NCBI GenBank assembly: GCA_016180435.1
Contig: JACPBG010000002.1
Coordinates: forward strand, 60,342 to 124,341
Length of the DNA stretch: 64,000 bases
Direction of reading: 5' to 3'
DNA from: Candidatus Sungiibacteriota bacterium
GTDB lineage: Bacteria > Patescibacteriota > Minisyncoccia > Sungbacterales > HO2-52-23
The position numbers and the translations under genes were made by a program. Positions within the stretch are counted from its first letter, which is position 1, and each line of letters opens with the position of its first letter. The notes beneath the pieces are model-generated. The model was not told the origin of the DNA, did not search any database, and worked only from the letters and a program-made list of their open reading frames with translations. Positions 1 through 64,000 of the stretch are shown here, in pieces.

Positions 1-9052: not shown

Positions 9053-10675
9053 ATGTATAAAAAAGTACCCACCGATGGAATTCGGAAAAAATCAAAACCC
9101 AATCGGCTGGAATCAATTCCGGTAGAGGATCCGTTTGTGGAGCCGTCCACCGAGTTGATACCCGCCGCCGTGCAGGAAAAAATCCAAGAAGGAGCGGAAG
9201 CGCTGGAGCGTTTTATGCGTAGAAAAAGCATGCCCGCTGCAGATATGGAGAGGGCCGAAGAAGAGGAGAATTCGGTTGCTCCGGAAGAGAATCCATCCGA
9301 AGGGATGGAAACCGTTTCCTCGCCCGAAGGAGAAATTTTGATCATTGAACCGCCCCCTGATCAGATAACTGTTACGGATGAAGATCAAGACGGCTGGAGA
9401 AAAATGCAGGTGATTCGCGGCTGGCTCGCGCGTGTCGCTATTTTGGTTTCTAAAAAATTCTTTACGCGCAGAAACGCCGAACCGGAAGAATCCCGGCCGA
9501 GCAATTTTATTTCCCAGTCCCGTAAGATAATGAGCATTAAGGGCGGGATAATAACGGGATTGGGGGCGGTAATAATTATTTTTATTCTTTTGTCCACGGT
9601 TTTTGCGCGGCTTACGGTGCATATATCGCCGCGGGCGGAGCAGATAAATATTCGCGATGTAACGGCTCTTTTTGATGCGTCAGTAGTCAAGCTTATGCCC
9701 GAAAAAAAAGTTATTCCGGCCGAACGGCTTGAATTCACCCGGAATATTTCCAAGGAATTTGAAACAACCGGCAAGGAACTTGTGGAAGAACGCGCCCGAG
9801 GAAAAGTAAAAATTTATAATCGTTTCAGTTCCTCACCCCAAGGGCTTATCGCCAATACAAGATTTCTAACCGATTCCGGAGTTTTGTATCGATTATCTTC
9901 GGCAGTTATTATTCCGGGCGCTAAAATAGAGAATGGATCAATTGTTCCGCAATTTATTGAGGCCGAACTGCTGGCGGATAGTGCGGGTACGGAGGCTAAT
10001 TTGGATGGCGAGATCCGTCTAAATATACCTGCTTTTAAAGGGGGGCCGAAGTATGATGGATTTTATGCTATGGCATCTGCCGGATTTTCCGGGGGGTTTG
10101 AGGGAGAGGCGCGGGTCATTTCGAAAGAAGATCTTTCGGCGGCTGAGAAAGCCGTTACCAAGACCGTTTTTGATGAACTGCGTGATGAGATGAAGCGGAA
10201 AATTCCACCAGAATTTAAATCTGTTGAGGAGTTTTCCGAAACAGAAATTACGAAAGTTGTCTCGCCGCAGGCGCGTATGCGGACCGAGAAGTTCGTAGTG
10301 GAAGCATCTGCCCGCGGGCGCGTACTTATTTTCCGCGAGCGCGACGTCCGTGATTTGGTGCGTTTCATTGTTATCGGAGATGATGCCTCCAAAAAATTGG
10401 TGGATCAATCCGCAGAATTAAATTATAGGATTCGCAGCGGAGATTTGAAGTCCGGTCGGGTTGAAGCCGTAATAAACGGAAAGGTTCGAACGGAATTTAT
10501 CATTCCGCGGGAATCTCTTGTACAGGATTTTCTGGCTAAAAAAGAGGGGACTATCGCCGAAATAATGAAGTCCCGAGCCGATATCGCCGGATTCCGTATA
10601 TCAATTTTCCCGCCGTGGCGGGCCAGCGCTCCCGGTAATCCGGATAAAATAAAGTTGATCGTGGAGGGACAATAG
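9053..10675 (+). CDS. Hypothetical membrane-anchored protein (acidic N-terminus, single TM helix).
   Basis: TM segment IITGLGAVIIIFILLSTVF. No recognisable catalytic motif. Confidence 0.45.
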   Translation: MYKKVPTDGIRKKSKPNRLESIPVEDPFVEPSTELIPAAVQEKIQEGAEALERFMRRKSMPAADMERAEEEENSVAPEENPSEGMETVSSPEGEILIIEPPPDQITVTDEDQDGWRKMQVIRGWLARVAILVSKKFFTRRNAEPEESRPSNFISQSRKIMSIKGGIITGLGAVIIIFILLSTVFARLTVHISPRAEQINIRDVTALFDASVVKLMPEKKVIPAERLEFTRNISKEFETTGKELVEERARGKVKIYNRFSSSPQGLIANTRFLTDSGVLYRLSSAVIIPGAKIENGSIVPQFIEAELLADSAGTEANLDGEIRLNIPAFKGGPKYDGFYAMASAGFSGGFEGEARVISKEDLSAAEKAVTKTVFDELRDEMKRKIPPEFKSVEEFSETEITKVVSPQARMRTEKFVVEASARGRVLIFRERDVRDLVRFIVIGDDASKKLVDQSAELNYRIRSGDLKSGRVEAVINGKVRTEFIIPRESLVQDFLAKKEGTIAEIMKSRADIAGFRISIFPPWRASAPGNPDKIKLIVEGQ

Positions 10676-10682
10676 TTTGCCG

Positions 10683-10712
10683 CTTGACCTCCTAATATTT
10701 ATTTGTTAATAT
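10683..10712 (+). promoter_or_regulatory. Sigma-70-like promoter (TTGACC-N17-TAATAT) upstream of infA.
   Basis: cttgacctcctaatatttatttgttaatat read directly from the sequence. Confidence 0.5.
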
Positions 10713-10736
10713 AGTTTATACGTTTTTATATACTGT

Positions 10737-10952
10737 ATGAAAAAAGAAAAAAATTATAAGGAGGGTATAGTCAATGAAAATTTACCGAACACGTTTTTTA
10801 AAGTTACGCTGGATGACGGCCGGGAAATTTTGGCCCACCTATCAGGAAAAATGCGCCTGAATTATATTAAAGTTCTTCCCGGGGACCGGGTGCGGATGGA
10901 AATGACGCCCTATGATGAGACTAAGGGGAGGATAGTACATCGCTTGAAATAA
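10737..10952 (+). CDS. infA: Translation initiation factor IF-1.
   Basis: 71 aa; [62 protein letters not shown] closely matches IF-1. Confidence 0.95.
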
Positions 10953-10954
10953 TT

Positions 10955-11075
10955 TCAATTTCAGACACGACTCAACCGCTCCGGCGGCGGTCTCGCTAAG
11001 GGTCGGACAAATTTTCGTCCCGATTGCGATCGGGATGATCCAAGCAAATTTGTCCTCCCATTGTCTGAAATTTAA
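10955..11075. repeat. MITE-like element, family C copy 1 (~120 bp; TIRs aatttcagacac / cattgtctgaaat).
   Basis: Near-identical copy at 14064..14182 and a diverged copy at 23850..23957. Internal inverted repeat ggacaaattt / aaatttgtcc. Confidence 0.8.
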
Positions 11076-11106
11076 ATTATTTCCTCGCTTATTTTTTAAA
11101 AAATGT

Positions 11107-11223
11107 ATGAAGGTACAAGCTTCCGTAAAACCAAGATGCGCCAAGTGTAAGACGGTCCGACGGAAAGGTCGGCTGTTTGTTATATGCCGCGTAAATAAGA
11201 AGCATAAGCAGAGGCAGGGATAA
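11107..11223 (+). CDS. rpmJ: Ribosomal protein L36.
   Basis: [38 protein letters not shown]. Confidence 0.9.
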
Positions 11224-11242
11224 GGCTCTTACGAGCCAGCAT

Positions 11243-11307
11243 CAAGAACTAAGATTTTAGAACTTAGCAAATTTTCTAAGTTCTAAGTTCTGGGTTCTAA
11301 GTTCTAT
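11243..11307. repeat. Palindromic 'tagaac' element (family A), intergenic between rpmJ and rpsM.
   Basis: agaactaagattttagaacttagc...ctaagttctaagttctgggttctaagttcta inverted repeats. Confidence 0.85.
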
Positions 11308-11309
11308 TT

Positions 11310-11696
11310 GTGAGAATTGTAGGTATTAACATTCCGGATAATAAAAAAATAGAATTTGCCCTCCCGTATATTTACGGGGTTGGTTTGCCGGCTGCGCGTA
11401 AAATTCTGCGCTCGTCCCAGGTTGATCCGCAAAAAACCGCAAAAGATCTGACTCCGCCGGAGATAAACCGCATTCGCGAGATTATTGAGCGAAATTATAA
11501 AATCGAGGGTGACTTGCGCCGCGATATCATGTTAAATATCAAGCGCTTGAAGGAGATTCAAACTTATCGCGGGGCGCGCCATATCCGCGGGCTCCCGGTA
11601 AGAGGCCAGCGAACCAAAACAAATTCCAGGACGCGCCGCGGCAATGTGCGTAAAACCATGGGATCGGGAAGAAAACCAGCAGCAAGCCCCACTTAA
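11310..11696 (+). CDS. rpsM: Ribosomal protein S13 (GTG start).
   Basis: VRIVGINIPDNKKIEFALPYIYGVGLPAARKIL... Confidence 0.9.
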   Translation: MRIVGINIPDNKKIEFALPYIYGVGLPAARKILRSSQVDPQKTAKDLTPPEINRIREIIERNYKIEGDLRRDIMLNIKRLKEIQTYRGARHIRGLPVRGQRTKTNSRTRRGNVRKTMGSGRKPAASPT

Positions 11697-11780
11697 AATA
11701 AAGCACTTAGAACTTAGAACCTAGAACTTAGTAAATCTGCTAAGATCTAAGTTCTTGAATGCTAAGTTCTATGTTGCGAA
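11697..11780. repeat. Family A palindromic element, full-length unit including the terminal GAAG-loop hairpin atgttgcgaagcaacat abutting the rpsK start.
   Basis: aagcacttagaacttagaacctagaacttag...ctaagatctaagttcttgaatgctaagttctatgttgcgaagcaacat. Confidence 0.85.
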
Positions 11781-11786
11781 GCAACA

Positions 11787-12230
11787 TTGGGTAAAAAGCG
11801 TATCATAACTAAATCTACCGAGTCATCCGAATCGAAAAAATCCGATAGCCAGCCGCCAGCCGGAATTTCGGTAACGCGGCGTGGCATACTGCGCGGTTGC
11901 GCTTATATTCAGGCAACTTATAATAACACCATTATTACCATAACCGACGAAAAGGGCGGCGTGATAGCGTGGTCTTCGGCCGGGTCCGTTGGATTTTCGG
12001 GAACCAAGAAAGCCACTCCGTTTGCAGCAGCGCGAGTCGCGGAATTCCTTGCTGAAAAAATGCGTAAAGCCGGTATTCAGGAGCTTATGGTTTTTGTAAA
12101 AGGGGTTGGATCAGGGCGTGATTCGGCGATTCGTGCGCTTGCCAATCAGGGGTTTGCCATTTCGCGCATCAAAGATATTACCCCCATCCCGCATAACGGG
12201 CCGAGACCCAGGAAACCAAGAAGAGTATAA
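11787..12230 (+). CDS. rpsK: Ribosomal protein S11.
   Basis: [45 protein letters not shown]. Confidence 0.9.
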
Positions 12231-12322
12231 AGCACTTAGAACTTAGAACCTAGAACTTAGAATTTATAATTAAAGTATTTACTAAGTTCTAAATACTAAG
12301 ATCTAAGTTCTTTTGCGAAGCA
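12229..12322. repeat. Family A palindromic element, full-length, ending with the tttgcgaagcaaa hairpin just before the rpsD start.
   Basis: Same 5' sequence (aagcacttagaacttagaacctagaacttag) as the 11697 and 52465 copies. Confidence 0.85.
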
Positions 12323-12323
12323 A

Positions 12324-12944
12324 ATGCCAAAGGTATTAGAAAAAGTAGAAAGGCGTCTTGGCGAAAAACTCTTTTTAAAAGGGGATCGTTGCGCTGGGCC
12401 GAAGTGCGCGGCAGTTCGCCATCCGAGTCCTCCGGGGATTCACGGCAAAACCCGCCGTCGCGCTCCTTCGGAATTCGGACAATATCTGCAGGGAAAACAA
12501 AAGGTTCGTTTTCTGTACGGTCTTGACGATCGTGATTTAAATCGGTATGCTAAGAAAGCCGAATCAATGCGCGGCGCATTTGCCGCGAAATTTTTGCAAT
12601 TACTTGAGCGGCGTCTTGATAACGTGGTGTTTCGTTTGGGATTTACCGGGTCGCGCCGGTCAGCGCGCCAAGCCGTATCACACGGCCATATTAGGGTGAA
12701 TGGCCGGCGTGTCAGTGTGCCGTCGTATCAGGTTAAAATCGGTGAAGTTGTTTCCATAAATCCCGGCGCCCGGCAAAGTTCTCATTTTGCCGATTTGGAA
12801 CATCGCTTGAAAAAGTATACTCCGCCCGTTTGGCTCGCTTTGGAAAAGGATCAAGTTGCGGGCAAGGTTGTCGGGTCCGCCGAATCAGATATGTCCGGAA
12901 CGTCCGGCGAACTTATAAAAATAAAAGAGTTTTATTCGAGATAA
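12324..12944 (+). CDS. rpsD: Ribosomal protein S4.
   Basis: GDRCAGPKCAAVRHP zinc-binding N-terminus and the S4 domain (LDNVVFRLGF...SHGHIRVNG). Confidence 0.9.
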   Translation: MPKVLEKVERRLGEKLFLKGDRCAGPKCAAVRHPSPPGIHGKTRRRAPSEFGQYLQGKQKVRFLYGLDDRDLNRYAKKAESMRGAFAAKFLQLLERRLDNVVFRLGFTGSRRSARQAVSHGHIRVNGRRVSVPSYQVKIGEVVSINPGARQSSHFADLEHRLKKYTPPVWLALEKDQVAGKVVGSAESDMSGTSGELIKIKEFYSR

Positions 12945-12950
12945 ACACTA

Positions 12951-13072
12951 GACAGTGATGCCAATCCGATGCGAATTTAATGCCAATTTGGCGAATTGCG
13001 AATGAATTTAAAGATTAGCAATTTGTAGATTAGCATTTTATTTGTAGATTTGCATCATTGCGTGCGAAGCAT
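12951..13072. repeat. Family D ~120-bp cassette (candidate promoter module) upstream of rpoA. Second copy at 29548..29670 upstream of frr.
   Basis: gtgatgccaatccgatgcgaatttaatgccaa...atttgtagattagcat...tttgtagatttgcatcattgcgtgcgaagca present twice in the window, each directly before a start codon. Confidence 0.75.
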
Positions 13073-13074
13073 AT

Positions 13075-14043
13075 ATGAGTATTCCACTTCCTTTAGCACC
13101 GAAGGCCGTTAGCGAAGAAGGAAATCGCGCTGTTTTTGATATAGAGGGGCTTTATCCGGGTTACGGCCATACCATCGGCAACAGTATGCGCCGCGTTTTA
13201 TTGTCATCTTTGCGTGGCGCGGCTATAACGTCCGTAAAAATAGAAGGCGTTTCCCACGAATTTTCTACTATAGAAGGAATTATGGAAGATGCGGTGGAGA
13301 TCATTCTAAACTTGAAACAGCTTCGTTTTCGCTTATATCAGGAAGAACCGGTCATGATCTCTCTTTCGGTTAAAGGCGAGCGGGAAGTAATCGGCAAGGA
13401 CTTTAAACTCCCGTCACAGGTGGAATTAATCAATCCGGATTTGCATATAGCGACTATTTCGTCCAAAAAATCCGGTTTGAGCATGGAGGCCACTGTGGAG
13501 GCGGGCATGGGTTACATTCCGGTGGAGGAGCGCACCAAGGAAAAAGTTGAAATAGGCGTGATCGCTTTAGATGCCGCATTTTCTCCGGTTCGCTATGTAA
13601 ATTATGATGTAGAGAATATGCGAGTCGGAGATCGCACCGATTATAATCGTCTGCGCCTTACCGTTGAGACTGATGGCTCGATTACTCCGCGTGAGGCATT
13701 TTTGCAGGCGGCCAGTATATTGGTTGAACAATTTTCCGTTCTAATCAAGGAAATGGAATCAAGTTCGGTAGAAATTGCACCTTCCGAAGAATATGCGCGG
13801 GGCGTATCCGAAGAGGCGGAAAAATCCGCCGGAGGCGAGGAGGATACATCCAAAATGAAGCTGGATGATCTGAAGTTATCCGGGCGCACCTTGAATATTC
13901 TGAAAGAATCCGGTATCAAGACCGTGGGAGGCCTTTCGCGTAAAAAAGAATCGGCGCTTCGGGAACTTGAAGGGATGGGGGATAAAGGGATGCAGGAAAT
14001 AAAGAAAGCGCTTGGAAATTTTGGAATTACTTTGAAGCCGTAA
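13075..14043 (+). CDS. rpoA: DNA-directed RNA polymerase alpha subunit.
   Basis: EGLYPGYGHTIGNSMRRVLLSSLRGAAITSVKIEGVSHEFSTIEGIMEDAVEIILNLK and a C-terminal alpha-CTD. Confidence 0.9.
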   Translation: MSIPLPLAPKAVSEEGNRAVFDIEGLYPGYGHTIGNSMRRVLLSSLRGAAITSVKIEGVSHEFSTIEGIMEDAVEIILNLKQLRFRLYQEEPVMISLSVKGEREVIGKDFKLPSQVELINPDLHIATISSKKSGLSMEATVEAGMGYIPVEERTKEKVEIGVIALDAAFSPVRYVNYDVENMRVGDRTDYNRLRLTVETDGSITPREAFLQAASILVEQFSVLIKEMESSSVEIAPSEEYARGVSEEAEKSAGGEEDTSKMKLDDLKLSGRTLNILKESGIKTVGGLSRKKESALRELEGMGDKGMQEIKKALGNFGITLKP

Positions 14044-14063
14044 TATTATAAATCTTCGGCTAA

Positions 14064-14182
14064 TTTGATTTCAGACACGACTCGGCGGCTCCGGCGGCCG
14101 CCTCGCTAAGGGTCGGACAAATTTTCGTCCCGATTGCGATCGGGACGATCCGAGCAAATTTGTCCTCCCATTGTCTGAAATC
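14064..14182. repeat. Family C MITE-like element, copy 2.
   Basis: About 95% identical to 10955..11075. Confidence 0.8.
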
Positions 14183-14250
14183 AAAATAGCCTCGATTTAA
14201 TCCAAGCTAATTACGAATTCTAAAATTTCCAACGCTAACGATGAAAAAAT

Positions 14251-14595
14251 ATGAGGAAGTTGAAAAAAGGGAGAAAATTTGGGAGAGAACGGGATCAAAG
14301 GAGGGCGTTACTTAAAAGTCTCGCCTCCTCATTTTTTATTGCGGGACGAATGAAAACAACGGAAGCCAAAGCCAAAGAACTCCGCCCGTATGTCGAGAAA
14401 TTCATTACCCGAGCCAAGGATCCGACACTCGCAAATCGAAGATTCATGCTGCGTTTTTTTTCGAGCGCAATTGTTGATAAAATTATTAAGCGTGGTGAGG
14501 AAATGCGTGAGAGAGCCGGAGGATATACCAGGGTTATTAAATTGGGACAGAGAAAACGAGATAGCGCGAGGATGGCGATATTGGAATTTGTTTAA
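14251..14595 (+). CDS. rplQ: Ribosomal protein L17.
   Basis: RKLKKGRKFGRERDQRRALLKSLASS...TTEAKAKELRPYVEKFITRAK. Confidence 0.85.
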   Translation: MRKLKKGRKFGRERDQRRALLKSLASSFFIAGRMKTTEAKAKELRPYVEKFITRAKDPTLANRRFMLRFFSSAIVDKIIKRGEEMRERAGGYTRVIKLGQRKRDSARMAILEFV

Positions 14596-14683
14596 AGAAC
14601 TTAGAACTTAGAACTTAGAACTTAGATATCTACTAAGTTTTAAATGCTAAGTTCTAAATGCTATGCGATGGAGCATCGCATTG
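14595..14683. repeat. Family A palindromic element overlapping the rplM 5' end.
   Basis: aaagaacttagaacttagaacttagatatctactaagttttaaatgctaagttctaaatgctatgcgatggagcatcgcat. Confidence 0.8.
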
Positions 14684-15009
14684 ATGCAGCTAATCAAATA
14701 CTCGGACGTCTGGCAACTCGCGTTGCGGTTCTTTTGCGCGGTAAAGATCGGCCTGATTTTGATCCGGCGCGTTTTTCCGATAACAAGGTGGCGGTTCATA
14801 ATACCGATAAAATGCGCGTGACCGGAAAGAAGATGCCGCAAAAAAAATATCGGCGGCATTCCGGTTACCCCGGCGGCTTGAAAGAAGAAGCGCTTGAGCG
14901 CCTTTTCGCACGCGACTCGCGTGAGGTTTTGCGCCGCGCGGTTTTAGGGATGCTCCCGAAAAATCGCCTGCGCAGTAGATGGATAAAGAATCTGATACTA
15001 CGTAAATAA
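14644..15009 (+). CDS. rplM: Ribosomal protein L13. The start is uncertain: it is either 14644, inside the repeat, or 14668.
   Basis: ...IDAANQILGRLATRVAVLLRGKDRPDFDP...KVAVHNTDKMRVTGKK aligns to L13. Confidence 0.85.
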   Translation: MLSSKCYAMEHRIDAANQILGRLATRVAVLLRGKDRPDFDPARFSDNKVAVHNTDKMRVTGKKMPQKKYRRHSGYPGGLKEEALERLFARDSREVLRRAVLGMLPKNRLRSRWIKNLILRK

Positions 15010-15027
15010 CAAATGGTAAATGGCAGA

Positions 15028-15062
15028 CAACTAACAACTAACAACTAACAACTAACAACTTA
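15028..15062. repeat. Heptamer microsatellite (ctaacaa) x ~4.5.
   Basis: caactaacaactaacaactaacaactaacaactta directly upstream of rpsI. Confidence 0.7.
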
Positions 15063-15066
15063 GGGT

Positions 15067-15666
15067 ATGCCAAAGGCAATTAAGAAAAAAATAGAAAGTA
15101 AGCCCGTGGAAAAAGAAGCGGAAACGCCGAAAAAGAAAGTTGAAGAAAAAGAAAATAAGATTAAAACCGCGGTGAAAGTAAAAAAACCTTCTAAACAGGG
15201 GGCAGAAGTTCCGGCACAAGAAATCTCGTCAGGATTCTCGGAACATAAAACGGATAAAGCAGAAAAGCCCAAAAAACCGGAGCGTTATTTTGAGGCGGTG
15301 GGCAGAAGAAAAACCGCAGTGGCTCGCGTGCGGTTATTTACCCGGCCCGGGGACTTTACGGTAAATGGCAGGTTATACAGTTTATATTTTCCGACTTTAA
15401 CGCTCCAGCAAATTATTGAGGATTCGTTGAAGAAAATGAAGCTTTTGGGAAGATTCAGGGTGTCAATTAAGGTCTCCGGCGGAGGAACTCATGCCCAAGC
15501 CGAGGCCATTCGCCACGGACTCGCGCGCTGTTTGGTTAAATTCAATCCGGATTTTCGCAAGCGTTTGCGACGTGCCGGATACATTACACGCGACCCACGC
15601 GCCAAAGAAAGGAAGAAATTCGGCTTGAAAAAGGCGCGTAAAGCTCCGCAGTGGGCGAAGCGGTAA
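15067..15666 (+). CDS. rpsI: Ribosomal protein S9 with a Lys/Glu-rich N-terminal extension.
   Basis: C-terminal RYFEAVGRRKTAVARVRLF...RRAGYITRDPRAKERKKFGLKKARKAPQWAKR. Confidence 0.9.
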   Translation: MPKAIKKKIESKPVEKEAETPKKKVEEKENKIKTAVKVKKPSKQGAEVPAQEISSGFSEHKTDKAEKPKKPERYFEAVGRRKTAVARVRLFTRPGDFTVNGRLYSLYFPTLTLQQIIEDSLKKMKLLGRFRVSIKVSGGGTHAQAEAIRHGLARCLVKFNPDFRKRLRRAGYITRDPRAKERKKFGLKKARKAPQWAKR

Positions 15667-15817
15667 TTGCGCTCCCCAGACACGCTGTCTGCATCAATGT
15701 TTATGAGGATTTTTGAAAAACACGGGTTCACGACAAAAGTATGAGAAGCGCACAAATAGCACCGCATACGCGGCGTCTTCAGGGATTTGAAAATAACTGA
15801 ATTTGAACAATAGCCGC

Positions 15818-15850
15818 GATGACCGCGGCTATTGTGTTATTATTACTTCT
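15818..15850 (+). terminator. Rho-independent terminator after rpsI (11-bp perfect stem caatagccgcg atga ccgcggctattg plus a T-rich tail).
   Basis: Read directly from the sequence. Confidence 0.65.
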
Positions 15851-15897
15851 ATGTTACTATTATTTCGGTTCATTTTCATAAATTATGGAGGAAGCAA

Positions 15898-16932
15898 ATG
15901 AGTGATAGGAAAGCACCGTATGACACCAATGAAGGAATTCAGCGTGCCGTCAAAACGTTGCATAAACTTAACGAGTTGGTGGCGAATCGCCATAGGGCTG
16001 GGTATGAAAGACATGAACGACTCAAGGAATTCTATGTCCTTGGACGGTGGCGTACTGACTCTTGTGGCAATTTTGGAAAGATCATCTCTGAGTTTATCCC
16101 GAAATTAAAGTTCCCCCAGATCCCCGACGTTTTAACCAACGAAGAGTTTTGGGCATTCTTGGGGGCGCAAGGGCTTGATGTTGAGAAAACCTTTGTTTCA
16201 AGCGGAATGTCGAACGACCTACCGCCTGATGACATCGTATGTTGTGTTTGCCAGCAGTCGTGGACTATTGAAAATTGCCATGACGTAGTTATCACCCATC
16301 AGCATCAGGATTTTTCATTGTCAGAGTTCGTTGGGAGACAGCTTTGGGAGGTACAACGGGTATACGGTATGCGAATTGATGCTTGCTACCGTATGCAGCC
16401 AGACATTCTTATTCGTAACGATCGATTCATTGATCTACGTCCGGAGCCAGAATTTGAAACGCTCAAAAGGAATGAGCATGGATGGGTGGGCAAAGAAGAT
16501 GGAGTTACGGAAAACTATGTGATTCAGTCAGGTGATGATGGGTTTTTCAACGTCTGGCATTTTCATCATCATGCGTGTAGTCGGAAAAAGCTCGAAGCTG
16601 ATATGCGGCAGCAATTCCGTGATGTACTCACAAAAGCGGGTTTTGCTAACACAATCCTCAAGTCAATTCCGAATCAGTATTGCCCATGTGAGCATTGTGC
16701 TCCGTGGTTCGTGGTACGGACTGAACATGGTACATTTACGATCGGATGGCGAAAGCGCGTCATCAATATCGATTGGAAGGCGACTGGTAAGAACTTTCTG
16801 CCGCTTTTCGACGATCAGGACGTTACGAAAGACAACCACTTGATTCATGCATGGGGTTACGAAAAAGCTACTGAATATTTTACGAGGATTAAGGGGTTTC
16901 TCATTCAGTCCGAGGCGTTAACTCAACGTTAA
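15898..16932 (+). CDS. Hypothetical Cys/His-rich protein, first gene of a putative accessory island.
   Basis: GGAGGAAGCAA Shine-Dalgarno then ATG. Motifs CCVCQQSW, HQHQ, WHFHHHAC, CPCEHC. Codon usage differs from the neighbours. No recognisable family. Confidence 0.5.
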   Translation: MSDRKAPYDTNEGIQRAVKTLHKLNELVANRHRAGYERHERLKEFYVLGRWRTDSCGNFGKIISEFIPKLKFPQIPDVLTNEEFWAFLGAQGLDVEKTFVSSGMSNDLPPDDIVCCVCQQSWTIENCHDVVITHQHQDFSLSEFVGRQLWEVQRVYGMRIDACYRMQPDILIRNDRFIDLRPEPEFETLKRNEHGWVGKEDGVTENYVIQSGDDGFFNVWHFHHHACSRKKLEADMRQQFRDVLTKAGFANTILKSIPNQYCPCEHCAPWFVVRTEHGTFTIGWRKRVINIDWKATGKNFLPLFDDQDVTKDNHLIHAWGYEKATEYFTRIKGFLIQSEALTQR

Positions 16933-17039
16933 ACAAGACTGCCTGGCTCTGCCAGCAGTTTTTATTTTCAAAAACCTAAAGTCCACCACGCCTCAAAGCA
17001 TTGCAGTGGGCGAAGAGATAGACTAGCTTTCGTATGTTG

Positions 17040-17080
17040 ACCCCAAAGACCGAACTAAAAAGTTTGGTCTTTTGGGTGAG
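17040..17080 (+). terminator. Hairpin (aagaccgaac taaaaa gtttggtctt) plus T-rich tail downstream of the 15898..16932 gene.
   Basis: Seen in the sequence. One G·U pair in the stem. Confidence 0.5.
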
Positions 17081-17136
17081 GGGTAGGCGGGGAAGACCGA
17101 AATATTCTTGAGTCTTGGGTGGGGAAAAGCCCCTAC

Positions 17137-17192
17137 TTGACAAATTACCGGGATTCCCGGTAAGATTAATTTAATATCTAATTCCCGGTATT
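17137..17192 (+). promoter_or_regulatory. TTGACA -35 box with a palindromic operator taccggga/ttcccggta in the spacer. A second ttcccggta half-site overlaps the Shine-Dalgarno/start region of the GHKL gene.
   Basis: ttgacaaattaccgggattcccggtaagattaatttaatatctaattcccggtatttATG. Confidence 0.5.
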
Positions 17193-17193
17193 T

Positions 17194-18156
17194 ATGAAAA
17201 TATATCTTCCCCATAGTGCATTTTTAGGGAATATTGATCCATTCCTGGCGGCCTTTGACCCTAGCCATAAGGAAAAGCTCGAAATTACCGCTAATAAAAA
17301 TTGGATTTTTGTTCACCCCGTTGTATTAGCAATGGTAGCGGCGTTAGGTTTAACAGTTTATCGAAAAAATATTAAATGTGAAAAGATAGTGGCACGTTCG
17401 GGTCACTACCTTGAAAGGATGGGTTTATTCAAATTTCTTGATATTAAATCAGGGATGAAGATAACCGAACACGATCCATCGGGGCGATTCGTTCCACTAA
17501 CACAGATAAAAACCTCTGAACAACTCACAAAGTTTCTAACCGAAATGATTCCACTGCTTCATTTAGAACCTCGACATGCCGAACCAATCAAATATATTAT
17601 TAGTGAATTGGTGAGAAACGTGTTAGAGCACGCTCGTGCACCACAAGGAGCTATCGTATCTGCTCAATATCATGCAAAAAATAAAACAATTCGCATAGGA
17701 ATAGTTGATCGTGGTAGTGGTATAAAAAGCACAATTAATCAATCATGGGATGCAAGTAATGATCTTGAGGCTATTAAGTTGGCACTTATGCCGGGAGTTA
17801 CAGGAACTACAAAAAGAGAAGGCGGAACAGAACAAAATGCTGGAGCAGGTTTATTTTTTATTAAATCAATTGCTTATGTGAATCGTAATTTTTTTATGAT
17901 CTATAGCGGAAACGCAATGTATAAACTTCTGAAAAGAAGTGGCGCTAAAAAAATTATGCTTCATGCTAACCCCAATCTTGACAGACACTCAGAAAGAAAT
18001 AACTTACCTTATTGGGATGGTACGGCGGTGGGTGTAGATATTTCTTTAGATACTACACAAGAATTTACTGCACTTCTTGATCTTATAAGAGATACTTACT
18101 CGGAGGCAGTTAAAGAGCGTAAGCGTAATAGATATAAAAGGGCTAAATTTATTTAA
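17194..18156 (+). CDS. GHKL-superfamily ATPase (histidine-kinase-like / anti-sigma Ser-kinase-like ATP-binding protein) with a ~110-aa N-terminal extension.
   Basis: N-box ELVRNVLEHA, G1 box VDRGSGI, G2 box GGTEQNAGAGLFFIKSIA. About 36% GC against a ~45% host background. Confidence 0.65.
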   Translation: MKIYLPHSAFLGNIDPFLAAFDPSHKEKLEITANKNWIFVHPVVLAMVAALGLTVYRKNIKCEKIVARSGHYLERMGLFKFLDIKSGMKITEHDPSGRFVPLTQIKTSEQLTKFLTEMIPLLHLEPRHAEPIKYIISELVRNVLEHARAPQGAIVSAQYHAKNKTIRIGIVDRGSGIKSTINQSWDASNDLEAIKLALMPGVTGTTKREGGTEQNAGAGLFFIKSIAYVNRNFFMIYSGNAMYKLLKRSGAKKIMLHANPNLDRHSERNNLPYWDGTAVGVDISLDTTQEFTALLDLIRDTYSEAVKERKRNRYKRAKFI

Positions 18157-18161
18157 ATATT

Positions 18162-18449
18162 ATGGTTACTATCGAACTTTTTCCCTTAGTGGGGGGCTTT
18201 GCGGAAAACAAGGATATTGCAAGAGACATAAGACGAGACCAAATTCTTCCAGCTCTGAAGAATGGAGAAAGTGTTGTCTTGGATTTTAGTGGCATAGAAT
18301 CTACAACACAATCTTTCGTTCACTCCTTAATTAGTGATGTAATGAGGGAATACGGGAGTGACGTTATGGATAAATTAGTATTTAAAAATTGCAGTGAAAC
18401 CATACAAAAAATCATCAGTATAGTTGTGGACTATATGCAGCAAACATAA
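18162..18449 (+). CDS. STAS-like domain protein (DUF4325-like), a putative partner of the upstream GHKL ATPase.
   Basis: 95 aa with a ...VVLDFSGIESTTQSFVHSLISDV... pattern typical of DUF4325 / anti-anti-sigma-like proteins. The 6-nt gap to 17194..18156 suggests an operon. Confidence 0.55.
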   Translation: MVTIELFPLVGGFAENKDIARDIRRDQILPALKNGESVVLDFSGIESTTQSFVHSLISDVMREYGSDVMDKLVFKNCSETIQKIISIVVDYMQQT

Positions 18450-18499
18450 TTTGTCTCAGTTAAAGACGTATTACGGTTCGCCCTGCGGAATTTTTTATA

Positions 18500-18545
18500 C
18501 GGACTTTTTATTTTCTCGCGTAAATTTTATTTGAAAAAACGCGAA
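18500..18545. terminator. Bidirectional terminator-like inverted repeat (ttttattttctcgcgt ... acgcgaaaataaaa) between convergent genes.
   Basis: Seen in the sequence. Confidence 0.5.
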
Positions 18546-18590
18546 AATAAAATGTCATCCGAAAGGATGACGTTTCTATATAGATACGCC

Positions 18591-19148
18591 CTAATGATAT
18601 GGAGAAAATGTCGCCTCTTTTAATCGCCAGTGTAATTTTATTCCCGCTTGATCTTCCGCAAAAATATCTTTCACGAAGTTGTCGAAACGAGCCGAGAATG
18701 GATACTTTTGCAAAGTAAGGTCGGCCAGAAGATGCAGCTTGTCTATCGGAAAGCGCTTCAGGCAAAATACATATGCCTCGGCAATGTCTGATCTTGAGCA
18801 TCCCTCGTCCCTTTCCCGCGGCCAGATACGATGCAGTACTGAAATCATCTTCAGTTTAAATTCGGAGTTTCCGAACCGCAAAAGAAAAAGAAGGAGCTGG
18901 CGGATTGTTCCTGCAAAAAAGATTTCCCAGCTCCTGCTTTTTCGTGCGGCTGAACCTTGTTTATAAAGACCCAATTTCCACCATAGTTCGGCGGGTCTGC
19001 TGTCCGGCATTTTCAGCACTTTCCATTGATATAACATCCAGTCAAGAACGCCGGGAACTGCAACCTCTTTTTGATAGCAGATTTTTTCTAAATCATGAAG
19101 CGCCAGTGGATACTTCTTTTTAAAAGTAGCACTTGTATGCCAAGGCAT
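18591..19148 (-). CDS. Hypothetical protein.
   Basis: 185-aa ORF convergent with the GHKL/STAS operon. No recognisable motif. Confidence 0.4.
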   Translation of the reverse strand: MPWHTSATFKKKYPLALHDLEKICYQKEVAVPGVLDWMLYQWKVLKMPDSRPAELWWKLGLYKQGSAARKSRSWEIFFAGTIRQLLLFLLRFGNSEFKLKMISVLHRIWPRERDEGCSRSDIAEAYVFCLKRFPIDKLHLLADLTLQKYPFSARFDNFVKDIFAEDQAGIKLHWRLKEATFSPYH

Positions 19149-19205
19149 TTATTTATCTCCTATAGCTGGTATGAGCTTCACACAAGATAACAAAAAAACG
19201 TTATT

Positions 19206-19514
19206 TTGTCAATCTTGCAAAATAGTACAGATTATGCTATTTTAGTTTTAGTTCATTTTTCGCGTAGGTGCAATATGTCTAGTTGGCTGGATACGGAAAA
19301 AGGTCAAGAATTTTTCAAAAAAGCCTTTGAGGTTGCCGATTTGCCGGAGGTTGATGGAGATGTCTTGGAGCAAGGCACATACACCAACCGTCAAATCGCC
19401 GAAAAAGCCGGAAGCCCAGAAAAATTGCTGTCATTGCTTATGAATGTATCCGGTGATCGGGCGACGAAAAGATCGATCCTTAGTTTCGCCGTGGAAATGG
19501 ATTTAGAAGATTAA
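19206..19514 (+). CDS. Hypothetical small acidic protein (start possibly 19275).
   Basis: ORF only. Confidence 0.3.
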   Translation: MSILQNSTDYAILVLVHFSRRCNMSSWLDTEKGQEFFKKAFEVADLPEVDGDVLEQGTYTNRQIAEKAGSPEKLLSLLMNVSGDRATKRSILSFAVEMDLED

Positions 19515-19554
19515 GTTTAGTAAGTTTTACCGCATGGTTTGCCCTGCGGCTTTT

Positions 19555-21375
19555 TTATTTAATAAACCGTTCCGCCTGCAGGGACCAAAGGCGTTTATAA
19601 ATTCCGCCGCGTGCGATTAAATCCAAATGTGTTCCTTCTTCCGCTATTTTTCCGCGGTCTATTACTATAATTCGATCCATCTGCATGATGGTGGAAAGGC
19701 GATGGGCAATTACGATCGCGGTTTTTTTCTTAAGCAAATTTTTTAAGGCATCCTGAATCAGCGCCTCTACTTCCGAGTCCAAACTTGAGGTTGCTTCGTC
19801 TAAAACCAAAATCGGCGTGTTGGCGAGGATGGCCCGCGCAATTGCTACTCTTTGCCGTTCTCCGCCGGAAAGTTTTACTCCGCGTTCTCCCACGTATGTG
19901 TCATAGCCATAAGGAAGCCGTGAAATAAATTCATGGCAGTGCGCTTTTTGGGCCGCATCCATGATCTCTTTTTCGGTCGCATTCAGGCGTCCGTAGCGTA
20001 TATTTTCGGTAAGGGTGCGGTGGAATAAAATGGTATCTTGCGGCACCAGCGCAACGGATGTGCGTATGCTGTCTTGCGTTACTTCGGCAATGTTTTGCCC
20101 GTCAATCATTATTTTTCCATTATTTATATCATGGAAACGCAAAAGAAGCGTTACCACCGTGGTTTTTCCGGCGCCGGATGATCCGACCAGCGCAATTTTT
20201 TCTCCGGGCTTGACGCGTAAACTGAAATTTTCAAGCACTTTGCGCTTATCATGAAATCCGAAAGTAACATTTTCAAATTCAACCATACCCCGGGAAACCG
20301 CAAGTTTTTTTGCGGAAGGCGCATCTTTTATATCCGGAGGTGTATTTAAAATTTCCACCATTTCAGCCGCATCGGCAAGCGACTCATAAACTCGGCGCAC
20401 CACCCGGCCAAAGTCCCAGATTCTGTGAAATAGCACGATCAAATACCCTTGAATCAGGGCAAAATCTCCGACGGTAACCTGGCCGCTTGACCAGAGCCGG
20501 ATCCAGGCATAAAACAAACCCACTTCAATTGCGATCATGAGAAGCGCTTGAATCCCGTCAGCTGCTTCTCCGATGCCCCATCCCCAAAAACGCAGGCGTT
20601 TTAATTCATTCATGACGTTACGGTAAATAGTTTTTTCATGATCATAATTGGAAAATAGTTTTATGGTAATGACGTTAGTCAGGGCGTCGGAAAGCGTTCC
20701 GGTTGCTTCCGAGTCCTTTTCGGCCCGGGCCCGGTCATATTTTAATTTCCAGCCCGCGATAAAATAATAGATGACTCCAAAGAGCAAAATCCAGATTGCC
20801 AAAGCAATTCCGAGGACGATGTGGCGTTTGAAAAGAACAATAAGTATCCCGGTAACTATGACAAAAAGCGGAATGATGCTGAATAAAATCTGATCGGTTA
20901 TCTCCTCAAACGAACGGGACAGGCGCGCCACCTTTCTTACCAGCGATCCGGTGAAATTGTTTGTAAAGAAGCGGTGCGAGTGCCCGAGTAGATTTGAGAA
21001 AGCGGTCAGGGACAGGTCATTCATCACGTTGGCCCGCATATATATATTTGCTATGCCGAACAGACGATGTATGGTCCAGCGCGATATTTCCAAAGCCGCG
21101 ATAATGCCGAGGATCCACATGAGTTGGCGGTTGATTTCTGCCGCTTGAAGCGCCGTATTCGTAACCGTGTCAAGAAACATTTTTAAGAACCAGGGCATGG
21201 TTACCGCAATAATCTGCATCGCGATTGCGGACAAGAAGACCACAATCGATGTCCCGGGATATTTTCGGGCGTGTTCCCAAAATACCCGCCATATCAGGCG
21301 AAGTGTATGGCGGTTTAATTCCGGCTTTTTTATTTTGGCGGATGCCAATTGCGTCATAACTCGATTTTTTTCCAT
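19555..21375 (-). CDS. ABC transporter, fused permease/ATP-binding exporter (MsbA-like).
   Basis: Walker A GSSGAGKTT, signature LSGGERQRVAIARAIL, Walker B LVLDEATSSLD, and six N-terminal TM helices. Confidence 0.9.
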   Translation of the reverse strand: MEKNRVMTQLASAKIKKPELNRHTLRLIWRVFWEHARKYPGTSIVVFLSAIAMQIIAVTMPWFLKMFLDTVTNTALQAAEINRQLMWILGIIAALEISRWTIHRLFGIANIYMRANVMNDLSLTAFSNLLGHSHRFFTNNFTGSLVRKVARLSRSFEEITDQILFSIIPLFVIVTGILIVLFKRHIVLGIALAIWILLFGVIYYFIAGWKLKYDRARAEKDSEATGTLSDALTNVITIKLFSNYDHEKTIYRNVMNELKRLRFWGWGIGEAADGIQALLMIAIEVGLFYAWIRLWSSGQVTVGDFALIQGYLIVLFHRIWDFGRVVRRVYESLADAAEMVEILNTPPDIKDAPSAKKLAVSRGMVEFENVTFGFHDKRKVLENFSLRVKPGEKIALVGSSGAGKTTVVTLLLRFHDINNGKIMIDGQNIAEVTQDSIRTSVALVPQDTILFHRTLTENIRYGRLNATEKEIMDAAQKAHCHEFISRLPYGYDTYVGERGVKLSGGERQRVAIARAILANTPILVLDEATSSLDSEVEALIQDALKNLLKKKTAIVIAHRLSTIMQMDRIIVIDRGKIAEEGTHLDLIARGGIYKRLWSLQAERFIK

Positions 21376-22460
21376 AATTTGTTTCTTCTTAAATATATGG
21401 ACCTTGGATAATCGGCGGCAGTCACCAGTTCATCAATTCTTTCACTGATCAGCTCGCCGGTATTTCTTCCTCCGCGTCCGTCAATCTCGGTAAAATATAC
21501 TCCGTCTTTGGTGAGCATGACAATATGAGCGTCGTCGTAATAATACCAGCGCGCATCCAGAATCGGTTCCTGCAGGGTTATAATCTGTTCTATTAGGCCC
21601 TTTTTTTGAAACGGCTGGTATTCATTATCCTGCAGCCATAATATTTCTATACTGTTTTCTTTTTTTAAGATAAGTTTTTCTCCTTCCGTATCAAATGAAA
21701 TTGCTTTAGCGCCTCCGGCCAGGGGTTTCAATTCATTGGTTTCACTTTCTATTATAAAAAGTCCTCCGCCGGCATCCAAAATCGCCAATTCGCTGCGCGG
21801 CGATATGAAAAATTGCGCCGGTATTTTGTCAGAAAGGAAAAATCCCGGTCGGCCCAGCGTTTCAATCATCCCGTTACTATTTAATTTTGCCGCAAAACCG
21901 GCTTCGGTAATAAAAAATATAGCGCCGTCGATATAGGCAAATGAATTCACTCCGGGTGTCAGCACGGTTGTCGTGGCGCGGCCGTTTAGCACGCGGTCTT
22001 CAACCAGATTGTTTTTTTTATCAAGCCGAATTTTACGCGCGGAAGTGGTAGTCGCCAATCCCAAAGATATGATTTCGTCGCGTGTTGCCGTGGCGGTCAT
22101 GACCGGTGAGGGGATCAGGATGACATTTCGTATTTCGGTTACGGCGGCTTTTTCCACGGTTACGGTTTTTGACCAAGGCCGGTAATTTTCCTTTTCCAGA
22201 CGTAGCAGATGTATGCCGGGCCTGATTTCGGTCAATAGCGCCCCGCCGGAAAAAATTGATGTCTCTTTCTGAAATTCGTTGTCCAGAAAAATTGAGATGC
22301 TTGCGATCGTGGATTTTATAAAAATACCGCCGCGCTGCTCCAGCGAGCGTGATGATAAATTGATCGTATAGCCGAGCGAATGAGCAATTACTATCGGCAA
22401 AAGCACGATAAATGCGGCCAGCAGGAGATAAAAAATTTTTTTTCTGGTTGCCAGCTTCAT
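21354..22460 (-). CDS. Membrane-anchored hypothetical protein with a PEGA-like segment.
   Basis: N-terminal TM helix. ENYRPWSKTVTVEKAAVTEIRNVIL resembles a PEGA domain. Confidence 0.45.
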   Translation of the reverse strand: MKLATRKKIFYLLLAAFIVLLPIVIAHSLGYTINLSSRSLEQRGGIFIKSTIASISIFLDNEFQKETSIFSGGALLTEIRPGIHLLRLEKENYRPWSKTVTVEKAAVTEIRNVILIPSPVMTATATRDEIISLGLATTTSARKIRLDKKNNLVEDRVLNGRATTTVLTPGVNSFAYIDGAIFFITEAGFAAKLNSNGMIETLGRPGFFLSDKIPAQFFISPRSELAILDAGGGLFIIESETNELKPLAGGAKAISFDTEGEKLILKKENSIEILWLQDNEYQPFQKKGLIEQIITLQEPILDARWYYYDDAHIVMLTKDGVYFTEIDGRGGRNTGELISERIDELVTAADYPRSIYLRRNKLWKKIEL

Positions 22461-22517
22461 ACTTATATTGTAGCAATTTTGCGGGCGTTTGAAAATAACG
22501 CCTTTTCACGCTACGAT

Positions 22518-23831
22518 ATGTTTATGTCTGTAGATAAATTTATTATTAAGGGCGGTAAGCCGTTGGCGGGTGAGATTGAGGTACGCGGATCCAAAAATGC
22601 CGCGACCAAATTGATGATTGCCTCACTTCTTACGGATGAGCCCTGTGTTATTGAAAATGTCCCGCTGTCGCAGGATACGGATATTACTTCAGAACTTTGC
22701 GGGAAAATCGGAAGCAATGTGGAGCTTGATCGTGATTTACATGCGATTAAAATCCATACGCCGAAGGTCTTGCATCCGGTTGTGCCGGAATTATCGCGGA
22801 AAAATCGCATACCCGTACTGGCTATCGGGCCGCTTTTGCATCGTACGGGCATTGCGGAAGTACCGGTGCTGGGCGGGTGCCCGATCGGGCACCGTCCCAT
22901 AAATTTTCACGTCGAGGCATTGTCTAAAATGGGGGTAGAGGTTGAGCGCCGGCCGCAATCATATTTTGCCAAGACCTCGGAGATCCATGGAGCTGAAATA
23001 GACCTTCCGTTCCCGTCTGTCGGCGCTACCGAAAATATAATCTTATTTGCGGTACTTGCCCGCGGGAAAACATTGATCCGGAATGCGGCCGTGGAGCCGG
23101 AAATTTTCAATCTGGTTGAGATGCTTCGCGGGATGGGAGCTGAAATTCTTTGGAGATCTGACGAGAGGATCATAGAAATAGAGGGAGTAAGCCGGCTCCG
23201 CGGAGTTTCGATAGAAACAATTCCGGATAGGAATGAGGCGGTATCATTTGCCGTGGCCGCCCTGGCAACCGGCGGAGAGGTTTTTGTGCGCGGGGCGCGC
23301 GAGGATCATCTGAAATCATTTATTGCTAAAGCGGTTGATGCGGGGGGATCGGTCTTTGTGCAGGATGGCGGCATTAAGTTTAAAGCCGGTAAGCGGTATG
23401 GGCCGGTTAAAATTGAAACCTCGCCACACCCGGGATTTATGACTGATTGGCAGCAGCCGTTTTGCGTTCTCTTGACGAAGGCGGACGGAGAATCAATAAT
23501 ACATGAGACGGTTTATGAGGATAGATTTGGTTATGTAAAGGATTTGACCCGCATGGGGGCGCGGATTGAGGTATCGGATAAATGTTGGGGTGATATGAAA
23601 TGCCGGTTTGCGGGCGTCTCCGCCATGCATAGTATCAGTATTAACGGGCCATCCCGTCTTCATGGGACAGATATTACCATGATTGATATCCGCGCCGGCA
23701 TGGCGCATATCATTGCCGCGCTTTCCGCTGAAGGAGAGTCGGTTATTACGGGGATTGAACACATTGATAGGGGATATGAGAAGATTGAGGAGAGGTTAAG
23801 AAAATTAGGGGCGGAAATTAGGAGGGTGTGA
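22518..23831 (+). CDS. murA: UDP-N-acetylglucosamine 1-carboxyvinyltransferase.
   Basis: MSVDKFIIKGGKPLAGEIEVRGSKNAATKLMIASLLTDEPCVIENVPLSQD aligns to the MurA N-terminus. Confidence 0.85.
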   Translation: MFMSVDKFIIKGGKPLAGEIEVRGSKNAATKLMIASLLTDEPCVIENVPLSQDTDITSELCGKIGSNVELDRDLHAIKIHTPKVLHPVVPELSRKNRIPVLAIGPLLHRTGIAEVPVLGGCPIGHRPINFHVEALSKMGVEVERRPQSYFAKTSEIHGAEIDLPFPSVGATENIILFAVLARGKTLIRNAAVEPEIFNLVEMLRGMGAEILWRSDERIIEIEGVSRLRGVSIETIPDRNEAVSFAVAALATGGEVFVRGAREDHLKSFIAKAVDAGGSVFVQDGGIKFKAGKRYGPVKIETSPHPGFMTDWQQPFCVLLTKADGESIIHETVYEDRFGYVKDLTRMGARIEVSDKCWGDMKCRFAGVSAMHSISINGPSRLHGTDITMIDIRAGMAHIIAALSAEGESVITGIEHIDRGYEKIEERLRKLGAEIRRV

Positions 23832-23849
23832 TTATCGCTCGGCATTTCG

Positions 23850-23957
23850 TTTTCAAGACACGCAAATTTTTGCCAGCGCAAAAATTTGCTAAGGGTCGGC
23901 GAAGTTTTCCGCCAAAGGCGGAACCATGCAAACTTCGCCTCCCATTGTCTTGAAAAC
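23850..23957. repeat. Family C MITE-like element, diverged copy 3, with compensatory changes in the internal stem.
   Basis: TIRs ttttcaagacac / cattgtcttgaaaa. The ctaagggtcgg core is conserved. ggcgaagttt/aaacttcgcc replaces ggacaaattt/aaatttgtcc. Confidence 0.65.
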
Positions 23958-24014
23958 AAAATGCTTCGCATAATTTCAATCTTTTGGTGAGAGGAGAGGA
24001 AAAGGAGCAATTTT

Positions 24015-25025
24015 ATGTTTATTAGAAAAATAGGAATTGATCTTGGCACTGCCAACACCTTGGTGTTTGTGCCCAAAAAAGGGGTGGTGGTGAATGAGCC
24101 ATCCGTGGTTGCGGTTTCCAAATACGAGAACGCGGTTTTGGCCGTGGGAAATGAAGCGCGGGATATGATCGGCAGAACACCCGAAACCATTGTGGCGTAC
24201 CGTCCTTTGCGGGATGGAGTTATTGCGGATTATCGCGTGACCGAGGCCATGTTGCGCTATTTTATTTCCAAAGCCAGCGGCCGGGTTCGGCTTTTTCGTC
24301 CGGAAGTAATGGTTTCGGTGCCGGCCGGAGTCACATCCACCGAGCGTCGGGCCGTGATTGAAGCTACGGTGCAGGCCGGGGCCAAGGCCGCTTATGTGGT
24401 AAAAGAGCCGGTGTTGGCCGCCATCGGCGCCGGAATCCCTATTAATGAGCCGGCCGGACATATGGTGGTGGATATTGGCGGAGGCACATCGGATGTGGCG
24501 GTTATTTCACTTGGCGGAATAGTGGCATCCACTTCGGTAAAAGTTGCCGGAAACAAATTGGATCAGGCCATTGCCGATTATATCAAGCGCCATTATAATC
24601 TTGCGATCGGCGACCGGACTGCGGAAAATATGAAAATAAAAATTGGGTCAGCCGTGCCTATGGATGATCCAAAAATGAAAATGGAAATCAAGGGGCGCGA
24701 TTTGATGTCCGGTTTGCCGCGCACCATAGAGATCCATTCTATGGAAGTTACCGAGGCGATTTCGGATGAGTTGGATGAGATAATCCATGCGGTAAAATCC
24801 GTTTTGCATGATACTCCGCCCGAACTCGCGGCAGATATAATGGACCGGGGAATTGTAATGACCGGAGGCGGATCGCTTCTGCGAAATATTGACGAGCTGG
24901 TATTTCAGGAAACCGGCGTGCCGGCGCATGTGGCGGATGAGGCGCTTTTATGCGTGGCCAAGGGCACCGGAATCGCTTTGGAGCATTTGGATGTTTATAA
25001 ACGCAGTATCATGTCTAAGCGGTAA
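24015..25025 (+). CDS. mreB: Rod shape-determining protein MreB (copy 1).
   Basis: IGIDLGTANTLVFVPKKGVVVNEPSVVAV...DIGGGTSDVAVISLGGIV. Confidence 0.9.
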   Translation: MFIRKIGIDLGTANTLVFVPKKGVVVNEPSVVAVSKYENAVLAVGNEARDMIGRTPETIVAYRPLRDGVIADYRVTEAMLRYFISKASGRVRLFRPEVMVSVPAGVTSTERRAVIEATVQAGAKAAYVVKEPVLAAIGAGIPINEPAGHMVVDIGGGTSDVAVISLGGIVASTSVKVAGNKLDQAIADYIKRHYNLAIGDRTAENMKIKIGSAVPMDDPKMKMEIKGRDLMSGLPRTIEIHSMEVTEAISDELDEIIHAVKSVLHDTPPELAADIMDRGIVMTGGGSLLRNIDELVFQETGVPAHVADEALLCVAKGTGIALEHLDVYKRSIMSKR

Positions 25026-25124
25026 AGCGCGGCTCCCTTGGTATATTACAGAAAAAAGACGCTCGCAGGGTGTTAAATCTTTAAATTCTTAAATTTTAGC
25101 GATCCCATTACTTACTGTTATAAA

Positions 25125-25160
25125 AAATAGTTCCCGAGTTAAGTTAAGGGACTACCCTTG
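25125..25160. repeat. Family H short repeat (aaaatagttcccgag...agggactacc).
   Basis: Second copy at 31085..31130. Confidence 0.5.
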
Positions 25161-25161
25161 A

Positions 25162-25812
25162 ATGATAATAAAAAAATTTTTACATTCCTGTATTTTACTT
25201 GAGGAACAAGGGCGAAGACTCCTTATTGACCCCGGTGATATGTCGTTTTTCGAGAAGAAAATATCACCCGAAGATATCGGTGGGGCGGATGTTATAGTTT
25301 TTACTCATAGGCATAGTGACCATTTAGATCTAGACATATTAAAAAAATTTTTAAGTTTGAAACAAGCTAAAATTTTGGCTCATGAAGAAATTGGTAAAAA
25401 ACTAAAGGAGTCGGATATTCCATACACATCGATATCTGCGGGTGAGACGAAAATAGTTGAAGGATTTACTATCGAAACAATTGAGGCGCCGCATGGACAT
25501 GGTTTAAGTGTGCCCTCGCCGTATAATCTCGGCTTTAAAATAGACAATGCATTTTTTCATCCCGGCGACTGTGTCTCGTTAGAAAACATTGAAACTAAAG
25601 TTTTGGCACTTCCCGTTATGGGTTCTTGGATGCGTTTTCCGGAGGCAGTATTATTTGCTAAACGAGTAAAGCCACAGTATGTAATTCCTATTCATGATGC
25701 ACTTATTGGGGACGTATTCATTGATAGGGTTTACGACTATTATCGAGGGCCATTAGAAAAAGACGGCATTTCCTTTTATCAGCTTGGATTAGATAATTCG
25801 CTTGAGATATAA
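25162..25812 (+). CDS. MBL-fold metallo-hydrolase.
   Basis: FTHRHSDHLD (HxHxDH) motif. Confidence 0.7.
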   Translation: MIIKKFLHSCILLEEQGRRLLIDPGDMSFFEKKISPEDIGGADVIVFTHRHSDHLDLDILKKFLSLKQAKILAHEEIGKKLKESDIPYTSISAGETKIVEGFTIETIEAPHGHGLSVPSPYNLGFKIDNAFFHPGDCVSLENIETKVLALPVMGSWMRFPEAVLFAKRVKPQYVIPIHDALIGDVFIDRVYDYYRGPLEKDGISFYQLGLDNSLEI

Positions 25813-25909
25813 CCCCATGTCGCTAACATTAAATTGAATACTTGGAGAAAAGAATGGTTTGCTGAAGACAGCCGTCTTCGGTGGGTAGTATTAAAATATT
25901 TTAAATTTT

Positions 25910-26302
25910 ATGTCGCGTGAAGGATTACAACCAATTGTTCCGGAATCCAATCCGGCGGTTAAGAAATTAAGCCCGCATGAGATAAGTGCGCAAAAAGTGC
26001 GTAAAGAATTTAATGAGAACGTGCAAGATGTTTTACCGCTGGTTAAACGTGCGCACTCTTTGAAAGAGCTTTGGCAAGCAGTTGATACCATAGAAAAATG
26101 GAGGAGTGACGTAGATCTTGCCAAAGATCAGGGCCAAGATATACCAGATCCGCGCGAGGACGAACAAGTAATGAAAGAATATTTGCTTCGATATACGTCA
26201 GGACCGCATCGGGATATTTCTCCGATTTTTAAAGAAGGAAGAAATATATTAAAAGACGAAGTCGCGAAAAAAATTAAAGAACTGGGATTATCTGAGAAAT
26301 AG
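25910..26302 (+). CDS. Hypothetical protein.
   Basis: ORF only. Confidence 0.35.
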   Translation: MSREGLQPIVPESNPAVKKLSPHEISAQKVRKEFNENVQDVLPLVKRAHSLKELWQAVDTIEKWRSDVDLAKDQGQDIPDPREDEQVMKEYLLRYTSGPHRDISPIFKEGRNILKDEVAKKIKELGLSEK

Positions 26303-26322
26303 TCAAAGAATTCCTCAATTTT

Positions 26323-26703
26323 ATGTCTGGAGGAAATCCATTTAAAGGATTAAAACTTAAACCAGCGCAGGAGAAAGAAGAAGTTAAAGAACAACCGGCT
26401 CCGGCGCCGCGGATTATCACCAAGCCAAAAAAATATTTGGAATCCGTGGGCATTACTGATTATACCTACGAAGAAAAAGCGGACGGAGTGCATTTTTATA
26501 TTAAGTTGTCCCCGGAAGACATGGAGGAAAAAATAAAACAAGCTCGATATGTTATTAATGCGCCGCCGTTAACTCCATTTCAAAGAGAAAAGTTGTTGCC
26601 ATTTGTAAAATTGATGAAACAGGATAGGAAGCTTGATTGTAAAGTTTTAGACGGAAATGCGTCCCGTCCCAATTTATTGGAGGTAGTTGTCTTTAAAAAG
26701 TAA
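26323..26703 (+). CDS. Hypothetical protein.
   Basis: ORF only. Confidence 0.35.
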   Translation: MSGGNPFKGLKLKPAQEKEEVKEQPAPAPRIITKPKKYLESVGITDYTYEEKADGVHFYIKLSPEDMEEKIKQARYVINAPPLTPFQREKLLPFVKLMKQDRKLDCKVLDGNASRPNLLEVVVFKK

Positions 26704-26760
26704 ACCACCCGACTGGATGTCGGGCGGCGATATGATGGGAAAGGATGGCGGGTTTTGTGA

Positions 26761-27186
26761 TCACGAGGCGGTGATATTTAGAAAAAATCCGTCGGGATGA
26801 TGCGTGATAGAAAGACCCGGGCCAGTGGTGCGAAGGAAAAGGTTTCCTTCAAGATCGGGATTCTCGGCAAACGTTTTACGCGTTTTCCGTTCAAGCACTG
26901 GCAACCTGCATAGGTCTGGAATATCCAGGCCGGTAGCGCCATCTATCACGCTTAGATAGAAATCCGCACCATCCCTTTCTATCCGTATGTTCGCATCTCC
27001 ATCGGTAAAAATAGTGACTGCGTCTATACCTATTGTAGGAGAGAGCACGCGATGGAGTGATGTTGCGACCGCATCCGTTCCTCCCATCAAAACCAGTTGT
27101 CCGTCCTCGTCCTTAAACTGGGATAATATAGCCCTGAGATTTGTGAGATCCATATGTAAAAGTCCTCCTCTGACTAAGATACCCAA
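26761..27186 (-). CDS. Hypothetical protein, paralog of 31390..31875.
   Basis: Shares ...LVLMGGTDAV...DGDANIRIERDGADFYLSVIDGATG with DGDADITIIRRDDELFYVTVDNKEDG in the other copy. Confidence 0.45.
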   Translation of the reverse strand: MGILVRGGLLHMDLTNLRAILSQFKDEDGQLVLMGGTDAVATSLHRVLSPTIGIDAVTIFTDGDANIRIERDGADFYLSVIDGATGLDIPDLCRLPVLERKTRKTFAENPDLEGNLFLRTTGPGLSITHHPDGFFLNITAS

Positions 27187-27215
27187 ATTATACTATAATA
27201 GTATTTAAAAGTCAA

Positions 27216-28199
27216 GTGATTATCGGGCACGAACGGCAAATTGAATATCTGGAAAAAATCATAAGACGCGGGCGCATGTCCCACGCCTATTTATTTTTTG
27301 GTCCGGAACATGTAGGAAAATTCGCATTAGCCAAGGAAATTGCGCGTGTTTTAATGTGCCCGAATAAGAATAAGATCGGCGATGCCGGAGACGGATGCGC
27401 GGATTGCCGTCAAATTGAACAGGATATTCATCCCGGCGTAATAATTCTTGATATTGAACACACTCTTGTCTCCAAGAAAGAAATTCGTAAAGACATTCCG
27501 ATTGAAGATATACGGGAACTGAAACGCCGATTTTCTTTTGCTCCGGAGCAAGGAAAGTGGCGGATCGCTATAATTAATGAAGCGGAGAAATTAAGTGCCG
27601 AGGCCGCCAATGCGTTTTTGAAATTATTGGAAGAGCCGGGAGCGCGGACTCTTTTTTTGCTGGTAAGTTCGACGTATGATTCGGTTTTGCCGACCATTGT
27701 TTCGCGCGCCGAGCCGCTTAGATTTTCTTTGGTGTCAGATGCGATTTTGCGTGAATTTTTAGAACAAAAAAAGATAAGTCAAGATCAACGGGAATCTATT
27801 TTGAAACTTGCGGCCGGGCGCTCCGGGATTGCCATAAGATCCGTCGAGGATCCGTCTTATTTCATAAAACAGAAAAAAATACGGGATGAAATTGAATCAA
27901 TCCTCTCGTGCAAAGATATTCCGTCGGCTCTGGCCCTTACCGAGCGGGTTGCCAAAGACAAGGAGATGTTGAAAACCGCGGCTGATTTTTTGATCCGTTC
28001 ATTGCGCGATAACATCATCGCAACCATTCTGGAGTCCAAGACGTATCATACCAAAGTGGGACGGCTTAAAGAGATCCACCGCATTCTTTCCATAATAGAG
28101 TCCACCAACGTCAATCCGCGTCTGGCTATGGATGTGATGTTGATGGAGGCGTTAACCACTAACAGCACGAACAGCTTTGTCTATGGGTTTAGGTTGTAG
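27216..28199 (+). CDS. holB: DNA polymerase III delta' subunit.
   Basis: AAA+ motif HAYLFFGPEHVGKFALAKEIARVLMC, followed by a box-like segment LFLLVSSTYDSVLPTIVSR. Confidence 0.75.
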   Translation: MIIGHERQIEYLEKIIRRGRMSHAYLFFGPEHVGKFALAKEIARVLMCPNKNKIGDAGDGCADCRQIEQDIHPGVIILDIEHTLVSKKEIRKDIPIEDIRELKRRFSFAPEQGKWRIAIINEAEKLSAEAANAFLKLLEEPGARTLFLLVSSTYDSVLPTIVSRAEPLRFSLVSDAILREFLEQKKISQDQRESILKLAAGRSGIAIRSVEDPSYFIKQKKIRDEIESILSCKDIPSALALTERVAKDKEMLKTAADFLIRSLRDNIIATILESKTYHTKVGRLKEIHRILSIIESTNVNPRLAMDVMLMEALTTNSTNSFVYGFRL

Positions 28200-28292
28200 A
28201 TGCCGGTATGGCGGGAGGGTTTTAGGCATAAGGCCCTAAAACTAATACCCTAAAACCGGACCGGCTTCTAAAACATACACCTCATAACAGTT

Positions 28293-29543
28293 TTGTTGGT
28301 GTTGTTTGCGAAATTGAGAATTTTACTTGCTATTTTAGTTGTTATACTTGTAATTGTCGTTGTCTTCCCGTTTGTTTTGAATATGGCAGGTTTATCTGCG
28401 CCGCAGTTTGCTTTCGTAGGAGATGCGGCAAGCGAACGCGCCGGTGAAGCCGGCATATGGCGTTCGGAAAACGGCGGCATATCCTGGAAAGAAATAAGAT
28501 TTCAAACCGGAGGCAACCCATTGCCGTTATCCATCCATGATTTGACGTTCCATCCCCATTATCGCGATACAGTATTGATGGGAACGCGGGGAAATGGACT
28601 TTGGAAAAGCGATAATAACGGCATGTCATGGAAAAGAATCAATGACCGCGCGGGTATTTTGCAAAATAATGCGGATATTTACGGGGCGGCAGTAAGTCCG
28701 GCAAGCCCCGCGGTTTGGTATGTGGCTGCATATCAAAACGGCCGCGGGGAAGTATTGAAGAGTTTGGACGGCGGATCAAGTTTTGCAAAGATATATCATT
28801 TAAACGGGGGCGGAATTCCGATTGTCGGCCTATTCGCATATGCCGATAATTCTGAGCGGGTTCTTATTGCTACGGCCAATGGCGGTTTTTTGCAGACAAG
28901 CGACGGAGGCGCAAGTTGGGGATCCGTTTCATGGAGTTCCGGAAATATTACAGCCATACGCGTGAACCCGGCAAACCCGGACGAAATAATTATTTGGATA
29001 GCCGGAGGTAAAATAATGCGCTCGCAAGATGGCGGCCTGACTTGGCGTAGTGTTAATTCACCGGACCGGGGCGAAACTTCCGGGATGTTTTCGTATAATG
29101 GTCCGCGCGTGGGACAAGAATCCGCCGGTTTGAGTACTGATTCCTTGCCGCCGGATAATTCATCCAAGCCGGGTTTTCAATTTGATCTTGGAGCGATTTT
29201 TTCACCCTTGAATAAGGGATCCGATGATTTTATAATAAGTCCATCGGATAGGAGAGCGCGTTATTTAAAATCCGGAAGTAATATTTATCGTTCGGGAGAC
29301 GGCGGCGGCTCATGGAATCCGGTCCACACCTCGCTTTCTCCGCGTACGCGTTTGGATGCGGTTGCCGTTGATCCGTTCAATGCTGATAATGTTTTTTTTA
29401 CAGCGTCCGGGGAATTTCATAAGAGTACGGATGGCGGCGCTACGTGGGAAATGCGCGATTTGCCGCCCAATATGAAGGGAAGAATTAGAATATTACGGAT
29501 AAGTACGCATAATCCAGAGATAATGTTTGCGGTGACACAATAA
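28293..29543 (+). CDS. Secreted or membrane-anchored protein with BNR/Ycf48-like (sialidase-type) repeats.
   Basis: N-terminal TM helix. Repeated S/DxDxGxSW motifs (SENGGISWKEI, SDNNGMSWKRI, SLDGGSSF, TSDGGASW, SQDGGLTW, SGDGGGSW, STDGGATW). Confidence 0.65.
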   Translation: MLVLFAKLRILLAILVVILVIVVVFPFVLNMAGLSAPQFAFVGDAASERAGEAGIWRSENGGISWKEIRFQTGGNPLPLSIHDLTFHPHYRDTVLMGTRGNGLWKSDNNGMSWKRINDRAGILQNNADIYGAAVSPASPAVWYVAAYQNGRGEVLKSLDGGSSFAKIYHLNGGGIPIVGLFAYADNSERVLIATANGGFLQTSDGGASWGSVSWSSGNITAIRVNPANPDEIIIWIAGGKIMRSQDGGLTWRSVNSPDRGETSGMFSYNGPRVGQESAGLSTDSLPPDNSSKPGFQFDLGAIFSPLNKGSDDFIISPSDRRARYLKSGSNIYRSGDGGGSWNPVHTSLSPRTRLDAVAVDPFNADNVFFTASGEFHKSTDGGATWEMRDLPPNMKGRIRILRISTHNPEIMFAVTQ

Positions 29544-29547
29544 AAGC

Positions 29548-29670
29548 AGTGATGCCAATCCTATGCGAATTTAATGCCAAGCTGGCGAATTGCGAATAAT
29601 TATTAGCATAATTAGCAATTTGTAGATTAGCATAAGATTTGTAGATTTGCATCATTGCGGTGCGAAGCAC
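29548..29670. repeat. Family D cassette, copy 2 (upstream of frr).
   Basis: See 12951..13072. Confidence 0.75.
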
Positions 29671-29671
29671 A

Positions 29672-30214
29672 ATGCTGGAGTTTAAAGTAAAACTTGAAAA
29701 AATAATTGAGCATCTCAAAACCGAGATCGCGTCTTTGCGCACCGGACGGGCAAGTCCGGCGCTGGTGGAGGATTTGGAAGTGGATTATTACGGCGCCAAG
29801 ACCCCGTTAAAAGCCGTGGCAGCAATTTCCTCTCCCGATGCTCGCCAGATTTTAATTCAGCCCTGGGATAAAAATGCGGTTCAGCCCATTGAGCGCGCGA
29901 TTCAGTCCTCGTCACTCGGGTTAAATCCTATTACGGATAAGGATTCCATCCGCCTTTCAATTCCTTCGCTTACCGAGGAGCGCAGAAGAGAGCTCACCAA
30001 AATTTTGGGGAAACACCTGGAAGAAGCGCGGATTGCGGTGCGGCGCGATCGGGAAGAAATGTTGAGAGAAATTGATAAACAGGAGAAAGACAAAAAAATT
30101 TCTGAAGATGAAAAATTCAGGCAGAAGCATGAAGCGCAGAAGATAATTGATGAGATAAATAAAAAAATAGAGGATATGGGGAAGGCGAAAGAGAAGGAGA
30201 TTATGACGGTATGA
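29672..30214 (+). CDS. frr: Ribosome recycling factor.
   Basis: IASLRTGRASPALVEDLEVDYYGAKTPLKAVAAIS...LTEERRRELTKIL. Confidence 0.9.
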   Translation: MLEFKVKLEKIIEHLKTEIASLRTGRASPALVEDLEVDYYGAKTPLKAVAAISSPDARQILIQPWDKNAVQPIERAIQSSSLGLNPITDKDSIRLSIPSLTEERRRELTKILGKHLEEARIAVRRDREEMLREIDKQEKDKKISEDEKFRQKHEAQKIIDEINKKIEDMGKAKEKEIMTV

Positions 30215-30430
30215 TGTATTTGCTTAGATATTTCAATTTTCAAACACGATTTGCTCGGAAACTACTTTTAAAAAACTTCGCGCCGACCCACCGTGTCGGC
30301 GCTCATCACGGGTCGGCCTCACTCGTTTCGCTTCGCTCAACACCGTGGCCGTTCGGCCTCCCAGTGTTTTTAAAAGCAGTTTTCCTCGCCTGCTGTATTG
30401 TTTCAGTTAATTTTATTCAAGGGAGGTAGA

Positions 30431-30470
30431 TGGGTTTGCTGAATGTAGCCGCCTGCGGCTTGTTTGTAAT
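30431..30470. repeat. Family G element (gggtttgctgaatgtagccgc plus a hairpin and T-run); terminator-like.
   Basis: Conserved 20-mer also at 31249..31285 and 34449..34490, each followed by a GC hairpin and T-run. Confidence 0.6.
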
Positions 30471-30532
30471 ATTCAATAAATTATGATATTATATTTAGGT
30501 TGCCGCTATATGGGCGCAAAAGAGGAGGTTCT

Positions 30533-30961
30533 ATGTTAGGAACCGTATTTCTGCTTTTGGCTATTTATCAGATTAAGCACTTTCTTGCCGATTTCCCTTT
30601 ACAAACGGAATATATGTTGGGCAAATTTAAGGATGGCTGGGGGTTTCTGCCGCCTCTCTTGGCACATGCAGGCGTTCACGCGGTCTTTACCATAATTATC
30701 GTGGCATACTTTAGTGGATCATTATATTTGGCGTTCGCGTTGGGGGTATTTGACTTTGTCATACACTTTTTTATGGATAGAATCAAAGCCGGCGGTAAAT
30801 ATCTTGGCCGATATAAAGCGCTTACTGCCAAAGAATATATATTGGCAACTCCAAAACAAAAGCAACATAACAAATTCTTCTGGTGGTCATTGGGTTTGGA
30901 TCAAATGGTTCACCACTTTACACATTACACGATAATTGTTTGTATAATCACATTGCCATAA
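30533..30961 (+). CDS. DUF3307-like membrane protein.
   Basis: IKHFLADFPLQT motif and four TM helices. Confidence 0.5.
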   Translation: MLGTVFLLLAIYQIKHFLADFPLQTEYMLGKFKDGWGFLPPLLAHAGVHAVFTIIIVAYFSGSLYLAFALGVFDFVIHFFMDRIKAGGKYLGRYKALTAKEYILATPKQKQHNKFFWWSLGLDQMVHHFTHYTIIVCIITLP

Positions 30962-31389
30962 GCAATATGGTTTCTATTTTTTGTGTCGAATCAGATTCGG
31001 CACATTTCATTTTAAAACACGTTCGGTTCGTTCAGCGACGAACCTCACTAAGCATCCGGCGATTCGCCGAGCACTCAATTTATCCCAAAATAGTTCCCGA
31101 GCCAGTCGAGGGACTACCTTTAGGGAAGTAAGTGTTGTAACAATAGGTTGAGTGTTCGGACCATGCCGAATCGCTTTCTGATTGTTTTAAAATCATATTG
31201 CCTCAGACCGCATCGCTCGCTTAAAATTTTTACTCAATGAAGAAAAAAGGGGGTTTGCTGAATGTAGCCGCCTGCTTGTCTATCCGAAGTCGAAAGGCAT
31301 AGGAGGGCGGCGGCCTCTTATATAAAAATTCCACCCGACTGGATGCCGGGTGGCACATATTGATTGCGGCGGCGGAGGCGGGGAAACTA

Positions 31390-31875
31390 TTACTTCCAAG
31401 ACACGCTTGCGTTACAGCCGTAGCCAATCGCGCAACTGTAGGCCATCGCGGTTTTTGTATGGCTGAGAGAAATACTGTAATCTCTGGTGGCAAGTAGAAG
31501 AGAAATACCACGATCGTTAAGGAAGATTTTGAATGCATTCTCGACGTCCTCTGCTCCGCCTATATATGATTCTTTAAACGGGTGCTGTGTGCGGGCCGTA
31601 GAAATAACAGGCGGTTGGTCAAGGGGGAATATAGATTTTCCGTCTTCCTTGTTATCCACGGTTACATAGAAGAGCTCATCATCCCTGCGGATGATAGTGA
31701 TGTCGGCATCGCCATCCGTTACTAACTTTATTTTTGGCCTACGGAATCTGTTGTCGAGGAATTGCCTCAATTCCATCTGGCAGTTACCCCCAAATTGTGT
31801 CGGTTGATGACTGTTGTCACTGGTTATGGCCTCCAAAACGCGCATATTATTCAATCGCATGGCATCTAAATTCAT
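31390..31875 (-). CDS. Hypothetical protein, paralog of 26761..27186.
   Basis: See 26761..27186. Confidence 0.45.
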   Translation of the reverse strand: MNLDAMRLNNMRVLEAITSDNSHQPTQFGGNCQMELRQFLDNRFRRPKIKLVTDGDADITIIRRDDELFYVTVDNKEDGKSIFPLDQPPVISTARTQHPFKESYIGGAEDVENAFKIFLNDRGISLLLATRDYSISLSHTKTAMAYSCAIGYGCNASVSWK

Positions 31876-31925
31876 AAAAGAACCTCCTAAATTTGATTAC
31901 ATCATCATAACAAATTTTAAATCAA

Positions 31926-32666
31926 ATGTCAATAGTTCGGAAAAAACAGCGGTTGGAGGAGATACTTATAGAAAAAGGATTGGCAACGGATAAAAAAGAG
32001 GCGTTTATTATGGTTACCGAAGGGAACGTGTTGGTGGACGGCGTTAAAATGGTTTCTCCGGCGCAGATGGTGAAGCCGGATGCGGAAATTAAAATTCGCG
32101 GCCATTTGCAATACGTGGGAAGGGGAGCGCTGAAACTTGCAGGCGCGCTGGAAAAATTCGGGAAAGACGTTTCCGGTAAAATTTGTGCGGACATCGGGTC
32201 GGCCACCGGAGGATTTACGGAGGTTTTGCTGCAGCATGGAGCAAAAAATGTCTATGCCATTGATACTGCCCAGGGAAAACTTGCGCCGAAACTTCGGGAT
32301 GATCCGCGTGTTTTCGTAATGGAGGGAATGGATGTGCGCGACATAAAAGAATTGCCTGAAAAAATTGATATCGCTGTAATAGATATATCGCTTATTCCGC
32401 TTGAAGGTATTTTGCCGTCAATCAAGAAATTTCTAAAGGAAGGCGGAGAAGTGATTGCGCTTTTCAAGCCGCAATATCAGACCCGCAACCCGAAATTATT
32501 GCGTCACGGTATCATAAAGGATGATGCGGCGCGGCAAGGGCTGCTGGATGATTTTGTCGTATGGGCAAAAGACAGCGGATGGGATATAATTGGACAAATG
32601 GTGTCGCCGATTAAAGGAGGAGAAGGAAATACGGAATTTTTGCTTCACCTAAAGCAAAAATTATAG
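31926..32666 (+). CDS. tlyA: TlyA-family rRNA 2'-O-methyltransferase (hemolysin A-like).
   Basis: S4-like N-terminus (KQRLEEILIEKGLATDKKEAFIMVTEGNVLVDG); FtsJ-like motif DIGSATGGFTEVLLQHGAKNVYAID. Confidence 0.8.
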   Translation: MSIVRKKQRLEEILIEKGLATDKKEAFIMVTEGNVLVDGVKMVSPAQMVKPDAEIKIRGHLQYVGRGALKLAGALEKFGKDVSGKICADIGSATGGFTEVLLQHGAKNVYAIDTAQGKLAPKLRDDPRVFVMEGMDVRDIKELPEKIDIAVIDISLIPLEGILPSIKKFLKEGGEVIALFKPQYQTRNPKLLRHGIIKDDAARQGLLDDFVVWAKDSGWDIIGQMVSPIKGGEGNTEFLLHLKQKL

Positions 32667-32738
32667 AATATTTAATTGCTCTAATTATTTTACTTGACCT
32701 GATAATTTTAAATTTTATGATTCTTAAAAACAATTTAT

Positions 32739-33056
32739 ATGCCTAAAGAAAATAAATTCAACAAGCCTTCAGAAGAAATCTTTCCCCGGCCTGAGAAGAA
32801 AGTGGTTTTTCTTATGAAACTAAGAAAAGAACTAAAAGTGTTTAGTGATTCGGTATTAGTAATCGATATGGCGAAATATAACGAAGAAAATAACCCACAC
32901 GGGGAAAGAGCAGACATAGCTGTATTGGTAAAGAAAAATCTTAAAGATGTAAAAGATTATCTTGAGGGCGAAGCTGGATTTAAAATAATAAGGGAAGGCC
33001 CAAGCCCAATATTTAGTAAAGATGATACTGCGTTTTGGCTCAAGATAACCGATTGA
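32739..33056 (+). CDS. Hypothetical protein.
   Basis: ORF only. Confidence 0.35.
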   Translation: MPKENKFNKPSEEIFPRPEKKVVFLMKLRKELKVFSDSVLVIDMAKYNEENNPHGERADIAVLVKKNLKDVKDYLEGEAGFKIIREGPSPIFSKDDTAFWLKITD

Positions 33057-33095
33057 AGTGCCGTATGGGCGGCTTCTATTTTAGTCGAAGTAATT

Positions 33096-34166
33096 ATGAT
33101 TACACTTATTCTTATTATTGTCGTAATTAGTATCCTCATTTTGGTCCACGAATGGGGTCATTTTTATTCGGCGCGGCGCCTGGGCATTAAAGTCGAGGAA
33201 TTCGGATTCGGGTTTCCGCCCAAAGTTTTTTCCCGTGTTAAAAACGGCATTACTTATTCTTTCAATCTTCTGCCTTTCGGCGGTTTCGTAAGGATTTTCG
33301 GGGAACACGGAGAAGGCGAAGGAGAAACGGATAGTTTTATTTCCCGCCCGCCCTGGCAAAGATTCATTATTCTGGGCGCGGGAGTATTTATGAATTTGGT
33401 GCTTGCCTGGGTATTTTTTAGCGCAGGCAGCGTTGCCGGGGTTCCGCGTCTTAGCGATGATGAAAATTTATCCGGCGTACCCGTGTCTATTATAGGGGTT
33501 ATGCCCGATTCTCCGGCTATGCAGGCCGGCATAAGATTTGGGGATGCGATTTTTGAACTGCGCTCGCGTGATATCTCGCTTCGGGTTGAGACGGAGGATG
33601 ATGTGCGGGATTTTGTTGCGGCATATCGCGGCGAGGAAATAACCATGGTACTTAAGCGGGGGAGCGAAATCCGCGAGGTATTTCTTAGGCCGAGGGTAAA
33701 TGTTCCGGAGGGAGAGGGGCCAATCGGAGTGGCGCTGGGCAGGATTGAATTTATAAAGACATCTTGGTATCTGGCGCCGATTGAAGGCGGGAGGGTTTTG
33801 GTCAGGACAGTGAGCGCGACTGTATCGGGTTTTTGGGAATTAATCAGGGAGCTTGCGGTATCCGGCCGGGCTCCGGTTGCGGTTTCGGGTCCGGTTGGGA
33901 TTTTTTTTGTGGCTGATGATACGCGCTCGCTCGGTGTTACTTACTTTCTGCAATTTATCGGGATTTTGTCGGTGAATTTGGCGATTTTGAATTTTTTGCC
34001 TATTCCGGCGCTGGATGGAGGCAGGGTGCTGTTTTTGGTGATAGAAAAAATAAAAGGCAGCCGCGTGGATCCCCGTGTTGAGAATATGATCCATGCCGCG
34101 GGATTTGTGCTTTTGGTGGTTCTTATGATTTTGGTGACGTATCGGGATGTTGTAAAGATTTTGTGA
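33096..34166 (+). CDS. rseP: RIP (site-2) zinc metalloprotease RseP.
   Basis: HEWGHF (HExxH) in TM1, a PDZ segment, and C-terminal LDGG. Confidence 0.85.
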   Translation: MITLILIIVVISILILVHEWGHFYSARRLGIKVEEFGFGFPPKVFSRVKNGITYSFNLLPFGGFVRIFGEHGEGEGETDSFISRPPWQRFIILGAGVFMNLVLAWVFFSAGSVAGVPRLSDDENLSGVPVSIIGVMPDSPAMQAGIRFGDAIFELRSRDISLRVETEDDVRDFVAAYRGEEITMVLKRGSEIREVFLRPRVNVPEGEGPIGVALGRIEFIKTSWYLAPIEGGRVLVRTVSATVSGFWELIRELAVSGRAPVAVSGPVGIFFVADDTRSLGVTYFLQFIGILSVNLAILNFLPIPALDGGRVLFLVIEKIKGSRVDPRVENMIHAAGFVLLVVLMILVTYRDVVKIL

Positions 34167-34498
34167 TGGGAAAAATTGTATTTTGCTCGGCAACATTATT
34201 TTGAAACATTTTTATTCGCCCTGCAGCCATAAATTTTCCAGAACTCCTATTCGGACAAAAATAATCGCTTCATACCCCGCATTTTTTAACGGGCTTCGGC
34301 CGCTCCGGCGGCGGCCTGCAGGGTCGGCGACTCGCTCATGCGTAATCATACCGAACCTACGTTAATGGAAAATTTCCGGCAAACAGGGCTCGCTTTATTT
34401 GATTTTTAGAATCAAATTGTCTCGTTGTAATTTTTCCTCATTGTGGAGTAGGGAGTTTGCTGAATGTAGCCGCGTTGCGCGGCTTTTTTATTGATTTT

Positions 34499-34550
34499 TA
34501 AACTGTATCTAAAATTACGCTTAAGCGTAATTTTAGATACAGTTATTTCT
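34499..34550. repeat. Perfect ~22-bp palindrome (aactgtatctaaaattacgcttaagcgtaattttagatacagtt).
   Basis: Seen directly. Could be a terminator or an operator upstream of the 34622 gene. Confidence 0.7.
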
Positions 34551-34621
34551 GTGGAAAACTTTGGTTGAAAGTATTATGGGTGCGTGCTATTATCCTTTTC
34601 AGATCGTTGAGGAGTATTGAT

Positions 34622-34876
34622 ATGAAAGAACAGCCGAAGCAAATTCCGCATCCGAGAGACGGAAAAGTGTGGGTTAATGAGACAACCGAGGCTTGGCGTA
34701 AAGATGAGTGTTTGTGTCTGAACGGGTGTGCGAATATGAAACCCGGTCAGCCGGATCATTGCCAGATCGCCCAGCGTCTTTTTGATGCGTGCGTAGATGG
34801 GCGAGCGGCGCTTATGGTTACGCGCTGCGGTCTCTATAAGCCGGTCAAGGCGGACCCCGTGTTAACTTGTTCATAA
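34622..34876 (+). CDS. Hypothetical small Cys-containing protein.
   Basis: ORF only. Confidence 0.35.
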   Translation: MKEQPKQIPHPRDGKVWVNETTEAWRKDECLCLNGCANMKPGQPDHCQIAQRLFDACVDGRAALMVTRCGLYKPVKADPVLTCS

Positions 34877-34908
34877 AAAAAGCGGGCAGAAAATTCTGTC
34901 CGCTATTA

Positions 34909-35439
34909 TTATTTTACTTCAATTTGGATTTCATAAGAGAAGAGCACTTCCTCGCTCTTCACGACTCGGAAACGGATGACAGCATCTCCGAATGCCATCT
35001 TTTTGGAAATGTCGCCGGGTATCGAGATTGAATAATGGTTTTTTCCTCCATCGGTTTGAAAATCATCCCAAAGTATTCGCACTCGGTTTTCGTCGTTCTC
35101 TCCCTTTTCGATAACCTCGTGGAGAAATGTACATTTTTTTTCACTCCGGCGCGAACAAGGACTTTTTAAGCCGTCTCGGAGTGTGATTGCTATCCATACT
35201 CTGTATTCATCGCCGAGATATAAATATGTTTTGGGAAGTGGGGCGTGAATGAGGTGGATGGGTTGACTATTGCGGACTTGAAAATACCCATCCATCATCT
35301 GGAAAATGTATTGCTCTTGCGGTTTTTCTTGCGCAAGTGCTAAACGGAGTGTTAATTGTCCTGCAAACGCGAAGAGCGTAGAAATAAAGGCAAGTGCGAT
35401 TGAAAACCGATGCCATCGTAGAGTCAATTTTGTTTTCAT
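34909..35439 (-). CDS. Hypothetical secreted protein (N-terminal signal/TM).
   Basis: MKTKLTLRWHRFSIALAFISTLFAFAG hydrophobic N-terminus. Confidence 0.4.
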   Translation of the reverse strand: MKTKLTLRWHRFSIALAFISTLFAFAGQLTLRLALAQEKPQEQYIFQMMDGYFQVRNSQPIHLIHAPLPKTYLYLGDEYRVWIAITLRDGLKSPCSRRSEKKCTFLHEVIEKGENDENRVRILWDDFQTDGGKNHYSISIPGDISKKMAFGDAVIRFRVVKSEEVLFSYEIQIEVK

Positions 35440-35603
35440 CTTTTTTCCGCCACGTGAAGGTACTATTGAAATGGTATGGCTGGGGATAAATAAAGTCAAA
35501 TACAAATACTTGCATTGTTAGTACAGTTATGCTATACTGTAATGTATAAGCTTAGTATTAAAACAATATAGGTCTTAGATATCAACATTTCTGTTGATGT
35601 TGA

Positions 35604-35712
35604 CCCCGTTAGAAAGAAACAAACATAGTAGTTCCAAAATTCCAAGCAATTTTTAACACAAGCCACGAATACGGCAATTAAAAACCTTTGTTTTTTTCTA
35701 ACGGGGTTGAAA
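35604..35712. repeat. Family E element with 12-bp terminal inverted repeats (ccccgttagaaa ... tttctaacgggg).
   Basis: Second copy with the same TIRs at 60994..61104. Confidence 0.65.
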
Positions 35713-36003
35713 GGCCATCCATACTCCCAACTTTTTGCATCCGGAGTTTCAGCTTATGATTCAGCAATGAATTAAGACGCTAAAGGTATACGAAATCCTA
35801 CAGCAAATAGAGCACGGCTGCAAAAAGTTGGGAGGACAAGTTTTAAGAGGAGCGAGGTCGTTAATAGTCAGAAAATTCGAAATTCGAATAATGAAATTCG
35901 AAACAAATCCCAAATCATAAATTCAAATGTTTCAAACGTTTAGAATTTAGAATTTTGATATTGTTTAGAATTTAGAATTTAGAGTTTCGGATTTAGTATT
36001 ATA

Positions 36004-36204
36004 GTGGCTTTTCAAGATCAACAGGGAGGATTCCAGGATGATCGCCCGAAATACGACATCACCTGTTCCAAATGTGGTAATCAAGGAACGGTTCCGTTCC
36101 CGCCCACACCGGGACGCGATGTCTTCTGCCGCGATTGTTTCCGTCAGAATAATCCGAATCCCCGCCGCGAATTTCGCGGACGCGGAGGATACGGATCAAG
36201 ATAA
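36004..36204 (+). CDS. Small zinc-ribbon protein with an RGG-like C-terminal tail.
   Basis: CSKCGNQGTVPFPPTPGRDVFCRDCFR resembles the N-terminal module of the Cys-rich paralogs (CxxC...VPPPTWCPxCR). Confidence 0.4.
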   Translation: MAFQDQQGGFQDDRPKYDITCSKCGNQGTVPFPPTPGRDVFCRDCFRQNNPNPRREFRGRGGYGSR

Positions 36205-36301
36205 ATCTAAAGGCCGGGCATTGTCCGGCTTTTAGATTTATCAATCTCTAAGTTCTAATCTCTAATTTCTAATAAAACACTAAAAATGTTATTATAGCAG
36301 A

Positions 36302-37531
36302 ATGCGTTACGATTATCTCATTATAGGCGGAGGCATTGCCGGAGTTACTGCGGCCGAAACTATCCGGGAGGAAGACGCCCAAGCCACTATTGCCCTTGTT
36401 TCGGAAGAAACGCATCCTTTGTATTCAAGAGTCATGCTGCCGCGCTATCTAAAAAGAAAAATCCAGCGTGAGCAGCTTTTTTTGCGGACCGAGCATCAAT
36501 TTACCCAAAAAAGCATTGATTTACGGCTGGCGCAGGAGGTTTCATTTGTTGATACTAAGCGCGGGGAGATCGGATTGGTGAACCGCGCGATTCTTGGTTT
36601 TAAAAAACTTTTGATCGCAAGCGGAGGCCGGGTAAAAAGCATTCCGGAGAATTTGCGCGGCGAATTTTCATACCGCCTGCAAACTCTTGAGGATGCCGAC
36701 CGGCTTTTTAAGAATTTATATAAAATCACAAGCCCGATCGTAGTCGGATCGTCTTTGATCAGCTTGGAATTATTGGAAATTTTTGCCGTTCACAAAACCC
36801 CTCCCGTAGTTTTGGTGCGCGGCCCGCATTTTTTTCGGGAATTTTTGGACGCATCCGGCGCTGAAATTCTTCATGCCAATTTCCGGGCACACGGCATTGA
36901 CGCGCAATATAATACGACCGTAACGTCGGCCGAACCGAAGGATAACATGCTTAAAGTGCTGACCAGCCGGTATAGTGAAATAATTTGCGATGCCATGGCG
37001 TTTGGCATAGGCATTGAGCGAAATATTGGATTTCTGCATGGATCAGGAATAGAATGCGGGAAGGCCGGCGTCAAAACCAATGAGTTTTTGGAAACAAATG
37101 CCGAGGGAGTTTTTGCCGCCGGGGATGTTGCGGAATTTCAGGATGTTATTTCGGGCAAGCAACACGTTGTCGGCACCTGGACCAATGCGTTTTTACAGGG
37201 CAAGTGTGCGGGCTTGAATATGGTCGGAAAGCGGGAAATATTCAAGCGTGTTTCCTCGTATTCCATAACCAATCTCGGATTTCACATTACGATACTGGGC
37301 GAATGCGATGGTGAAGGAGTAGAGGATATTATTCGGATTGATTCGGCGCACAGGCAATATGAGCGTTTTTTTCTCAAAGATGGAATTATCTGCGGCACGG
37401 CGCTTATCAATCGTTTTCCGGATAAGCCCATTTTGGCAAAACTTATTGAAACCAGAACTCCGGTTGGTGAATACGCGGAACAATTGCGTGATTTCAGATT
37501 TGACATCGGGAGTATTCCGGTGATACAATAG
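36302..37531 (+). CDS. FAD-dependent pyridine nucleotide-disulfide oxidoreductase.
   Basis: YDYLIIGGGIAGVTAAE FAD-binding fold, an NAD-binding region, and FAAGDVAE. Confidence 0.75.
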   Translation: MRYDYLIIGGGIAGVTAAETIREEDAQATIALVSEETHPLYSRVMLPRYLKRKIQREQLFLRTEHQFTQKSIDLRLAQEVSFVDTKRGEIGLVNRAILGFKKLLIASGGRVKSIPENLRGEFSYRLQTLEDADRLFKNLYKITSPIVVGSSLISLELLEIFAVHKTPPVVLVRGPHFFREFLDASGAEILHANFRAHGIDAQYNTTVTSAEPKDNMLKVLTSRYSEIICDAMAFGIGIERNIGFLHGSGIECGKAGVKTNEFLETNAEGVFAAGDVAEFQDVISGKQHVVGTWTNAFLQGKCAGLNMVGKREIFKRVSSYSITNLGFHITILGECDGEGVEDIIRIDSAHRQYERFFLKDGIICGTALINRFPDKPILAKLIETRTPVGEYAEQLRDFRFDIGSIPVIQ

Positions 37532-37611
37532 TTTTAAATTCACGAATCTAGCCCGAATTTTATTCGCGAATATTCGCGAATTTAATTCGTGATTGATTAG
37601 CGAAAAATTTT

Positions 37612-38352
37612 ATGGACGACATTGAATCACAAAACGAAGTAAAAACAGATGATAAAAAAGAAAATACATTTTTAATTCCGGCGTCAATCATTGTGGCCGG
37701 TGTTCTGATTGCGTTTGCGGTCTTTTATTCCGGACGCGGAGGAAATATGGCACCGTCGCGTCAGCCATCCGCGGCAAATAACACAGCACCCGCGGCTCCG
37801 GTTATCTCGGGAGATTTGGCTGATGACGATCCCACGCTTGGCAATCCGGACGCCCCGGTTACCATGGTTGAATTTAGTGATTTTCAGTGTCCGTTTTGCC
37901 GTTCCATGTGGCGCAATATCCTGCCGCAAATAAAAGAAAATTACATAAAAACCGGAAAAGTTAAATTTGTATACCGTGATTTTCCGTTAACATCCATTCA
38001 TCCCGGAGCAGAACCAGCGGCTTTGGCCGGCGAGTGTGCGGATGAGCAGGGAAAATTCTGGACTTTTCACGATAAAGTTTTCGAGGAACAGGATAAAAAA
38101 GGGCAGGGAACAGTGGAATTTGGCGCAGCGGATCTGAAACAATGGGCGCGCGCGGCAGGTTTGGATGGAGTTCAATTTGATTCTTGTCTGGGTTCGCGCA
38201 AATATGCGGATGAGGTTGCAAAGGACTTGCAGGACGGGGTAGCCGCCGGAGTTACCGGCACGCCCGCGACCTTTGTGAACGGCCGTTTGATTTCCGGCGC
38301 CCTTCCGTATGCGCAGTTTGAAGCGATAATTGAGGAGGCGTTCAAGAGATAG
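37612..38352 (+). CDS. DsbA-family thiol:disulfide oxidoreductase (membrane-anchored).
   Basis: N-terminal TM helix. FSDFQCPFCR active site (CPFC). Confidence 0.8.
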   Translation: MDDIESQNEVKTDDKKENTFLIPASIIVAGVLIAFAVFYSGRGGNMAPSRQPSAANNTAPAAPVISGDLADDDPTLGNPDAPVTMVEFSDFQCPFCRSMWRNILPQIKENYIKTGKVKFVYRDFPLTSIHPGAEPAALAGECADEQGKFWTFHDKVFEEQDKKGQGTVEFGAADLKQWARAAGLDGVQFDSCLGSRKYADEVAKDLQDGVAAGVTGTPATFVNGRLISGALPYAQFEAIIEEAFKR

Positions 38353-38401
38353 AATTAATTGGGCAATGGTAATTTATCTGGTAACGTGATATAATGGGTT
38401 T

Positions 38402-38617
38402 ATGAAGAAAACATATTTTACATCAGTTATATGGAAAGAAGGAAAATATTATGTTGCCCAGTGTCTTAATATTGATGTATCAAGTTTTGGTAAAACCAAA
38501 CGTGAAGCTCTAAAAAATCTGGAAGAGGCAGTGGAACTTTATTTGGAAGATAAACCGATTCGCGTTCAACGTGTTGTTTCGCCGTCTATTGTGGTGAGAG
38601 AATTGCAATATGCCTAA
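38402..38617 (+). CDS. hicB: HicB-like antitoxin.
   Basis: 71 aa. YFTSVIWKEGKYYVAQCLNIDVSSFGKTKREALKNLEEAVELYLE resembles HicB/UPF0150. Confidence 0.6.
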   Translation: MKKTYFTSVIWKEGKYYVAQCLNIDVSSFGKTKREALKNLEEAVELYLEDKPIRVQRVVSPSIVVRELQYA

Positions 38618-38822
38618 GTTGTTTTCATCGCGGCGTGTCATTCAGGTCCTGGAGCGCCAGGGCTTTGTTTTTATTTCTCAACGGGGAAGTCACGCCAAAT
38701 ATCGCAAAACCGGTCCGCATACATTTACCGCGATTGTCCCTGTTGGGAAAAAGGAGATTCCACACGGAACTTTTCGTTCTATTGTACGCCAATCAGGATT
38801 ACAGGAGGAGAATTTTGAATAA
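38610..38822 (+). CDS. hicA: HicA-like mRNA interferase toxin.
   Basis: 70 aa. VIQVLERQGFVFISQRGSHAKYRK matches HicA/YcfA. Overlaps hicB by 8 nt. Confidence 0.65.
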   Translation: MPKLFSSRRVIQVLERQGFVFISQRGSHAKYRKTGPHTFTAIVPVGKKEIPHGTFRSIVRQSGLQEENFE

Positions 38823-40593
38823 AATTATAAGCAATCAAGAAACAAAAATCTGTCAAAATTGTAAAAACGAGTTCACCATTGAATCGGTTGACTTTGCATT
38901 CTACGAAAAAATCCGTGTGCCGCCGCCCACCTGGTGTCCGGAGTGTAGGATGGTGCGGAGGATGGTGTTTAGAAACGAGCGCAAACTTTTTCGCATAAAA
39001 AGCGCGAAATCCGGCAAAGAAATTTTATCGTTAAATCCGCCGGAAGCCGGTGTTGCGGTTTATGATGAAAAAGAATGGTGGTCGGATGATTGGGATGCCC
39101 GAGAATACGGGAGAGAATATGATTTCTCGCGGCCGTTTTTTGATCAGTTTTTCGAGTTGTCGAGGGTTGTTCCGCGTTACAGCCGCGATGTCCTGAATAT
39201 GGTCAATAGCGATTATTCCGCCAATGCCGCTGATCTAAAAAATTGTTACCTTTTGTTTAACTCAAATTACAGCGAGGATTCTTCATACGGAAACGCCGTG
39301 GATAAATCACATTTTTGTTTTGATAATTCGCATATTCAAAAATGTGAAAGATGTTACGAGTCATTTTGGCTGGCAAATTGTTACCAGACCCATTTTTCCT
39401 CCAAGTGCGAGGATTGCCAGAGTGTATGGTTCTCAAAAAATTTACGCGGATGCAGCAATTGTTTCGGATGCGTGAATCTGCGCGGGAAAAATTACTGCAT
39501 TTTCAACAAGCAATATTCCAAAGAAGATTATATCAAAAAGTTGGAATCGTTTTCTTTGCATACTTTTTCCGGAATCACGGCAGTAAAGAAAACGGCGCTG
39601 GATTTTTGGTTAAAATTTCCCAACAAATATATTGAGGGCGTTAAAAATCTAAATTCATCCGGGGAATATGTTACGCATTCCAAAAATGTGCATCATGGTT
39701 ATTTGGTGCGTGAAGGGGAAGATTTGCGCTATGTCCAGTATGTGCAGCTGCCGCCCTCTAAAGATCTGATGGATATAACTGTCGGAGGGAACGGCATGGA
39801 ATTATCATATGAAAATGCGACAAGCGGTTGGGGCAGGGTTTATAACTTGAAATTTTGTGCGGAATGCTGGCCGGAGGTTCGGGATATGGAATATTCAATG
39901 TTTTGTACCTCATCCTCCAATCTTTTCGGGTGCGTGGGTCTTCATAAAAAAGAATTTTGCATTTTAAATAGGCAATATACGAAAGAATCCTTTGACCAGC
40001 TCAAGATAAAGATTATTAAACATATGGATGAAATGCCATATGTTGATTCGCGCGGCCGGGCGTATAAATATGGGGAGTTTTTTCCGCCGGAATTGTCGCC
40101 GTTTGCCTATAATCAAACTATTGCCATTGAGCATTTTCCTTTAACCAAAGAAGAAGCCGAGAAAGCGGGGTACAGATGGCAGGAGCCGACAAGGCGCGAA
40201 TATGAAATAACCATGACTGTGGATGAAATTCCGGATTCGATCAGGGATATCCGCGAAGACATTCTAAAAGAAGTTATTCAATGCGCGAGTTGCAAACGGG
40301 CGTATCGCCTGATACGTTCCGAATTGGAATTTTTGAAGAAAGAAGGCATTCCGGCGCCCAGAGTTTGCATTGACTGCCGGCATGACGAGCGTATCAGCCA
40401 AAGAAACAAAGCAATTTTTTATTCGCGCCGATGCGCGTGCAGCGGCCAAAATTCCGGGAACGGGGCGTATAAAAATACTGCTACTCATTTCCATGGTCCA
40501 AATCAGTGCCTTAATGAATTTAAAACAAGTTATGCGCCGGACAGGCCGGAGATAGTGTATTGCGAAGCGTGCTACAATTCTGAAGTTGTATAA
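38815..40593 (+). CDS. Cys-rich multi-zinc-ribbon protein, paralog A (probable TTG start; the long ORF-track N-terminus overlapping hicA is probably spurious).
   Basis: N-terminal CQNCKNEF...IRVPPPTWCPECR; internal repeats NCFGCVNLRGKNYCIFNKQY and NLFGCVGLHKKEFCILNRQY; C-terminal CASCKRAYRLI...CIDCR and YCEACYNSEVV. About 35% identical to 41377..43101 over the full length. Confidence 0.6.
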   Translation: MNKIISNQETKICQNCKNEFTIESVDFAFYEKIRVPPPTWCPECRMVRRMVFRNERKLFRIKSAKSGKEILSLNPPEAGVAVYDEKEWWSDDWDAREYGREYDFSRPFFDQFFELSRVVPRYSRDVLNMVNSDYSANAADLKNCYLLFNSNYSEDSSYGNAVDKSHFCFDNSHIQKCERCYESFWLANCYQTHFSSKCEDCQSVWFSKNLRGCSNCFGCVNLRGKNYCIFNKQYSKEDYIKKLESFSLHTFSGITAVKKTALDFWLKFPNKYIEGVKNLNSSGEYVTHSKNVHHGYLVREGEDLRYVQYVQLPPSKDLMDITVGGNGMELSYENATSGWGRVYNLKFCAECWPEVRDMEYSMFCTSSSNLFGCVGLHKKEFCILNRQYTKESFDQLKIKIIKHMDEMPYVDSRGRAYKYGEFFPPELSPFAYNQTIAIEHFPLTKEEAEKAGYRWQEPTRREYEITMTVDEIPDSIRDIREDILKEVIQCASCKRAYRLIRSELEFLKKEGIPAPRVCIDCRHDERISQRNKAIFYSRRCACSGQNSGNGAYKNTATHFHGPNQCLNEFKTSYAPDRPEIVYCEACYNSEVV

Positions 40594-40785
40594 TGAAAGC
40601 ACGCGGAGTCCCGCCTCAATTCAAGAATTGATTTTGTATATAGATGTAGTAAGCCGAAGGCGTTGCTGCGCTATGATCCTAATTTTACTGCTGACTTCGC
40701 ACGGAATTGAGGCGGACGAAAATTGCTACAATAATGAAGTGGTATGATGTTTGACCGTTATATCTATGTTTGTTATTATTGAACC

Positions 40786-41013
40786 ATGGCTAATCATAAG
40801 CGACAATTTGTACATTATGATCCGGAGGCTGACGTTATTGCCATGTATAACGGTAAGGGGCGTGAAGAGGAGTTCGTGGAAGTGGCGCCCAATGTTTCTT
40901 TAGAATTAGACAAAAAAGGGTCGGTAATCGGTATTGAAATTTTGAACGCATCTAAAGTGTTGCGTCCTTTTTGGAACTCATTGCGTAAACGGCAATCTTC
41001 TTACATAAAGTAA
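40786..41013 (+). CDS. DUF2283-like small protein (antitoxin-like partner).
   Basis: YDPEADVIAMY...GSVIGIEILNAS pattern typical of DUF2283. Confidence 0.55.
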   Translation: MANHKRQFVHYDPEADVIAMYNGKGREEEFVEVAPNVSLELDKKGSVIGIEILNASKVLRPFWNSLRKRQSSYIK

Positions 41014-41304
41014 ATGGAAGTTCGCTACAGTCAACATCTTGAAATTCGTCTCACAATGCGCGGCATACCACACGAGTTGCCGCGCATTGTATATGAAAAT
41101 GCCAAGCGGCGGTTTCATGATACTGACTCGGATCTTGACATTGCGGTGCTGCGTACCGCTTTTTACGGACGGCAACGGGATGTTGTGGTTGCCTATCGTA
41201 TATATTCAGATTATGTTTTGCTGATTACTATCCACCCACTTAAAGAAGGACAATTCGAAAACCGGATTCGCTCTGGACGTTGGACGGAGATTCCATCGTT
41301 ATGA
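41014..41304 (+). CDS. DUF4258-like protein (toxin-like partner of DUF2283).
   Basis: Starts 1 nt after the upstream stop. YSQHLEIRLTMRGIPHELPRIVYENA fits the DUF4258 H...R...RGI pattern. Confidence 0.5.
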   Translation: MEVRYSQHLEIRLTMRGIPHELPRIVYENAKRRFHDTDSDLDIAVLRTAFYGRQRDVVVAYRIYSDYVLLITIHPLKEGQFENRIRSGRWTEIPSL

Positions 41305-41376
41305 GTTGTGATGTAAAAGAATATTTACCCTCCCAAATTTTACAAAGTAAAACTTGGGAGGGCGGGCGAAAAAAAT

Positions 41377-43101
41377 ATGACACGACAATGCCAAAATTGT
41401 AACCAGAGCTTTGAAATTGCCCCCGAGGACCTTTCGTTTTACGACCGCATTCATGTCCCGCCGCCCACCTGGTGTCCAAGATGCCGGTTTCAGAGACGGC
41501 TCGCATTTTTTAATTTAACCGCGCTTTACAAGCGAAAATGCGATCTTTGCGGCGAGGAAAAAATTTCCATTTATCGTCCGGATGCGCCTTATAGAGTTTA
41601 TTGTCCGCCCTGCTGGTGGTCGGATAAGTGGGACCCTATGCAATATGGACGTGATTACGATTTTTCACGATCGTTTTTTGAGCAATACGCTGATCTTGTG
41701 CATGAGGTCCCGCACTGCGGCTTGGCAACTGACCATACGACGGTCATCAATTCAACCTATACCAATCACGCCGGAAATCTCAAAAATTGCTATTTGTTAT
41801 TCCAGGCGGATTTTAATGAGGACTGCGCGCACGGAGTATATGTTAAAAATTCAAGGTCCACGCTTGATTCCTCATTGATATTGAAATCCGAACTCTGCTA
41901 TGACTCCATGCACTCATATAAAAATAGCCATTGTGCGGGACTGCGAAGCCAGGTGACCAATTCGCTTGATTGTTACTTTCTCAAGGACTCATTTAATTGC
42001 CAGTATTGTTTTGCATCCGCCAATTTGCGAAATCGGAAGCATGTTATTTTTAATAAGCAATATTCTCCGGAAGATTATTTTAAGGAAATCGCGAGATGGG
42101 ATTTAGGTTCGTACGCCAAGTATCAAGAGATCAAATGTCTTGCCGAGGCGCACTGGAAAACTTTGCCGCCCAAGCCGCATATGGATGATTTTTCCGTAAA
42201 TTCATCGGGCAGCCATTACTTCCAGTGCAAAAACTGCAAGGATTGTTTTGAGGTGTGGGGCGAGGCCGAAGACAGTAAGTTTCTTTTTATGCTTTCCATT
42301 CCTCCGTTGAAAGATTGTTACGACGTATCAACCTGGGGCAATAATTTGCAGTTATCGTATGAATCATATGCAGTGGGCGAGCAGGGCGCCAATCTTAAAT
42401 TTTGTGCGGAGTCGGGTATCAATGCGCATTTACTGGAATATTGCAAGTTTACATTCGGAGGGGTGGAGGATTTCGGATGCGTTGGGTTGCGAAAGAAACA
42501 ATACTGTATCTTGAATAAACAATATACGAAAGAGGAGTATGAGAAAATGGTGCCAAAAATCAAGAAGCATATGGATGAAATGCCGTATATTTCAGAAATC
42601 CGAAATCCGAAGCACGAAATCCGAAAGATAATATATAAATACGGGGAATTTTTTCCGATAGAATTGAGTCCGTTTCCTTATAACGATACTGTGGCGCATA
42701 ATTTTTTCCCGCTTACCAAAGAAGATGCGTTGGCACGGGGATATAAATGGGGCGATAAAGAAAAAAGAGCTTATCCCATCACAATAAAGGCAAGCGATCT
42801 GCCGGATCATATCAAAGATGCGCCAGGTACCATTTTACAGGAAGTGATAGAATGTGTTGCATGCGGCCGGGGATTTAGAATCATTCCGATGGAGTTTAAA
42901 TTTTTACGAAAAATGAATTTGCCTTTGCCTCGGCAATGCCCGTTTTGCCGGATTGATGAGAAATTCACACTGTGGGTTAAAGATTTACGGGTTATCCCGC
43001 GGACGTGCGATAAGTGCGGCACATCGCTCACGACCAATTACACGCAAGAGGAAGCCCCTGTGATTTATTGCAAAGCATGCTATAATAATGAAGTAATATA
43101 A
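41377..43101 (+). CDS. Cys-rich multi-zinc-ribbon protein, paralog B.
   Basis: CQNCNQSFEIAPEDLSFYDRIHVPPPTWCPRCRFQRR; repeats NCQYCFASANLRNRKHVIFNKQY and DFGCVGLRKKQYCILNKQY; C-terminal YCKACYNNEVI. Confidence 0.65.
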   Translation: MTRQCQNCNQSFEIAPEDLSFYDRIHVPPPTWCPRCRFQRRLAFFNLTALYKRKCDLCGEEKISIYRPDAPYRVYCPPCWWSDKWDPMQYGRDYDFSRSFFEQYADLVHEVPHCGLATDHTTVINSTYTNHAGNLKNCYLLFQADFNEDCAHGVYVKNSRSTLDSSLILKSELCYDSMHSYKNSHCAGLRSQVTNSLDCYFLKDSFNCQYCFASANLRNRKHVIFNKQYSPEDYFKEIARWDLGSYAKYQEIKCLAEAHWKTLPPKPHMDDFSVNSSGSHYFQCKNCKDCFEVWGEAEDSKFLFMLSIPPLKDCYDVSTWGNNLQLSYESYAVGEQGANLKFCAESGINAHLLEYCKFTFGGVEDFGCVGLRKKQYCILNKQYTKEEYEKMVPKIKKHMDEMPYISEIRNPKHEIRKIIYKYGEFFPIELSPFPYNDTVAHNFFPLTKEDALARGYKWGDKEKRAYPITIKASDLPDHIKDAPGTILQEVIECVACGRGFRIIPMEFKFLRKMNLPLPRQCPFCRIDEKFTLWVKDLRVIPRTCDKCGTSLTTNYTQEEAPVIYCKACYNNEVI

Positions 43102-43276
43102 ATAATTGCGAACAGCGCGAACCGAATTGTTATAGAGTGTAAGTTTTAGAAGCCAGTCTGGTTTTGGGGTATTAGTTTTAAGGCCTTATACCTAAAACCC
43201 CATGACTATACGGGCATCTACAACCTAAACCCATAGACAATTCAGATGTTAGTGCTGTTAGTGTTTCATTAAATAT

Positions 43277-43510
43277 ATGGCTAATGTAAAAATCTATACC
43301 ACTCCATCCTGCGTTTACTGCAAAATGGCCAAGGAGTTTTTCAAAAATAATAATGTCGCGTATGAGGAAAAAAACGTGGCCCAAGATGCGGCGGCGCGGG
43401 ATGAGATGATTCAAAAATCCGGCCAGCTCGGGGTACCGGTCATAGACATTGACGGGAAAATTATCGTGGGATTTGATCAGCCGGAGTTAAAAGAAGCGCT
43501 TCATATATGA
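43277..43510 (+). CDS. Glutaredoxin/NrdH-like redoxin.
   Basis: KIYTTPSCVYCKMAKEFF...GVPVIDIDGKIIVGFD. Confidence 0.8.
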   Translation: MANVKIYTTPSCVYCKMAKEFFKNNNVAYEEKNVAQDAAARDEMIQKSGQLGVPVIDIDGKIIVGFDQPELKEALHI

Positions 43511-44058
43511 GCGGCAAGATATTTTGGTTTATTATAGCGATTGTTATGGCCGCGGGGGTTGTTTATTATATTTTAAGCTGGCGCGGAGCGGTTGATATGC
43601 CTGTCCCTCCGACGGCTAAGCCAATGCCGGAATTAATCTTTAGCGATTATGAGGGGAAGATTGTTAATTTATCCGAATTTCGAGGCCCGCTTCGCTCTCG
43701 CGAAAGCGAGGCGAGCAAGCCGTTGATAATAAACGTCTGGGCTTCATGGTGTTCATATTGTAAAAAAGAATTATCGGATTTTGCCGTAATCCAGCAGGAA
43801 TTCGGTGAAAAAATCACGGTGATTGCGATTGATCGCAGAGAAACGCCCGAGGCCGTTAAAAAGTATTCCGATGATCTGGGCGTGACCGGAAAAATTATTT
43901 TACTGCTTGATCCGGATGATTCTTTATATAAAGCCATCAGTGGTTTTTCCATGCCCGAAACCTTATTTGTGGACCGTGAAGGATCTATTCGTTATCATAA
44001 GCGCGGCCCCATGGAGTTAGAAGAAATTAGAAGGAGGGCGCAGAAAATTTTATTATAA
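43507..44058 (+). CDS. TlpA/ResA-like membrane-anchored thioredoxin, carrying an in-frame GC-palindrome insertion.
   Basis: N-terminal TM helix and the WASWCSYCKKE active site. The PLRSRESEAS segment is encoded by cgcttcgctctcgcgaaagcgaggcgagc. Confidence 0.75.
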   Translation: MSGKIFWFIIAIVMAAGVVYYILSWRGAVDMPVPPTAKPMPELIFSDYEGKIVNLSEFRGPLRSRESEASKPLIINVWASWCSYCKKELSDFAVIQQEFGEKITVIAIDRRETPEAVKKYSDDLGVTGKIILLLDPDDSLYKAISGFSMPETLFVDREGSIRYHKRGPMELEEIRRRAQKILL

Positions 44059-44076
44059 AAAGTAAGTATTAATGTT

Positions 44077-44835
44077 ATGGAAATAATTCGATGTCAAAAT
44101 AATATGGATGCGTTGCGGCGCGCTGGTAATGTGATCAATCTTTCTTTTGAATCCTGCGAGCCGAGTCCGGCGCTTTTTCTCGTATCCGGCGGGTCTGCTT
44201 TCCACTTGCTCAAAGGAATAAATATCGGGCATTTCGGCGCTCGTATAACCATAAGCGTTTTGGATGAGCGCTACAGTCCGGACATTTCTGCCAGTAATTT
44301 TTTGTCTCTGCAAAGTTCTTCATTTTATCTTCAAGCCCAGCAGGCCGGCGCCGTCTTTTTGCATCCCTGGGGCGGAAAGACCAATGATGTTATCGCTGAA
44401 GAATGGCGTCAGGGCAAGGTACTTGAGGGATTGCAGGAAAGCGTCCGTTCGTACGAATCAGAGCTTCGCGCTTGGAAAGAGGCGCATCCGGACGGGAAAA
44501 TTTTTGCAACGCAAGGCATTGGAAACGATGGACATACTGCTGGCATTCTGCCGTATCCGGAAAATCCGGCGTTATTTCATAAAATATTTGAGGACGGAGA
44601 AAAATGGGTGGCGGGGTATGATACCACGCCGCAAAAAAGTTTGACTCCTTTGCGTATCACTTTGCGCTTGCCTTTTTTGCGCAACGAAATTCACCAATCA
44701 ATCGTATATGTTGCAGGCGAGGACAAAAGAATTGCGCTTGAAAGAGTATTGCAAGATTCCGGATCGCTGGCTGAAACACCGGCGCGTATTTTGCGTGAGA
44801 TGAAAGATGCCCGCATATTCACCGATATTGCCTAA
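44077..44835 (+). CDS. 6-phosphogluconolactonase / glucosamine-6-phosphate deaminase family protein.
   Basis: GIGNDGHTAGILP matches the GxGxDGHTAS motif of the Pgl/NagB family. Confidence 0.6.
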   Translation: MEIIRCQNNMDALRRAGNVINLSFESCEPSPALFLVSGGSAFHLLKGINIGHFGARITISVLDERYSPDISASNFLSLQSSSFYLQAQQAGAVFLHPWGGKTNDVIAEEWRQGKVLEGLQESVRSYESELRAWKEAHPDGKIFATQGIGNDGHTAGILPYPENPALFHKIFEDGEKWVAGYDTTPQKSLTPLRITLRLPFLRNEIHQSIVYVAGEDKRIALERVLQDSGSLAETPARILREMKDARIFTDIA

Positions 44836-44838
44836 ATT

Positions 44839-46032
44839 ATGTCTAAAATATCCACTCCGGGGCTTATTATTTTAGGGATTGCGCTTATTGCTGGAAGCGC
44901 GTACTGGTTTTGGCTTGATGATATTAAGCCACGGCTTGCGGATAATGATAAAATTGTCTGTATTCAAGACGCTAAACTCTGCCCCGACGGTTCAAAAGTC
45001 GGCCGCACCGGCCCGAGTTGCGAGTTTGCGTCTTGCCCGCCGCCACCCGTAGACCCGTCAAAAATTAAGGTTGATGATCATCAAGATGATATTTCGTATC
45101 TGCCAAGTTCCATATCCGGCTGGAAAAAATATAAGAACGGCAAATATGGTTTTGAATTTGATCTGCCTGAAGAATGGAGTGTCAAAGATGCCACCGGTGG
45201 TTTGCTGTCAAAAGGTAGCACGGAAAAATTTTATACCGCTTCGCCCGTACCTTATGACCATATTTTCGCCGTTTTAATTAAAACGAAATCCGTAGAAGAA
45301 TTAATTCAGCCGTATAAAAATAATTTAAACGCCGATCTCAATCAAAAAATTTTAGGAATTGAAAATATCGAAAAATTCGGACACCATACCGTGAGATTAA
45401 GATTGCAAAATATAACTACGGGACAGAAATTTTCTGAATATTTCGTTCGGCCATTCGGGCATAATTGGACATTCATTATAATCGGCGAAGGTGACGTTAC
45501 GCATCCTTATCATGATGTCGGCAACGAAATTGTTAATACTTTTAAATTTGTTGAACCGATAGATACCTCAACCTGGAAAACCTATCGTAACGAAAAATAC
45601 GGGTTTGAGGTGAAGTATCCAAGAGAGTGGGGAGAGGTTAAATTTCAAGCATTTGATCGGCTTTCCGGAAGTTGTATTGCACAAGGGATTGTTATTCGCG
45701 GTTCATTTACAAATAAAAAATTAAATTATTTTTGTAGCGAGTCTTTAGATTACAAACCGTGCGGCGATAGAGGCGGCTCTGTTTGTGATATCAAGAACTT
45801 CACTATCGAGAACGGTCAAATAGCAGATAACTCAGGAGGTAAGTATGACATTCTAAAAAGCGTAAAAACCAGTTCCGCGGGCATTGAAGGATATATTTTT
45901 GTAGATCCATATGGAGATATAGTAGGAATCATTAAATTTACGCATGGCGAGCTAGGCACCATTTCTTTCGGTTCTTACGAAGATGTTTTAATTTTAGAAC
46001 AAATCCTTTCCACTTTTAAATTTTTGAAATAA
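44839..46032 (+). CDS. Hypothetical secreted protein with an internal duplication.
   Basis: N-terminal TM helix. Repeated WKKYKNGKYGFEFDLPEEW and WKTYRNEKYGFEVKYPREW modules. Confidence 0.45.
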   Translation: MSKISTPGLIILGIALIAGSAYWFWLDDIKPRLADNDKIVCIQDAKLCPDGSKVGRTGPSCEFASCPPPPVDPSKIKVDDHQDDISYLPSSISGWKKYKNGKYGFEFDLPEEWSVKDATGGLLSKGSTEKFYTASPVPYDHIFAVLIKTKSVEELIQPYKNNLNADLNQKILGIENIEKFGHHTVRLRLQNITTGQKFSEYFVRPFGHNWTFIIIGEGDVTHPYHDVGNEIVNTFKFVEPIDTSTWKTYRNEKYGFEVKYPREWGEVKFQAFDRLSGSCIAQGIVIRGSFTNKKLNYFCSESLDYKPCGDRGGSVCDIKNFTIENGQIADNSGGKYDILKSVKTSSAGIEGYIFVDPYGDIVGIIKFTHGELGTISFGSYEDVLILEQILSTFKFLK

Positions 46033-46076
46033 AGCGTCGGTTTGACGGAGAGCATTAAATTGTCTATTATAAATAT

Positions 46077-46286
46077 ATGAATACGGTTACTATACCTAAA
46101 AAAGAATACTATACTCTTGTGAGTCGTCAGGAAAAGATGGAAGAAGAGCTGGACATTCTGAAGACAATGGTTCGCGCCGAAATAGATGAGGGATATATAC
46201 GTCCTACAATATTGCGCCGCTGGGAGCGAATCAGCCGTGACCTTGACCGTGGAAAAGGGCGCGTATTTAATTTTCATGATGTATGA
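46077..46286 (+). CDS. Small hypothetical protein.
   Basis: 69-aa ORF ending at the PGI/PMI start. Confidence 0.3.
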   Translation: MNTVTIPKKEYYTLVSRQEKMEEELDILKTMVRAEIDEGYIRPTILRRWERISRDLDRGKGRVFNFHDV

Positions 46287-47247
46287 CTCCATTAAAAATT
46301 TTAATCAGCAGTTTCTGTTTGAGCCGAAAATTGAGAATAAGGCCTGTTTGGGAAAATATGGGTATTTTGTGATTGCCGGAATGGGCGGATCTGGTCTTGC
46401 GGCAGAACTTCTTTTAACTTATGATCCGGCATTGCCTGTTATCATCCATAAAGATTATGGCCTGCCGGAAATTGCAATTCGAGACAGAAAAAAAACCCTT
46501 GTTATCGTTGATTCTTATTCGGGCAATACCGAGGAGGCGCTGGATGCTTTTAGGACGGCTCGAGCGCGTGGTTTTCCACTTGCCGCAATCTCTATCGGCG
46601 GCAAGCTTTTGGATCTGGCGCGTAAATATAACGTGCCGTACGTGCAGATGCCGGATATCGGGATACAGCCGCGGATGGGCCTCGGATTTAATTTTGGGGC
46701 GCTTCTTAAAATAATACGAAAAGAGCAGGCACTGGCTGCAACCAATAAATTATATAATTTTATTAATGCGTCGTTTTATCGTACAAAGGGGATTGTCTTG
46801 GCAAAAAAATTACGAAAAAACGTTCCGATTATTTACGCTTCAATGCGTAACCGCGCAATAGGATATGCCTGGAAAATAAAACTTAATGAAACCGGGAAAA
46901 TTCCGGCATTTGCGAATGTTTTGCCGGAACTTAATCATAATGAAATGAATGGTTTTGACTCGGTTTCAAAAACGCGGGAACTCTCCAGTAATTTTCATTT
47001 TATTTTCTTAAAAGACACGAAGGATCATCCGCGGATTCAATTGCGTATGAAAGTGCTTGAGAAGCTTTATCGTAGCCGTAAGCTTCCGGTGGAAATAGTT
47101 CAGCTGGCCGGGCGCAACCGCGCCCATGCCGTTTTCTCATCATTGCTTCTGGCGGATTGGACCGCGCTTTTCTTGGCCGAATACTATGGCGTTGAACCGG
47201 AACAGGTGCCCATGGTGGAGGAATTCAAGATTTTAATCAGCGAATAA
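46276..47247 (+). CDS. Bifunctional phosphoglucose/phosphomannose isomerase (SIS domain).
   Basis: GMGGSGLAAELL and SYSGNTEE SIS motifs. Confidence 0.7.
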   Translation: MMYDSIKNFNQQFLFEPKIENKACLGKYGYFVIAGMGGSGLAAELLLTYDPALPVIIHKDYGLPEIAIRDRKKTLVIVDSYSGNTEEALDAFRTARARGFPLAAISIGGKLLDLARKYNVPYVQMPDIGIQPRMGLGFNFGALLKIIRKEQALAATNKLYNFINASFYRTKGIVLAKKLRKNVPIIYASMRNRAIGYAWKIKLNETGKIPAFANVLPELNHNEMNGFDSVSKTRELSSNFHFIFLKDTKDHPRIQLRMKVLEKLYRSRKLPVEIVQLAGRNRAHAVFSSLLLADWTALFLAEYYGVEPEQVPMVEEFKILISE

Positions 47248-47261
47248 CGAATTTTTAACTT

Positions 47262-47410
47262 GATAATTTCGATCAGCTTGCTGGTCGGTCATCATCGGTA
47301 GGTTCTCGACAGGCTCGAACAATATTTATAGTGAGCCGCGTCGAACTATTCTTCGAGCGAAGTCGAGAAGATACCTTTGATACCGACCTGCTTGCAGGTC
47401 GGAGGTTCAT
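47262..47410. repeat. Family F ~150-bp structured element (nested inverted repeats; terminal hairpin ccgacctgc-tt-gcaggtcgg).
   Basis: Second copy at 63700..63850. Confidence 0.7.
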
Positions 47411-47425
47411 TACGGGAATAATTTT

Positions 47426-49030
47426 ATGAAATTTACCGATGATTTTATGGGATTTTTTGGGAAAAGACCTCGTTTAAAGGTTCTTTTTGTAACTTCCGAG
47501 GAAACGCCATTTGCCAAAGTCGGGGGTCTGGGCGAGATAATGTTTTCTTTGCCGAGAGCTTTAAATAAATTGGGGCATGATGCGCGGGTCATGATTCCGC
47601 GTTATGGCACGATTGAACGGCCTTTTCCCCCGTTTAGCATGGAATATGAAGGTCTGGATGTGCCTACGGCTCCGGAACAAAGCGGTACGCGCTTGATTTG
47701 TAATGTGCTTCGTTATGATCCGACGGATGATCCGCATGCTCCAGCCATCACTTATTTTTTGGAAAATAAAGAATATTACGAATTACGCTCCAATATTTAC
47801 GGATACAAAGACGATGCGGTGCGTTTTGCGCTTCTTGCGCGCGGTTGTCTGGAATTTTTAAATTCCGGAGGCGGCTGGCTGCCGGATGTTTTGGTGGCTA
47901 CCGACTGGATGACAGGTTTTTTGCCCAATTTTTTGGCGACGGATTACCGCGAATACAAAAAATTGCGGAAAATTGCCAGCGTATTTTCTATCCATAATTT
48001 GAATTCGCAGGGGCCGCAGGGCGATCATAGATTCGTTCCGGAATCCGATCTGGATAACGGCTATGGATCCATGCCGGATTTTTTTGATCCGCGCATGGAA
48101 AATATCAATGCGATGCGTCGCGGCATTCTGTATGCCGATGCCATCAATACGGTTTCGCAGAAATACGCGCAAGAGATTATGACCGAAGAATTCGGTGAGG
48201 GTCTGGATGGAATTTTGCGCGAACGGCGTGATCGCATTTTCGGAATTTTAAACGGGATTGATTACGAAACCAATAATCCGGCCTCCGATAATTATTTGGC
48301 CGCTAATTTTTCCGTAAAAAATCTGGAACGAAGAGGCGAAAATAAAATATATCTGCAGAAACATTTTGGTTTGCCGCAGGGTCAGCAGATTTTTTTATCC
48401 GGAATTGTCTCGCGGTTAACAAGGCAAAAAGGGTTCTCGTTATTTCCGCAGGTCATAGAATCTTTTCTCAAAGAAACTCGGTCGCAGATAATAATCATGG
48501 GTACGGGCGAGATTGAAATCATGACCTATTTTCAGGATCTTGAGAAAAAATTTCCGGATCAAGTAAGGGTGCGTTTGCAATTTGACGGAATATTGCCCCA
48601 TTTGATTTTTGCGGGAGCGGATGTGGTGTTGGTGCCTTCTAATTTTGAGCCCTCGGGTCTTACCCAGATGGAGGCCATGCGTTACGGAGCTATTCCGGTG
48701 GCGCGTCGCGTCGGGGGACTGGCCGATACAATTGAAGATTTTAATCCGGAAACCCTGGAAGGAACCGGTTTCCTTTTCGATGAATTTAATCCCATGGCAT
48801 TTTTGATCGCGCTTATACGTTCATTCGTAAATTGGAAGCATCATGCATCCTGGCGAAAGCTCCAATGTTCGGCCATGGAGAAAGATTTTTCCTGGGAAAG
48901 ATCGGCTAAGGAATACGAACGTCTTTTCTATCTTGCCGCGGATTTTCATGCCAGAAACGGCATAAAACCGCGTTATATTCCTTCGGATACTTCGCATCAC
49001 TTGACTCATGGCTTGAAGCCGGATTTATGA
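47426..49030 (+). CDS. glgA: Glycogen/starch synthase (GT5).
   Basis: KVLFVTSEETPFAKVGGLGEIM (KxGGL motif). Length ~530 aa. Confidence 0.85.
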   Translation: MKFTDDFMGFFGKRPRLKVLFVTSEETPFAKVGGLGEIMFSLPRALNKLGHDARVMIPRYGTIERPFPPFSMEYEGLDVPTAPEQSGTRLICNVLRYDPTDDPHAPAITYFLENKEYYELRSNIYGYKDDAVRFALLARGCLEFLNSGGGWLPDVLVATDWMTGFLPNFLATDYREYKKLRKIASVFSIHNLNSQGPQGDHRFVPESDLDNGYGSMPDFFDPRMENINAMRRGILYADAINTVSQKYAQEIMTEEFGEGLDGILRERRDRIFGILNGIDYETNNPASDNYLAANFSVKNLERRGENKIYLQKHFGLPQGQQIFLSGIVSRLTRQKGFSLFPQVIESFLKETRSQIIIMGTGEIEIMTYFQDLEKKFPDQVRVRLQFDGILPHLIFAGADVVLVPSNFEPSGLTQMEAMRYGAIPVARRVGGLADTIEDFNPETLEGTGFLFDEFNPMAFLIALIRSFVNWKHHASWRKLQCSAMEKDFSWERSAKEYERLFYLAADFHARNGIKPRYIPSDTSHHLTHGLKPDL

Positions 49031-49052
49031 TTCCTGATTGTACGTTAATAAA

Positions 49053-49100
49053 AATCACTCGAGCTTTCACGCGCGAGTGGATTTTGTTACCCAACATTAA
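49053..49100 (+). terminator. Rho-independent terminator after glgA (aaaatcactcgagc...gcgagtggattttgtt).
   Basis: Stem with a one-base bulge plus a T-run. Confidence 0.55.
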
Positions 49101-49140
49101 TTTCGTATTTTTTACCCCGTCTCGATCGAGTCCGTTCTTT

Positions 49141-49398
49141 CTAAAACTTCTTTTTCTTATGAATAATTAGTTTCTGCTGGTGGGACAATTCTTGACGTAA
49201 AAGGGAATATTCCGATTCATCACTTAGCTGGCAAGTTGTATAAAATGCCCGCCATAGTTCGTCAATTGTAAACCCCACCAAAGGTGCTAGGCAAGAATAA
49301 ACAGTAGAGAATTTGCCTCGCTTTAATGCTTTTTCTGCTTTTCTCAGTGTTCTATTCGCTTGACTAGAAAATAGCCAGAAACGCACGGAATTCCACAT
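49141..49398 (-). CDS. Small hypothetical protein.
   Basis: ORF only. Confidence 0.25.
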   Translation of the reverse strand: MWNSVRFWLFSSQANRTLRKAEKALKRGKFSTVYSCLAPLVGFTIDELWRAFYTTCQLSDESEYSLLRQELSHQQKLIIHKKKKF

Positions 49399-49454
49399 AT
49401 GTACCTTGGGTGAAATATTGTACTACCTTTAATATACATAGCCATGTGTCATAG

Positions 49455-50735
49455 TCAAGTTTTTTTCTTCTCGAGGATGCGTTTCTTGATAAAACTCAAC
49501 AATGAATCCGGATTTTTTTGCTGAATCTCCGCAAGATCCCAATCAAATTTTCCGCGTACATGGCGTCTCGTATCGCGCGGTACTCCGATCGTGGTATCAT
49601 TTTTCATTCCAATCTCGTCTCCGTAGTAAATAATCTGGCACCCAGGCAGATTAAACAGAATATCGAATGCGGTTTTGATTTTTTCCGGATTTTTTTTGAA
49701 AATATCTGCGATCCGCATGGATATTCCGTTTTCTCCGCTTTTAAATACGAATTTCCGTTCCGGATCGCAATATGCCAAAAATTCCTTTTGTTCCGTTTCG
49801 GTCATGGAGCCGAAGGATAGCTGGTCGTGACTGCGCAAGAAAACCGCCCAGCGGCAGTTCATCGGAATATTTTCGGATGCATTTACGATATCTTTAATCA
49901 AAGAAGCGTCGTTTTTTAATGCGGCCAGAAAAATCCGTTCCGCCAGGGGAAAATTATACGCCAAGTGGCATTCGTCCCCGGTTCCGTCGCCGAAATATTT
50001 TTTAATTTCATATATGGAGTCATGCGCTTCTGCCAGAAGTATCGTGTGGGGAGCGATTTTTTCAAGATGCGCCCGGATTTGTTTCAAGACCGCATGCGTT
50101 TCGGGAAGTCCTTTAGCGGCGGCATTCTCCTTTTTGATAAGATATGGAGCGGCATCTAATCTGAATCCGCTAACGCCTAAATTGATCCAAAAGTCCATAA
50201 TTCCCGATATTTCCGAAAATACTTTTGGATTGTTCCAATTTAAGTCCGGTTCTTCTCCGTAAAATGTGGCAAAATAGTAATCATTTGTTGCCGGATTGTA
50301 TACCCAATTCCTGGATTTTAGATGCGGAAATGTGTTAATAGAATTTTTTAGTTCTTCTCCGGTGTCGGACCAAAGAAAAAAATCGCGTTTTGGGCCGATT
50401 TTTGAATCTCGCGCAGCTTTGAACCAGGGGTGTTCCTGCGATACATGGTTCAGCACCAAATCAAGAATTACGTGAATTCCGCGCTGTTTCGCTTCGCGTA
50501 TGAATAGTTCAAAATCCCGTAAGGTTCCGAGTCCCGGCCGGATATTCCGATAATCAGAAACATCATATCCGTCATCTACCATGGGAGACGGGTAATGGGG
50601 AAGAATATGGATAGCGGTTATGCCCAGGGTCTGAAGATAATCAAGGCGTTCAGCCAGGCCGCGGAAATTATCCGCGAATTTATCCACATATAGTTCATAG
50701 AAAATGGCCGATTGCCACCATTTTGTTGCCTTCAT
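49455..50735 (-). CDS. GH13 alpha-amylase-family glycoside hydrolase (amylosucrase/trehalose-synthase-like).
   Basis: IFYELYVDKF...GITAIHILP...DGYDVSDY...GIHVILDLVLNHVS, the GH13 conserved regions I-II. Confidence 0.8.
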   Translation of the reverse strand: MKATKWWQSAIFYELYVDKFADNFRGLAERLDYLQTLGITAIHILPHYPSPMVDDGYDVSDYRNIRPGLGTLRDFELFIREAKQRGIHVILDLVLNHVSQEHPWFKAARDSKIGPKRDFFLWSDTGEELKNSINTFPHLKSRNWVYNPATNDYYFATFYGEEPDLNWNNPKVFSEISGIMDFWINLGVSGFRLDAAPYLIKKENAAAKGLPETHAVLKQIRAHLEKIAPHTILLAEAHDSIYEIKKYFGDGTGDECHLAYNFPLAERIFLAALKNDASLIKDIVNASENIPMNCRWAVFLRSHDQLSFGSMTETEQKEFLAYCDPERKFVFKSGENGISMRIADIFKKNPEKIKTAFDILFNLPGCQIIYYGDEIGMKNDTTIGVPRDTRRHVRGKFDWDLAEIQQKNPDSLLSFIKKRILEKKKT

Positions 50736-50948
50736 AATTCCATAGTATCACTATTTCAAAGTCCGCAAAATTAGGTGTATAATAAAGACCTCCTGCATAA
50801 TAAGCTTTCGTGACGAAATTTCAGAATTTTGTGCGAAAACGGCGAAGCGCGAGGCGGCGTATATGGCATATATACGCCAACGAGCGATGAGCCGTTTGCA
50901 GCCAAAATTCTGAAATTGCAGTAGAAATGTTATTTTGCAGGAGGTCTT

Positions 50949-51800
50949 ATGATTATGGCATATATTTTTTTTGATCTTGGAGGCACTAAAACCCGGATAG
51001 CTATATCTTCCGACGGAAAACGGCTTGGGAAAGTTAAAGTTATACCAACACCGCGCGATGCGAAGAGCGGTATTACGGTTTTAAAATCGGTCGCGGAAGA
51101 GCTTGCGGCCGGAAAGAGAATCAAAGCGATCTGCGGGGGAATCGCCGGCTCTTTTGACCGAAGAAAATCGGTAATCGTGGGCGGGGGACCGAATATCAAG
51201 GGGTGGATGGGCGCGCATTTGAAAGAAAAATTTGAGAAAGCATTTCATGCGCCGGTGTATCTGGAAAATGATGCGGCTTTGGCGGGTTTGGGAGAGGTAA
51301 AATTCGGAGCGGGTCAAGGAAAAGAAATCGTTGCATATATTACGGTAAGCACGGGTTATGGCGGGGCTAAGATTATAAACGGAATTATTGATCCGCATGC
51401 CCGAGGATACGAACCCTCATATGAAATTGTGAATGCCATGGCGTATCGTAAAAGTTGGGATGATACGCGCCTTCGTATTTATCTTTCCGGCAGCGGCATA
51501 AAAAAACGTTTTCATAAAGACCCCGCATTAATAAAAAGCCGGGCTATACAAGACGAGTTGGCGTGCTGGCTTGCGGTTGCTTTGAATAACGTAATTGTGT
51601 TCTGGTCGCCGGATGTTATTGTGGTCGGAGGGTCGGTGATGAATATTATTCCTATGGCGCGTGTACGGGCGCATTTGGATAAAATCTATCAGCGCATCTT
51701 GCCTCCGCCGCCTATAAAAAAAGCCGCTTTAGGCGACCTTGGAGGGCTTTATGGCGCGCTTATATATCTGCAGCAGCAACGTATGAAGAAAAATTTGTAA
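50949..51800 (+). CDS. ROK-family sugar kinase (glucokinase-like).
   Basis: FFDLGGTKTRIAI N-terminal ATP motif; ENDAALAGLGE. Confidence 0.7.
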   Translation: MIMAYIFFDLGGTKTRIAISSDGKRLGKVKVIPTPRDAKSGITVLKSVAEELAAGKRIKAICGGIAGSFDRRKSVIVGGGPNIKGWMGAHLKEKFEKAFHAPVYLENDAALAGLGEVKFGAGQGKEIVAYITVSTGYGGAKIINGIIDPHARGYEPSYEIVNAMAYRKSWDDTRLRIYLSGSGIKKRFHKDPALIKSRAIQDELACWLAVALNNVIVFWSPDVIVVGGSVMNIIPMARVRAHLDKIYQRILPPPPIKKAALGDLGGLYGALIYLQQQRMKKNL

Positions 51801-51829
51801 AAAAAGATAACCCGTGATATTTTATATAT

Positions 51830-52465
51830 ATGGCAGACACTAACTTTTCAAAAGGAGAATTAAAGAAAATACGCGCCACAGACGCACTTAAAAGAAAGAA
51901 ACTAAAGCGAATTATTTGGATTATCGCGGTTGTGGTTGTATTGGCGGGCGGAATCTATTGGATTGTGCGTTATAATAAAGAAAAAAAGGCGAACCTTCCG
52001 GGTATATTTTATACAGATGTGGGGCAAGACCATATTGGATTAAATGATGCGCCGCCCAAGCCCTATAGTTCCAATCCACCCTCATCCGGCGGGCACTACG
52101 GCCAGTGGGCCAATTGGGGCGTGTATGATTATGAAGTGAATGATAAGATATTTATGCATAACCTTGAGCATGGGGGAATTTGGATCGCGTACCGGCCGAC
52201 CGTATCACCGCCAATTATTGATGATTTGAAGGGAATCGTAAAAGAGTTCGGCGGATCAAAATTAGTTATGGCGCCGCGCTCGGCTAATGATGCGGATATC
52301 GCAATTGTATCGTGGGCCAGAGTTTTTAAATTTGATGTATCAGGGAAAAATTTGACCGATTCGGAAAAAGAGCAAATTCGCGCATTTTATCGGGGATTTA
52401 AAAATCGAGGTTTGGAATTTGTGCCCGACACCATGCCGGGAGTTGATCCGAAGAGTATTCAATAA
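51830..52465 (+). CDS. DUF3105 membrane-anchored protein.
   Basis: PPSSGGHYGQW...HNLEHGGIWIAYRP, the DUF3105 signature. Confidence 0.6.
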   Translation: MADTNFSKGELKKIRATDALKRKKLKRIIWIIAVVVVLAGGIYWIVRYNKEKKANLPGIFYTDVGQDHIGLNDAPPKPYSSNPPSSGGHYGQWANWGVYDYEVNDKIFMHNLEHGGIWIAYRPTVSPPIIDDLKGIVKEFGGSKLVMAPRSANDADIAIVSWARVFKFDVSGKNLTDSEKEQIRAFYRGFKNRGLEFVPDTMPGVDPKSIQ

Positions 52466-52553
52466 AAGCACTTAGAACTTAGAACTTAGAACTTAGAAAA
52501 ATAACTAAGATCTAAGTTCTTAATGCTAAGTTCTACGTTGCCGAGCAACGTTG
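52465..52553. repeat. Family A palindromic element, full-length, with the terminal acgttgccgagcaacgt hairpin.
   Basis: aaagcacttagaacttagaacttagaacttag...ctaagatctaagttcttaatgctaagttctacgttgccgagcaacgtt. Confidence 0.85.
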
Positions 52554-52574
52554 TTGTATGACGTTATCATCATC

Positions 52575-52618
52575 GGCGGCCCGCCCCGATTTCTGTCGGG
52601 GCGAGGCTCGCCCACAAC
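52575..52618. repeat. GC-rich palindromic element (family B) at the trxB 5' end.
   Basis: cccgccccgatttctgtcggggcgaggctcgccc, flanked by a diverged duplication of the trxB N-terminal codons. Confidence 0.75.
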
Positions 52619-52621
52619 CTT

Positions 52622-53593
52622 ATGTTATATGATGTAATAGTGGTGGGCGGCGGACCGGCCGCAGTTGCGGCGGCGGTTTATTGCGCGCGCAAACGCCTAA
52701 AGACCGTATTGATTACCGAATCATTCGGCGGGCAATCTATTGTTTCGGATGATATTCAGAATTGGATCGGCGAGCCGCATATTTCCGGTTTTGATTTGGC
52801 TAAAAAATTTGAAGATCATGTGCGAACATATCCTGATGTGGTTGATATTAAGATGCCGGAAAGGGCGATGGAAGTAAAATCAATTAAATGTACGGACGAC
52901 ACCCGCAACTGCGATTTTCAGGTAAAAACCGAGCAAGGGAATATATATGAAGGAAAAGCGGTAATTCTTACTGCTGGCGCGAGCCGCCGAAAACTTGGCA
53001 TACCCGGAGAGGAAAGGTTAAACGGCAAAGGAGTGGCGTATTGTTCAACCTGTGATGCTCCGTTATTCTCCGGCAAAAAAGTCGCGGTGGTGGGTGGAGG
53101 AAATGCCGGGCTGGAAGCGGTGATTGATCTTTTCCCTTATGCCGAGGAAGTTTATCTGGTGGAATACGGGGAGGCATTGAAAGGCGATCCGGTTACGCAG
53201 GAGGAAATTAAGAAAAATCCGAAATTAAAAGCAGTTATTTTGAACGCGCAAACATTAGAAGTGCTCGGTGATAAATTCGTGGCCGGATTAAAATATAAGG
53301 ATCGCATAACCAATGAAGAAAAGATTTTGGAGGTTGACGGGATATTTGTTGAAATCGGCTCGGTTCCTAACTCCGAAATGGTTAAAGGTTTGGTGGACTT
53401 GGATAAATACGGGCAGGTGGTTATTGATTCCAAGCACGCCTCCACCTCGCATCCGGGAATTTTTGCCGCCGGAGACATTACGGATGATCCGTATAAGCAA
53501 AATAACATCTCGGCCGGGGATGCGGTAAAAGCCGCTTTGGGCGCGTATAATTATTTATTGCAGAGAAAAAAAGAGAGTCCGGCGAGCGAATAA
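52622..53593 (+). CDS. trxB: Thioredoxin-disulfide reductase.
   Basis: YDVIVVGGGPAAVAAAVY FAD fold, the CSTCDAPLF redox-active CxxC, and an NADPH-binding GGGNAG. Confidence 0.9.
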   Translation: MLYDVIVVGGGPAAVAAAVYCARKRLKTVLITESFGGQSIVSDDIQNWIGEPHISGFDLAKKFEDHVRTYPDVVDIKMPERAMEVKSIKCTDDTRNCDFQVKTEQGNIYEGKAVILTAGASRRKLGIPGEERLNGKGVAYCSTCDAPLFSGKKVAVVGGGNAGLEAVIDLFPYAEEVYLVEYGEALKGDPVTQEEIKKNPKLKAVILNAQTLEVLGDKFVAGLKYKDRITNEEKILEVDGIFVEIGSVPNSEMVKGLVDLDKYGQVVIDSKHASTSHPGIFAAGDITDDPYKQNNISAGDAVKAALGAYNYLLQRKKESPASE

Positions 53594-53612
53594 AAAATGG
53601 CATCAAGTGATG

Positions 53613-53966
53613 TTATTGATGCCGTATAGCCTTTTTTATCATTCGTTTATATCGCCAATACATTTTTGGTAGCTCATGGATATTAAACCAGTTAGGAGAT
53701 AGTCCTACCCTTTTTTGTTTTTGCTTAAGTAGCCCGCCTATAATTCTTACGACAAAACAGAATTCCTGGTCAGTTACATGGTCCACCCTATTAGATGTTT
53801 TAACTATTAATTCGGTTTCTTCTGCAAATTCTCTACAAGTTGCTGCATTGGCGTCTTCCCCGATTTTTAATTTACCGCCGGGCGGCCTCCATGATCCATT
53901 TTCGTAAATGAGCAAAACGTATTTTTTTTCTTTATCAAGGCAGATTCCTCTCGAACTGTTTTTCAA
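53613..53966 (-). CDS. NUDIX hydrolase.
   Basis: Nudix box GGKLKIGEDANAATCREFAEETEL. Confidence 0.75.
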   Translation of the reverse strand: MKNSSRGICLDKEKKYVLLIYENGSWRPPGGKLKIGEDANAATCREFAEETELIVKTSNRVDHVTDQEFCFVVRIIGGLLKQKQKRVGLSPNWFNIHELPKMYWRYKRMIKKAIRHQ

Positions 53967-54015
53967 TCCGGTCTCCTAGATGAACTGATAATAATTTTAT
54001 CATATTCATTGATTT

Positions 54016-55410
54016 ATGTCAACATTCTTCGAAAACACTAAAAAATTTATTGAAGACGCCGTGCGTATCGCCTATATTCCGGGCGATATTTTAGGACGTT
54101 TGGAAAAACCGGATAAAGTATTAGAATTTGAAATTGCGGTTGGTGATAACCCCGTTAGAGACCCGATGCCTATGGCATCGGCAGACGCCGAAGGGCGTCT
54201 TGTCTCTAACGGGGCGAGAAAATTTCAAGCATGGCGTGTCCAACATAATAACATCCTTGGTCCTTACAAAGGTGGAATCCGCTATCATCCGGATTCAAAT
54301 TTGGATGAGGTAAAAGCGCTGGCCTCTTTGATGACTTTGAAAACCTCCCTTGCCGGGATTCTTTTTGGCGGAGCTAAAGGCGCGGTAAGAGTTGATCCGC
54401 GTAAATTATCCCTGCAGGAATTGGAAGAATTATCGCGCATGTACGTCCGTGCAATTTGGCAAGAAATCGGGCCGGAAAAAGATGTTCCGGCGCCGGATGT
54501 CGGCACTACCCCGCAAATTATGGATTGGATGACGGACGAATATTCGAAACTCATCGGAAAATTGAGTCCGGCCGCCCAGCAGAGTGGGGCGAGCCTCGCC
54601 CAAAATGGGCGGGCGGGATTCACTGGAAAATCTATAGAAAAAGGCGGTTCCCGCGGCCGCGATATTGCCACCGGTTTTGGCGGGTATGTAATTTTGAGAG
54701 AATTTTTAAATCTAAGTTCTAAGTTCTTAGTTCTAAGTTCTGAATCGCAACTAGTGGTTGCGATTCAAGGTTTCGGTAATGTCGGCGCAAATATCGCTAA
54801 AATCTTATATGAAAAAGGATTTAAAATCGTGGCCATTTCCGATTCCAAGGGGGCGCTTTATGAGGAAGATGGCATTGATATTAAAAAAGTTTTGGATGTA
54901 AAAGAAAAAACCGGCATTATAGATCGCAACAAGTGCTATGCGGTTTCCGAGGAGCGGCTGGCATCCGGTACTCCCTGTCGCGAATTTACCAACGATGATT
55001 TATTGCAAATGCCGGTGGATATTTTGATTCCGGCTGCGCTTGAAAATGTTATCAATGAAGCGAACGCGGAAAAAATTAGAGCTAAAGTAATTTTGGAAAT
55101 GGCCAATGGTCCGGTTACTCCCGAAGCTGAAAAAATATTCACTAAGCGAGGAATTGAGGTGCTACCTGATATTTTAGCCAATAGCGGGGGAGTGGTTGGA
55201 TCGTATTTTGAATGGGTGCAAAATCGTAAAGGAGAGCAATGGAGCGAGGAGGAGGTGCTTGCGAAAATTGATGAAAAATTGACCGAGGCGTTTCAGAGTG
55301 TACAAAAAATTAAGGAGGAATGCAATGTTTCGTGGCGTATGGCATCATACGTACGGGCGATTAAGAGGGTTGCGGAAGGGAATAAAAATCCGCCTTTTGG
55401 GGCGGTATAA
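54016..55410 (+). CDS. gdhA: Glutamate dehydrogenase, carrying two in-frame repeat insertions.
   Basis: KGGIRYHPDSNLDEVKALASLMTLKTSLAGILFGGAKGAV and the GFGNVG NAD(P) fold. The inserted segments AAQQSGASLAQNGRAGF and NLSSKFLVLSSESQLVVAI are encoded by repeat families B and A. Confidence 0.9.
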   Translation: MSTFFENTKKFIEDAVRIAYIPGDILGRLEKPDKVLEFEIAVGDNPVRDPMPMASADAEGRLVSNGARKFQAWRVQHNNILGPYKGGIRYHPDSNLDEVKALASLMTLKTSLAGILFGGAKGAVRVDPRKLSLQELEELSRMYVRAIWQEIGPEKDVPAPDVGTTPQIMDWMTDEYSKLIGKLSPAAQQSGASLAQNGRAGFTGKSIEKGGSRGRDIATGFGGYVILREFLNLSSKFLVLSSESQLVVAIQGFGNVGANIAKILYEKGFKIVAISDSKGALYEEDGIDIKKVLDVKEKTGIIDRNKCYAVSEERLASGTPCREFTNDDLLQMPVDILIPAALENVINEANAEKIRAKVILEMANGPVTPEAEKIFTKRGIEVLPDILANSGGVVGSYFEWVQNRKGEQWSEEEVLAKIDEKLTEAFQSVQKIKEECNVSWRMASYVRAIKRVAEGNKNPPFGAV

Positions 55411-55415
55411 AAAAT

Positions 55416-55646
55416 TCAGAAAATCATGAGTATGACAACGGTCATAAGCGTGGCGATAAATGAAATTATAGCGCCATCTAAGGTGTAGTGAAAAAGATAG
55501 GGACGGGAAGGATCATAGGAAAGTAAATAGAAAAAATCTCCATGGAACCAAAGATAGGCATAAGCACCCCACATAAGGATGAATAGTACTGTTTCGCCCA
55601 CGGCTGCTGTTTGTTCTGAGTTAAATCTTTCTCCTTTTTCTTGCAT
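55416..55646 (-). CDS. Small hypothetical membrane protein.
   Basis: Two predicted TM helices. Confidence 0.35.
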   Translation of the reverse strand: MQEKGERFNSEQTAAVGETVLFILMWGAYAYLWFHGDFFYLLSYDPSRPYLFHYTLDGAIISFIATLMTVVILMIF

Positions 55647-55654
55647 ATTCCAAT

Positions 55655-55720
55655 TCTCTATTTTAGTGTGCTATAATTAAGAGTATATGAAACCTGTAAA
55701 AATTGCAATGTAATAAAATA
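55655..55720 (+). pseudogene. Diverged duplicate of the gap promoter plus its first ~8 codons (gtgctataatta...atatgaaacctgtaaaaattgcaatgtaa).
   Basis: Compare the authentic copy at 55995..56050, gtgctataattagcatatATGAAACCCACAAAAATTGCAATAAATGG. Confidence 0.55.
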
Positions 55721-55749
55721 ATCCCGACTTTTCGGGATTTATATGCATA

Positions 55750-55986
55750 TTAATCTGGAGAAGGAGGATTTTTTGGATAGTATATATTGTCAGCCGAAAT
55801 GTGATCGATCAAAGCGATTAATCCGACCAGGATAAGGGCGACAATCAATGGAGAAATCCAGTCAAAATAAAACTCAATGTTTGCTGCAGCTTTTGCCCGG
55901 GAGAGTGCCGTAACGAAACCCTCTAATTTCTCGGTAGTTAAGCCCAAGAATATAAAAGTTCCAATCACAGTATATTTTGCTAACAT
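55750..55986 (-). CDS. Small hypothetical membrane protein.
   Basis: Two predicted TM helices. Start MLAKYTVIG. Confidence 0.35.
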   Translation of the reverse strand: MLAKYTVIGTFIFLGLTTEKLEGFVTALSRAKAAANIEFYFDWISPLIVALILVGLIALIDHISADNIYYPKNPPSPD

Positions 55987-56004
55987 TGTGATACCTCTAA
56001 ATAA

Positions 56005-56023
56005 AGTGCTATAATTAGCATAT
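56005..56023 (+). promoter_or_regulatory. Extended -10 promoter (TGcTATAAT) for gap, giving a near-leaderless transcript.
   Basis: agtgctataattagcatatATG: the -10 box lies only ~8 nt upstream of the ATG. Confidence 0.45.
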
Positions 56024-57034
56024 ATGAAACCCACAAAAATTGCAATAAATGGTTTTGGTCGCATCGGCCGCTCGTTTTTCCGGGATACGTTTGAATTGCC
56101 TGGATTGGATGTGGTTGCGGTAAATGATCTTACTGATCCAAAGACATTGGCATATCTTTTAAAATACGACAGCGTTTACGGCCGTTATTCCAAGTCCGTT
56201 GAGGCTAAAGATGGTCATTTTACCGTGGATGGGCAGGAGATAAAAGTATATGCGGAAAAAGATCCCGCGCGCCTGCCGTGGAAAGAACTCGGCATTGATA
56301 TCGTGGTAGAATCCACCGGTTTTTTTGCCGATGGCGCCAAAGCCAAAGCTCATTTGGATGCCGGAGCCAAACGCGTGGTTATAACAGCTCCGGCTAAAGG
56401 AGATGTGGTAACCGCGCTTGTAGGAGTTAATGATGACCGGTTTGACGGCAAAAATCCGATTACTTGCAATGCATCCTGCACCACTAATTCCGTGGCTCCG
56501 GTTATGCAGATTATGCTGGATAATTTCGGAGTGAAGCGCGCAGTAATGACCACGGTTCACGGATACACCGCGACCCAAAAATTGGTTGATGGGCCGGATG
56601 AAAAAGATCCTCGTCGGGGACGCGCAGCCGCGGCAAATATCGTGCCATCCACAACCGGTGCTGCCGAGGCGGTGATTAAATCAATTCCAGAATTGGAAGG
56701 AAAATTCCAAGCAGAATCTGTGCGCGTGCCGACAATTACGGGGTCCTTGAGCATTATGACGGTAATGACCGAGAAAAAGGCATCAGAAAAAGAAGTAAAT
56801 GACGTTTTTCGGAAATCCGCCCAAGACCCGCGCTGGTCAAAAATCTTGAAAGTTATCGAAGACCCGATTGTATCATCTGACATTATAGGCGAGCCGTATG
56901 GAGCGATTGTGGATTTGACACTTACTCGTACTCTCGGTGACGATCTTGTCAAAGTTTTTTCATGGTACGACAACGAAGCTGGCTACACCGCGACATTGGT
57001 GGAGCATGTGAGGAGGATTGCGGAAAATTTATAA
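56024..57034 (+). CDS. gap: Glyceraldehyde-3-phosphate dehydrogenase.
   Basis: KIAINGFGRIGR NAD fold. The catalytic Cys lies within a C(T/N)ASCTTN-like segment (NASCTTNS). Confidence 0.9.
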   Translation: MKPTKIAINGFGRIGRSFFRDTFELPGLDVVAVNDLTDPKTLAYLLKYDSVYGRYSKSVEAKDGHFTVDGQEIKVYAEKDPARLPWKELGIDIVVESTGFFADGAKAKAHLDAGAKRVVITAPAKGDVVTALVGVNDDRFDGKNPITCNASCTTNSVAPVMQIMLDNFGVKRAVMTTVHGYTATQKLVDGPDEKDPRRGRAAAANIVPSTTGAAEAVIKSIPELEGKFQAESVRVPTITGSLSIMTVMTEKKASEKEVNDVFRKSAQDPRWSKILKVIEDPIVSSDIIGEPYGAIVDLTLTRTLGDDLVKVFSWYDNEAGYTATLVEHVRRIAENL

Positions 57035-57081
57035 TTTTATGATTTATCGGAATAAAAATAGCTCCCGGGCGGGAGCTTTCG

Positions 57082-57471
57082 TTATGAAATTAGTTTCGGC
57101 TTAATGAGGCAGAAATGTCCTCCAATGCCGAAATATATAAATTCTTCTCCAAGTAGACGCGCAAGTTCGCTCAATTTTTGCCTAAGCGGCTCGACCCTAT
57201 CTTTGTTAACAAGATAAACCTCAAATAGGATAGAGGAGCGATTATAGTCGAGAATCGTCTCTTTGTTCATCCACACGTAAAATTCGCTGATTTTTGACTC
57301 TGAAAAGCAGCCAAAATTTAATGTGAGGTATTCTCTTAAGTCGTCTTCGACGTCTCTTCCATTCGGTAAAACTGCGCTAAGACAGAGAGTCGGAATAAGA
57401 AAAGTAGCAGTCCGACCGAGGTCTATAATCGTATATTCGTCATATTCAAATTCTCTCCAAGTGTTTTTCAT
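57082..57471 (-). CDS. Hypothetical protein (downstream gene of a two-gene minus-strand pair).
   Basis: ORF only. Stop/start abutment with the 57468..57668 gene. Confidence 0.35.
   Translation of the reverse strand: MKNTWREFEYDEYTIIDLGRTATFLIPTLCLSAVLPNGRDVEDDLREYLTLNFGCFSESKISEFYVWMNKETILDYNRSSILFEVYLVNKDRVEPLRQKLSELARLLGEEFIYFGIGGHFCLIKPKLIS

Positions 57472-64000: not shown

Follow-up and report, generated by a model that had tools for sequence, protein, structure and literature searches.

REP and REPIN sequences of proteobacteria are short, non-coding, extragenic palindromic repeats, which are lineage-specific, present in many copies and mobilised by RAYT, a Y1 HUH protein. They lie mostly behind genes, form hairpins with conserved mismatches and persist over long times with their structure kept. 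Furthermore, REPs are thought to double as stabilisers or terminators at the 3' end of mRNAs. The REP unit itself is a simple hairpin of 20-40 nt with GTAG, and REPINs are inverted REP doublets.

The Correia/NEMIS elements of Neisseria, the enterobacterial ERIC/IRU, bcr1 from Bacillus cereus and the pneumococcal RUP/BOX repeats are likewise intergenic, 100-200 bp long and co-transcribed. They form stable hairpins, some of them with compensatory changes, and their presence or absence differs among close strains. These repeats have sequence-conserved TIRs as well as defined target duplications (e.g., TA or TTTAT), and mostly derive from a recognisable IS. In the attC sites of integrons, structure is conserved over sequence. 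They are found immediately 3' of an ORF in a fixed orientation and are recognised as a folded single strand. Some unpaired or mismatched positions are conserved in them, and the apex varies and is sometimes branched. T-shaped hairpin origins with GCTC repeats are known from the ITRs of parvoviruses and AAV, which are bound by an HUH Rep protein and form the ends of a linear ssDNA viral genome.

The ultra-small CPR bacteria (Patescibacteria) have tiny genomes, for which little mobile DNA and regulatory RNA is usually reported. In the present case, a stretch of 64,000 nucleotides from a Candidatus Sungiibacteriota bacterium (the window) contains a real, dispersed, non-coding and self-folding repeat family with copies of about 140-180 nt. 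A preliminary description had placed three copies of ~115-120 bp directly behind infA, rpoA and murA. This placement was confirmed, with the core CTAAGGGTCGG occurring exactly three times in the window and always on the plus strand (Table 1), but the size had been given too small. Also the family is larger than noted before. Two diverged copies and one decayed fragment join the three canonical ones, which results in 5-6 copies in these 64 kb, and the MAG GW2011_GWA2_45_30 holds at least 14. The structured repeat makes up ~1% of the window, within core operons for ribosomal proteins, RNA polymerase and cell-wall genes.

Table 1. Positions of the repeat copies, their parts and the preceding stop codons in the window.
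Feature	Position	Strand	Remark
infA stop codon	10950-10952		Pfam IF-1
Copy 1 (canonical), P1 to P1'	10946-11083	+	covariance model 139.8 bits; behind infA
Copy 1 P1 5' arm	10946-10966	+	overlaps final codons and TAA stop of infA
Copy 1 junction ACG	10967-10969	+	
Copy 1 P2	10970-10995	+	
Copy 1 core CTAAGGGTCGG	10996-11006	+	
Copy 1 P4/P4a	11005-11055	+	
Copy 1 CCTCCCATTGTC	about 11054-11065	+	
Copy 1 P1 3' arm	11063-11083	+	
Copy 1 flanking direct repeat TCGCTT	10940-10945; 11085-11090		first unit inside infA
rpoA stop codon	14041-14043		Pfam RpoA
Copy 2 (canonical)	14049-14199	+	143.5 bits; starts 6 nt past rpoA stop
Copy 2 P1	14059-14076 / 14173-14190	+	
Copy 2 core	14106-14116	+	
Copy 2 P0			TAAATC/GATTTA; copy 2 also has a TTCG/CTCG module
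murA stop codon	23829-23831		Pfam EPSP_synthase-fold MurA
Copy 3 (canonical, "type B")	23830-23976	+	121.3 bits; behind murA
Copy 3 P1	23842-23859 / 23947-23964	+	
Copy 3 core	23889-23899	+	
Copy 4 (diverged)	30228-30412	+	39.5 bits; behind frr
Copy 4 covariance-model match, core ATCACGGGTCGG...CCTCCCAGTGTT	30245-30398	+	
Copy 5 (diverged)	30987-31222	+	model match 30987-31214; behind DUF3307 gene
Decayed copy	about 34263-34407	+	11.6 bits, E 0.6

Copies 1, 2 and 3 share the same three-way junction fold, with z = -6.3, -6.4 and -9.5, respectively, against dinucleotide shuffles. The outer stem P1 of 18-25 bp is almost perfectly Watson-Crick and closes the junction. In many cases a second stem, P0, extends it outwards and starts directly at the stop codon or only a few bases away; in copy 3, P0 starts within the TGA stop codon of murA. 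The formerly proposed "TIRs" do pair, but they are only the inner end of P1, in these copies a stem of 18-21 bp, and P0 lies further out. The unpaired bases of the junction are conserved (GACACG, CUAAGGGUCGG and CCUCCCAUUGUC; consensus GACA-CG, CUAA-GGG-UC-GG and CC-U-CCC-AU-UGUC). P2 is a variable hairpin with a conserved loop, (C)UCCNGCG(G), and P3-P4-P4a form a long arm with a conserved bulge of 7-8 nt, RAACCRWGC. A two-fold symmetric module, N-UC-G over C-UC-N', repeatedly interrupts the helices. Read on the sense strand it forms a tandem U.C/C.U mismatch, read on the antisense strand a tandem G.A. It is present inside P2 in 20 of 29 copies, where its closing pair covaries (C..G 13, U..A 7, mismatched 0), and both P4a and the inner end of P1 contain it, too. 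A kink-turn reading of this module together with a 3-nt bulge was rejected, since neither strand has the correct strand order.

On sequence level, copies 1 and 2 are nearly identical (93% over 120 nt, family D5), as had been stated. Copy 3 is diverged and retains the pairing ttcaagacac/gtcttgaa as well as the core; its inner stem has changed on both strands together, with ggcgaagttt/aaacttcgcc in place of ggacaaattt/aaatttgtcc. Its P2 is long and A/U-rich and lacks the UC module; the copy also has the bulge CCATGC. Copy 4 is nested in an outer P1-like sequence, TTTTCAAACACGA...ATTGTTTCAG, and the relative L031 carries the same nested composite behind rpoA. Copy 5 resembles the canonical copies in P1 and P2, has a degenerate core (CTAAGCATCCGG) and contains an insertion of ~90 nt in P4a; the 3' end GCCTCAGACCGCATCGCTCGCTT is common to L012:1597-1749. 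In the decayed copy, only a P2-like hairpin, a piece of the core (CTTCGGCCGCTCCGGCGGCGGCCTGCAGGGTCGGCGA) and, at the 3' side, GGCTCGCTTTATTTG are left.

Compared with the described systems, the family fits none of them fully. Like a MITE, it is small, non-coding, present in many copies and polymorphic for insertion between relatives. The description as a MITE with TIRs is nevertheless not supported, since the ends always pair but the sequence of the terminal stem varies even within one genome. No clean or consistent target-site duplication of fixed length flanks the copies, and no clean empty site was found. In contrast to the Correia-type repeats, the termini covary, the central junction is conserved and no parent IS is known. 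From REP/REPIN the element differs by its length of ~150 nt, the missing 20-40-nt unit with GTAG, the asymmetric three-way junction and the conserved asymmetric core. With regard to attC, the R''/R' sites (RYYYAAC ... GTTRRRY) are absent, and the bases of P1/P0 vary and are free of these motifs. Here, the apex is conserved and the base variable, the copies are located between essential non-cassette genes, and no cassette array beside an integron integrase was found, with no integrase in the window. The likeness to the parvovirus/AAV ITRs would be one of architecture only, namely a long stem with GCTC/CTCG repeats and a three-way junction of two small arms. In the viral ITRs these repeats are base-paired, in the element mismatched, and neither a Rep gene nor a viral context is present.

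The position relative to genes is a further hallmark. The genes behind copies 1, 2 and 3 are rpmJ, rplQ and mreB, respectively. For ~22 copies, the closest gene on the upstream side points in the same direction as the element, with 0-45 nt between its end and the element. Between tandem genes, 19 copies are co-oriented and 3 opposite, and those 3 belong to one duplicated cluster. Between convergent genes, the element is nearer to the co-oriented gene in 7 of 7 cases. At locus L001, both orientations occur inside one 8-kb block of co-oriented genes, so that orientation is not dictated by replication direction alone. Copies occupy the infA-rpmJ and the rpoA-rplQ spacers. Copy 1 is probably part of an mRNA, since it lies within the former and ends ~20 nt before the rpmJ start. 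More generally, the copies are most likely transcribed as the tail of the mRNA of the upstream co-oriented gene, as they are located 0-40 nt behind its stop, often inside operons.

On the favored reading, the element is a non-autonomous REPIN/MITE-like repeat, which would be co-transcribed and serve as an intercistronic or 3'-end RNA hairpin. We favor this explanation tentatively, at somewhat less than an even chance. The hairpin might act as a block for 3' exonucleases, as a processing site or as a termination site. Regarding termination, the consensus scan revealed no terminator at the copies; T-runs follow copy 1, L021 and L027, but not copies 2 and 3, and the missing consistent U-tract behind the element argues against an RNA hairpin.

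Alternatively, the element could be a cis-regulatory leader, i.e., a riboswitch or a protein-binding operator controlling the downstream gene. The three-way junction with its conserved bases as well as the distance of 15-60 nt to the next start codon in operon contexts would fit to this. The downstream genes are, however, unrelated (rpmJ, rplQ, mreB, frr, DUF3307 and others), and in the 7 convergent cases nothing is present downstream to regulate. The variable stems are near-identical among the paralogues of one genome, which is repeat-like and not riboswitch-like, and the best Rfam match, Moco, reaches 11.9 bits (E 2.4). A leader is therefore highly improbable.

Strong evidence for the fold comes from covariation. 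When 29 full copies were compared across about 12 related genomes, 34 of 45 pairs displayed compensatory double changes, which strongly upholds the changes noted before. The covariation score was 0.639 compared to 0.168 in shuffles and was reached by none of 500 shuffles. Paired cells amounted to 90.2%, compared to 63.4% in shuffles and 38-50% with partner columns slid. In P1, 16 of 20 pairs show double changes and only the inner GACA/UGUC is constant. The preliminary description took such covariation as a sign of selection on a hairpin. The compensatory changes stand, but selection on RNA level is not the sole reading, since arm-to-arm copying of DNA or a folded-DNA substrate would produce the pattern as well.

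Indeed, the pattern is unusual for an RNA. One-sided (wobble) changes are ~18-fold rarer than double ones (~20 cells vs 365), and on the sense strand G-U is about as frequent as A-C (23 vs 32, one conserved loop position excluded). Such G-U poverty is atypical for structured RNAs. Furthermore, the antisense strand folds more stably, by 3.6 kcal/mol on average (p = 1.7e-4), and contains 68 G-U pairs vs 41 on the sense strand. This higher stability of the minus strand stems from the module, which reads there as a Y-GA-R tandem G.A. The tandem G.A is a classic stable motif, and U.C/C.U would be a weak mismatch in sense RNA. That G-U is not favored, one-sided changes are rare and the antisense is more stable speaks against the RNA hairpin. 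More broadly, this is a cautionary case, as covariation can be strong and nearly free of wobble pairs without necessarily reflecting selection on RNA level.

These observations would fit to a purely DNA-level, structure-dependent selfish element. A nuclease or recombinase with its gene elsewhere would act on the folded single strand or cruciform, a T-shaped hairpin with CTCG/GCTC repeats in the arms. Possible enzymes are HUH/Y1 enzymes (RAYT, IS200/IS605 TnpA) or a Rep-like protein, and the apparent covariation would originate from template switching between the arms. Along these lines, the paralogues L006 and L007 are near-identical apart from their P4 arms, which are completely different. 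P1 of copy 1 reaches into infA sequence that is ancestral (it is present in L031 without the element), which fits to an outward extension of the palindrome. CTCGCT is enriched 14-fold at the element ends and recurs in the same sense on both arms as well as at the base of P2, in the manner of iterons. Duplication of the flanking CTCG/CTCGCTT by insertion into hairpin loops was rejected as the sole explanation; the CTCG(CT) repeats are part of the element, since they are also found inside, at the P2 base and in P4a. On the contrary, the conserved mismatch modules and bulges would not survive template switching in absence of selection, and orientation and distance are tied to the stop codon of the neighboring gene, including all 7 convergent pairs. 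Overall, we regard an element acting on DNA level only as a serious rival, though less likely than not, and together with the structured RNA it remains one of the two leading explanations, as had been proposed.

All hosts are Candidatus Sungbacteria-like, and the family is a lineage-specific one of Candidatus Sungbacteria and their close relatives in the Parcubacteria group. A spread across phyla was rejected, as the "Saccharibacteria" labels of some MAGs are wrong (EF-Tu 94% and MreB 89% identity to Sungbacteria). Likewise, L023, a "Firmicutes" locus, is a chance match of the pattern without the fold. In 30 more distant relatives, the rpoA-containing operon contains no copy.

Within the lineage, turnover is rapid. 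Close relatives (RpoA 83%, MreB 89-96%) gain, swap and lose copies, so that they differ in the occupied spacers, have another subtype in a shared spacer, or display a nested composite or a half-deleted remnant. In a genome with 92% identical MreB, the murA-mreB copy keeps a homologous P1 and core; P2 and P4 are entirely different yet perfectly paired, and the flanks are unalignable. Nested composites, rapid gain and loss and decayed copies would also be expected from a selfish DNA element. Over copy 3, five contigs encoding one and the same MreB protein agree to 100% and revealed no insertion polymorphism on strain level.

A comparison of the infA-rpmJ, rpsK-rpsD, rpoA-rplQ and murA-mreB spacers in the window, L031, L002 and L071 revealed that most are occupied, be it by a copy of the family or by a long hairpin of another kind (z -3 to -6). 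The exception is the rpsK-rpsD spacer of L071, which comprises 37 nt and is unfolded (dG -0.7, z +0.6). For the favored co-transcribed RNA hairpin, this suggests that simple long hairpins fill the same role in the same spacers of relatives. Copies would arise and be replaced or lost like non-autonomous mobile DNA. They would spread via a putative trans-acting protein, which recognizes the conserved junction. Nevertheless, since a plain hairpin seems to be enough in relatives, the hairpin role leaves the elaborate conserved junction unexplained. Also the loss of half of the element without replacement in one relative speaks against it. Overall, the element behaves like mobile DNA.

An autonomous partner was not detected. 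Pfam revealed no transposase, integrase, RT or HUH domain among the 52 ORFs of the window, and no transposase was found near the other copies. A RAYT gene was not seen in the window and in loci of up to 21 kb, and no neighboring protein family recurs except housekeeping genes such as EF-Tu and EF-G. Split or solo ends of the element are absent from the 547 kb of sequence scanned. This lack, together with that of a target duplication, speaks against both the MITE and the selfish DNA element.

Known RNA families are not present either. Rfam 15, including riboswitches and the hammerhead, twister, twister-sister, pistol, hatchet and HDV-like ribozymes, gave 0 matches when the complete window was searched at gathering thresholds. 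At E <= 10, a search with two copies yielded only chance-level matches of <=16 bits. ARAGORN found 0 tRNA/tmRNA genes in the window, the core pattern has 0 matches in viral contigs, and a full-text search of the literature yielded no description of the element.

The lack of an Rfam match would be in line with a functional small RNA, namely a new class of self-cleaving ribozyme or a protein-binding scaffold, released from the host transcript, e.g., via cleavage in the long P1/P0 stem. Hammerhead and twister ribozymes are also present in many copies per genome. Furthermore, ~35 highly conserved unpaired or junction nucleotides lie amid freely covarying helices, and the core survives in copies at orthologous sites with fully replaced stems. 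The conservation of the core in the main set of copies is, however, partly imposed by the search pattern, and copies detected only by the covariance model have degenerate cores. An own promoter was not evident in the scan, which gave a single weak promoter-like match at copy 3. A pseudoknot that would join the P2 loop to the P4 bulge was rejected by inspection, since the alignment of the copies displays neither complementarity nor covariation. As the element is also dispensable at a given site and poor in G-U, a released small RNA appears quite improbable.

Cutting across these alternatives, the junction and the symmetric UC/CU modules (GA/AG on the antisense) may represent a new functional nucleic-acid fold, which drives the spread of the element. 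It might be a T-shaped folded-DNA substrate for an HUH-type or other structure-specific CPR enzyme, or a new self-processing RNA. Although doubtful, this proposal would imply a new class of structure-dependent mobile element instead of a passive hairpin.

Should the junction serve a mobilising enzyme as a handle, a new structure-dependent element would be defined. If the hairpins of neighboring spacers are punctuation on RNA level, they would point to an unstudied organisation of polycistronic mRNAs in CPR bacteria. The element is a ready candidate for an entry in Rfam or a repeat library. Furthermore, the family breaks short-read assemblies and is thereby relevant for the quality of MAGs. Within copy 1, short-read contigs were found to be broken.

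The conserved core 11-mer CTAAGGGTCGG of family C, a self-folding intergenic repeat, occurs exactly three times in the window, each time on the plus strand (Table). The sequence reading, the ORF list and Pfam bear out the preliminary description, which had placed these canonical copies next to infA, rpoA and murA. Furthermore, copies 1 and 2 are indeed near-identical (93% identity across 120 nt), and copy 3 retains the quoted end sequences and the core and carries the reported paired swap from ggacaaattt/aaatttgtcc to ggcgaagttt/aaacttcgcc. All three share one architecture, with fold z-scores against dinucleotide shuffles of -6.3, -6.4 and -9.5. A filter-free search of the window added a single decayed fragment to the family; the remaining matches were generic hairpins scoring equally on both strands. 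Copy numbers are high given genomes of about 1 Mb: the 64-kb window has 5-6 copies, and GW2011_GWA2_45_30 has at least 14.

Table. Positions of family-C copies and of other repeats and ORFs in the window and in two compared loci.
Feature	Sequence	Position	Strand	Context
Copy 1 (core)	window	10996	+	directly behind infA (Pfam IF-1); next gene rpmJ
Copy 2 (core)	window	14106	+	directly behind rpoA (Pfam RpoA); next gene rplQ (Ribosomal_L17)
Copy 3 (core)	window	23889	+	directly behind murA (Pfam EPSP-synthase fold); next gene mreB
Diverged copy (covariance-model match)	window	30245-30398		behind frr
Diverged copy (covariance-model match)	window	30987-31214		behind DUF3307 gene
Decayed fragment	window	~34263-34407		
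Three copies, duplicated cluster	L001	3300-4820	-	before membrane-protein genes
Truncated 3' fragment	L001	~4640-4585	-	within the cluster
Long word hairpins	window	116-188, 752-821, 11237-11305, 11693-11768, 12222-12311, 14595-14662, 52458-52534, 54711-54755, 58765-58804		spacers, including rpmJ-rpsM, rpsM-rpsK, rpsK-rpsD and after rplQ
Second repeat family	window	12953-13062, 29547-29659		rpsD-rpoA spacer; spacer before frr
25-mer GGGTTTGCTGAATGTAGCCGC(CTGC)	window	30432-30456, 31251-31275, 34453-34477, 25855-25879		
52-nt repeat GGCCGCCCCGCAGAGCGGGGCGAGCCTCGCCCCAAAGGGGCGGGCGGGATTC	window	507-558, 54570-54621		
Hairpins with common stem	window	35600-35715, 54150-54215		
73-nt direct repeat	window	47243-47315, 63670-63742		behind two unrelated genes
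Paralogous large ORFs	window	38635-40593 (652 aa), 41377-43101 (574 aa)		
GIY-YIG ORF (90 aa)	L071 (CP066690.1)	5991-6263		between rplQ and rplM, ribosomal protein operon

The family-C fold is a three-way junction. Its outer stem P1 measures 18-25 bp at full length, and the supposed terminal inverted repeats do pair, yet they are not terminal, being only the inner 9-10 bp of P1. P2 is a variable hairpin with the conserved loop (C)UCCNGCG(G), while P3-P4-P4a forms a long arm, in which P3 is GGG/CCC and the 3' strand carries a conserved 7-8-nt bulge, RAACCRWGC. The unpaired and junction bases GACA-CG, CUAA-GGG-UC-GG and CC-U-CCC-AU-UGUC are conserved as well. Often an extra stem, P0, lies outside P1; in the window it starts at the upstream stop codon or a few bases from it, for copy 3 within the murA TGA, and the infA stop codon falls inside GAAATAA of the P1 5' arm in copy 1. 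A symmetric two-fold module recurs through the helices, in which N-UC-G of one arm faces C-UC-N' of the opposite arm, giving two tandem U.C/C.U mismatches between Watson-Crick closing pairs. It is found at the P2 base in 20 of 29 copies, closed by C..G in 13, by U..A in 7 and never by a mismatch, and further where P1 meets P0, at the outer ends (CGCTCGCTT), in P4a and, in some genomes, at the inner end of P1. CTCGCT is enriched 14-fold within 45 nt of the elements compared with the remainder of the loci.

Scanning one genome per species for the exact pattern yielded 28 loci, one of which (L023) was rejected as a chance match without the fold. A covariance model trained on 29 full copies gave 38 matches in the window and the pattern loci, two of them the diverged window copies. 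The element matched no Rfam family and no tRNA, its core pattern is absent from viral contigs, and a literature search found no description of it. In the 29-copy alignment 90.2% of cells are paired, compared with 63.4% after shuffling and 38-50% with the partner columns slid; the covariation score is 0.639 against 0.168 and 0.09-0.16, respectively, and was attained by none of 500 shuffles. Both-side changes affect 34 of 45 pairs and 365 cells, against 126 in shuffles. Because the search pattern fixed the core motifs and left the helices unconstrained, the invariance of the core in these copies follows in part from the search itself. The family-C structure is certainly conserved, and the compensatory changes reported earlier hold up in the larger set of copies.

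Double changes are about 18-fold commoner than one-sided, wobble-type changes, and on the sense strand G-U is not commoner than A-C (23 vs 32, one conserved loop position excluded), which is unusual for a structured RNA. Among 31 copies the antisense fold is the more stable one (mean -66.3 vs -62.6 kcal/mol; Wilcoxon p = 1.7e-4), and G-U pairs are more numerous in it (68 vs 41). Read antisense, the module is CGAG/CGAG, the classic stable motif of a tandem G.A in Y-GA-R context, and such modules may be the source of much of this excess. Taken together, these data are compatible with folding of either strand, as RNA or as DNA. The main rival reading is an element acting purely at the DNA level: a structure-specific enzyme would use its folded strand as substrate, and the "compensatory" changes would arise by arm-to-arm template switching. 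This would fit pairing that is strictly Watson-Crick, the parity of G-U and A-C, the stability of the minus strand, CTCG repeats resembling iterons and the reach of P1 into ancestral infA coding sequence. Gene-linked orientation and the missing partner gene speak against this serious but less favoured reading: the 52 window ORFs include no transposase, integrase, reverse transcriptase or HUH domain, only housekeeping genes recur beside the copies, and the 547 kb of sequence examined contained no solo or split element halves.

Based on a crude ORF-based gene call, in about 22 cases the nearest upstream gene is co-oriented with its stop codon 0-45 nt before the element. In tandem gene contexts 19 copies are co-oriented and 3 opposite, the latter forming a single locally duplicated cluster in L001, antisense and directly before membrane-protein genes; between convergent genes the co-oriented gene is the nearer neighbour in 7 of 7. 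The window itself is strongly strand-biased (55 plus and 11 minus genes). L001, however, has both element orientations within one co-oriented gene block, so replication direction alone does not set orientation. The three copies and the truncated fragment of this sole clear antisense cluster have an identical 3' flank, CTCGCTTATAGCATAAACTTT, and abut start codons (GGCGAGCGAAA-N-TTG) of genes for small membrane proteins. About 20 nt separate the end of copy 1 from the rpmJ start codon, and judged by this position the copy would have to lie in mRNA. A free-standing small RNA or ribozyme appears improbable, more so than the DNA-level element, and a cis-regulatory leader is very improbable indeed.

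Relatives of the window differ in their spacers. In L031 (RpoA 83% identical) the infA-rpmJ spacer lacks the element and forms a simple hairpin, and the rpsK-rpsD spacer, a simple hairpin in the window, is occupied by a canonical copy. Behind rpoA, L031 has a composite, a variant-type element within a P1-like outer stem, which the window shows behind frr. In L002 (MreB 89%) the murA-mreB spacer has no more than a small hairpin, and frr is preceded by a canonical copy and followed by another subtype. The murA-mreB copy of L071 (MreB 92%) is recognisably homologous in P1 and core, while P2 and P4 are wholly different, still perfectly paired, and the flanks are unalignable; L070 (MreB 96%) keeps only the 3' half of copy 3. 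Thirty more distant relatives (RpoA 37-64%) have this operon without a family-C copy, and short-read contigs with an identical InfA protein terminate inside copy 1. Most element-free spacers hold other long hairpins of genome-specific short words (z -3 to -7), except the short rpsK-rpsD (z +0.6) and rpsD-rpoA (z -0.8) spacers of L071, which have no fold. These comparisons demonstrate that copies are gained, replaced, kept under constraint and lost. The search gave no clean empty site that would set the element boundaries, and strain-level contigs were identical.

Due to position, orientation, maintenance of each copy and interchangeability with plain hairpins, we tentatively favour a non-autonomous, REPIN/MITE-like structured repeat. 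A copy would be co-transcribed with its upstream gene and may then work as an intercistronic or 3'-end RNA hairpin, and a putative protein recognising the conserved junction could have spread the copies.

Family C comes closest to REP/REPIN elements, to MITE-like repeats with RNA structure (Correia, ERIC, bcr1) and, in its logic, to integron attC sites. However, the sequence-conserved terminal repeats and target duplication of MITE-like repeats, the GTAG units which together with a RAYT gene define REP/REPIN, and the R'/R'' core sites of attC fail in family C; the window and loci of up to 21 kb showed no RAYT gene, and the window no integrase. Since these defining features are not established here, family C is a structured intergenic repeat belonging to no named family. 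What sets it apart is an asymmetric three-way junction that is conserved, a symmetric mismatch module, and helices almost free of wobble pairs. It is real, uncatalogued and mechanistically puzzling, yet lineage-restricted and of a broadly familiar kind.

Proteins named Candidatus Sungbacteria or Sungiibacteriota share 85-92% identity with the window MreB. Public MAG records of the CAY.../CAZ... series (L002, L003, L005, L010, L015-L017, L019, L020, L022, L024, L028) are titled "uncultured Candidatus Saccharibacteria bacterium". In SRP178908_co1_311, EF-Tu is 94% identical to Sungiibacteriota CP066690.1 and 90-91% to the "Parcubacteria" MAGs GW2011_GWA2_45_30 and Gr01-1014_33; ERP119705_co1_800 (L002) has an MreB 89% identical to that of the window and is syntenic with its 22-32 kb. 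Both titles are probably wrong, and with these two checked, the other labels are suspect. A spread across CPR phyla was rejected on these identities, and family C is thus confined to Sungbacteria and their near relatives, together with one MAG labelled Spechtbacterales.

Several other repeats accompany family C. In the window word hairpins, one arm is built of tandem 7-mers (AGAACTT/AGAACTTAG) and the opposite arm of their complement; L031 uses GATAAAG and ACGAACAG/CTGTTCGC, and L071 AAACGC/GCGTTT. Genome-specific hairpins of this kind in intercistronic spacers seem characteristic of the lineage. The two copies of the second repeat family, hairpins about 110 nt long, are 94% identical, and the site before frr is where L002 has its canonical copy. 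The 25-mer, identical at its first two sites, lies 34-46 nt downstream of all three variant or decayed copies and at one further site; a GGAG-like motif and ATG precede it, a small hairpin and T-run follow in some copies, and its reading frame is not conserved. The 52-nt repeat, rich in G+C and 92% identical between its two sites, folds into a pair of adjacent hairpins and includes GAGCCTCG. Two long hairpins with the common stem CCCCGTTAGA.../...TCTAACGGGG and differing inner contents are possibly another family. The GIY-YIG ORF of L071, a complete Sungiibacteriota genome, is free-standing and absent from the corresponding place in the window. The paralogous ORFs, with internal repeats (families D4/D10), gave no Pfam match and have a homologue in L006. 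The copies of the 73-nt direct repeat are 79% identical.

Follow-up and report, generated by a model that had tools for sequence, protein, structure and literature searches.

A dispersed palindromic element of CPR bacteria that places a conserved 16-nt word close to start codons

The two cassettes that precede rpoA and frr in the 64-kb window (the whole stretch of DNA analysed) belong to one dispersed family of palindromic intergenic elements, here called family D, that is present across the candidate phyla radiation (CPR, Patescibacteria). The arm on the gene side contains a conserved 16-base word whose distance from the start codon is fixed, and this suggests, as far as sequence can indicate, a previously undescribed portable promoter. 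We tentatively propose that the gene-proximal arm of the palindrome would serve as the promoter for a short-leader mRNA and that the hairpin would end or insulate upstream transcripts, a reading to which we give somewhat less than an even chance.

Copy 1 (positions 12951..13074, + strand; profile E = 8.9e-12) fills the spacer between rpsD (12324-12944, stop codon 12942-12944) and rpoA (13075-14043, ATG at 13075), and copy 2 (29546..29671, + strand; profile E = 2.5e-13) takes up the interval between a BNR/glycosyl-hydrolase-like gene (stop codon 29541-29543) and frr (29672-30214, ATG at 29672); rpsD, rpoA and frr were assigned by NCBIfam equivalogs. The initial annotation had described two copies, about 85% identical, ending at the start codons of rpoA and frr. 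This was confirmed: 112/129 columns of a global alignment are identical (86.8%), as against only 53% and 48% identity in the 120 nt on either side, and the copies abut the rpoA and frr ATGs, respectively. The span first reported, 12951-29670, is the distance from copy 1 through copy 2. The direct repeat ATTTGTAGATT(A/T)GCAT, said to occur twice per copy, was found at 13021-13036, 13040-13055, 29618-29633 and 29637-29652. Neither rpoA nor frr is preceded by a Shine-Dalgarno sequence. A profile of 3' arms taken from other CPR genomes matched the window at copies 1 and 2 only, and no third copy was found elsewhere in the window with mismatches allowed.

Each copy consists of a single long imperfect inverted repeat (~105 nt) followed by a small GCGAAGC stem. 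The predicted hairpin spans 12953..13060 in copy 1 (+ strand; -41.5 kcal/mol, z = -4.63) and 29546..29658 in copy 2 (+ strand; -46.8 kcal/mol, z = -4.62), with 0/200 shuffles equally stable in both cases; on the opposite strand, the copy 1 hairpin reaches only -26.4 kcal/mol. The initial annotation had overlooked this long inverted repeat. In copy 1, the 5' arm (12953-13003, + strand) carries the words ATGCCAAT, ATGCGAAT and GCGAAT, and the 3' arm (~13014 to 13060, + strand) carries a distal 16-nt word, ATTTGTAGATTAGCAT (13021..13036, + strand), which is conserved across CPR loci and contains the -35-like TTGTAG (13023-13028), and a proximal word, ATTTGTAGATTTGCAT plus CA (13040..13057, + strand), which contains the -10-like TAGATT (13045-13050) and a conserved A (13057). 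The corresponding words of copy 2 occupy 29618..29654 (+ strand), with TTGTAG at 29620-29625, TAGATT at 29642-29647 and the conserved A at 29654.

Across the family, the order from 5' to 3' is upstream stop codon, a gap of 2-11 nt, 5' arm of inverted words, variable loop, 3' arm and start codon, the 3' arm being two direct 16-nt words (ATTTGTAGATTnGCAT) with a period of 19 nt. The upstream stop codon lies 1-16 nt from the 5' stem base in most tandem cases, and the 3' arm ends ~5 nt from the start codon, or ~17 nt where the GCGAAGC mini-stem is present, as in the window; the stop-to-start spacer is wholly occupied by the element. The distance between the arms varies from ~10 to >60 nt, with inserts in the loops, and several copies have a second repeat (TTCTCGACAGGCTCGAA...) nested in their loops. 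The two arms show covariation: 85% of cells are paired, compared with 27-46% when the partner is slid, and there are 17 two-sided changes, such as GCAT/ATGC, GAGT/ACTC and GTAT/ATAC, compared with 5.3 +/- 1.8 in shuffles. Wobble-type mismatches favour the word strand (32 versus 7), a bias that tracks the word strand and not the gene strand.

A scan for the double word in 185,579 species genomes (596 Gb) returned at least 80 loci, with 87 matches listed; by our own estimate, ~4-20 matches would be expected by chance in 596 Gb. Approximately 76 of the 80 listed loci are in CPR-type assemblies, from more than 10 named candidate lineages. The description of the cassette as portable is borne out, in that it is a dispersed repeat with relatives, among the matches listed, in ~45 CPR assemblies and six further metagenome contexts. 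Its CPR-wide distribution had escaped the first reading. Intragenomic copies are ~95% identical, loops included (judged by eye at Uhrbacteria loci), the subfamily differs genome by genome, and an identical 33-nt stretch occurs in Sungbacteria and Uhrbacteria. Short-read assemblies break within the element. Conservation extends to positions outside the search pattern, with G in 96% and T in 98% of copies within the GCAT that follows the proximal word, and A in 96% before the word. A profile of 3' arms shows that the full 16-nt word is conserved, beyond the two hexamers, and an A follows TAGATT by 7 nt in 65% of copies.

The association of the cassette with gene starts holds across unrelated genes and lineages. 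Distances from word to start codon peak sharply at 12 nt (10-14 nt in 21 of the 87 listed matches), and in a second distance class, 21-25 nt, a GCGAAGC-type stem intervenes, as at rpoA and frr; as would be expected of a promoter, the proximal word points to the downstream ATG at a consistent distance. Where the element was matched on the antisense strand, the arm beside the downstream ATG usually retains the proximal word TTYGTARATT. A varied set of housekeeping genes lies downstream: those identified by family scan include secE, rnpA, ftsE, atpE and those for S4, S8, S13, S17, L29 and RNase H, and N-terminal sequences identified dnaB, serS, groEL and dnaJ. No transposase was found among the downstream genes or adjoining any copy, and no copy was seen plainly within a gene among the loci examined. 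Most of the listed matches (67/87) lie between co-directional genes, often encoding subunits of one complex, and many copies are within operons (rpsD-rpoA, atpB-atpE, atpH-atpA). Full copies are also found between divergent genes, and copies comprising only the 3' arm are found upstream of genes.

The small stem was predicted to fold at 13062..13072 (+ strand; GTGCGAAGCAT, with a GAA loop), 2 nt upstream of the rpoA ATG, and at 29660..29670 (+ strand; GTGCGAAGCAC), 1 nt upstream of the frr ATG. The word TGCGAAGCA occurs four times on the + strand, at 11775, 12314, 13063 and 29661, directly 5' of rpsK, rpsD, rpoA and frr, whereas we estimate ~0.25 chance occurrences per strand of the 64-kb window. 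The RNA stem is weak in both family D copies: the fold is worth ~-3.7 kcal/mol (centroid, copy 2), and 41-nt windows around the stem (-3.8 and -5.2 kcal/mol) are not better than shuffles. Since the stem is weak as RNA and is lacking in most family members, the suggestion in the initial annotation that it loads ribosomes is without support.

Were the arm next to the gene to act as a promoter, its -35 element would be TTGTAG and its -10 element TAGATT, with 16 nt between them, and the predicted transcription start would be the conserved A lying 7 nt 3' of TAGATT (13057 and 29654, as read from the sequence). The product would be an mRNA with no Shine-Dalgarno sequence and a very short leader, of 6 nt in most lineages and 18 nt at rpoA and frr. 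RNA reading through from the upstream gene would fold with the complementary 5' arm into the long stem-loop, and this structure would terminate, insulate or stabilise the transcript from that gene. Copies would spread or be homogenised within genomes, such that the unit would work as a portable boundary between transcription units. Because frr lies behind an unrelated gene, it plausibly needs a promoter of its own. Start-proximal promoters appear to be the normal design in the same CPR genomes, given that a TAnnnT box is commonly found 6 nt before the ATG and the Shine-Dalgarno signal is weak. The boxes named in the initial annotation are present, 16 nt apart in both copies, but they match the sigma-70 consensus at only 7/12 positions (T-12, A-11 and T-7 among them) and were not called by a consensus scan with a threshold of 9/12. 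Against a promoter are this weak match and the presence of canonical TTGACA-17-TATAAT promoters elsewhere in the window. Also against it, the 16-nt word is conserved whole, twice and in both orientations, for which contacts with RNA polymerase alone are an insufficient reason; TAGATT is 12 nt from the ATG, whereas the usual distance for leaderless genes of these genomes is 6 nt; the many intra-operon copies noted above have no need of a promoter; and one locus (L027) has a canonical TTGACA-17-TAAAGT promoter and a terminator-like stem just 5' of the element. Moreover, relatives with 81-91% identical RpoA carry unrelated word hairpins in the rpsD-rpoA spacer that are similar in size and geometry but different in sequence, are more stable on the antisense strand, and have no -10-like box.

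The high identity among intragenomic copies, loops included, and the shared 33-nt stretch are better explained by a mobile or homogenised repeat than by selection for a promoter. We consider it rather unlikely that family D is a selfish or neutral non-autonomous repeat, similar to a REPIN or MITE and tolerated in short spacers. Such a repeat would be mobilised by an enzyme that recognises the hairpin or its ends, or homogenised by gene conversion; the mobilising protein would recognise the conserved words, and the closeness to stop and start codons would reflect insertion into the 10-20 nt spacers of a compact genome. The inverted-repeat architecture with subterminal repeated words, the genome-specific subfamilies, the near-identity of 33-mers between distant CPR lineages, the second repeat nested in several loops, the breaks in short-read assemblies and the occupation of the orthologous spacer by other hairpin families in relatives are all consistent with this explanation, and the stem is as near to the upstream stop codon as to the start codon. 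The spacing to the ATG is nevertheless sharp over genomes and genes, with the stop side looser, and the ATG-side arm retains the TARATT-containing word even where the other arm is the better copy. There is also no visible target-site duplication, no adjoining transposase, no plainly intragenic copy, and no family member among the 80 listed of 118 viral-contig matches.

An intercistronic RNA element, in which folding of the hairpin would leave the stop codon of the first gene and the start codon of the second on opposite sides of the stem base, seems unlikely to us. A terminating ribosome could melt the stem base and free an AUG that lacks a Shine-Dalgarno sequence, coupling translation of the two genes; alternatively, RNase III could cut the stem, yielding a stabilised upstream 3' end and a downstream mRNA with a short leader. 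The distances of stop and start codons from the stem, the predominance of co-directional neighbours, the lack of Shine-Dalgarno sequences at rpoA and frr, the wobble pairs on the word strand, and the retention of a similar-sized, sequence-divergent hairpin at rpsD-rpoA in relatives would all fit. However, conservation of 16 nt of sequence over CPR lineages exceeds what structure alone demands, 3'-arm-only copies and copies after divergent genes are incompatible with such a role, the wobble bias goes with the word strand rather than the gene strand, and the relatives' hairpins are more stable antisense. We regard as improbable an operator array for a CPR-conserved DNA-binding protein, either a global regulator or a nucleoid protein, that would bind four 16-nt words (two direct, two inverted) overlapping the start region of a growth-related regulon. 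Conservation of the word as a whole, its use in both orientations, its fixed position relative to the start codon, and the replication, translation, division and chaperone functions encoded downstream are in keeping with an operator, but the variable inter-arm distance and loop inserts would be unusual for a cooperative one, and the identity of loops within genomes would be left unaccounted for.

Family D shares features with several known classes of element. Like the REPINs and BIMEs of Proteobacteria, which act as mRNA 3' stabilisers or terminators, it is an extragenic ~100-nt imperfect hairpin formed by inverted short palindromic units, in tens of copies per genome that fill intergenic spacers; unlike it, REP sequences are restricted to particular lineages and go with a RAYT transposase gene, whereas the core word of family D is common to CPR lineages, and REPINs are not known to keep a set distance to start codons. 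The terminal inverted repeats, small size and many dispersed copies are as in MITEs, although no target-site duplication was visible by eye around either window copy or around five Uhrbacteria copies. Correia (NEMIS/CREE) elements of Neisseria are likewise small dispersed palindromes with inverted ends; because those ends can supply outward promoters and the transcripts are cut by RNase III, they come closest in function to a portable promoter combined with a hairpin. Correia elements are, however, unrelated in sequence and confined to one genus, and have a TA target duplication and an IHF site, neither of which was seen in family D. Leaderless and short-leader sigma-70 promoters of Actinobacteria and Deinococcus similarly have TAnnnT near the start and no Shine-Dalgarno sequence, but in family D the box is 12 nt from the ATG, within a duplicated and inverted 16-nt word that matches 7/12 of the consensus. 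Bacteroidetes-type promoters, with -33 TTTG and -7 TAnnTTTG, would fit copies with the proximal word TAGATTTG and TTTG 19 nt upstream, although only 62% of family D copies have T at the variable position. The STRR heptamers of heterocystous cyanobacteria are intergenic arrays of ~7-nt words, like family A of the window and the relatives' rpsD-rpoA hairpins; in family D, by contrast, 16-nt words recur every 19 nt and are conserved across CPR lineages, and we know of no STRR arrays arranged as single stop-to-start hairpins.

Other classes were rejected. Family D is not an intrinsic (Rho-independent) terminator, as the stem is A+T-rich with no T run, and a terminator scan was empty at 12951-13074 and 29546-29671. 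It is not an integron attC site, with no GTTRRRY core at its ends and core housekeeping genes on its flanks. No Rfam family matched the window at gathering thresholds, the only hits being microRNA-like hairpin noise (E >= 0.027). CRISPR and TIGR arrays also differ, since family D comprises single dispersed hairpins without spacers, between housekeeping genes, whereas in such arrays repeats alternate with unique spacers near cas or tas genes; TIGR units additionally have box C/D motifs (PMC12045711).

In the literature, we found no promoter consensus, leader structure or intergenic repeat family described for CPR bacteria. CPR bacteria account for much of bacterial diversity, and only a few of them are in culture. 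For bacteria, it is unusual that a noncoding word is both conserved over many named CPR lineages and tied in position to start codons, and such a word would give a directly testable handle on how transcripts are initiated and separated in reduced genomes. It could be used in gene-start calling and as a source of expression parts for the few tractable Saccharibacteria, and the element explains one way in which metagenome assemblies come to be broken or joined into chimeras. If the element is selfish, it would be a repeat family shared among CPR organisms, bearing on gene flow between them. Lastly, many CPR bacteria may share a mobile transcription-unit boundary, in which the hairpin would terminate or insulate and the 16-nt word would start a near-leaderless mRNA with no Shine-Dalgarno sequence, read either by a dedicated factor or by some trait of RNA polymerase peculiar to the CPR, and copied from spacer to spacer. 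We consider this fuller proposal somewhat unlikely; if it is true, promoters themselves would be mobile in reduced CPR genomes, as part of a unit that has not been described before.

The family D cassettes are copies of a dispersed, palindromic element that belongs to a family spanning the candidate phyla radiation (CPR) and linked to gene starts. The initial annotation had described two cassettes about 85% identical, and alignment of copy 1 (12951-13074, before rpoA) with copy 2 (29546-29671, before frr) bears this out at 86.8% identity (112 of 129 columns), against ~50% for the 120-nt flanks on each side. As described, both copies run up to the ATG of the gene that follows (the RpoA coding region is 13075-14043), and the implied coordinates of rpsM, rpsK, rpsD, rpoA, rplQ, frr and trxB are confirmed by NCBIfam; the encoded RpoA is identical to one from a Candidatus Sungbacteria metagenome-assembled genome (CPR, Patescibacteria). 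The proposed direct repeat is likewise present, ATTTGTAGATT(A/T)GCAT occurring twice per copy, 19 nt apart, and followed by a GCGAAGC mini-stem. On the + strand of the window TGCGAAGCA is present four times, always directly upstream of a start codon (rpsK, rpsD, rpoA and frr). Mismatch-tolerant and profile searches found no third family D copy in the 64-kb window.

The initial annotation overlooked that each copy forms a single long imperfect predicted hairpin, at 12953-13060 in copy 1 (-41.5 kcal/mol) and 29546-29658 in copy 2 (-46.8 kcal/mol), both with z ~-4.6 and with 0/200 shuffles as stable; for copy 1 the opposite strand gives only -26.4 kcal/mol. The 5' arm consists of ATGCCAAT, ATGCGAAT and GCGAAT words, which are wobble-tolerant complements to the words of the 3' arm. 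These elements fill their intergenic spacers, the stem beginning 8 nt past the rpsD stop in copy 1 and 2 nt past the stop of the gene preceding frr in copy 2. The mini-stem is weak as RNA (~-3.7 kcal/mol), and the surrounding 41-nt windows fold no better than shuffles; sliding-window folding energies did not separate the intergenic hairpins from coding sequence. In an arms-only alignment of 28 elements set on the hairpin register, a choice that favours pairing, the arms pair in 85% of cells, versus 27-46% with the partner slid, and 17 two-sided changes are seen, versus 5.3 +/- 1.8 in shuffles (0/500 reach the observed number).

A 596-Gb set with a single genome for each species was searched with the double-word pattern GTAGATTWGCAT-N3-9-TTGTAGATT, for which we estimate ~4 matches by chance, or up to ~20 if the DNA is A+T-rich. 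At least 80 loci were found, with 87 matches among those listed. About 76 of the 80 listed loci lie in roughly 45 CPR-type assemblies, including Saccharibacteria, Uhrbacteria, Falkowbacteria, Staskawiczbacteria, Kaiserbacteria, Yanofskybacteria, Portnoybacteria, Roizmanbacteria, Nealsonbacteria, Moranbacteria, Sungbacteria and Paceibacterota, and some genomes hold 7-14 of the listed loci. A handful of assemblies carry the label Gammaproteobacteria or Bdellovibrionales yet show the same element, and four listed matches (a cyanobacterium, two Clostridia-type genomes and one unlabelled bin) look like chance. A metagenome scan with the family D 5' arm added six further contexts, upstream of dnaJ, an ftsQ-like gene, atpA, atpE and others. 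We rejected a phage origin: the double word matched viral contigs once, inside a gene, and 0/80 listed single-word matches had the family context.

Beyond the search pattern, the base preceding the proximal word is A in 96%, the GCAT that follows has G in 96% and T in 98%, and the seventh base past TAGATT is A in 65%. The suggested tie to gene starts holds in other genomes, where the genes downstream are unrelated housekeeping genes. The word-to-start distance, counted from TTGTAGATT to the point at which the first ORF of 60 or more codons begins, has a sharp peak at 12 nt, with 21 of the 87 listed matches at 10-14 nt; a second class at 21-25 nt, to which the window copies belong (24 nt), carries a GCGAAGC-like mini-stem. 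When every ATG start in these loci is considered, TARATT is most frequent at distances of 12 and 31 nt, and the generic TAnnnT box at 6 nt, as in leaderless genes; the signal for Shine-Dalgarno sequences is weak. Forty-three of the 87 listed matches point toward a co-directional downstream gene and 24 are antisense to both neighbours, most of the latter keeping the proximal word TTYGTARATTnGYAT in the arm adjoining the downstream ATG. In tandem cases, most hairpin copies begin 1-16 nt past the upstream stop codon; some copies consist of the 3' arm alone, and others lie between divergent genes.

Logan short-read contigs that encode precisely this rpoA or frr break off within the family D element (L001-L006, and L007 at 1-60). 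We rejected L007 as a strain variant of the frr copy: its 5' half matches the subfamily of Uhrbacteria, so that it probably represents a k-mer chimera formed via a shared 33-mer, and it was therefore left out as evidence. This 33-mer is the probable cause of assembly breaks, and of chimeras between organisms, in metagenomes.

Rfam gave no match at gathering thresholds, and relaxed E-values returned microRNA-like noise alone; the window contains no tRNA or tmRNA. An intrinsic terminator was rejected (the T run is absent, and a terminator scan makes no call), as was a TIGR-Tas array, whose architecture differs. Judged by eye against consensus sequences, spacing and context do not fit sigma-54, the CIRCE element, LexA boxes, IHF sites or a Cas12a repeat, the last of which shares TTGTAGAT with family D. 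Our search of the full-text literature, sequence words included, found no prior description, and the passages searched of a bacterial core-promoter paper, which covers one CPR species, report no such motif.

The window holds several other repeats. A strongly folding element of ~135 nt, at 10946-11083 and 14058-14191 (93% identical; partial copy at 23880-23967), has 20-22-nt terminal inverted repeats (...TTTCAGACA / TGTCTGAAA...), a conserved core CTAAGGGTCGGnCAAA...TTTGTCCTCCCATTGTCT with CCUCC within, and no Rfam match; it occupies differing spacers of the same ribosomal operon from relative to relative (L009 2088-2245; L014 1754-1950; L008 past rpoA), and may represent either a mobile element or a structured RNA not yet described. 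A G+C-rich palindromic repeat (GGCCGCCCCGCAGAGCGGGGCGAGCCTCGCCCC...) lies at 507-558 and 54570-54621 (92% identical), with a related piece at 52575-52615; beside the trxB copy, ~27 nt of the 5' coding end of trxB is duplicated out of frame (52554-52580 vs 52625-52651), pointing to an insertion through which the start of the gene was doubled. A second repeat can sit in the loops of family D-type elements; the conserved repeat ...TTCTCGACAGGCTCGAA..., with TTCGAG/CTCGAA stems, is solitary in the window (47243-47425 and 63670-63742), is nested in such loops in related metagenome contigs (L095, L096, L100, L101), and also lies at L042 1060-1150. Of two further word-array hairpins (35880-36030 and 37539-37604), one pairs (AAATTCG)n with (TTTAGAA)n, giving several TAGAAT boxes, and the other, a palindrome of CGAAT words, stops 7 nt short of the ATG at 37612; its words ATTCGCGAAT and GATTAGCG are reminiscent of family D. 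A tandem heptamer (AACTAAC), ~5x at 15029-15062, lies just upstream of the gene at 15067 and has no inverted partner. The adjacent paralogous genes at 38635-40593 and 41377-43101 share stretches of 60-78% identity (repeat families D4, D10 and D18).

In contigs of close relatives, which encode RpoA 81-91% identical to that of the window, the rpsD-rpoA spacer is 81-92 nt long and likewise holds an inverted array of short words. The words bear no relation to those of family D (ACGAACAG/CTGTTCGC, AGCGTAT/... and GCAGACA/TGTCCGC); hairpins of ACGAACAG, AGCGTAT or GCAGACA words occupy the orthologous spacers of L008, L009, L013 and L014. None of these rpsD-rpoA spacer words contains a TAnnnT box, and their hairpins are more stable on the antisense strand. 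A given genome has its own set of words, which recurs in several spacers of that operon. Within the window, family A forms comparable stop-to-start hairpins from inverted heptamer arrays, (AGAACTT)n/(AAGTTCT)n, in at least nine spacers (116-188, 760-822, 11237-11305, 11701-11770, 12230-12311, 14596-14662, 52466-52534, 54711-54755 and 58768-58804). Stop-to-start hairpins are thus a habit of the clade, with family D as one of the occupants of such a site.

As the preferred mechanism, we tentatively propose that the proximal arm is a promoter that would drive a short-leader mRNA of the downstream gene, and that the hairpin would form in, and act on, RNA reading through from the upstream gene. Elsewhere the window has canonical TTGACA-17-TATAAT promoters, and TATAAT boxes also occur 6 nt before ATG. 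Canonical sigma-70 promoters lie at 40740-40788, 38385-38404, 31400-31460 (- strand) and 32690-32741; some are leaderless, for instance TTGACC-17-TATTAT-6-ATG at 40786 and TATAAT-6-ATG at 38402, whereas a leader with an AGGAGG Shine-Dalgarno sequence follows others, so the organism appears to mix leaderless and Shine-Dalgarno-led genes. Against a promoter in family D, the match to the sigma-70 consensus is 7/12, the entire 16-nt word is conserved, copies are located within operons, the relatives' hairpins at the same site are promoter-less, and the identity pattern is repeat-like.

A selfish REPIN- or MITE-like repeat is a rival that we consider less likely than the promoter reading. Copies from one genome are ~95% alike, loops included (judged by eye). 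In function family D is similar to Correia elements and REPINs; it fails the target-duplication test for a MITE, as well as the test for attC, and no transposase was found among the genes downstream of the listed and metagenome copies. Less probable again is an intercistronic RNA element serving translational coupling or processing by RNase III. There are 32 wobble-type mismatches to 7 of the A-C type; this is no proof of mRNA structure, since the bias tracks the word strand regardless of gene orientation, and because the relatives' hairpins are also more stable antisense we keep wobble as weak evidence. An operator array seems the most doubtful of these.

What the first reader, a model, noticed from the sequence alone, without database searches (positions are those of the whole stretch)
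15700..18450. Compositionally foreign three-gene island after rpsI: Cys/His-rich protein, GHKL ATPase and STAS-like DUF4325 protein
The island lies between the rpsI terminator (15818..15850) and a bidirectional terminator (18500..18545). The first gene, a 345-aa protein, has no recognisable family. It carries CCVCQQSW, WHFHHHAC and CPCEHC metal-binding-like motifs and has its own terminator. The next two genes form a tight operon at about 36% GC, against a ~45% host background:
- a 320-aa protein whose C-terminal half has the N, G1 and G2 boxes of GHKL ATPases, with a novel ~110-aa N-terminal domain
- a 95-aa STAS-like DUF4325 protein

A TTGACA promoter upstream of the operon has a perfect palindromic operator (taccggga/ttcccggta) in its spacer. 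The third half-site in the region overlaps the start of the GHKL gene.

The GHKL-plus-STAS pairing recalls RsbW/RsbV partner switching, but the architecture and context suggest a horizontally acquired module. It could be a regulatory or a defence module.
Basis: partly seen in the sequence, partly recalled or inferred. Interest (0 to 1): 0.75.

Follow-up and report, generated by a model that had tools for sequence, protein, structure and literature searches.

The report
Mobile self-regulated kinase–STAS gene pair
Two of the three flagged genes form a small, horizontally transferred cassette: a protein kinase, its small partner protein and their own on/off DNA switch. The cassette recurs almost unchanged in hundreds of bacterial and archaeal species and is an undescribed two-gene relative of a stress-sensing immune module reported in 2026.

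Summary
The "three-gene island" is really two things.

**Gene A (15898-16932, Cys/His-rich)** is a resident gene specific to Patescibacteria. It has host-like GC and sits after rpsI in the closest relative too.

**The foreign unit** is a 1.3-kb two-gene cassette (17137-18449):
- K is a 320-aa protein with a STAS-like N-domain, a SpoIIAB-like GHKL kinase domain and a basic C-terminal helix.
- S is a 95-aa DUF4325 STAS protein.
- Its GC3 is 26% against 44% for the window, and it is absent from the relative.

K and S are homologous to VapK/VapS and CapK/CapS (Chambers et al., EMBO J 2026). They lack the PIN toxin, the wHTH domain and any conserved downstream operon.

Relatives at 63-75% identity occur in 442 species genomes. 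These span CPR, DPANN, Thermoplasmatota, Elusimicrobia, Omnitrophota and Proteobacteria. The pair is always together, and the neighbours are never conserved.

In bacteria it sits in the −35/−10 spacer. In archaea it sits beside a TATA box.

Best reading: an autorepressed, stress-triggered kinase/STAS switch with a toxin-antitoxin-like or defence role. The output and the operator-binding subunit are unresolved. It is a new variant of a known kind.

The parts
15807..15845 (+). rpsI terminator-like hairpin plus T-rich tail. This is context and not part of the cassette.
   Evidence: 12-pair stem, 7 GC pairs.
15898..16932 (+). Gene A: a resident, Patescibacteria-specific 344-aa protein with a putative zinc site (invariant C116, C119, H225, C228). 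It is NOT part of the cassette.
   Evidence: 169 homologues, and every source name given is Patescibacteria; these are solitary genes in varied contexts; syntenic after rpsI in relative L099; host-like GC; invariant Cys/His; no family or PDB match.
16943..16965 (+). Gene A terminator-like hairpin. Colinearity with the relative ends at about 16963, which marks the left edge of the variable segment.
   Evidence: (blastn colinear block 15832-16963).
17137..17166 (+). Cassette promoter: -35 TTGACA (17137-17142), 18-nt spacer, -10 TAAGAT (17161-17166).
   Evidence: The distance from the -35 to the palindrome centre (17 nt) is the same as in bacterial-type relatives.
17145..17163 (.). Operator palindrome TTACCGGGA-T-TCCCGGTAA (core TACCGGGAWTCCCGGTA, 17146-17162). 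It fills the promoter spacer and overlaps the -10.
   Evidence: Conserved upstream of the cassette in 71 of 82 loci, with 95 hits in 16.4 kb upstream against 3 in 808 kb elsewhere.
17181..17190 (+). Solo operator half-site ATTCCCGGTA, 28 nt after the copy inside the palindrome and ending 3 nt before the ATG.
   Evidence: D3, spacing 28. The same solo half-site at -11 to -14 appears in many archaeal-type loci and some bacterial-type loci.
17194..18156 (+). K: a 320-aa CapK/VapK-like protein. It has a STAS-like N-domain (1-105), a GHKL kinase domain (108-245; N box E138/N142, G1 D172xGxG176, G2 G217xG219), a beta-hairpin (265-284) and a family-specific basic C-terminal helix (288-320).
18162..18449 (+). 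S: a 95-aa STAS-like DUF4325 protein. The invariant T49-Q-S51-F motif lies at the position of the VapS phospho-serine. It has no wHTH and no VapC-binding tail.
   Evidence: hhalign to VapS, 86.5%, E 4.6e-6. VapS is also PF14213; an S gene follows K in 78 of 82 loci.
18477..18571 (.). Convergent terminator-like hairpins (18477-18489 on +, 18554-18571 on -) that close the cassette.
   Evidence: Nothing is conserved downstream of S across loci.

Best explanation
Positions 17137-18449 are a self-contained, horizontally mobile two-gene cassette with its own promoter and operator. It belongs to the CapK-CapS / VapK-VapS kind.

Shown:
- K and S are always adjacent, usually translationally coupled, and have no conserved third gene.
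- The 17-bp palindrome is carried with them into both bacterial and archaeal promoters, so a cassette-encoded factor must read it (autoregulation).
- K has an intact SpoIIAB-like ATP-binding kinase domain fused to a STAS-like N-domain.
- S is a DUF4325 STAS protein with an invariant Thr/Ser motif at the phospho-acceptor position.

Inferred by homology to CapK/VapK:
- At rest, K and S keep their own promoter repressed.
- A stress signal, most likely single-stranded DNA from DNA damage or phage infection, activates K.
- K then phosphorylates S on T49 or S51, which breaks the resting complex and de-represses the operon.

Inferred, least certain:
- There is no toxin, no DNA-binding domain on S and no regulated neighbour. 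The output must therefore lie in the pair itself.
- I favour a toxin-antitoxin-like or abortive-defence module. In it the basic kinase K (pI about 9.5) is the effector and probably the operator binder, through its family-specific basic C-terminal module. The acidic S (pI about 5.4) restrains it.
For: Cassette unit:
- 442 species genomes encode K relatives at 63-75% identity.
- S follows K in 78 of 82 loci, with an ATGA overlap in 69.
- No other gene family recurs in more than 7 of 81 loci, and nothing is conserved downstream of S.

Operator:
- 95 palindrome hits in 16.4 kb of upstream regions against 3 in 808 kb elsewhere.
- Placement is stereotyped. In bacteria the centre is 17 nt after the -35 start, with a second site 28 nt upstream. 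In archaea the centre is 20 nt before the TATA box, with a half-site at -12.
- A 46%-identical subfamily has a diverged site at the same promoter positions.

Foreignness:
- GC3 is 0.26 against 0.44, and the cassette is absent from the syntenic relative L099.
- Cassette GC is below flank GC in 63 of 75 loci.

Homology:
- hhalign gives VapK 95.9%, CapK 91.8% including the YLxRxGFF N-domain motif, and VapS 86.5%.
- VapS and S are both PF14213.
- Experimental precedent for ssDNA-activated K phosphorylating S comes from PMC13373217.

Conflict context:
- The PADLOC DrmA model has K-like and S-like regions at its N-terminus.
- There is a full-length PHROG match and a PHROG match to a K-S fusion.
- Distant K+S pairs sit in Streptococcus prophage accessory loci, and a distant K homologue sits alone beside a BrnT/BrnA toxin-antitoxin pair on a 6.8-kb Acinetobacter plasmid.
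- A minority of neighbours are AbiEii-like ATPases, integrases, PIN or Fic proteins.

Toxin-antitoxin-like traits: a basic K and an acidic S, translational coupling, and a palindromic operator over the promoter.
Against: - No recognisable DNA-binding domain is present in either protein, so the operator reader is unassigned. Residue/operator covariation was uninformative.
- No toxin or effector domain is present, and a cellular target of K is purely hypothetical.
- The VapS Ser48 aligns to Q50 of S. The invariant T49 and S51 only flank it.
- The N-domain modelled on its own was low confidence (pLDDT 57), so the STAS fold of K's N-domain rests on sequence alignment to CapK and on secondary-structure order.
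- Only about one in ten immediate neighbours is defence- or mobility-related.
- Only 3 hits were found in the viral contig collection.
- A distant prophage K has an acidic C-terminus rather than a basic one, which weakens the C-tail DNA-binding idea.
- Nothing here is experimental.
Confidence: 0.6

Rival explanations
1. CapKS-type controller. K and S are transcriptional regulators of an adjacent operon, immune or otherwise. S or K represses the neighbour's promoter until K is activated.
For: CapK/CapS do exactly this and are homologous. A few neighbours are defence genes.
Against: - No gene family recurs next to the pair, at most 7 of 81 loci.
- No operator copies lie downstream of S. The 3 non-upstream hits in 808 kb are all outside that position.
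- No conserved k-mers occur downstream.
- S lacks the wHTH that makes CapS a repressor.
- In the window the next gene is convergent and has no operator.
Confidence: 0.1
2. Ordinary host partner-switching module (RsbW/RsbV- or SpoIIAB/SpoIIAA-like). K sequesters a host transcription factor and S is its antagonist, serving host physiology rather than conflict.
For: The best structural matches are anti-sigma kinases. NCBIfam gives weak hits to SpoIIAB and RsbW. Source annotations read 'anti-sigma regulatory factor'.
Against: - The cassette occurs with 63-78% identity in archaea, which lack sigma factors, and in very different bacterial phyla.
- No sigma factor or PP2C phosphatase recurs nearby.
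- It is foreign in composition and absent from the closest relative.
- K carries extra domains that RsbW lacks.
Confidence: 0.1
3. Purely selfish addiction cassette. The K/S pair stabilises whatever replicon or island carries it by post-segregational growth arrest, with no role in phage defence or stress sensing.
For: - It has a two-gene, autoregulated, translationally coupled architecture with a basic and an acidic partner.
- Horizontal transfer is rampant and neighbours vary.
- A distant K homologue sits on a 6.8-kb plasmid beside BrnT/BrnA.
Against: - The homologue VapKSC protects against phage and responds to DNA damage.
- The CapK lysines K237 and K239, predicted to contact ssDNA, fall beside the invariant K162 of K in the alignment.
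- Most copies are chromosomal, in tiny CPR and DPANN genomes.
Confidence: 0.15
4. One reading: a three-gene acquired island in which the Cys/His-rich protein works with the GHKL and STAS proteins.
For: The genes are adjacent and on the same strand.
Against: - Gene A has host-like GC and its own SD and terminator.
- It is syntenic after rpsI in L099, which lacks K and S.
- Its homologues are solitary.
- None of the 80 K/S loci carries a gene A homologue.
Confidence: 0.02

Closest known systems
VapKSC (VapK kinase, VapS STAS antitoxin, VapC PIN toxin; Chambers et al., EMBO J 2026, PMC13373217)
   Same: - K aligns to VapK over the GHKL domain (hhalign 95.9%, E 5e-9) and has the same STAS-like-plus-GHKL layout without an N-terminal HTH.
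- S and VapS are both PF14213 DUF4325 and align.
- The gene order is K then S.
   Different: - No VapC/PIN gene. PIN appears in only 2 of 143 neighbours.
- S stops where the VapC-inhibiting C-tail of VapS (94-116) begins.
- K has an extra insertion at about 250-266 and a basic C-terminal helix that VapK lacks.
- It carries a conserved palindromic operator and occurs in archaea. Neither is mentioned in the parts of that paper I read.
CapK-CapS (controller of adjacent immune operons; same paper)
   Same: - A kinase-plus-STAS pair with autoregulation through palindromes. Both 'narrow' 1-bp-spaced and widely spaced half-site arrangements occur, as here.
- The N-domain YLxRxGFF motif and the kinase N and G1 boxes align.
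   Different: - CapK has an N-terminal HTH and CapS has a C-terminal wHTH that binds TTAA half-sites. Neither domain is present here.
- There is no conserved downstream operon and no operator downstream of S.
SpoIIAB-SpoIIAA and RsbW-RsbV anti-sigma partner switching
   Different: There is no sigma factor or PP2C phosphatase partner. K is twice the size, with added N- and C-terminal domains. The cassette is present in archaea and is mobile and self-regulated.
HipBA-type kinase toxin-antitoxin modules
   Same: A two-gene operon in which a protein kinase is paired with a small partner and the operon is autorepressed through palindromic operators over its promoter (established knowledge of HipBA).
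   Different: The kinase fold is unrelated (HipA is PI3/4-kinase-like). HipB is an HTH antitoxin encoded first, whereas here the kinase is first and neither protein has an HTH.
K-S fusions at the N-terminus of DISARM DrmA-like helicases (PADLOC model PDLC02567) and PHROG 5816
   Same: K matches model positions 34-248 and S matches positions 323-389 of the 1750-position DrmA model. phrog_5816 (441 positions) matches both K and S.
   Different: In those cases the module is fused to an effector or is a single polypeptide. Here it is free-standing as two genes with no helicase.

Membership tests
CapK/VapK-type STAS-GHKL kinases | GHKL kinase domain with intact N, G1 and G2 boxes, closest to anti-sigma kinases | tested here: met
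CapK/VapK-type STAS-GHKL kinases | STAS-like domain directly N-terminal to the kinase domain | tested here: inconclusive
   - hhalign aligns K residues 68-128 to CapK 133-205, inside the region its authors call STAS.
- The full-length model shows a beta-alpha-beta-alpha-beta-alpha-beta order with pLDDT about 90 for residues 1-60.
- The isolated N-domain model was poor (pLDDT 57), so no fold search was possible.
- There is no Pfam hit.
CapK | N-terminal HTH domain | tested here: not met
   K starts directly with the first strand of the STAS-like domain. CapK has about 55 extra N-terminal residues in the alignment.
CapS | STAS domain followed by a DNA-binding wHTH | tested here: not met
   S is 95 aa, and relatives are 94-106 aa. 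Only DUF4325/STAS is detected.
CapKS system | Lies upstream of a regulated operon whose promoter carries the same operator | tested here: not met
   No conserved neighbour. No palindrome downstream of S in 82 loci. No conserved downstream k-mers.
VapKSC system | Third gene encoding a VapC-like PIN toxin | tested here: not met
   The window has none. PIN is found in 2 of 143 immediate neighbours.
VapS | C-terminal helix (residues 94-116) that inhibits VapC | tested here: not met
   S ends at the residue that aligns to about VapS 90.
VapS/CapS | Conserved Ser/Thr phospho-acceptor at the start of STAS helix 2 | tested here: inconclusive
   T49, Q50, S51 and F52 are invariant in 24 sequences. VapS S48 aligns to Q50, so the acceptor would be T49 or S51, one residue off.
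Pfam PF14213 (DUF4325, STAS-like) | Score above the gathering threshold | tested here: met
   58.8 bits against a cut-off of 23.
Anti-sigma partner switching (RsbW/RsbV, SpoIIAB/SpoIIAA) | Cognate sigma factor and PP2C phosphatase in the module or regulon | tested here: not met
   No recurrent neighbour family, at most 5 of 143. The cassette is common in archaea, which have no sigma factors.
Type II toxin-antitoxin modules | Two-gene operon autorepressed through an operator overlapping its promoter | tested here: met
   Architecture and operator placement are conserved. Repression itself is inferred.
Type II toxin-antitoxin modules | One product is toxic and is neutralised by the other | not testable with these tools
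   Needs expression assays.
DISARM DrmA | DrmA helicase core | tested here: not met
   K and S match only the N-terminal 34-389 of the 1750-position PADLOC model.

The most novel reading that the evidence does not exclude
The K/S pair is a previously unrecognised, effector-less class of cross-domain mobile conflict module. In this reading the kinase K is sensor, effector and operator-binding repressor at once, using its family-specific C-terminal basic module, and the STAS protein S is its antitoxin and substrate. The mostly leaderless, operator-embedded promoter design lets the same cassette work in both Bacteria and Archaea, which would explain its spread through CPR and DPANN genomes.
Probability: 0.25. 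Interest if true: 0.8.

Novelty: new variant of a known kind. Interest (0 to 1): 0.66.

Why it matters
- CapK/CapS and VapKSC were described only in 2026, and only in bacteria. They were described as accessories to an effector, either an immune operon or a PIN toxin.
- This cassette shows the kinase/STAS switch can exist alone. It moves between bacteria and archaea at about 65-78% protein identity and keeps one operator while its core promoter is rebuilt for each domain's transcription machinery.
- That gives a natural minimal system for asking three questions: what the kinase/STAS pair does by itself, how a protein without a known DNA-binding domain reads a 17-bp palindrome, and how a regulated gene cassette stays functional across the bacterial-archaeal divide.
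- It also adds a candidate conflict system to CPR and DPANN genomes.

Tried and rejected
- **Three-gene island.** Rejected by synteny with L099 and by gene A contexts.
- **Known defence system.** PADLOC gives only a partial hit to the N-terminus of one DrmA model and a weak PDC-M65A hit. It is not DISARM.
- **RNA element or attenuator reading of the palindrome.** Rejected. In bacterial-type loci the palindrome lies between -35 and -10 and so is not transcribed. Rfam finds nothing.
- **tRNA-linked integration.** No tRNA is present in the window. A tRNA-Gly abuts the cassette in Zambryskibacteria, but this is not general.
- **Assigning the operator reader by covariation.** I compared operator variants (CCAGG in L043 and L054, CCGGC in L081) with protein residues. 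There were too few variants. Only K position 165 changed in both groups, which is not convincing.
- **Folding the isolated N-domain.** The model was low confidence and was not used for fold search.
- **afdb50 fold search.** The library was unavailable. Foldseek against the PDB added only Topo VI-B and SpoIIAB.
- **Sequence searches of PDB.** K, S and gene A profiles gave no significant hits.
- **Trans regulon.** No second operator copy exists in the 64-kb window.
- **Viral origin.** Only 3 viral contigs were found, at 46% identity.
Full report
**What is in the sequence.**

The window comes from a Candidatus Sungbacteria (Patescibacteria/CPR) genome, according to the source names of identical proteins. 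Downstream of rplM and rpsI lie three same-strand ORFs.
- Gene A is at 15898-16932 (344 aa, preceded by a GGAGG Shine-Dalgarno).
- K is at 17194-18156 (320 aa).
- S is at 18162-18449 (95 aa).

- Terminator-like hairpins follow rpsI (15807-15835) and gene A (16943-16955).
- A TTGACA-18-TAAGAT promoter lies at 17137-17166.
- A perfect 9+9 palindrome, TTACCGGGA/TCCCGGTAA, lies at 17145-17163 inside the spacer.
- A further ATTCCCGGTA half-site lies at 17181-17190, 28 nt after the copy inside the palindrome.
- The palindrome is unique in the 64 kb.
- K matches HATPase_c_2 and S matches DUF4325. Gene A matches nothing.

**The island is two genes, not three.**

K and S are compositional outliers. K has GC 0.371 and GC3 0.262, a z-score of -3.2 and the lowest of 64 ORFs. 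S has GC 0.368. Gene A is host-like, with GC 0.445 and GC3 0.46.

The closest relative available is contig L099, whose gene A is 78% identical. Its gene order is rpsM-rpsK-rpsD-rpoA-rplQ-rplM-rpsI-gene A. It is colinear with the window up to 16963 and again from about 21440 onward (a 368-aa gene, murA, mreB). Between those points it carries a single DUF2238 gene. The window instead carries K, S, two small ORFs and an ABC transporter.

Gene A homologues number 169, and every source name given is Patescibacteria. They are solitary genes in unrelated contexts. None of the 80 K/S loci contains one. Gene A is therefore a resident lineage-specific gene. Its invariant C116, C119, H225 and C228 suggest a zinc site. 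It has no PDB relative by sequence.

**The cassette elsewhere.**

K has 3100 database relatives. The best 120 are 65-76% identical and carry names from CPR phyla, Omnitrophota, WOR-1, Nanoarchaeota and Diapherotrites. An exhaustive profile search gives 3691 representative clusters at E ≤ 1e-3 and 115 at E ≤ 1e-30.

In one-genome-per-species GTDB contigs, 442 loci encode a relative. The best 80 are 63-75% identical. They span CPR, DPANN, Thermoplasmatota, contigs binned as Methanosarcinales, Elusimicrobia, Omnitrophota, Saganbacteria, Gamma- and Deltaproteobacteria and Planctomycetia.

In 78 of 82 loci a 94-106-aa S gene follows K. The four exceptions run off contig ends or have less than 260 nt left. 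In 69 loci the start of S overlaps the K stop codon by 4 nt.

All-against-all clustering of 899 neighbouring ORFs finds only K (81 loci) and S shared. The next family reaches 7 loci. No k-mer is conserved downstream of S.

Immediate neighbours are heterogeneous. A minority are conflict or mobility genes: AbiEii-like AAA_21 in 5, phage integrase in 4, Fic in 2, PIN in 2, and PADLOC AriA, GajA, PtuA, SspH and mad3/mad8 hits.

Cassette GC is below flank GC in 63 of 75 loci, with a median difference of -4 points, yet it tracks the host (r = 0.84).

**The operator is the key feature.**

The 110 nt upstream of K contain TACCGGGAWTCCCGGTA in almost every locus. Allowing up to 2 mismatches, there are 95 hits in 16.4 kb of upstream sequence (71 of 82 loci). 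The remaining 808 kb hold 3. Most of the remaining loci carry the same half-sites widely spaced or sequence variants of them, for example L005, L023, L037 and L039.

Placement is stereotyped.
- In bacterial-type loci the palindrome centre lies 17 nt after the start of a TTGACA -35. It fills the spacer and its last bases form the start of the -10 (…CCCGGTATAAT).
- A second palindrome or half-site lies 28 nt upstream.
- In archaeal-type loci the palindrome centre lies 20 nt upstream of a TTTATAAATA TATA box.
- A solo half-site in archaeal-type loci sits at -11 to -14 from the ATG.

Apart from the four CPR loci with widely spaced half-sites, TATA-type promoters are on archaeal-labelled contigs. 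Most -35-type promoters are on bacterial-labelled contigs. In most loci the distance from the -10 or the TATA box to the start codon implies a leaderless mRNA. This is an inference from spacing.

The window belongs to a minority with a leader of about 21 nt that carries the extra half-site. L067 has the same arrangement.

A more distant subfamily on viral contigs (46% identity) has a different repeated site at the same two promoter positions. So operator and proteins appear to have diverged together.

An element kept through a change of core promoter type cannot depend on host factors. A cassette product must read it. It is not transcribed in the bacterial arrangement, so it acts as DNA rather than RNA.

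**What the proteins are.**

The AlphaFold model of K (pLDDT 79, pTM 0.84) shows four parts.
- An alpha/beta N-domain (1-105).
- A GHKL domain (108-245), with a disordered ATP-lid at 204-217.
- A long beta-hairpin (265-284).
- A long C-terminal helix (288-315) ending in a basic tail.

The only literature that joins STAS, GHKL and defence is Chambers et al., EMBO J 2026 (PMC13373217).
- CapK (HTH-STAS-GHKL) is activated by ssDNA. It phosphorylates Ser54 of CapS (STAS-wHTH), which releases CapS from palindromic operators and de-represses an adjacent immune operon.
- In VapKSC, VapK (STAS-GHKL) is proposed to phosphorylate VapS. VapS is shown to be the antitoxin of the PIN toxin VapC.

I extracted VapS, VapK and CapK sequences from that paper's supplementary files.
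- The K profile aligns to VapK at 95.9% probability, E 5e-9.
- It aligns to CapK at 91.8% probability. That alignment includes the N-domain motif YLxRxGFF.
- The S profile aligns to VapS at 86.5% probability, E 4.6e-6.
- VapS is itself PF14213.

The invariant TQSF of S (T49, S51) brackets the position of VapS Ser48. CapK's predicted ssDNA-contacting lysines, K237 and K239, align beside the invariant K162 of K.

The differences are clear.
- There is no HTH on K.
- There is no wHTH and no VapC-binding tail on S.
- There is no PIN gene.
- K has an insertion at about 250-266 and a C-terminal helix with a basic tail (…KERKxxRYKxxKFI). Both are absent from VapK and CapK but present throughout this family.

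K is basic (median pI 9.55) and S is acidic (median pI 5.4).

**How it most likely works.**

Shown:
- The unit is an autonomous, transferable promoter-operator-K-S cassette.
- K is an intact anti-sigma-type ATP-binding kinase domain fused to a CapK-like N-domain.
- S is a VapS-like STAS protein.

Inferred by homology:
- K binds S and phosphorylates it at T49 or S51 when activated, plausibly by ssDNA.
- This switch controls occupancy of the operator and hence cassette expression.

Inferred with least support:
- Nothing else is conserved and no operator exists elsewhere. The biological output must therefore be produced by K and/or S themselves.
- Several traits point to a toxin-antitoxin-like or abortive-defence module with K as effector. 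These are the two-gene, translationally coupled, basic/acidic, autorepressed design, the rampant transfer and the conflict-system relatives.
- Those relatives include K-S regions at the N-terminus of a PADLOC DrmA model, PHROG families 3364 and 5816, and K+S pairs in Streptococcus prophage accessory loci.
- A distant K homologue also sits alone on a small Acinetobacter plasmid beside BrnT/BrnA.

The operator reader is unresolved. I favour K's family-specific C-terminal module, because it is the only addition relative to VapK and CapK and K is the basic partner. One distant prophage K has an acidic tail, and the CapS precedent makes S the repressor.

**Comparison and novelty.**

The pair is a member of the CapK/VapK-CapS/VapS superfamily. 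It fails the defining features of both described systems: it has no wHTH and no regulated operon, and it has no PIN toxin and no inhibitory tail. It is not an RsbW/RsbV module either, having no sigma factor or phosphatase and being present in archaea.

In the parts of the 2026 paper I read and term-searched, I found no two-gene free-standing form, no archaeal or CPR/DPANN distribution and no cross-domain operator. 'Archaea' occurs there only in a reference title. I found nothing elsewhere in the held literature. I therefore rate it a new variant of a known kind, of moderate-to-high interest.

Noticed in passing
window 15067-15666: rpsI encodes 199 aa with a Lys/Glu-rich N-terminal extension of about 70 aa. 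The orthologue in relative L099 is only 138 aa.
   Followed up: no
window 15832-16963 vs L099 6182-7314: Gene A and its flanks are 75% identical in DNA to the relative. The neighbouring ribosomal-protein genes and rpoA are only about 65% identical (aa 44-65% against 78%). Gene A is therefore unusually conserved, or was exchanged between these lineages.
   Followed up: partly
window 17040-17077: A 17-nt-arm inverted repeat (ACCCCAAAGACCGAACT/AGTTTGGTCTTTTGGGT, 88% complementary) lies between the end of synteny and the cassette promoter. It has no T-run. It could be an insertion scar or a reverse-strand element.
   Followed up: no
window 16964-21400: The whole segment between gene A and the 368-aa gene is replaced in relative L099 by a single DUF2238 gene. 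In the window it holds the cassette, a 185-aa ORF (18591-19148, minus strand), a small ORF (19206-19514) and an ABC transporter (19555-21375, minus strand). This looks like a local variable hotspot. The two small ORFs have no family.
   Followed up: partly
L005 7811-7884; L008 65-1651: In Zambryskibacteria the cassette promoter starts about 60 nt after a tRNA-Gly(GCC) gene. One variant contig has a large serine recombinase about 1.8 kb upstream of K, beyond the UPF0102 gene.
   Followed up: partly
L005, L023, L037, L039 (upstream 70 nt of K): A CPR sub-group has no narrow palindrome. Instead the two half-sites (ACCGGGAAT … ATTCCCGG) lie about 38 nt apart, with the second abutting the ATG. This is reminiscent of the 'wide' and 'narrow' palindromes described for CapS.
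   Followed up: partly
L096-L098 (IMG/VR contigs), 60 nt upstream of K: The 46%-identical viral-contig relatives carry a different 17-nt site (ATACCCGTAGATCGTAT and its inverted copy). It sits at the same two promoter positions, upstream of the -35 and in the spacer overlapping the -10.
   Followed up: partly
PADLOC model PDLC02567 (DrmA), positions 34-389: One DISARM DrmA profile contains K-like and S-like regions at its N-terminus. Some DrmA helicases therefore appear to carry a fused kinase-STAS module.
   Followed up: no
immediate neighbours of K/S in L011-L090: Five neighbour proteins hit the PADLOC MADS models mad3 and mad8, and five hit AriA/AAA_21. I did not resolve which loci these are, or whether they form complete systems.
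   Followed up: no
window 25162-25812, 32739-33056, 53613-53966, 55750-56064: Other ORFs with GC or GC3 about 2 SD below the window mean, including a metallo-beta-lactamase-fold gene with a faint anti-Pycsar Apyc1 Pfam hint in the database annotation. These may be further acquired genes.
   Followed up: no
L101 (Streptococcus phage phiGBSVK-D) 2887-4076: A distant K (298 aa, acidic C-terminus) plus a 99-aa partner sit between the lysis genes and paratox. This is the usual accessory-gene slot of streptococcal prophages.
   Followed up: partly

Follow-up and report, generated by a model that had tools for sequence, protein, structure and literature searches.

A GC-rich hairpin element that may carry a captured gene start separates two copies of the trxB N-terminal codons with different histories in Candidatus Sungiibacteriota

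REP and REPIN elements, GC-rich hairpin repeats of a few tens of nucleotides, are extragenic and are mobilized by RAYT (IS200/IS605-like) transposases. At the level of expression, translational coupling by termination-reinitiation occurs at overlapping stop and start codons. Rickettsia palindromic elements (RPEs) and other intragenic MITE-like repeats have been reviewed (PMC10969869); an RPE or MITE carrying a spare start is not mentioned in that review, in which neither 'start codon' nor 'N-terminal' occurs. Replacement of a gene end is found with dusA-specific genomic islands and prophages, which integrate into a conserved gene at a single site within its 5′ end; the part displaced is kept at the outer boundary, and the new 5′ end brought by the element keeps the protein intact (Farrugia et al. 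2015, PMC4482086). A literature search on in-frame palindromic elements of CPR bacteria found nothing relevant. The locus analyzed here, the start of a trxB-like gene in a 64,000-nucleotide stretch of DNA from a Candidatus Sungiibacteriota bacterium (hereafter the window, with a GC content of approximately 44%), has features of these systems within an insert of approximately 70 nt.

The live gene (52622-53593, plus strand, by ORF call) encodes a protein of 323 amino acids with Pfam Pyr_redox_2/3 matches, a low-molecular-weight thioredoxin reductase / AhpF C-terminal-type flavoprotein with a CSTC motif of the CxxC type. Among the NCBIfam models, it scored 271 bits against TRX_reduct (TIGR01292; cut-off, 343) and 340 bits against AhpF (cut-off, 503), the latter over the C-terminal half of AhpF. 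As both scores fall below their cut-offs, the product is best called trxB-like; trxB and TrxB are used below for short. An NCBI protein from a Candidatus Sungbacteria MAG is identical to the window protein, and the TrxB proteins of relatives are 75-92% identical to it.

Downstream of a DUF3105 gene (51830-52465), the window contains, in this order, an AT-rich heptamer palindrome (52466-52534), a small hairpin (52535-52551), an upstream copy of the first trxB codons (copy 1), a GC-rich palindromic element, a short spacer and the live ORF, the features from copy 1 onward being given on the plus strand. Copy 1 (52554-52580), at the ancestral trxB start, reads TTG TAT GAC GTT ATC ATC ATC GGC GGC, i.e., (M)YDVIIIGG. 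ATG is absent; TTG is also found at 52551, forming a TTG TTG run, and the start of copy 1 is either TTG or else a decayed ATG. Directly 3′ of 52580 comes CCGCCCCGATTTCTGTCGGGGCGAGGCTCGCCCACAACCTT, and then the live ATG at 52622. The frame of copy 1 constitutes an upstream ORF (uORF; 52554-52637) of 27 codons, YDVIIIGGPPRFLSGRGSPTTLCYMM, which reads through the hairpins and ends at a TAA (52635-52637), 14 nt within the live ORF. The GC-rich stretch between copy 1 and the spacer, CCGCCCCGATTTCTGTCGGGGCGAGGCTCGCCCA, forms the palindromic element (52581-52614), composed of hairpin 1 (CCGCCCCGA..TCGGGGCG), a central palindrome (GGGGCGAGGCTCGCCC) and the 5′ arm of hairpin 2.

The spacer CAACCTT (52615-52621) abuts the live ATG and contains no Shine-Dalgarno-like sequence; ACCTT before the ATG was not found at the ordinary trxB loci compared. 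The downstream copy, or spare start (copy 2; 52622-52654), ATG TTA TAT GAT GTA ATA GTG GTG GGC GGC GGA (MLYDVIVVGGG), would be an element-associated replacement of the first 11 codons; the next codon is CCG, and the live N terminus reads MLYDVIVVGGGP. Copy 2 also takes part in the folding of the element: in hairpin 2 (52609-52649), the 5′ arm CGCCCAC of the element pairs with a 3′ arm GTGGGCG provided by the Val-Gly-Gly codons of copy 2, and the loop consists of the spacer, the ATG and 6-7 codons. Minimum-free-energy folding of 52574-52655 gave z = -4.2. The composite insert of approximately 70 nt is located at codon 10, between the second and third Gly codons of the GxGxxG motif, and it is flanked by a 6-nt direct repeat (GGCGGC / GGCGGG; GGYGGS). 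It consists of two adjacent hairpins with no terminal inverted repeats, and it contains no ORF beyond the uORF; neither an integrase between the copies nor att repeats of approximately 20 bp were found. Neither an Rfam match above the gathering score nor a sigma-70-like site was detected (52350-52750).

The original prediction had described two diverged copies of the N-terminal codons on either side of a GC palindrome, the upstream one in a dead frame running into a stop and the downstream one forming the real trxB start, and this description is confirmed by the anatomy above. Over the 24 nt of Y..GG, copies 1 and 2 share 17 positions (17/24), and, as had also been noted, they differ mainly at synonymous sites: five of the seven differences are third-position synonymous changes, and the other two are first-position changes that replace Ile by Val. 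Further differences are one Leu codon and the third Gly codon, which is missing upstream. The Leu codon had been considered as a marker to tell the copies apart, but it was dropped, since TTG TTG precedes the upstream copy and a Leu codon may therefore exist there as well. The resemblance is unusual within the window, as this is the only one of 101 ORFs of at least 100 amino acids that is preceded by a peptide with 6/8 residues identical to its own N terminus, and the same 6/8 score was reached in 2 of 5,000 shuffles of the upstream 150 nt. A paralogue was rejected as the source of the upstream copy, the other flavoprotein of the window starting with MRYDYLIIGGG, which does not match.

The closest relatives of the window organism at this locus are L005/L008 and L006, whose TrxB is 92% identical, and L007 (86-88%), and the window gene order is kept in them. 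DUF3105 of the window is 81% identical to that of L005 and 61% to that of L015, a more distant lineage discussed below, and gdh of L005/L008 is 76-77% identical to that of the window. The flanks of L007 are similar, but its DUF3105 match spans only 60 residues, and the L006 locus comes without the upstream gene. In L005/L008, L006 and L007, trxB begins with ATG TAT GAY GT directly after an intergenic palindrome of their own, with neither GC element nor second copy. As these relatives start there, the upstream copy of the window marks the ancestral start position. Their N terminus is of normal length, which argues against the possibility raised earlier that a longer trxB N terminus had simply been interrupted. 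The assignment of native and foreign copies in the window is clear by comparison with L008 and ambiguous by comparison with L006 and L007. Downstream of the insert, 52655-52710 matches L006 at 56/60 positions and is very different from L015; the sequence is thus host-like directly after GGCGGCGG.

The same composite was found in other lineages. A scan of 80 metagenomic trxB loci yielded one further case, L015, and the architecture is also present in L090, an independent assembly of the L015 genome; a pattern scan of 185,579 species genomes yielded two more, L088 and L089. A candidate with a short N terminus, P0159, was discarded, as its shortness reflects a contig end only. The four lineages have this architecture at the same codon. 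In the alignment, all four have an upstream (M)(L)YD[VI]IIIGG, a CCGCCC-loop-GGGCGAGSCTCGYCCA hairpin, a spacer YNACMTT(T), to which the window spacer is homologous, and a start ATG YTW TAT GAT GTA ATW ... GG. Minimum-free-energy folds gave the same two hairpins in each, hairpin 2 enclosing the new ATG. In all four carriers the uORF stop lies 9-16 nt within the live gene, the equivalent uORFs of L015, L088 and L089 ending at a TGA 9-11 nt within it, and the codons CCG CCC directly follow the upstream Gly. The last upstream Gly codon and the second downstream one are GGC/GGC in the window and L015 and GGG/GGG in L088, whereas L089 has GGC against GGT GGA GGA; the flanking 6-nt repeat is perfect in two lineages (the window and L088) and imperfect in the other two (L015 and L089). 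Reading through the element has made one NCBI protein 21 residues too long. The hairpin-1 loops are completely different between lineages, indicating that no unit is a recent copy of another. In TrxB, no carrier has another carrier as its nearest relative, and the hairpins and second copy are missing in the nearest relatives of L015 (L092, L093 and L099) and of L088 (L094, L096 and L097).

The palindromic element belongs to a family that is represented elsewhere in the window. Its core, GGGGCGAGSCTCGCCC, gave six matches, one per strand at three sites (523, 52598 and 54586), against a chance expectation of 0.67. Full-length family copies lie in frame in mnmA (507-558, plus strand; GIGG[RPAERGEPRPKGAG]GIPYY) and in gdh (54570-54621, plus strand), to which the copy adds 14 codons that are missing from gdh of L005, L007 and L090. 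These two copies are 92% identical over 52 nt, and each forms two hairpins side by side (CGCCCC-loop-GGGGCG). In the trxB copy, hairpin 1 is present, but hairpin 2 is represented by its 5′ arm, without the 3′ arm usual for the family. All three family copies of the window are inside coding sequences, that of trxB alone being out of frame, and another lineage (L047) has a further in-frame copy in a DsbA-like gene. Because gdh of three relatives is without these 14 codons, the family does insert into genes; a clean target duplication was not found at the gdh site. The 39-nt trxB element itself does not recur exactly or near-exactly in the window, where the family core alone is repeated. Neither the unit pattern nor the family pattern was found in IMG/VR, and a phage origin was therefore rejected.

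The two copies of the trxB start have different histories. The upstream copies of all four lineages encode a perfect N terminus, YD[VI]IIIGG, with a minimum of 1, 0 and 8 changes at the first, second and third codon positions, and they resemble the functional starts of host relatives about as much as the gene bodies do. Thus, the window start differs from that of L008 at 3/24 positions and its gene body at 29/240; the corresponding values are 5/24 and 54/240 for L015 and L099, and 3/24 and 40/240 for L088 and L094. In L088, moreover, the upstream copy follows DUF3105 as stop-TTTT-ATG, the same arrangement as the single start of L097. The upstream copies thus appear to have been functional starts until recently in each lineage.

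The downstream copies differ at 7-8/24 positions from those relatives (L008, L099 and L094) and at 2-4/24 from the other carriers compared. Window copy 2 has its nearest match in L015 copy 2 (22/24), out of 67 distinct trxB starts. Pooled over the copy-2-type starts, the mismatch is 25/240 positions (10%), against 701/2,400 (29%) for the adjacent gene bodies. Among ordinary trxB genes, 924 control pairs of similar body divergence had a mean of 5.5/24, with at most 2 mismatches in only 2% of the pairs. The sequence TATGATGTAAT opens 4/4 downstream copies and 6/67 ordinary starts, and the mutual likeness of the downstream copies exceeds that of random quartets of ordinary starts (P=0.016), whereas that of the upstream copies does not stand out (P=0.20). 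The largest differences are those between the two copies of one hairpin-bearing lineage (14-18/24 identical), whereas downstream copies across lineages are 20-22/24 identical. Element, spacer and downstream copy thus seem to have a more recent common origin than the host genes, and the two histories point to repeated, site-precise acquisition of one composite. The likeness of the downstream copies could partly reflect constraint at the nucleotide level, as TAT GAT GTA A stops both other frames, and the remainder belongs either to a hairpin arm (GTG GGC GG) or to an AT-rich loop.

Two lineages without hairpins, L092 and L093, have a unit-type start that differs from L015 copy 2 at 1-2/24 positions, compared with 58-63/240 in the gene body, and their 5-nt intergenic sequences resemble parts of the spacer. 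They had suggested that the downstream copy is native in L015, an assignment that was reversed by L099 and by the comparison with body divergence. L092 and L093 read as a resolved end state, in which the old start and hairpins would later have been deleted. A recombination breakpoint inside trxB was also considered and dropped, as relatives at 85% nucleotide identity are too distant for a 30-nt segment, and the 28/33 identity between copy 2 of the window and that of L015 is not an outlier along the gene.

We consider it roughly 60% probable that a miniature hairpin element with a captured trxB 5′ end inserts site-specifically while keeping TrxB intact, and that it entered several lineages independently. 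We infer the capture, the mode of insertion and the translational coupling from comparison of the sequences. A family member beside trxB would have come to use the GTG GGC GGC run of the gene as a surrogate 3′ arm, a proposal based on the resemblance of that run to the GGGCGGGCGG arm of the family. In this manner the element would have captured the spacer, the ATG and approximately 10 codons, the last of which (GTG GGC GG) would form the 3′ arm of hairpin 2. Insertion of the composite at the equivalent Gly-codon run of another trxB would then regenerate the gene. A plain in-frame insertion at the GxGxxG site would presumably destroy FAD binding; because the insert brings a new start and the displaced codons, TrxB would remain intact and be made from the ATG at 52622, with the ancestral start left as the head of the 27-codon uORF. 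In some lineages, a later deletion of the old start and hairpins would complete the replacement of the N terminus. Among the explanations offered by the original prediction, capture of a host gene fragment by the element comes closest, with the roles reversed: the captured piece would be the live downstream start, and the upstream copy the ancestral remnant. No mobilizing enzyme, excised form or within-species presence/absence polymorphism was seen. A more far-reaching version holds that the hairpin family moves actively, though non-autonomously. One of its lineages would have captured the first 10 trxB codons in its own hairpin loop, with the Gly-codon run of the gene as a surrogate 3′ end, and could therefore settle at a position in an essential gene where insertion is otherwise lethal (a "self-healing insertion"); it would spread horizontally among Sungbacteria and finally overwrite the native start, the gene being expressed by a coupling relay from the abandoned start. 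We put forward this version tentatively, as possible rather than probable.

With regard to expression, ribosomes would translate the uORF, melt the hairpins, terminate just past the new ATG and reinitiate there; the uORF would probably thus feed ribosomes to the new ATG. The position of the uORF stop 9-16 nt past the downstream ATG in all four lineages resembles the arrangement of termination-reinitiation coupling. Coupling seems to be the native mode of expression, since trxB of relatives starts 4-5 nt after the stop codon of the upstream gene. It is less certain in the window because its uORF, unlike that of an ATG-started coupling system, has TTG starts only, and this uORF may be untranslated.

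At the trxB start of another lineage, L062, an unrelated insert of 1.4 kb with one ORF of 440 amino acids lies between two near-identical trxB copies, ATG..GGTGGGGG. There, the uORF of the old start ends in an ATGA overlap with the inserted ORF, for which no Pfam family was found. The trxB site thus tolerates another kind of insertion with the same layout.

Other explanations of the two copies were weighed against insertion of a composite element. An assembly or sequencing artifact, such as a collapsed or chimeric repeat, has in its favor the general difficulty of assembling repeats and nothing more. Its probability is practically nil: where the original prediction allowed that the upstream copy might be missing in raw reads, the whole feature is 100% identical in the window and in four Logan assemblies, which come from different runs (L001-L004), and the same architecture occurs with different sequences in three other lineages, one of which, L015, is represented by two assemblies of its genome. 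An independent local duplication in each lineage, whereby slippage or repair at the hairpin of an inserted element duplicated the first 30 nt of the host gene and the copies diverged in place, would extend the simple element-associated duplication suggested earlier, and it has a parallel in L062, where a host-derived ATG..GGG duplication (2 differences in approximately 30 nt) surrounds the unrelated insert at the same site. Copies made in this way should not have different histories, and yet copy 1 goes with L008, while copy 2 and the spacer go with the downstream copies of distant lineages. Same-lineage copies are 14-18/24 identical, against 20-22/24 for downstream copies across lineages, the spacers are common to the lineages, and the downstream copy of the window has a Leu codon that is missing in its nearest relatives; we therefore regard local duplication as very unlikely. 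A composite might also have been brought in on donor DNA by homologous recombination through the flanking conserved trxB rather than by site-specific insertion. Natural transformation is plausible in these bacteria, and trxB is conserved enough across these lineages (75-92% identity for the protein, 71-88% for the first 240 nt of DNA) to support exchange. However, exchange of this kind would require the two junctions to lie no more than a few bases from the insert in each of the lineages, as the upstream copy is host-like and so is the sequence directly after GGCGGCGG. With host-like sequence so close to the insert on either side, such an exchange is distinctly unlikely.

The composite may instead go back to one ancient event, namely a hairpin insertion and tandem duplication of the start in a common ancestor of these Sungbacteria, followed by vertical inheritance and, in most lineages, by deletion of either copy, for instance through slippage between the GGCGGC repeats on both sides of the hairpins. 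This scenario agrees with the division of relatives into those with copy-1-like starts (L008, L094 and L099) and those with copy-2-like starts (L092 and L093), with the full divergence of the hairpin-1 loops between lineages, and with the identity of copy 2 between the window and L015, which is no outlier along the gene. Palindromes flanked by short direct repeats are known to be excised precisely between these repeats, which would allow the losses. Nevertheless, many independent losses are required, the upstream copies would have been noncoding ever since and yet retain a perfect N terminus with 1/0/8 changes and a match to the functional starts of relatives at the level of the gene bodies, and the downstream copies are approximately three times less diverged than the gene bodies. 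A single ancient event leaves both the host-tracking upstream copies and the low divergence of the downstream copies unexplained, unless both are constrained, and we consider it unlikely. Constraint on both copies would follow if the insert were bypassed in translation, i.e., if ribosomes started at the old start, left the last upstream Gly codon, skipped approximately 60-70 nt and landed on the matching downstream Gly codon; both starts would then yield TrxB, and both copies would be under selection at the protein level. The divergence of the upstream copies at synonymous sites only fits this proposal, as do the identity between the last upstream and second downstream Gly codons in 3/4 lineages, including the lineage-specific GGG/GGG of L088, and the location of the putative take-off codon in the base of a strong hairpin with Pro-Pro codons next. 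Bypassing of GC-rich mobile inserts is known from yeast mitochondria and from homologues of phage T4 gene 60 (10.1101/2022.08.31.505936), and the locus resembles these cases in that a coding sequence contains a GC-rich, putatively mobile hairpin insert, with Gly codons that match on its two sides in three of the four lineages and a hairpin that begins at the first Gly. Unlike at T4 gene 60 and its homologues and the mitochondrial byps, no stop follows the first Gly, the putative take-off codon, and the gap holds a complete conserved start with its own ATG, which bypassing would not need. The upstream copy of the window is without ATG, in L089 the Gly codons do not match and the upstream run of Ile codons is expanded, and a downstream-type start alone suffices in L092 and L093. 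Bypassing, which is unneeded to explain expression, is very unlikely.

Should insertion of a composite element be the correct reading, a selfish element of approximately 70 nt without a gene of its own can carry the piece of the host gene that its insertion displaces, a strategy known until now from kilobase-sized, integrase-bearing islands such as the dusA islands. It would also show concretely how horizontal transfer can exchange the start codon and first codons of a conserved gene while the protein remains unchanged, events that gene-level phylogenies would miss. The element is also a source of annotation errors in CPR genomes, such as the NCBI protein that is 21 residues too long, and a natural test case for uORF-mediated reinitiation, possibly for bypassing, in bacteria with a reduced translation machinery.

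Compared with the systems described above, the locus is like the REP/REPIN elements in having adjacent GC-rich hairpins, in being non-autonomous and in lacking MITE-type terminal inverted repeats, but all three copies in the window are intragenic. To our knowledge, the capture of cargo inside a hairpin loop is not a feature of REP elements. As with RPEs, the family is short, multi-copy and palindromic and is found in frame in unrelated housekeeping genes, here mnmA and gdh, with orthologues that are without the insert in the case of gdh. Unlike RPEs, the elements are 40-50 nt long and very GC-rich, and no sequence relation to RPEs is detectable; the trxB copy, in addition, is out of frame, interrupts the gene and brings a replacement start. 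As at the dusA islands, the old 5′ end of trxB persists beyond the insert, and the ORF is kept whole by a new 5′ end that the insert brings, whereas those islands are kilobases long and have a tyrosine integrase and 21-bp att repeats, compared with approximately 70 nt, no gene and a 6-nt repeat here. By their defining features, the trxB composite is a member of neither the RPE nor the dusA-island family. It combines features of two known kinds of element, the in-frame palindromic elements and the islands that replace a gene end.

The hairpin element at the trxB start has left its mark on database annotation. In L088, another lineage carrying the unit of GC hairpin element, spacer and spare trxB start, trxB (764-1777; P0139) is annotated by NCBI as a protein of 338 aa, versus 317 aa. 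The annotated start is an ATG within the upstream copy, and from there the predicted protein runs across the hairpin element in a different frame. The element has led to misannotation of this gene. A further lineage with the unit, L089 (CAYJUL010000074.1), is labeled Candidatus Saccharibacteria in its record. This label may be wrong, because the DUF3105-trxB arrangement, the heptamer palindromes and the trxB unit of this locus all resemble those of Sungbacteria/Parcubacteria loci. Its upstream copy contains seven ATC codons, compared with three or four Ile/Val codons in other upstream copies.

An unrelated insert occupies the same trxB site in L062 (105-1535). It is 1.4 kb long, is flanked by two near-identical trxB starts (ATG..GGTGGGGG), and contains a single ORF of 440 aa with a hydrophobic segment at the N-terminus, for which Pfam returned no family. 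A promoter-like site (TTGATA-17-TATAAT) lies 7 nt ahead of the upstream trxB-start copy, and the stop codon of the uORF headed by that copy overlaps the ATG of the inserted ORF.

AACTTAG/CTAAGTT heptamer palindromes form a second repeat family in the window. Some copies are intergenic, and others lie in frame within mnmA (760-821) and gdh (54711-54755); the remaining copies are at 116-188, 11237-11305, 11701-11756, 12230-12311, 14595-14662, 52466-52534 and 58768-58804. The same sites in related lineages carry other, lineage-specific heptamer palindromes, such as CTACAACCTATAACCTACAACC in gdh of the close relative L005, and numerous variants are found upstream of trxB in these lineages. Other repeats in the window are a 120-nt pair with 93% identity (10958-11077 and 14068-14187), a pair of about 110 nt with 94% identity (12953-13062 and 29547-29659), and two large paralogous, internally repeated Cys-rich (zinc-ribbon-like) ORFs (38635-40593 and 41377-43101).

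A GC palindrome of a third type, composed of two small hairpins inside an outer stem (CCCCGTTAGAGAC/GTCTCTAACGGGG), is located in gdh at 54145-54215. It contributes approximately 22 in-frame codons near the N-terminus, which are absent from gdh of L005, of L007, also a close relative, and of L090, a second assembly of the L015 genome. As for family B, the GC-rich palindromic elements, an in-frame copy is present in a distant Parcubacteria lineage (L047, 296-345), inside a DsbA-like thiol-disulfide protein (AAPVGASLAQQNVGRD), and its reading frame is that of the window gdh copy (GASLAQ).
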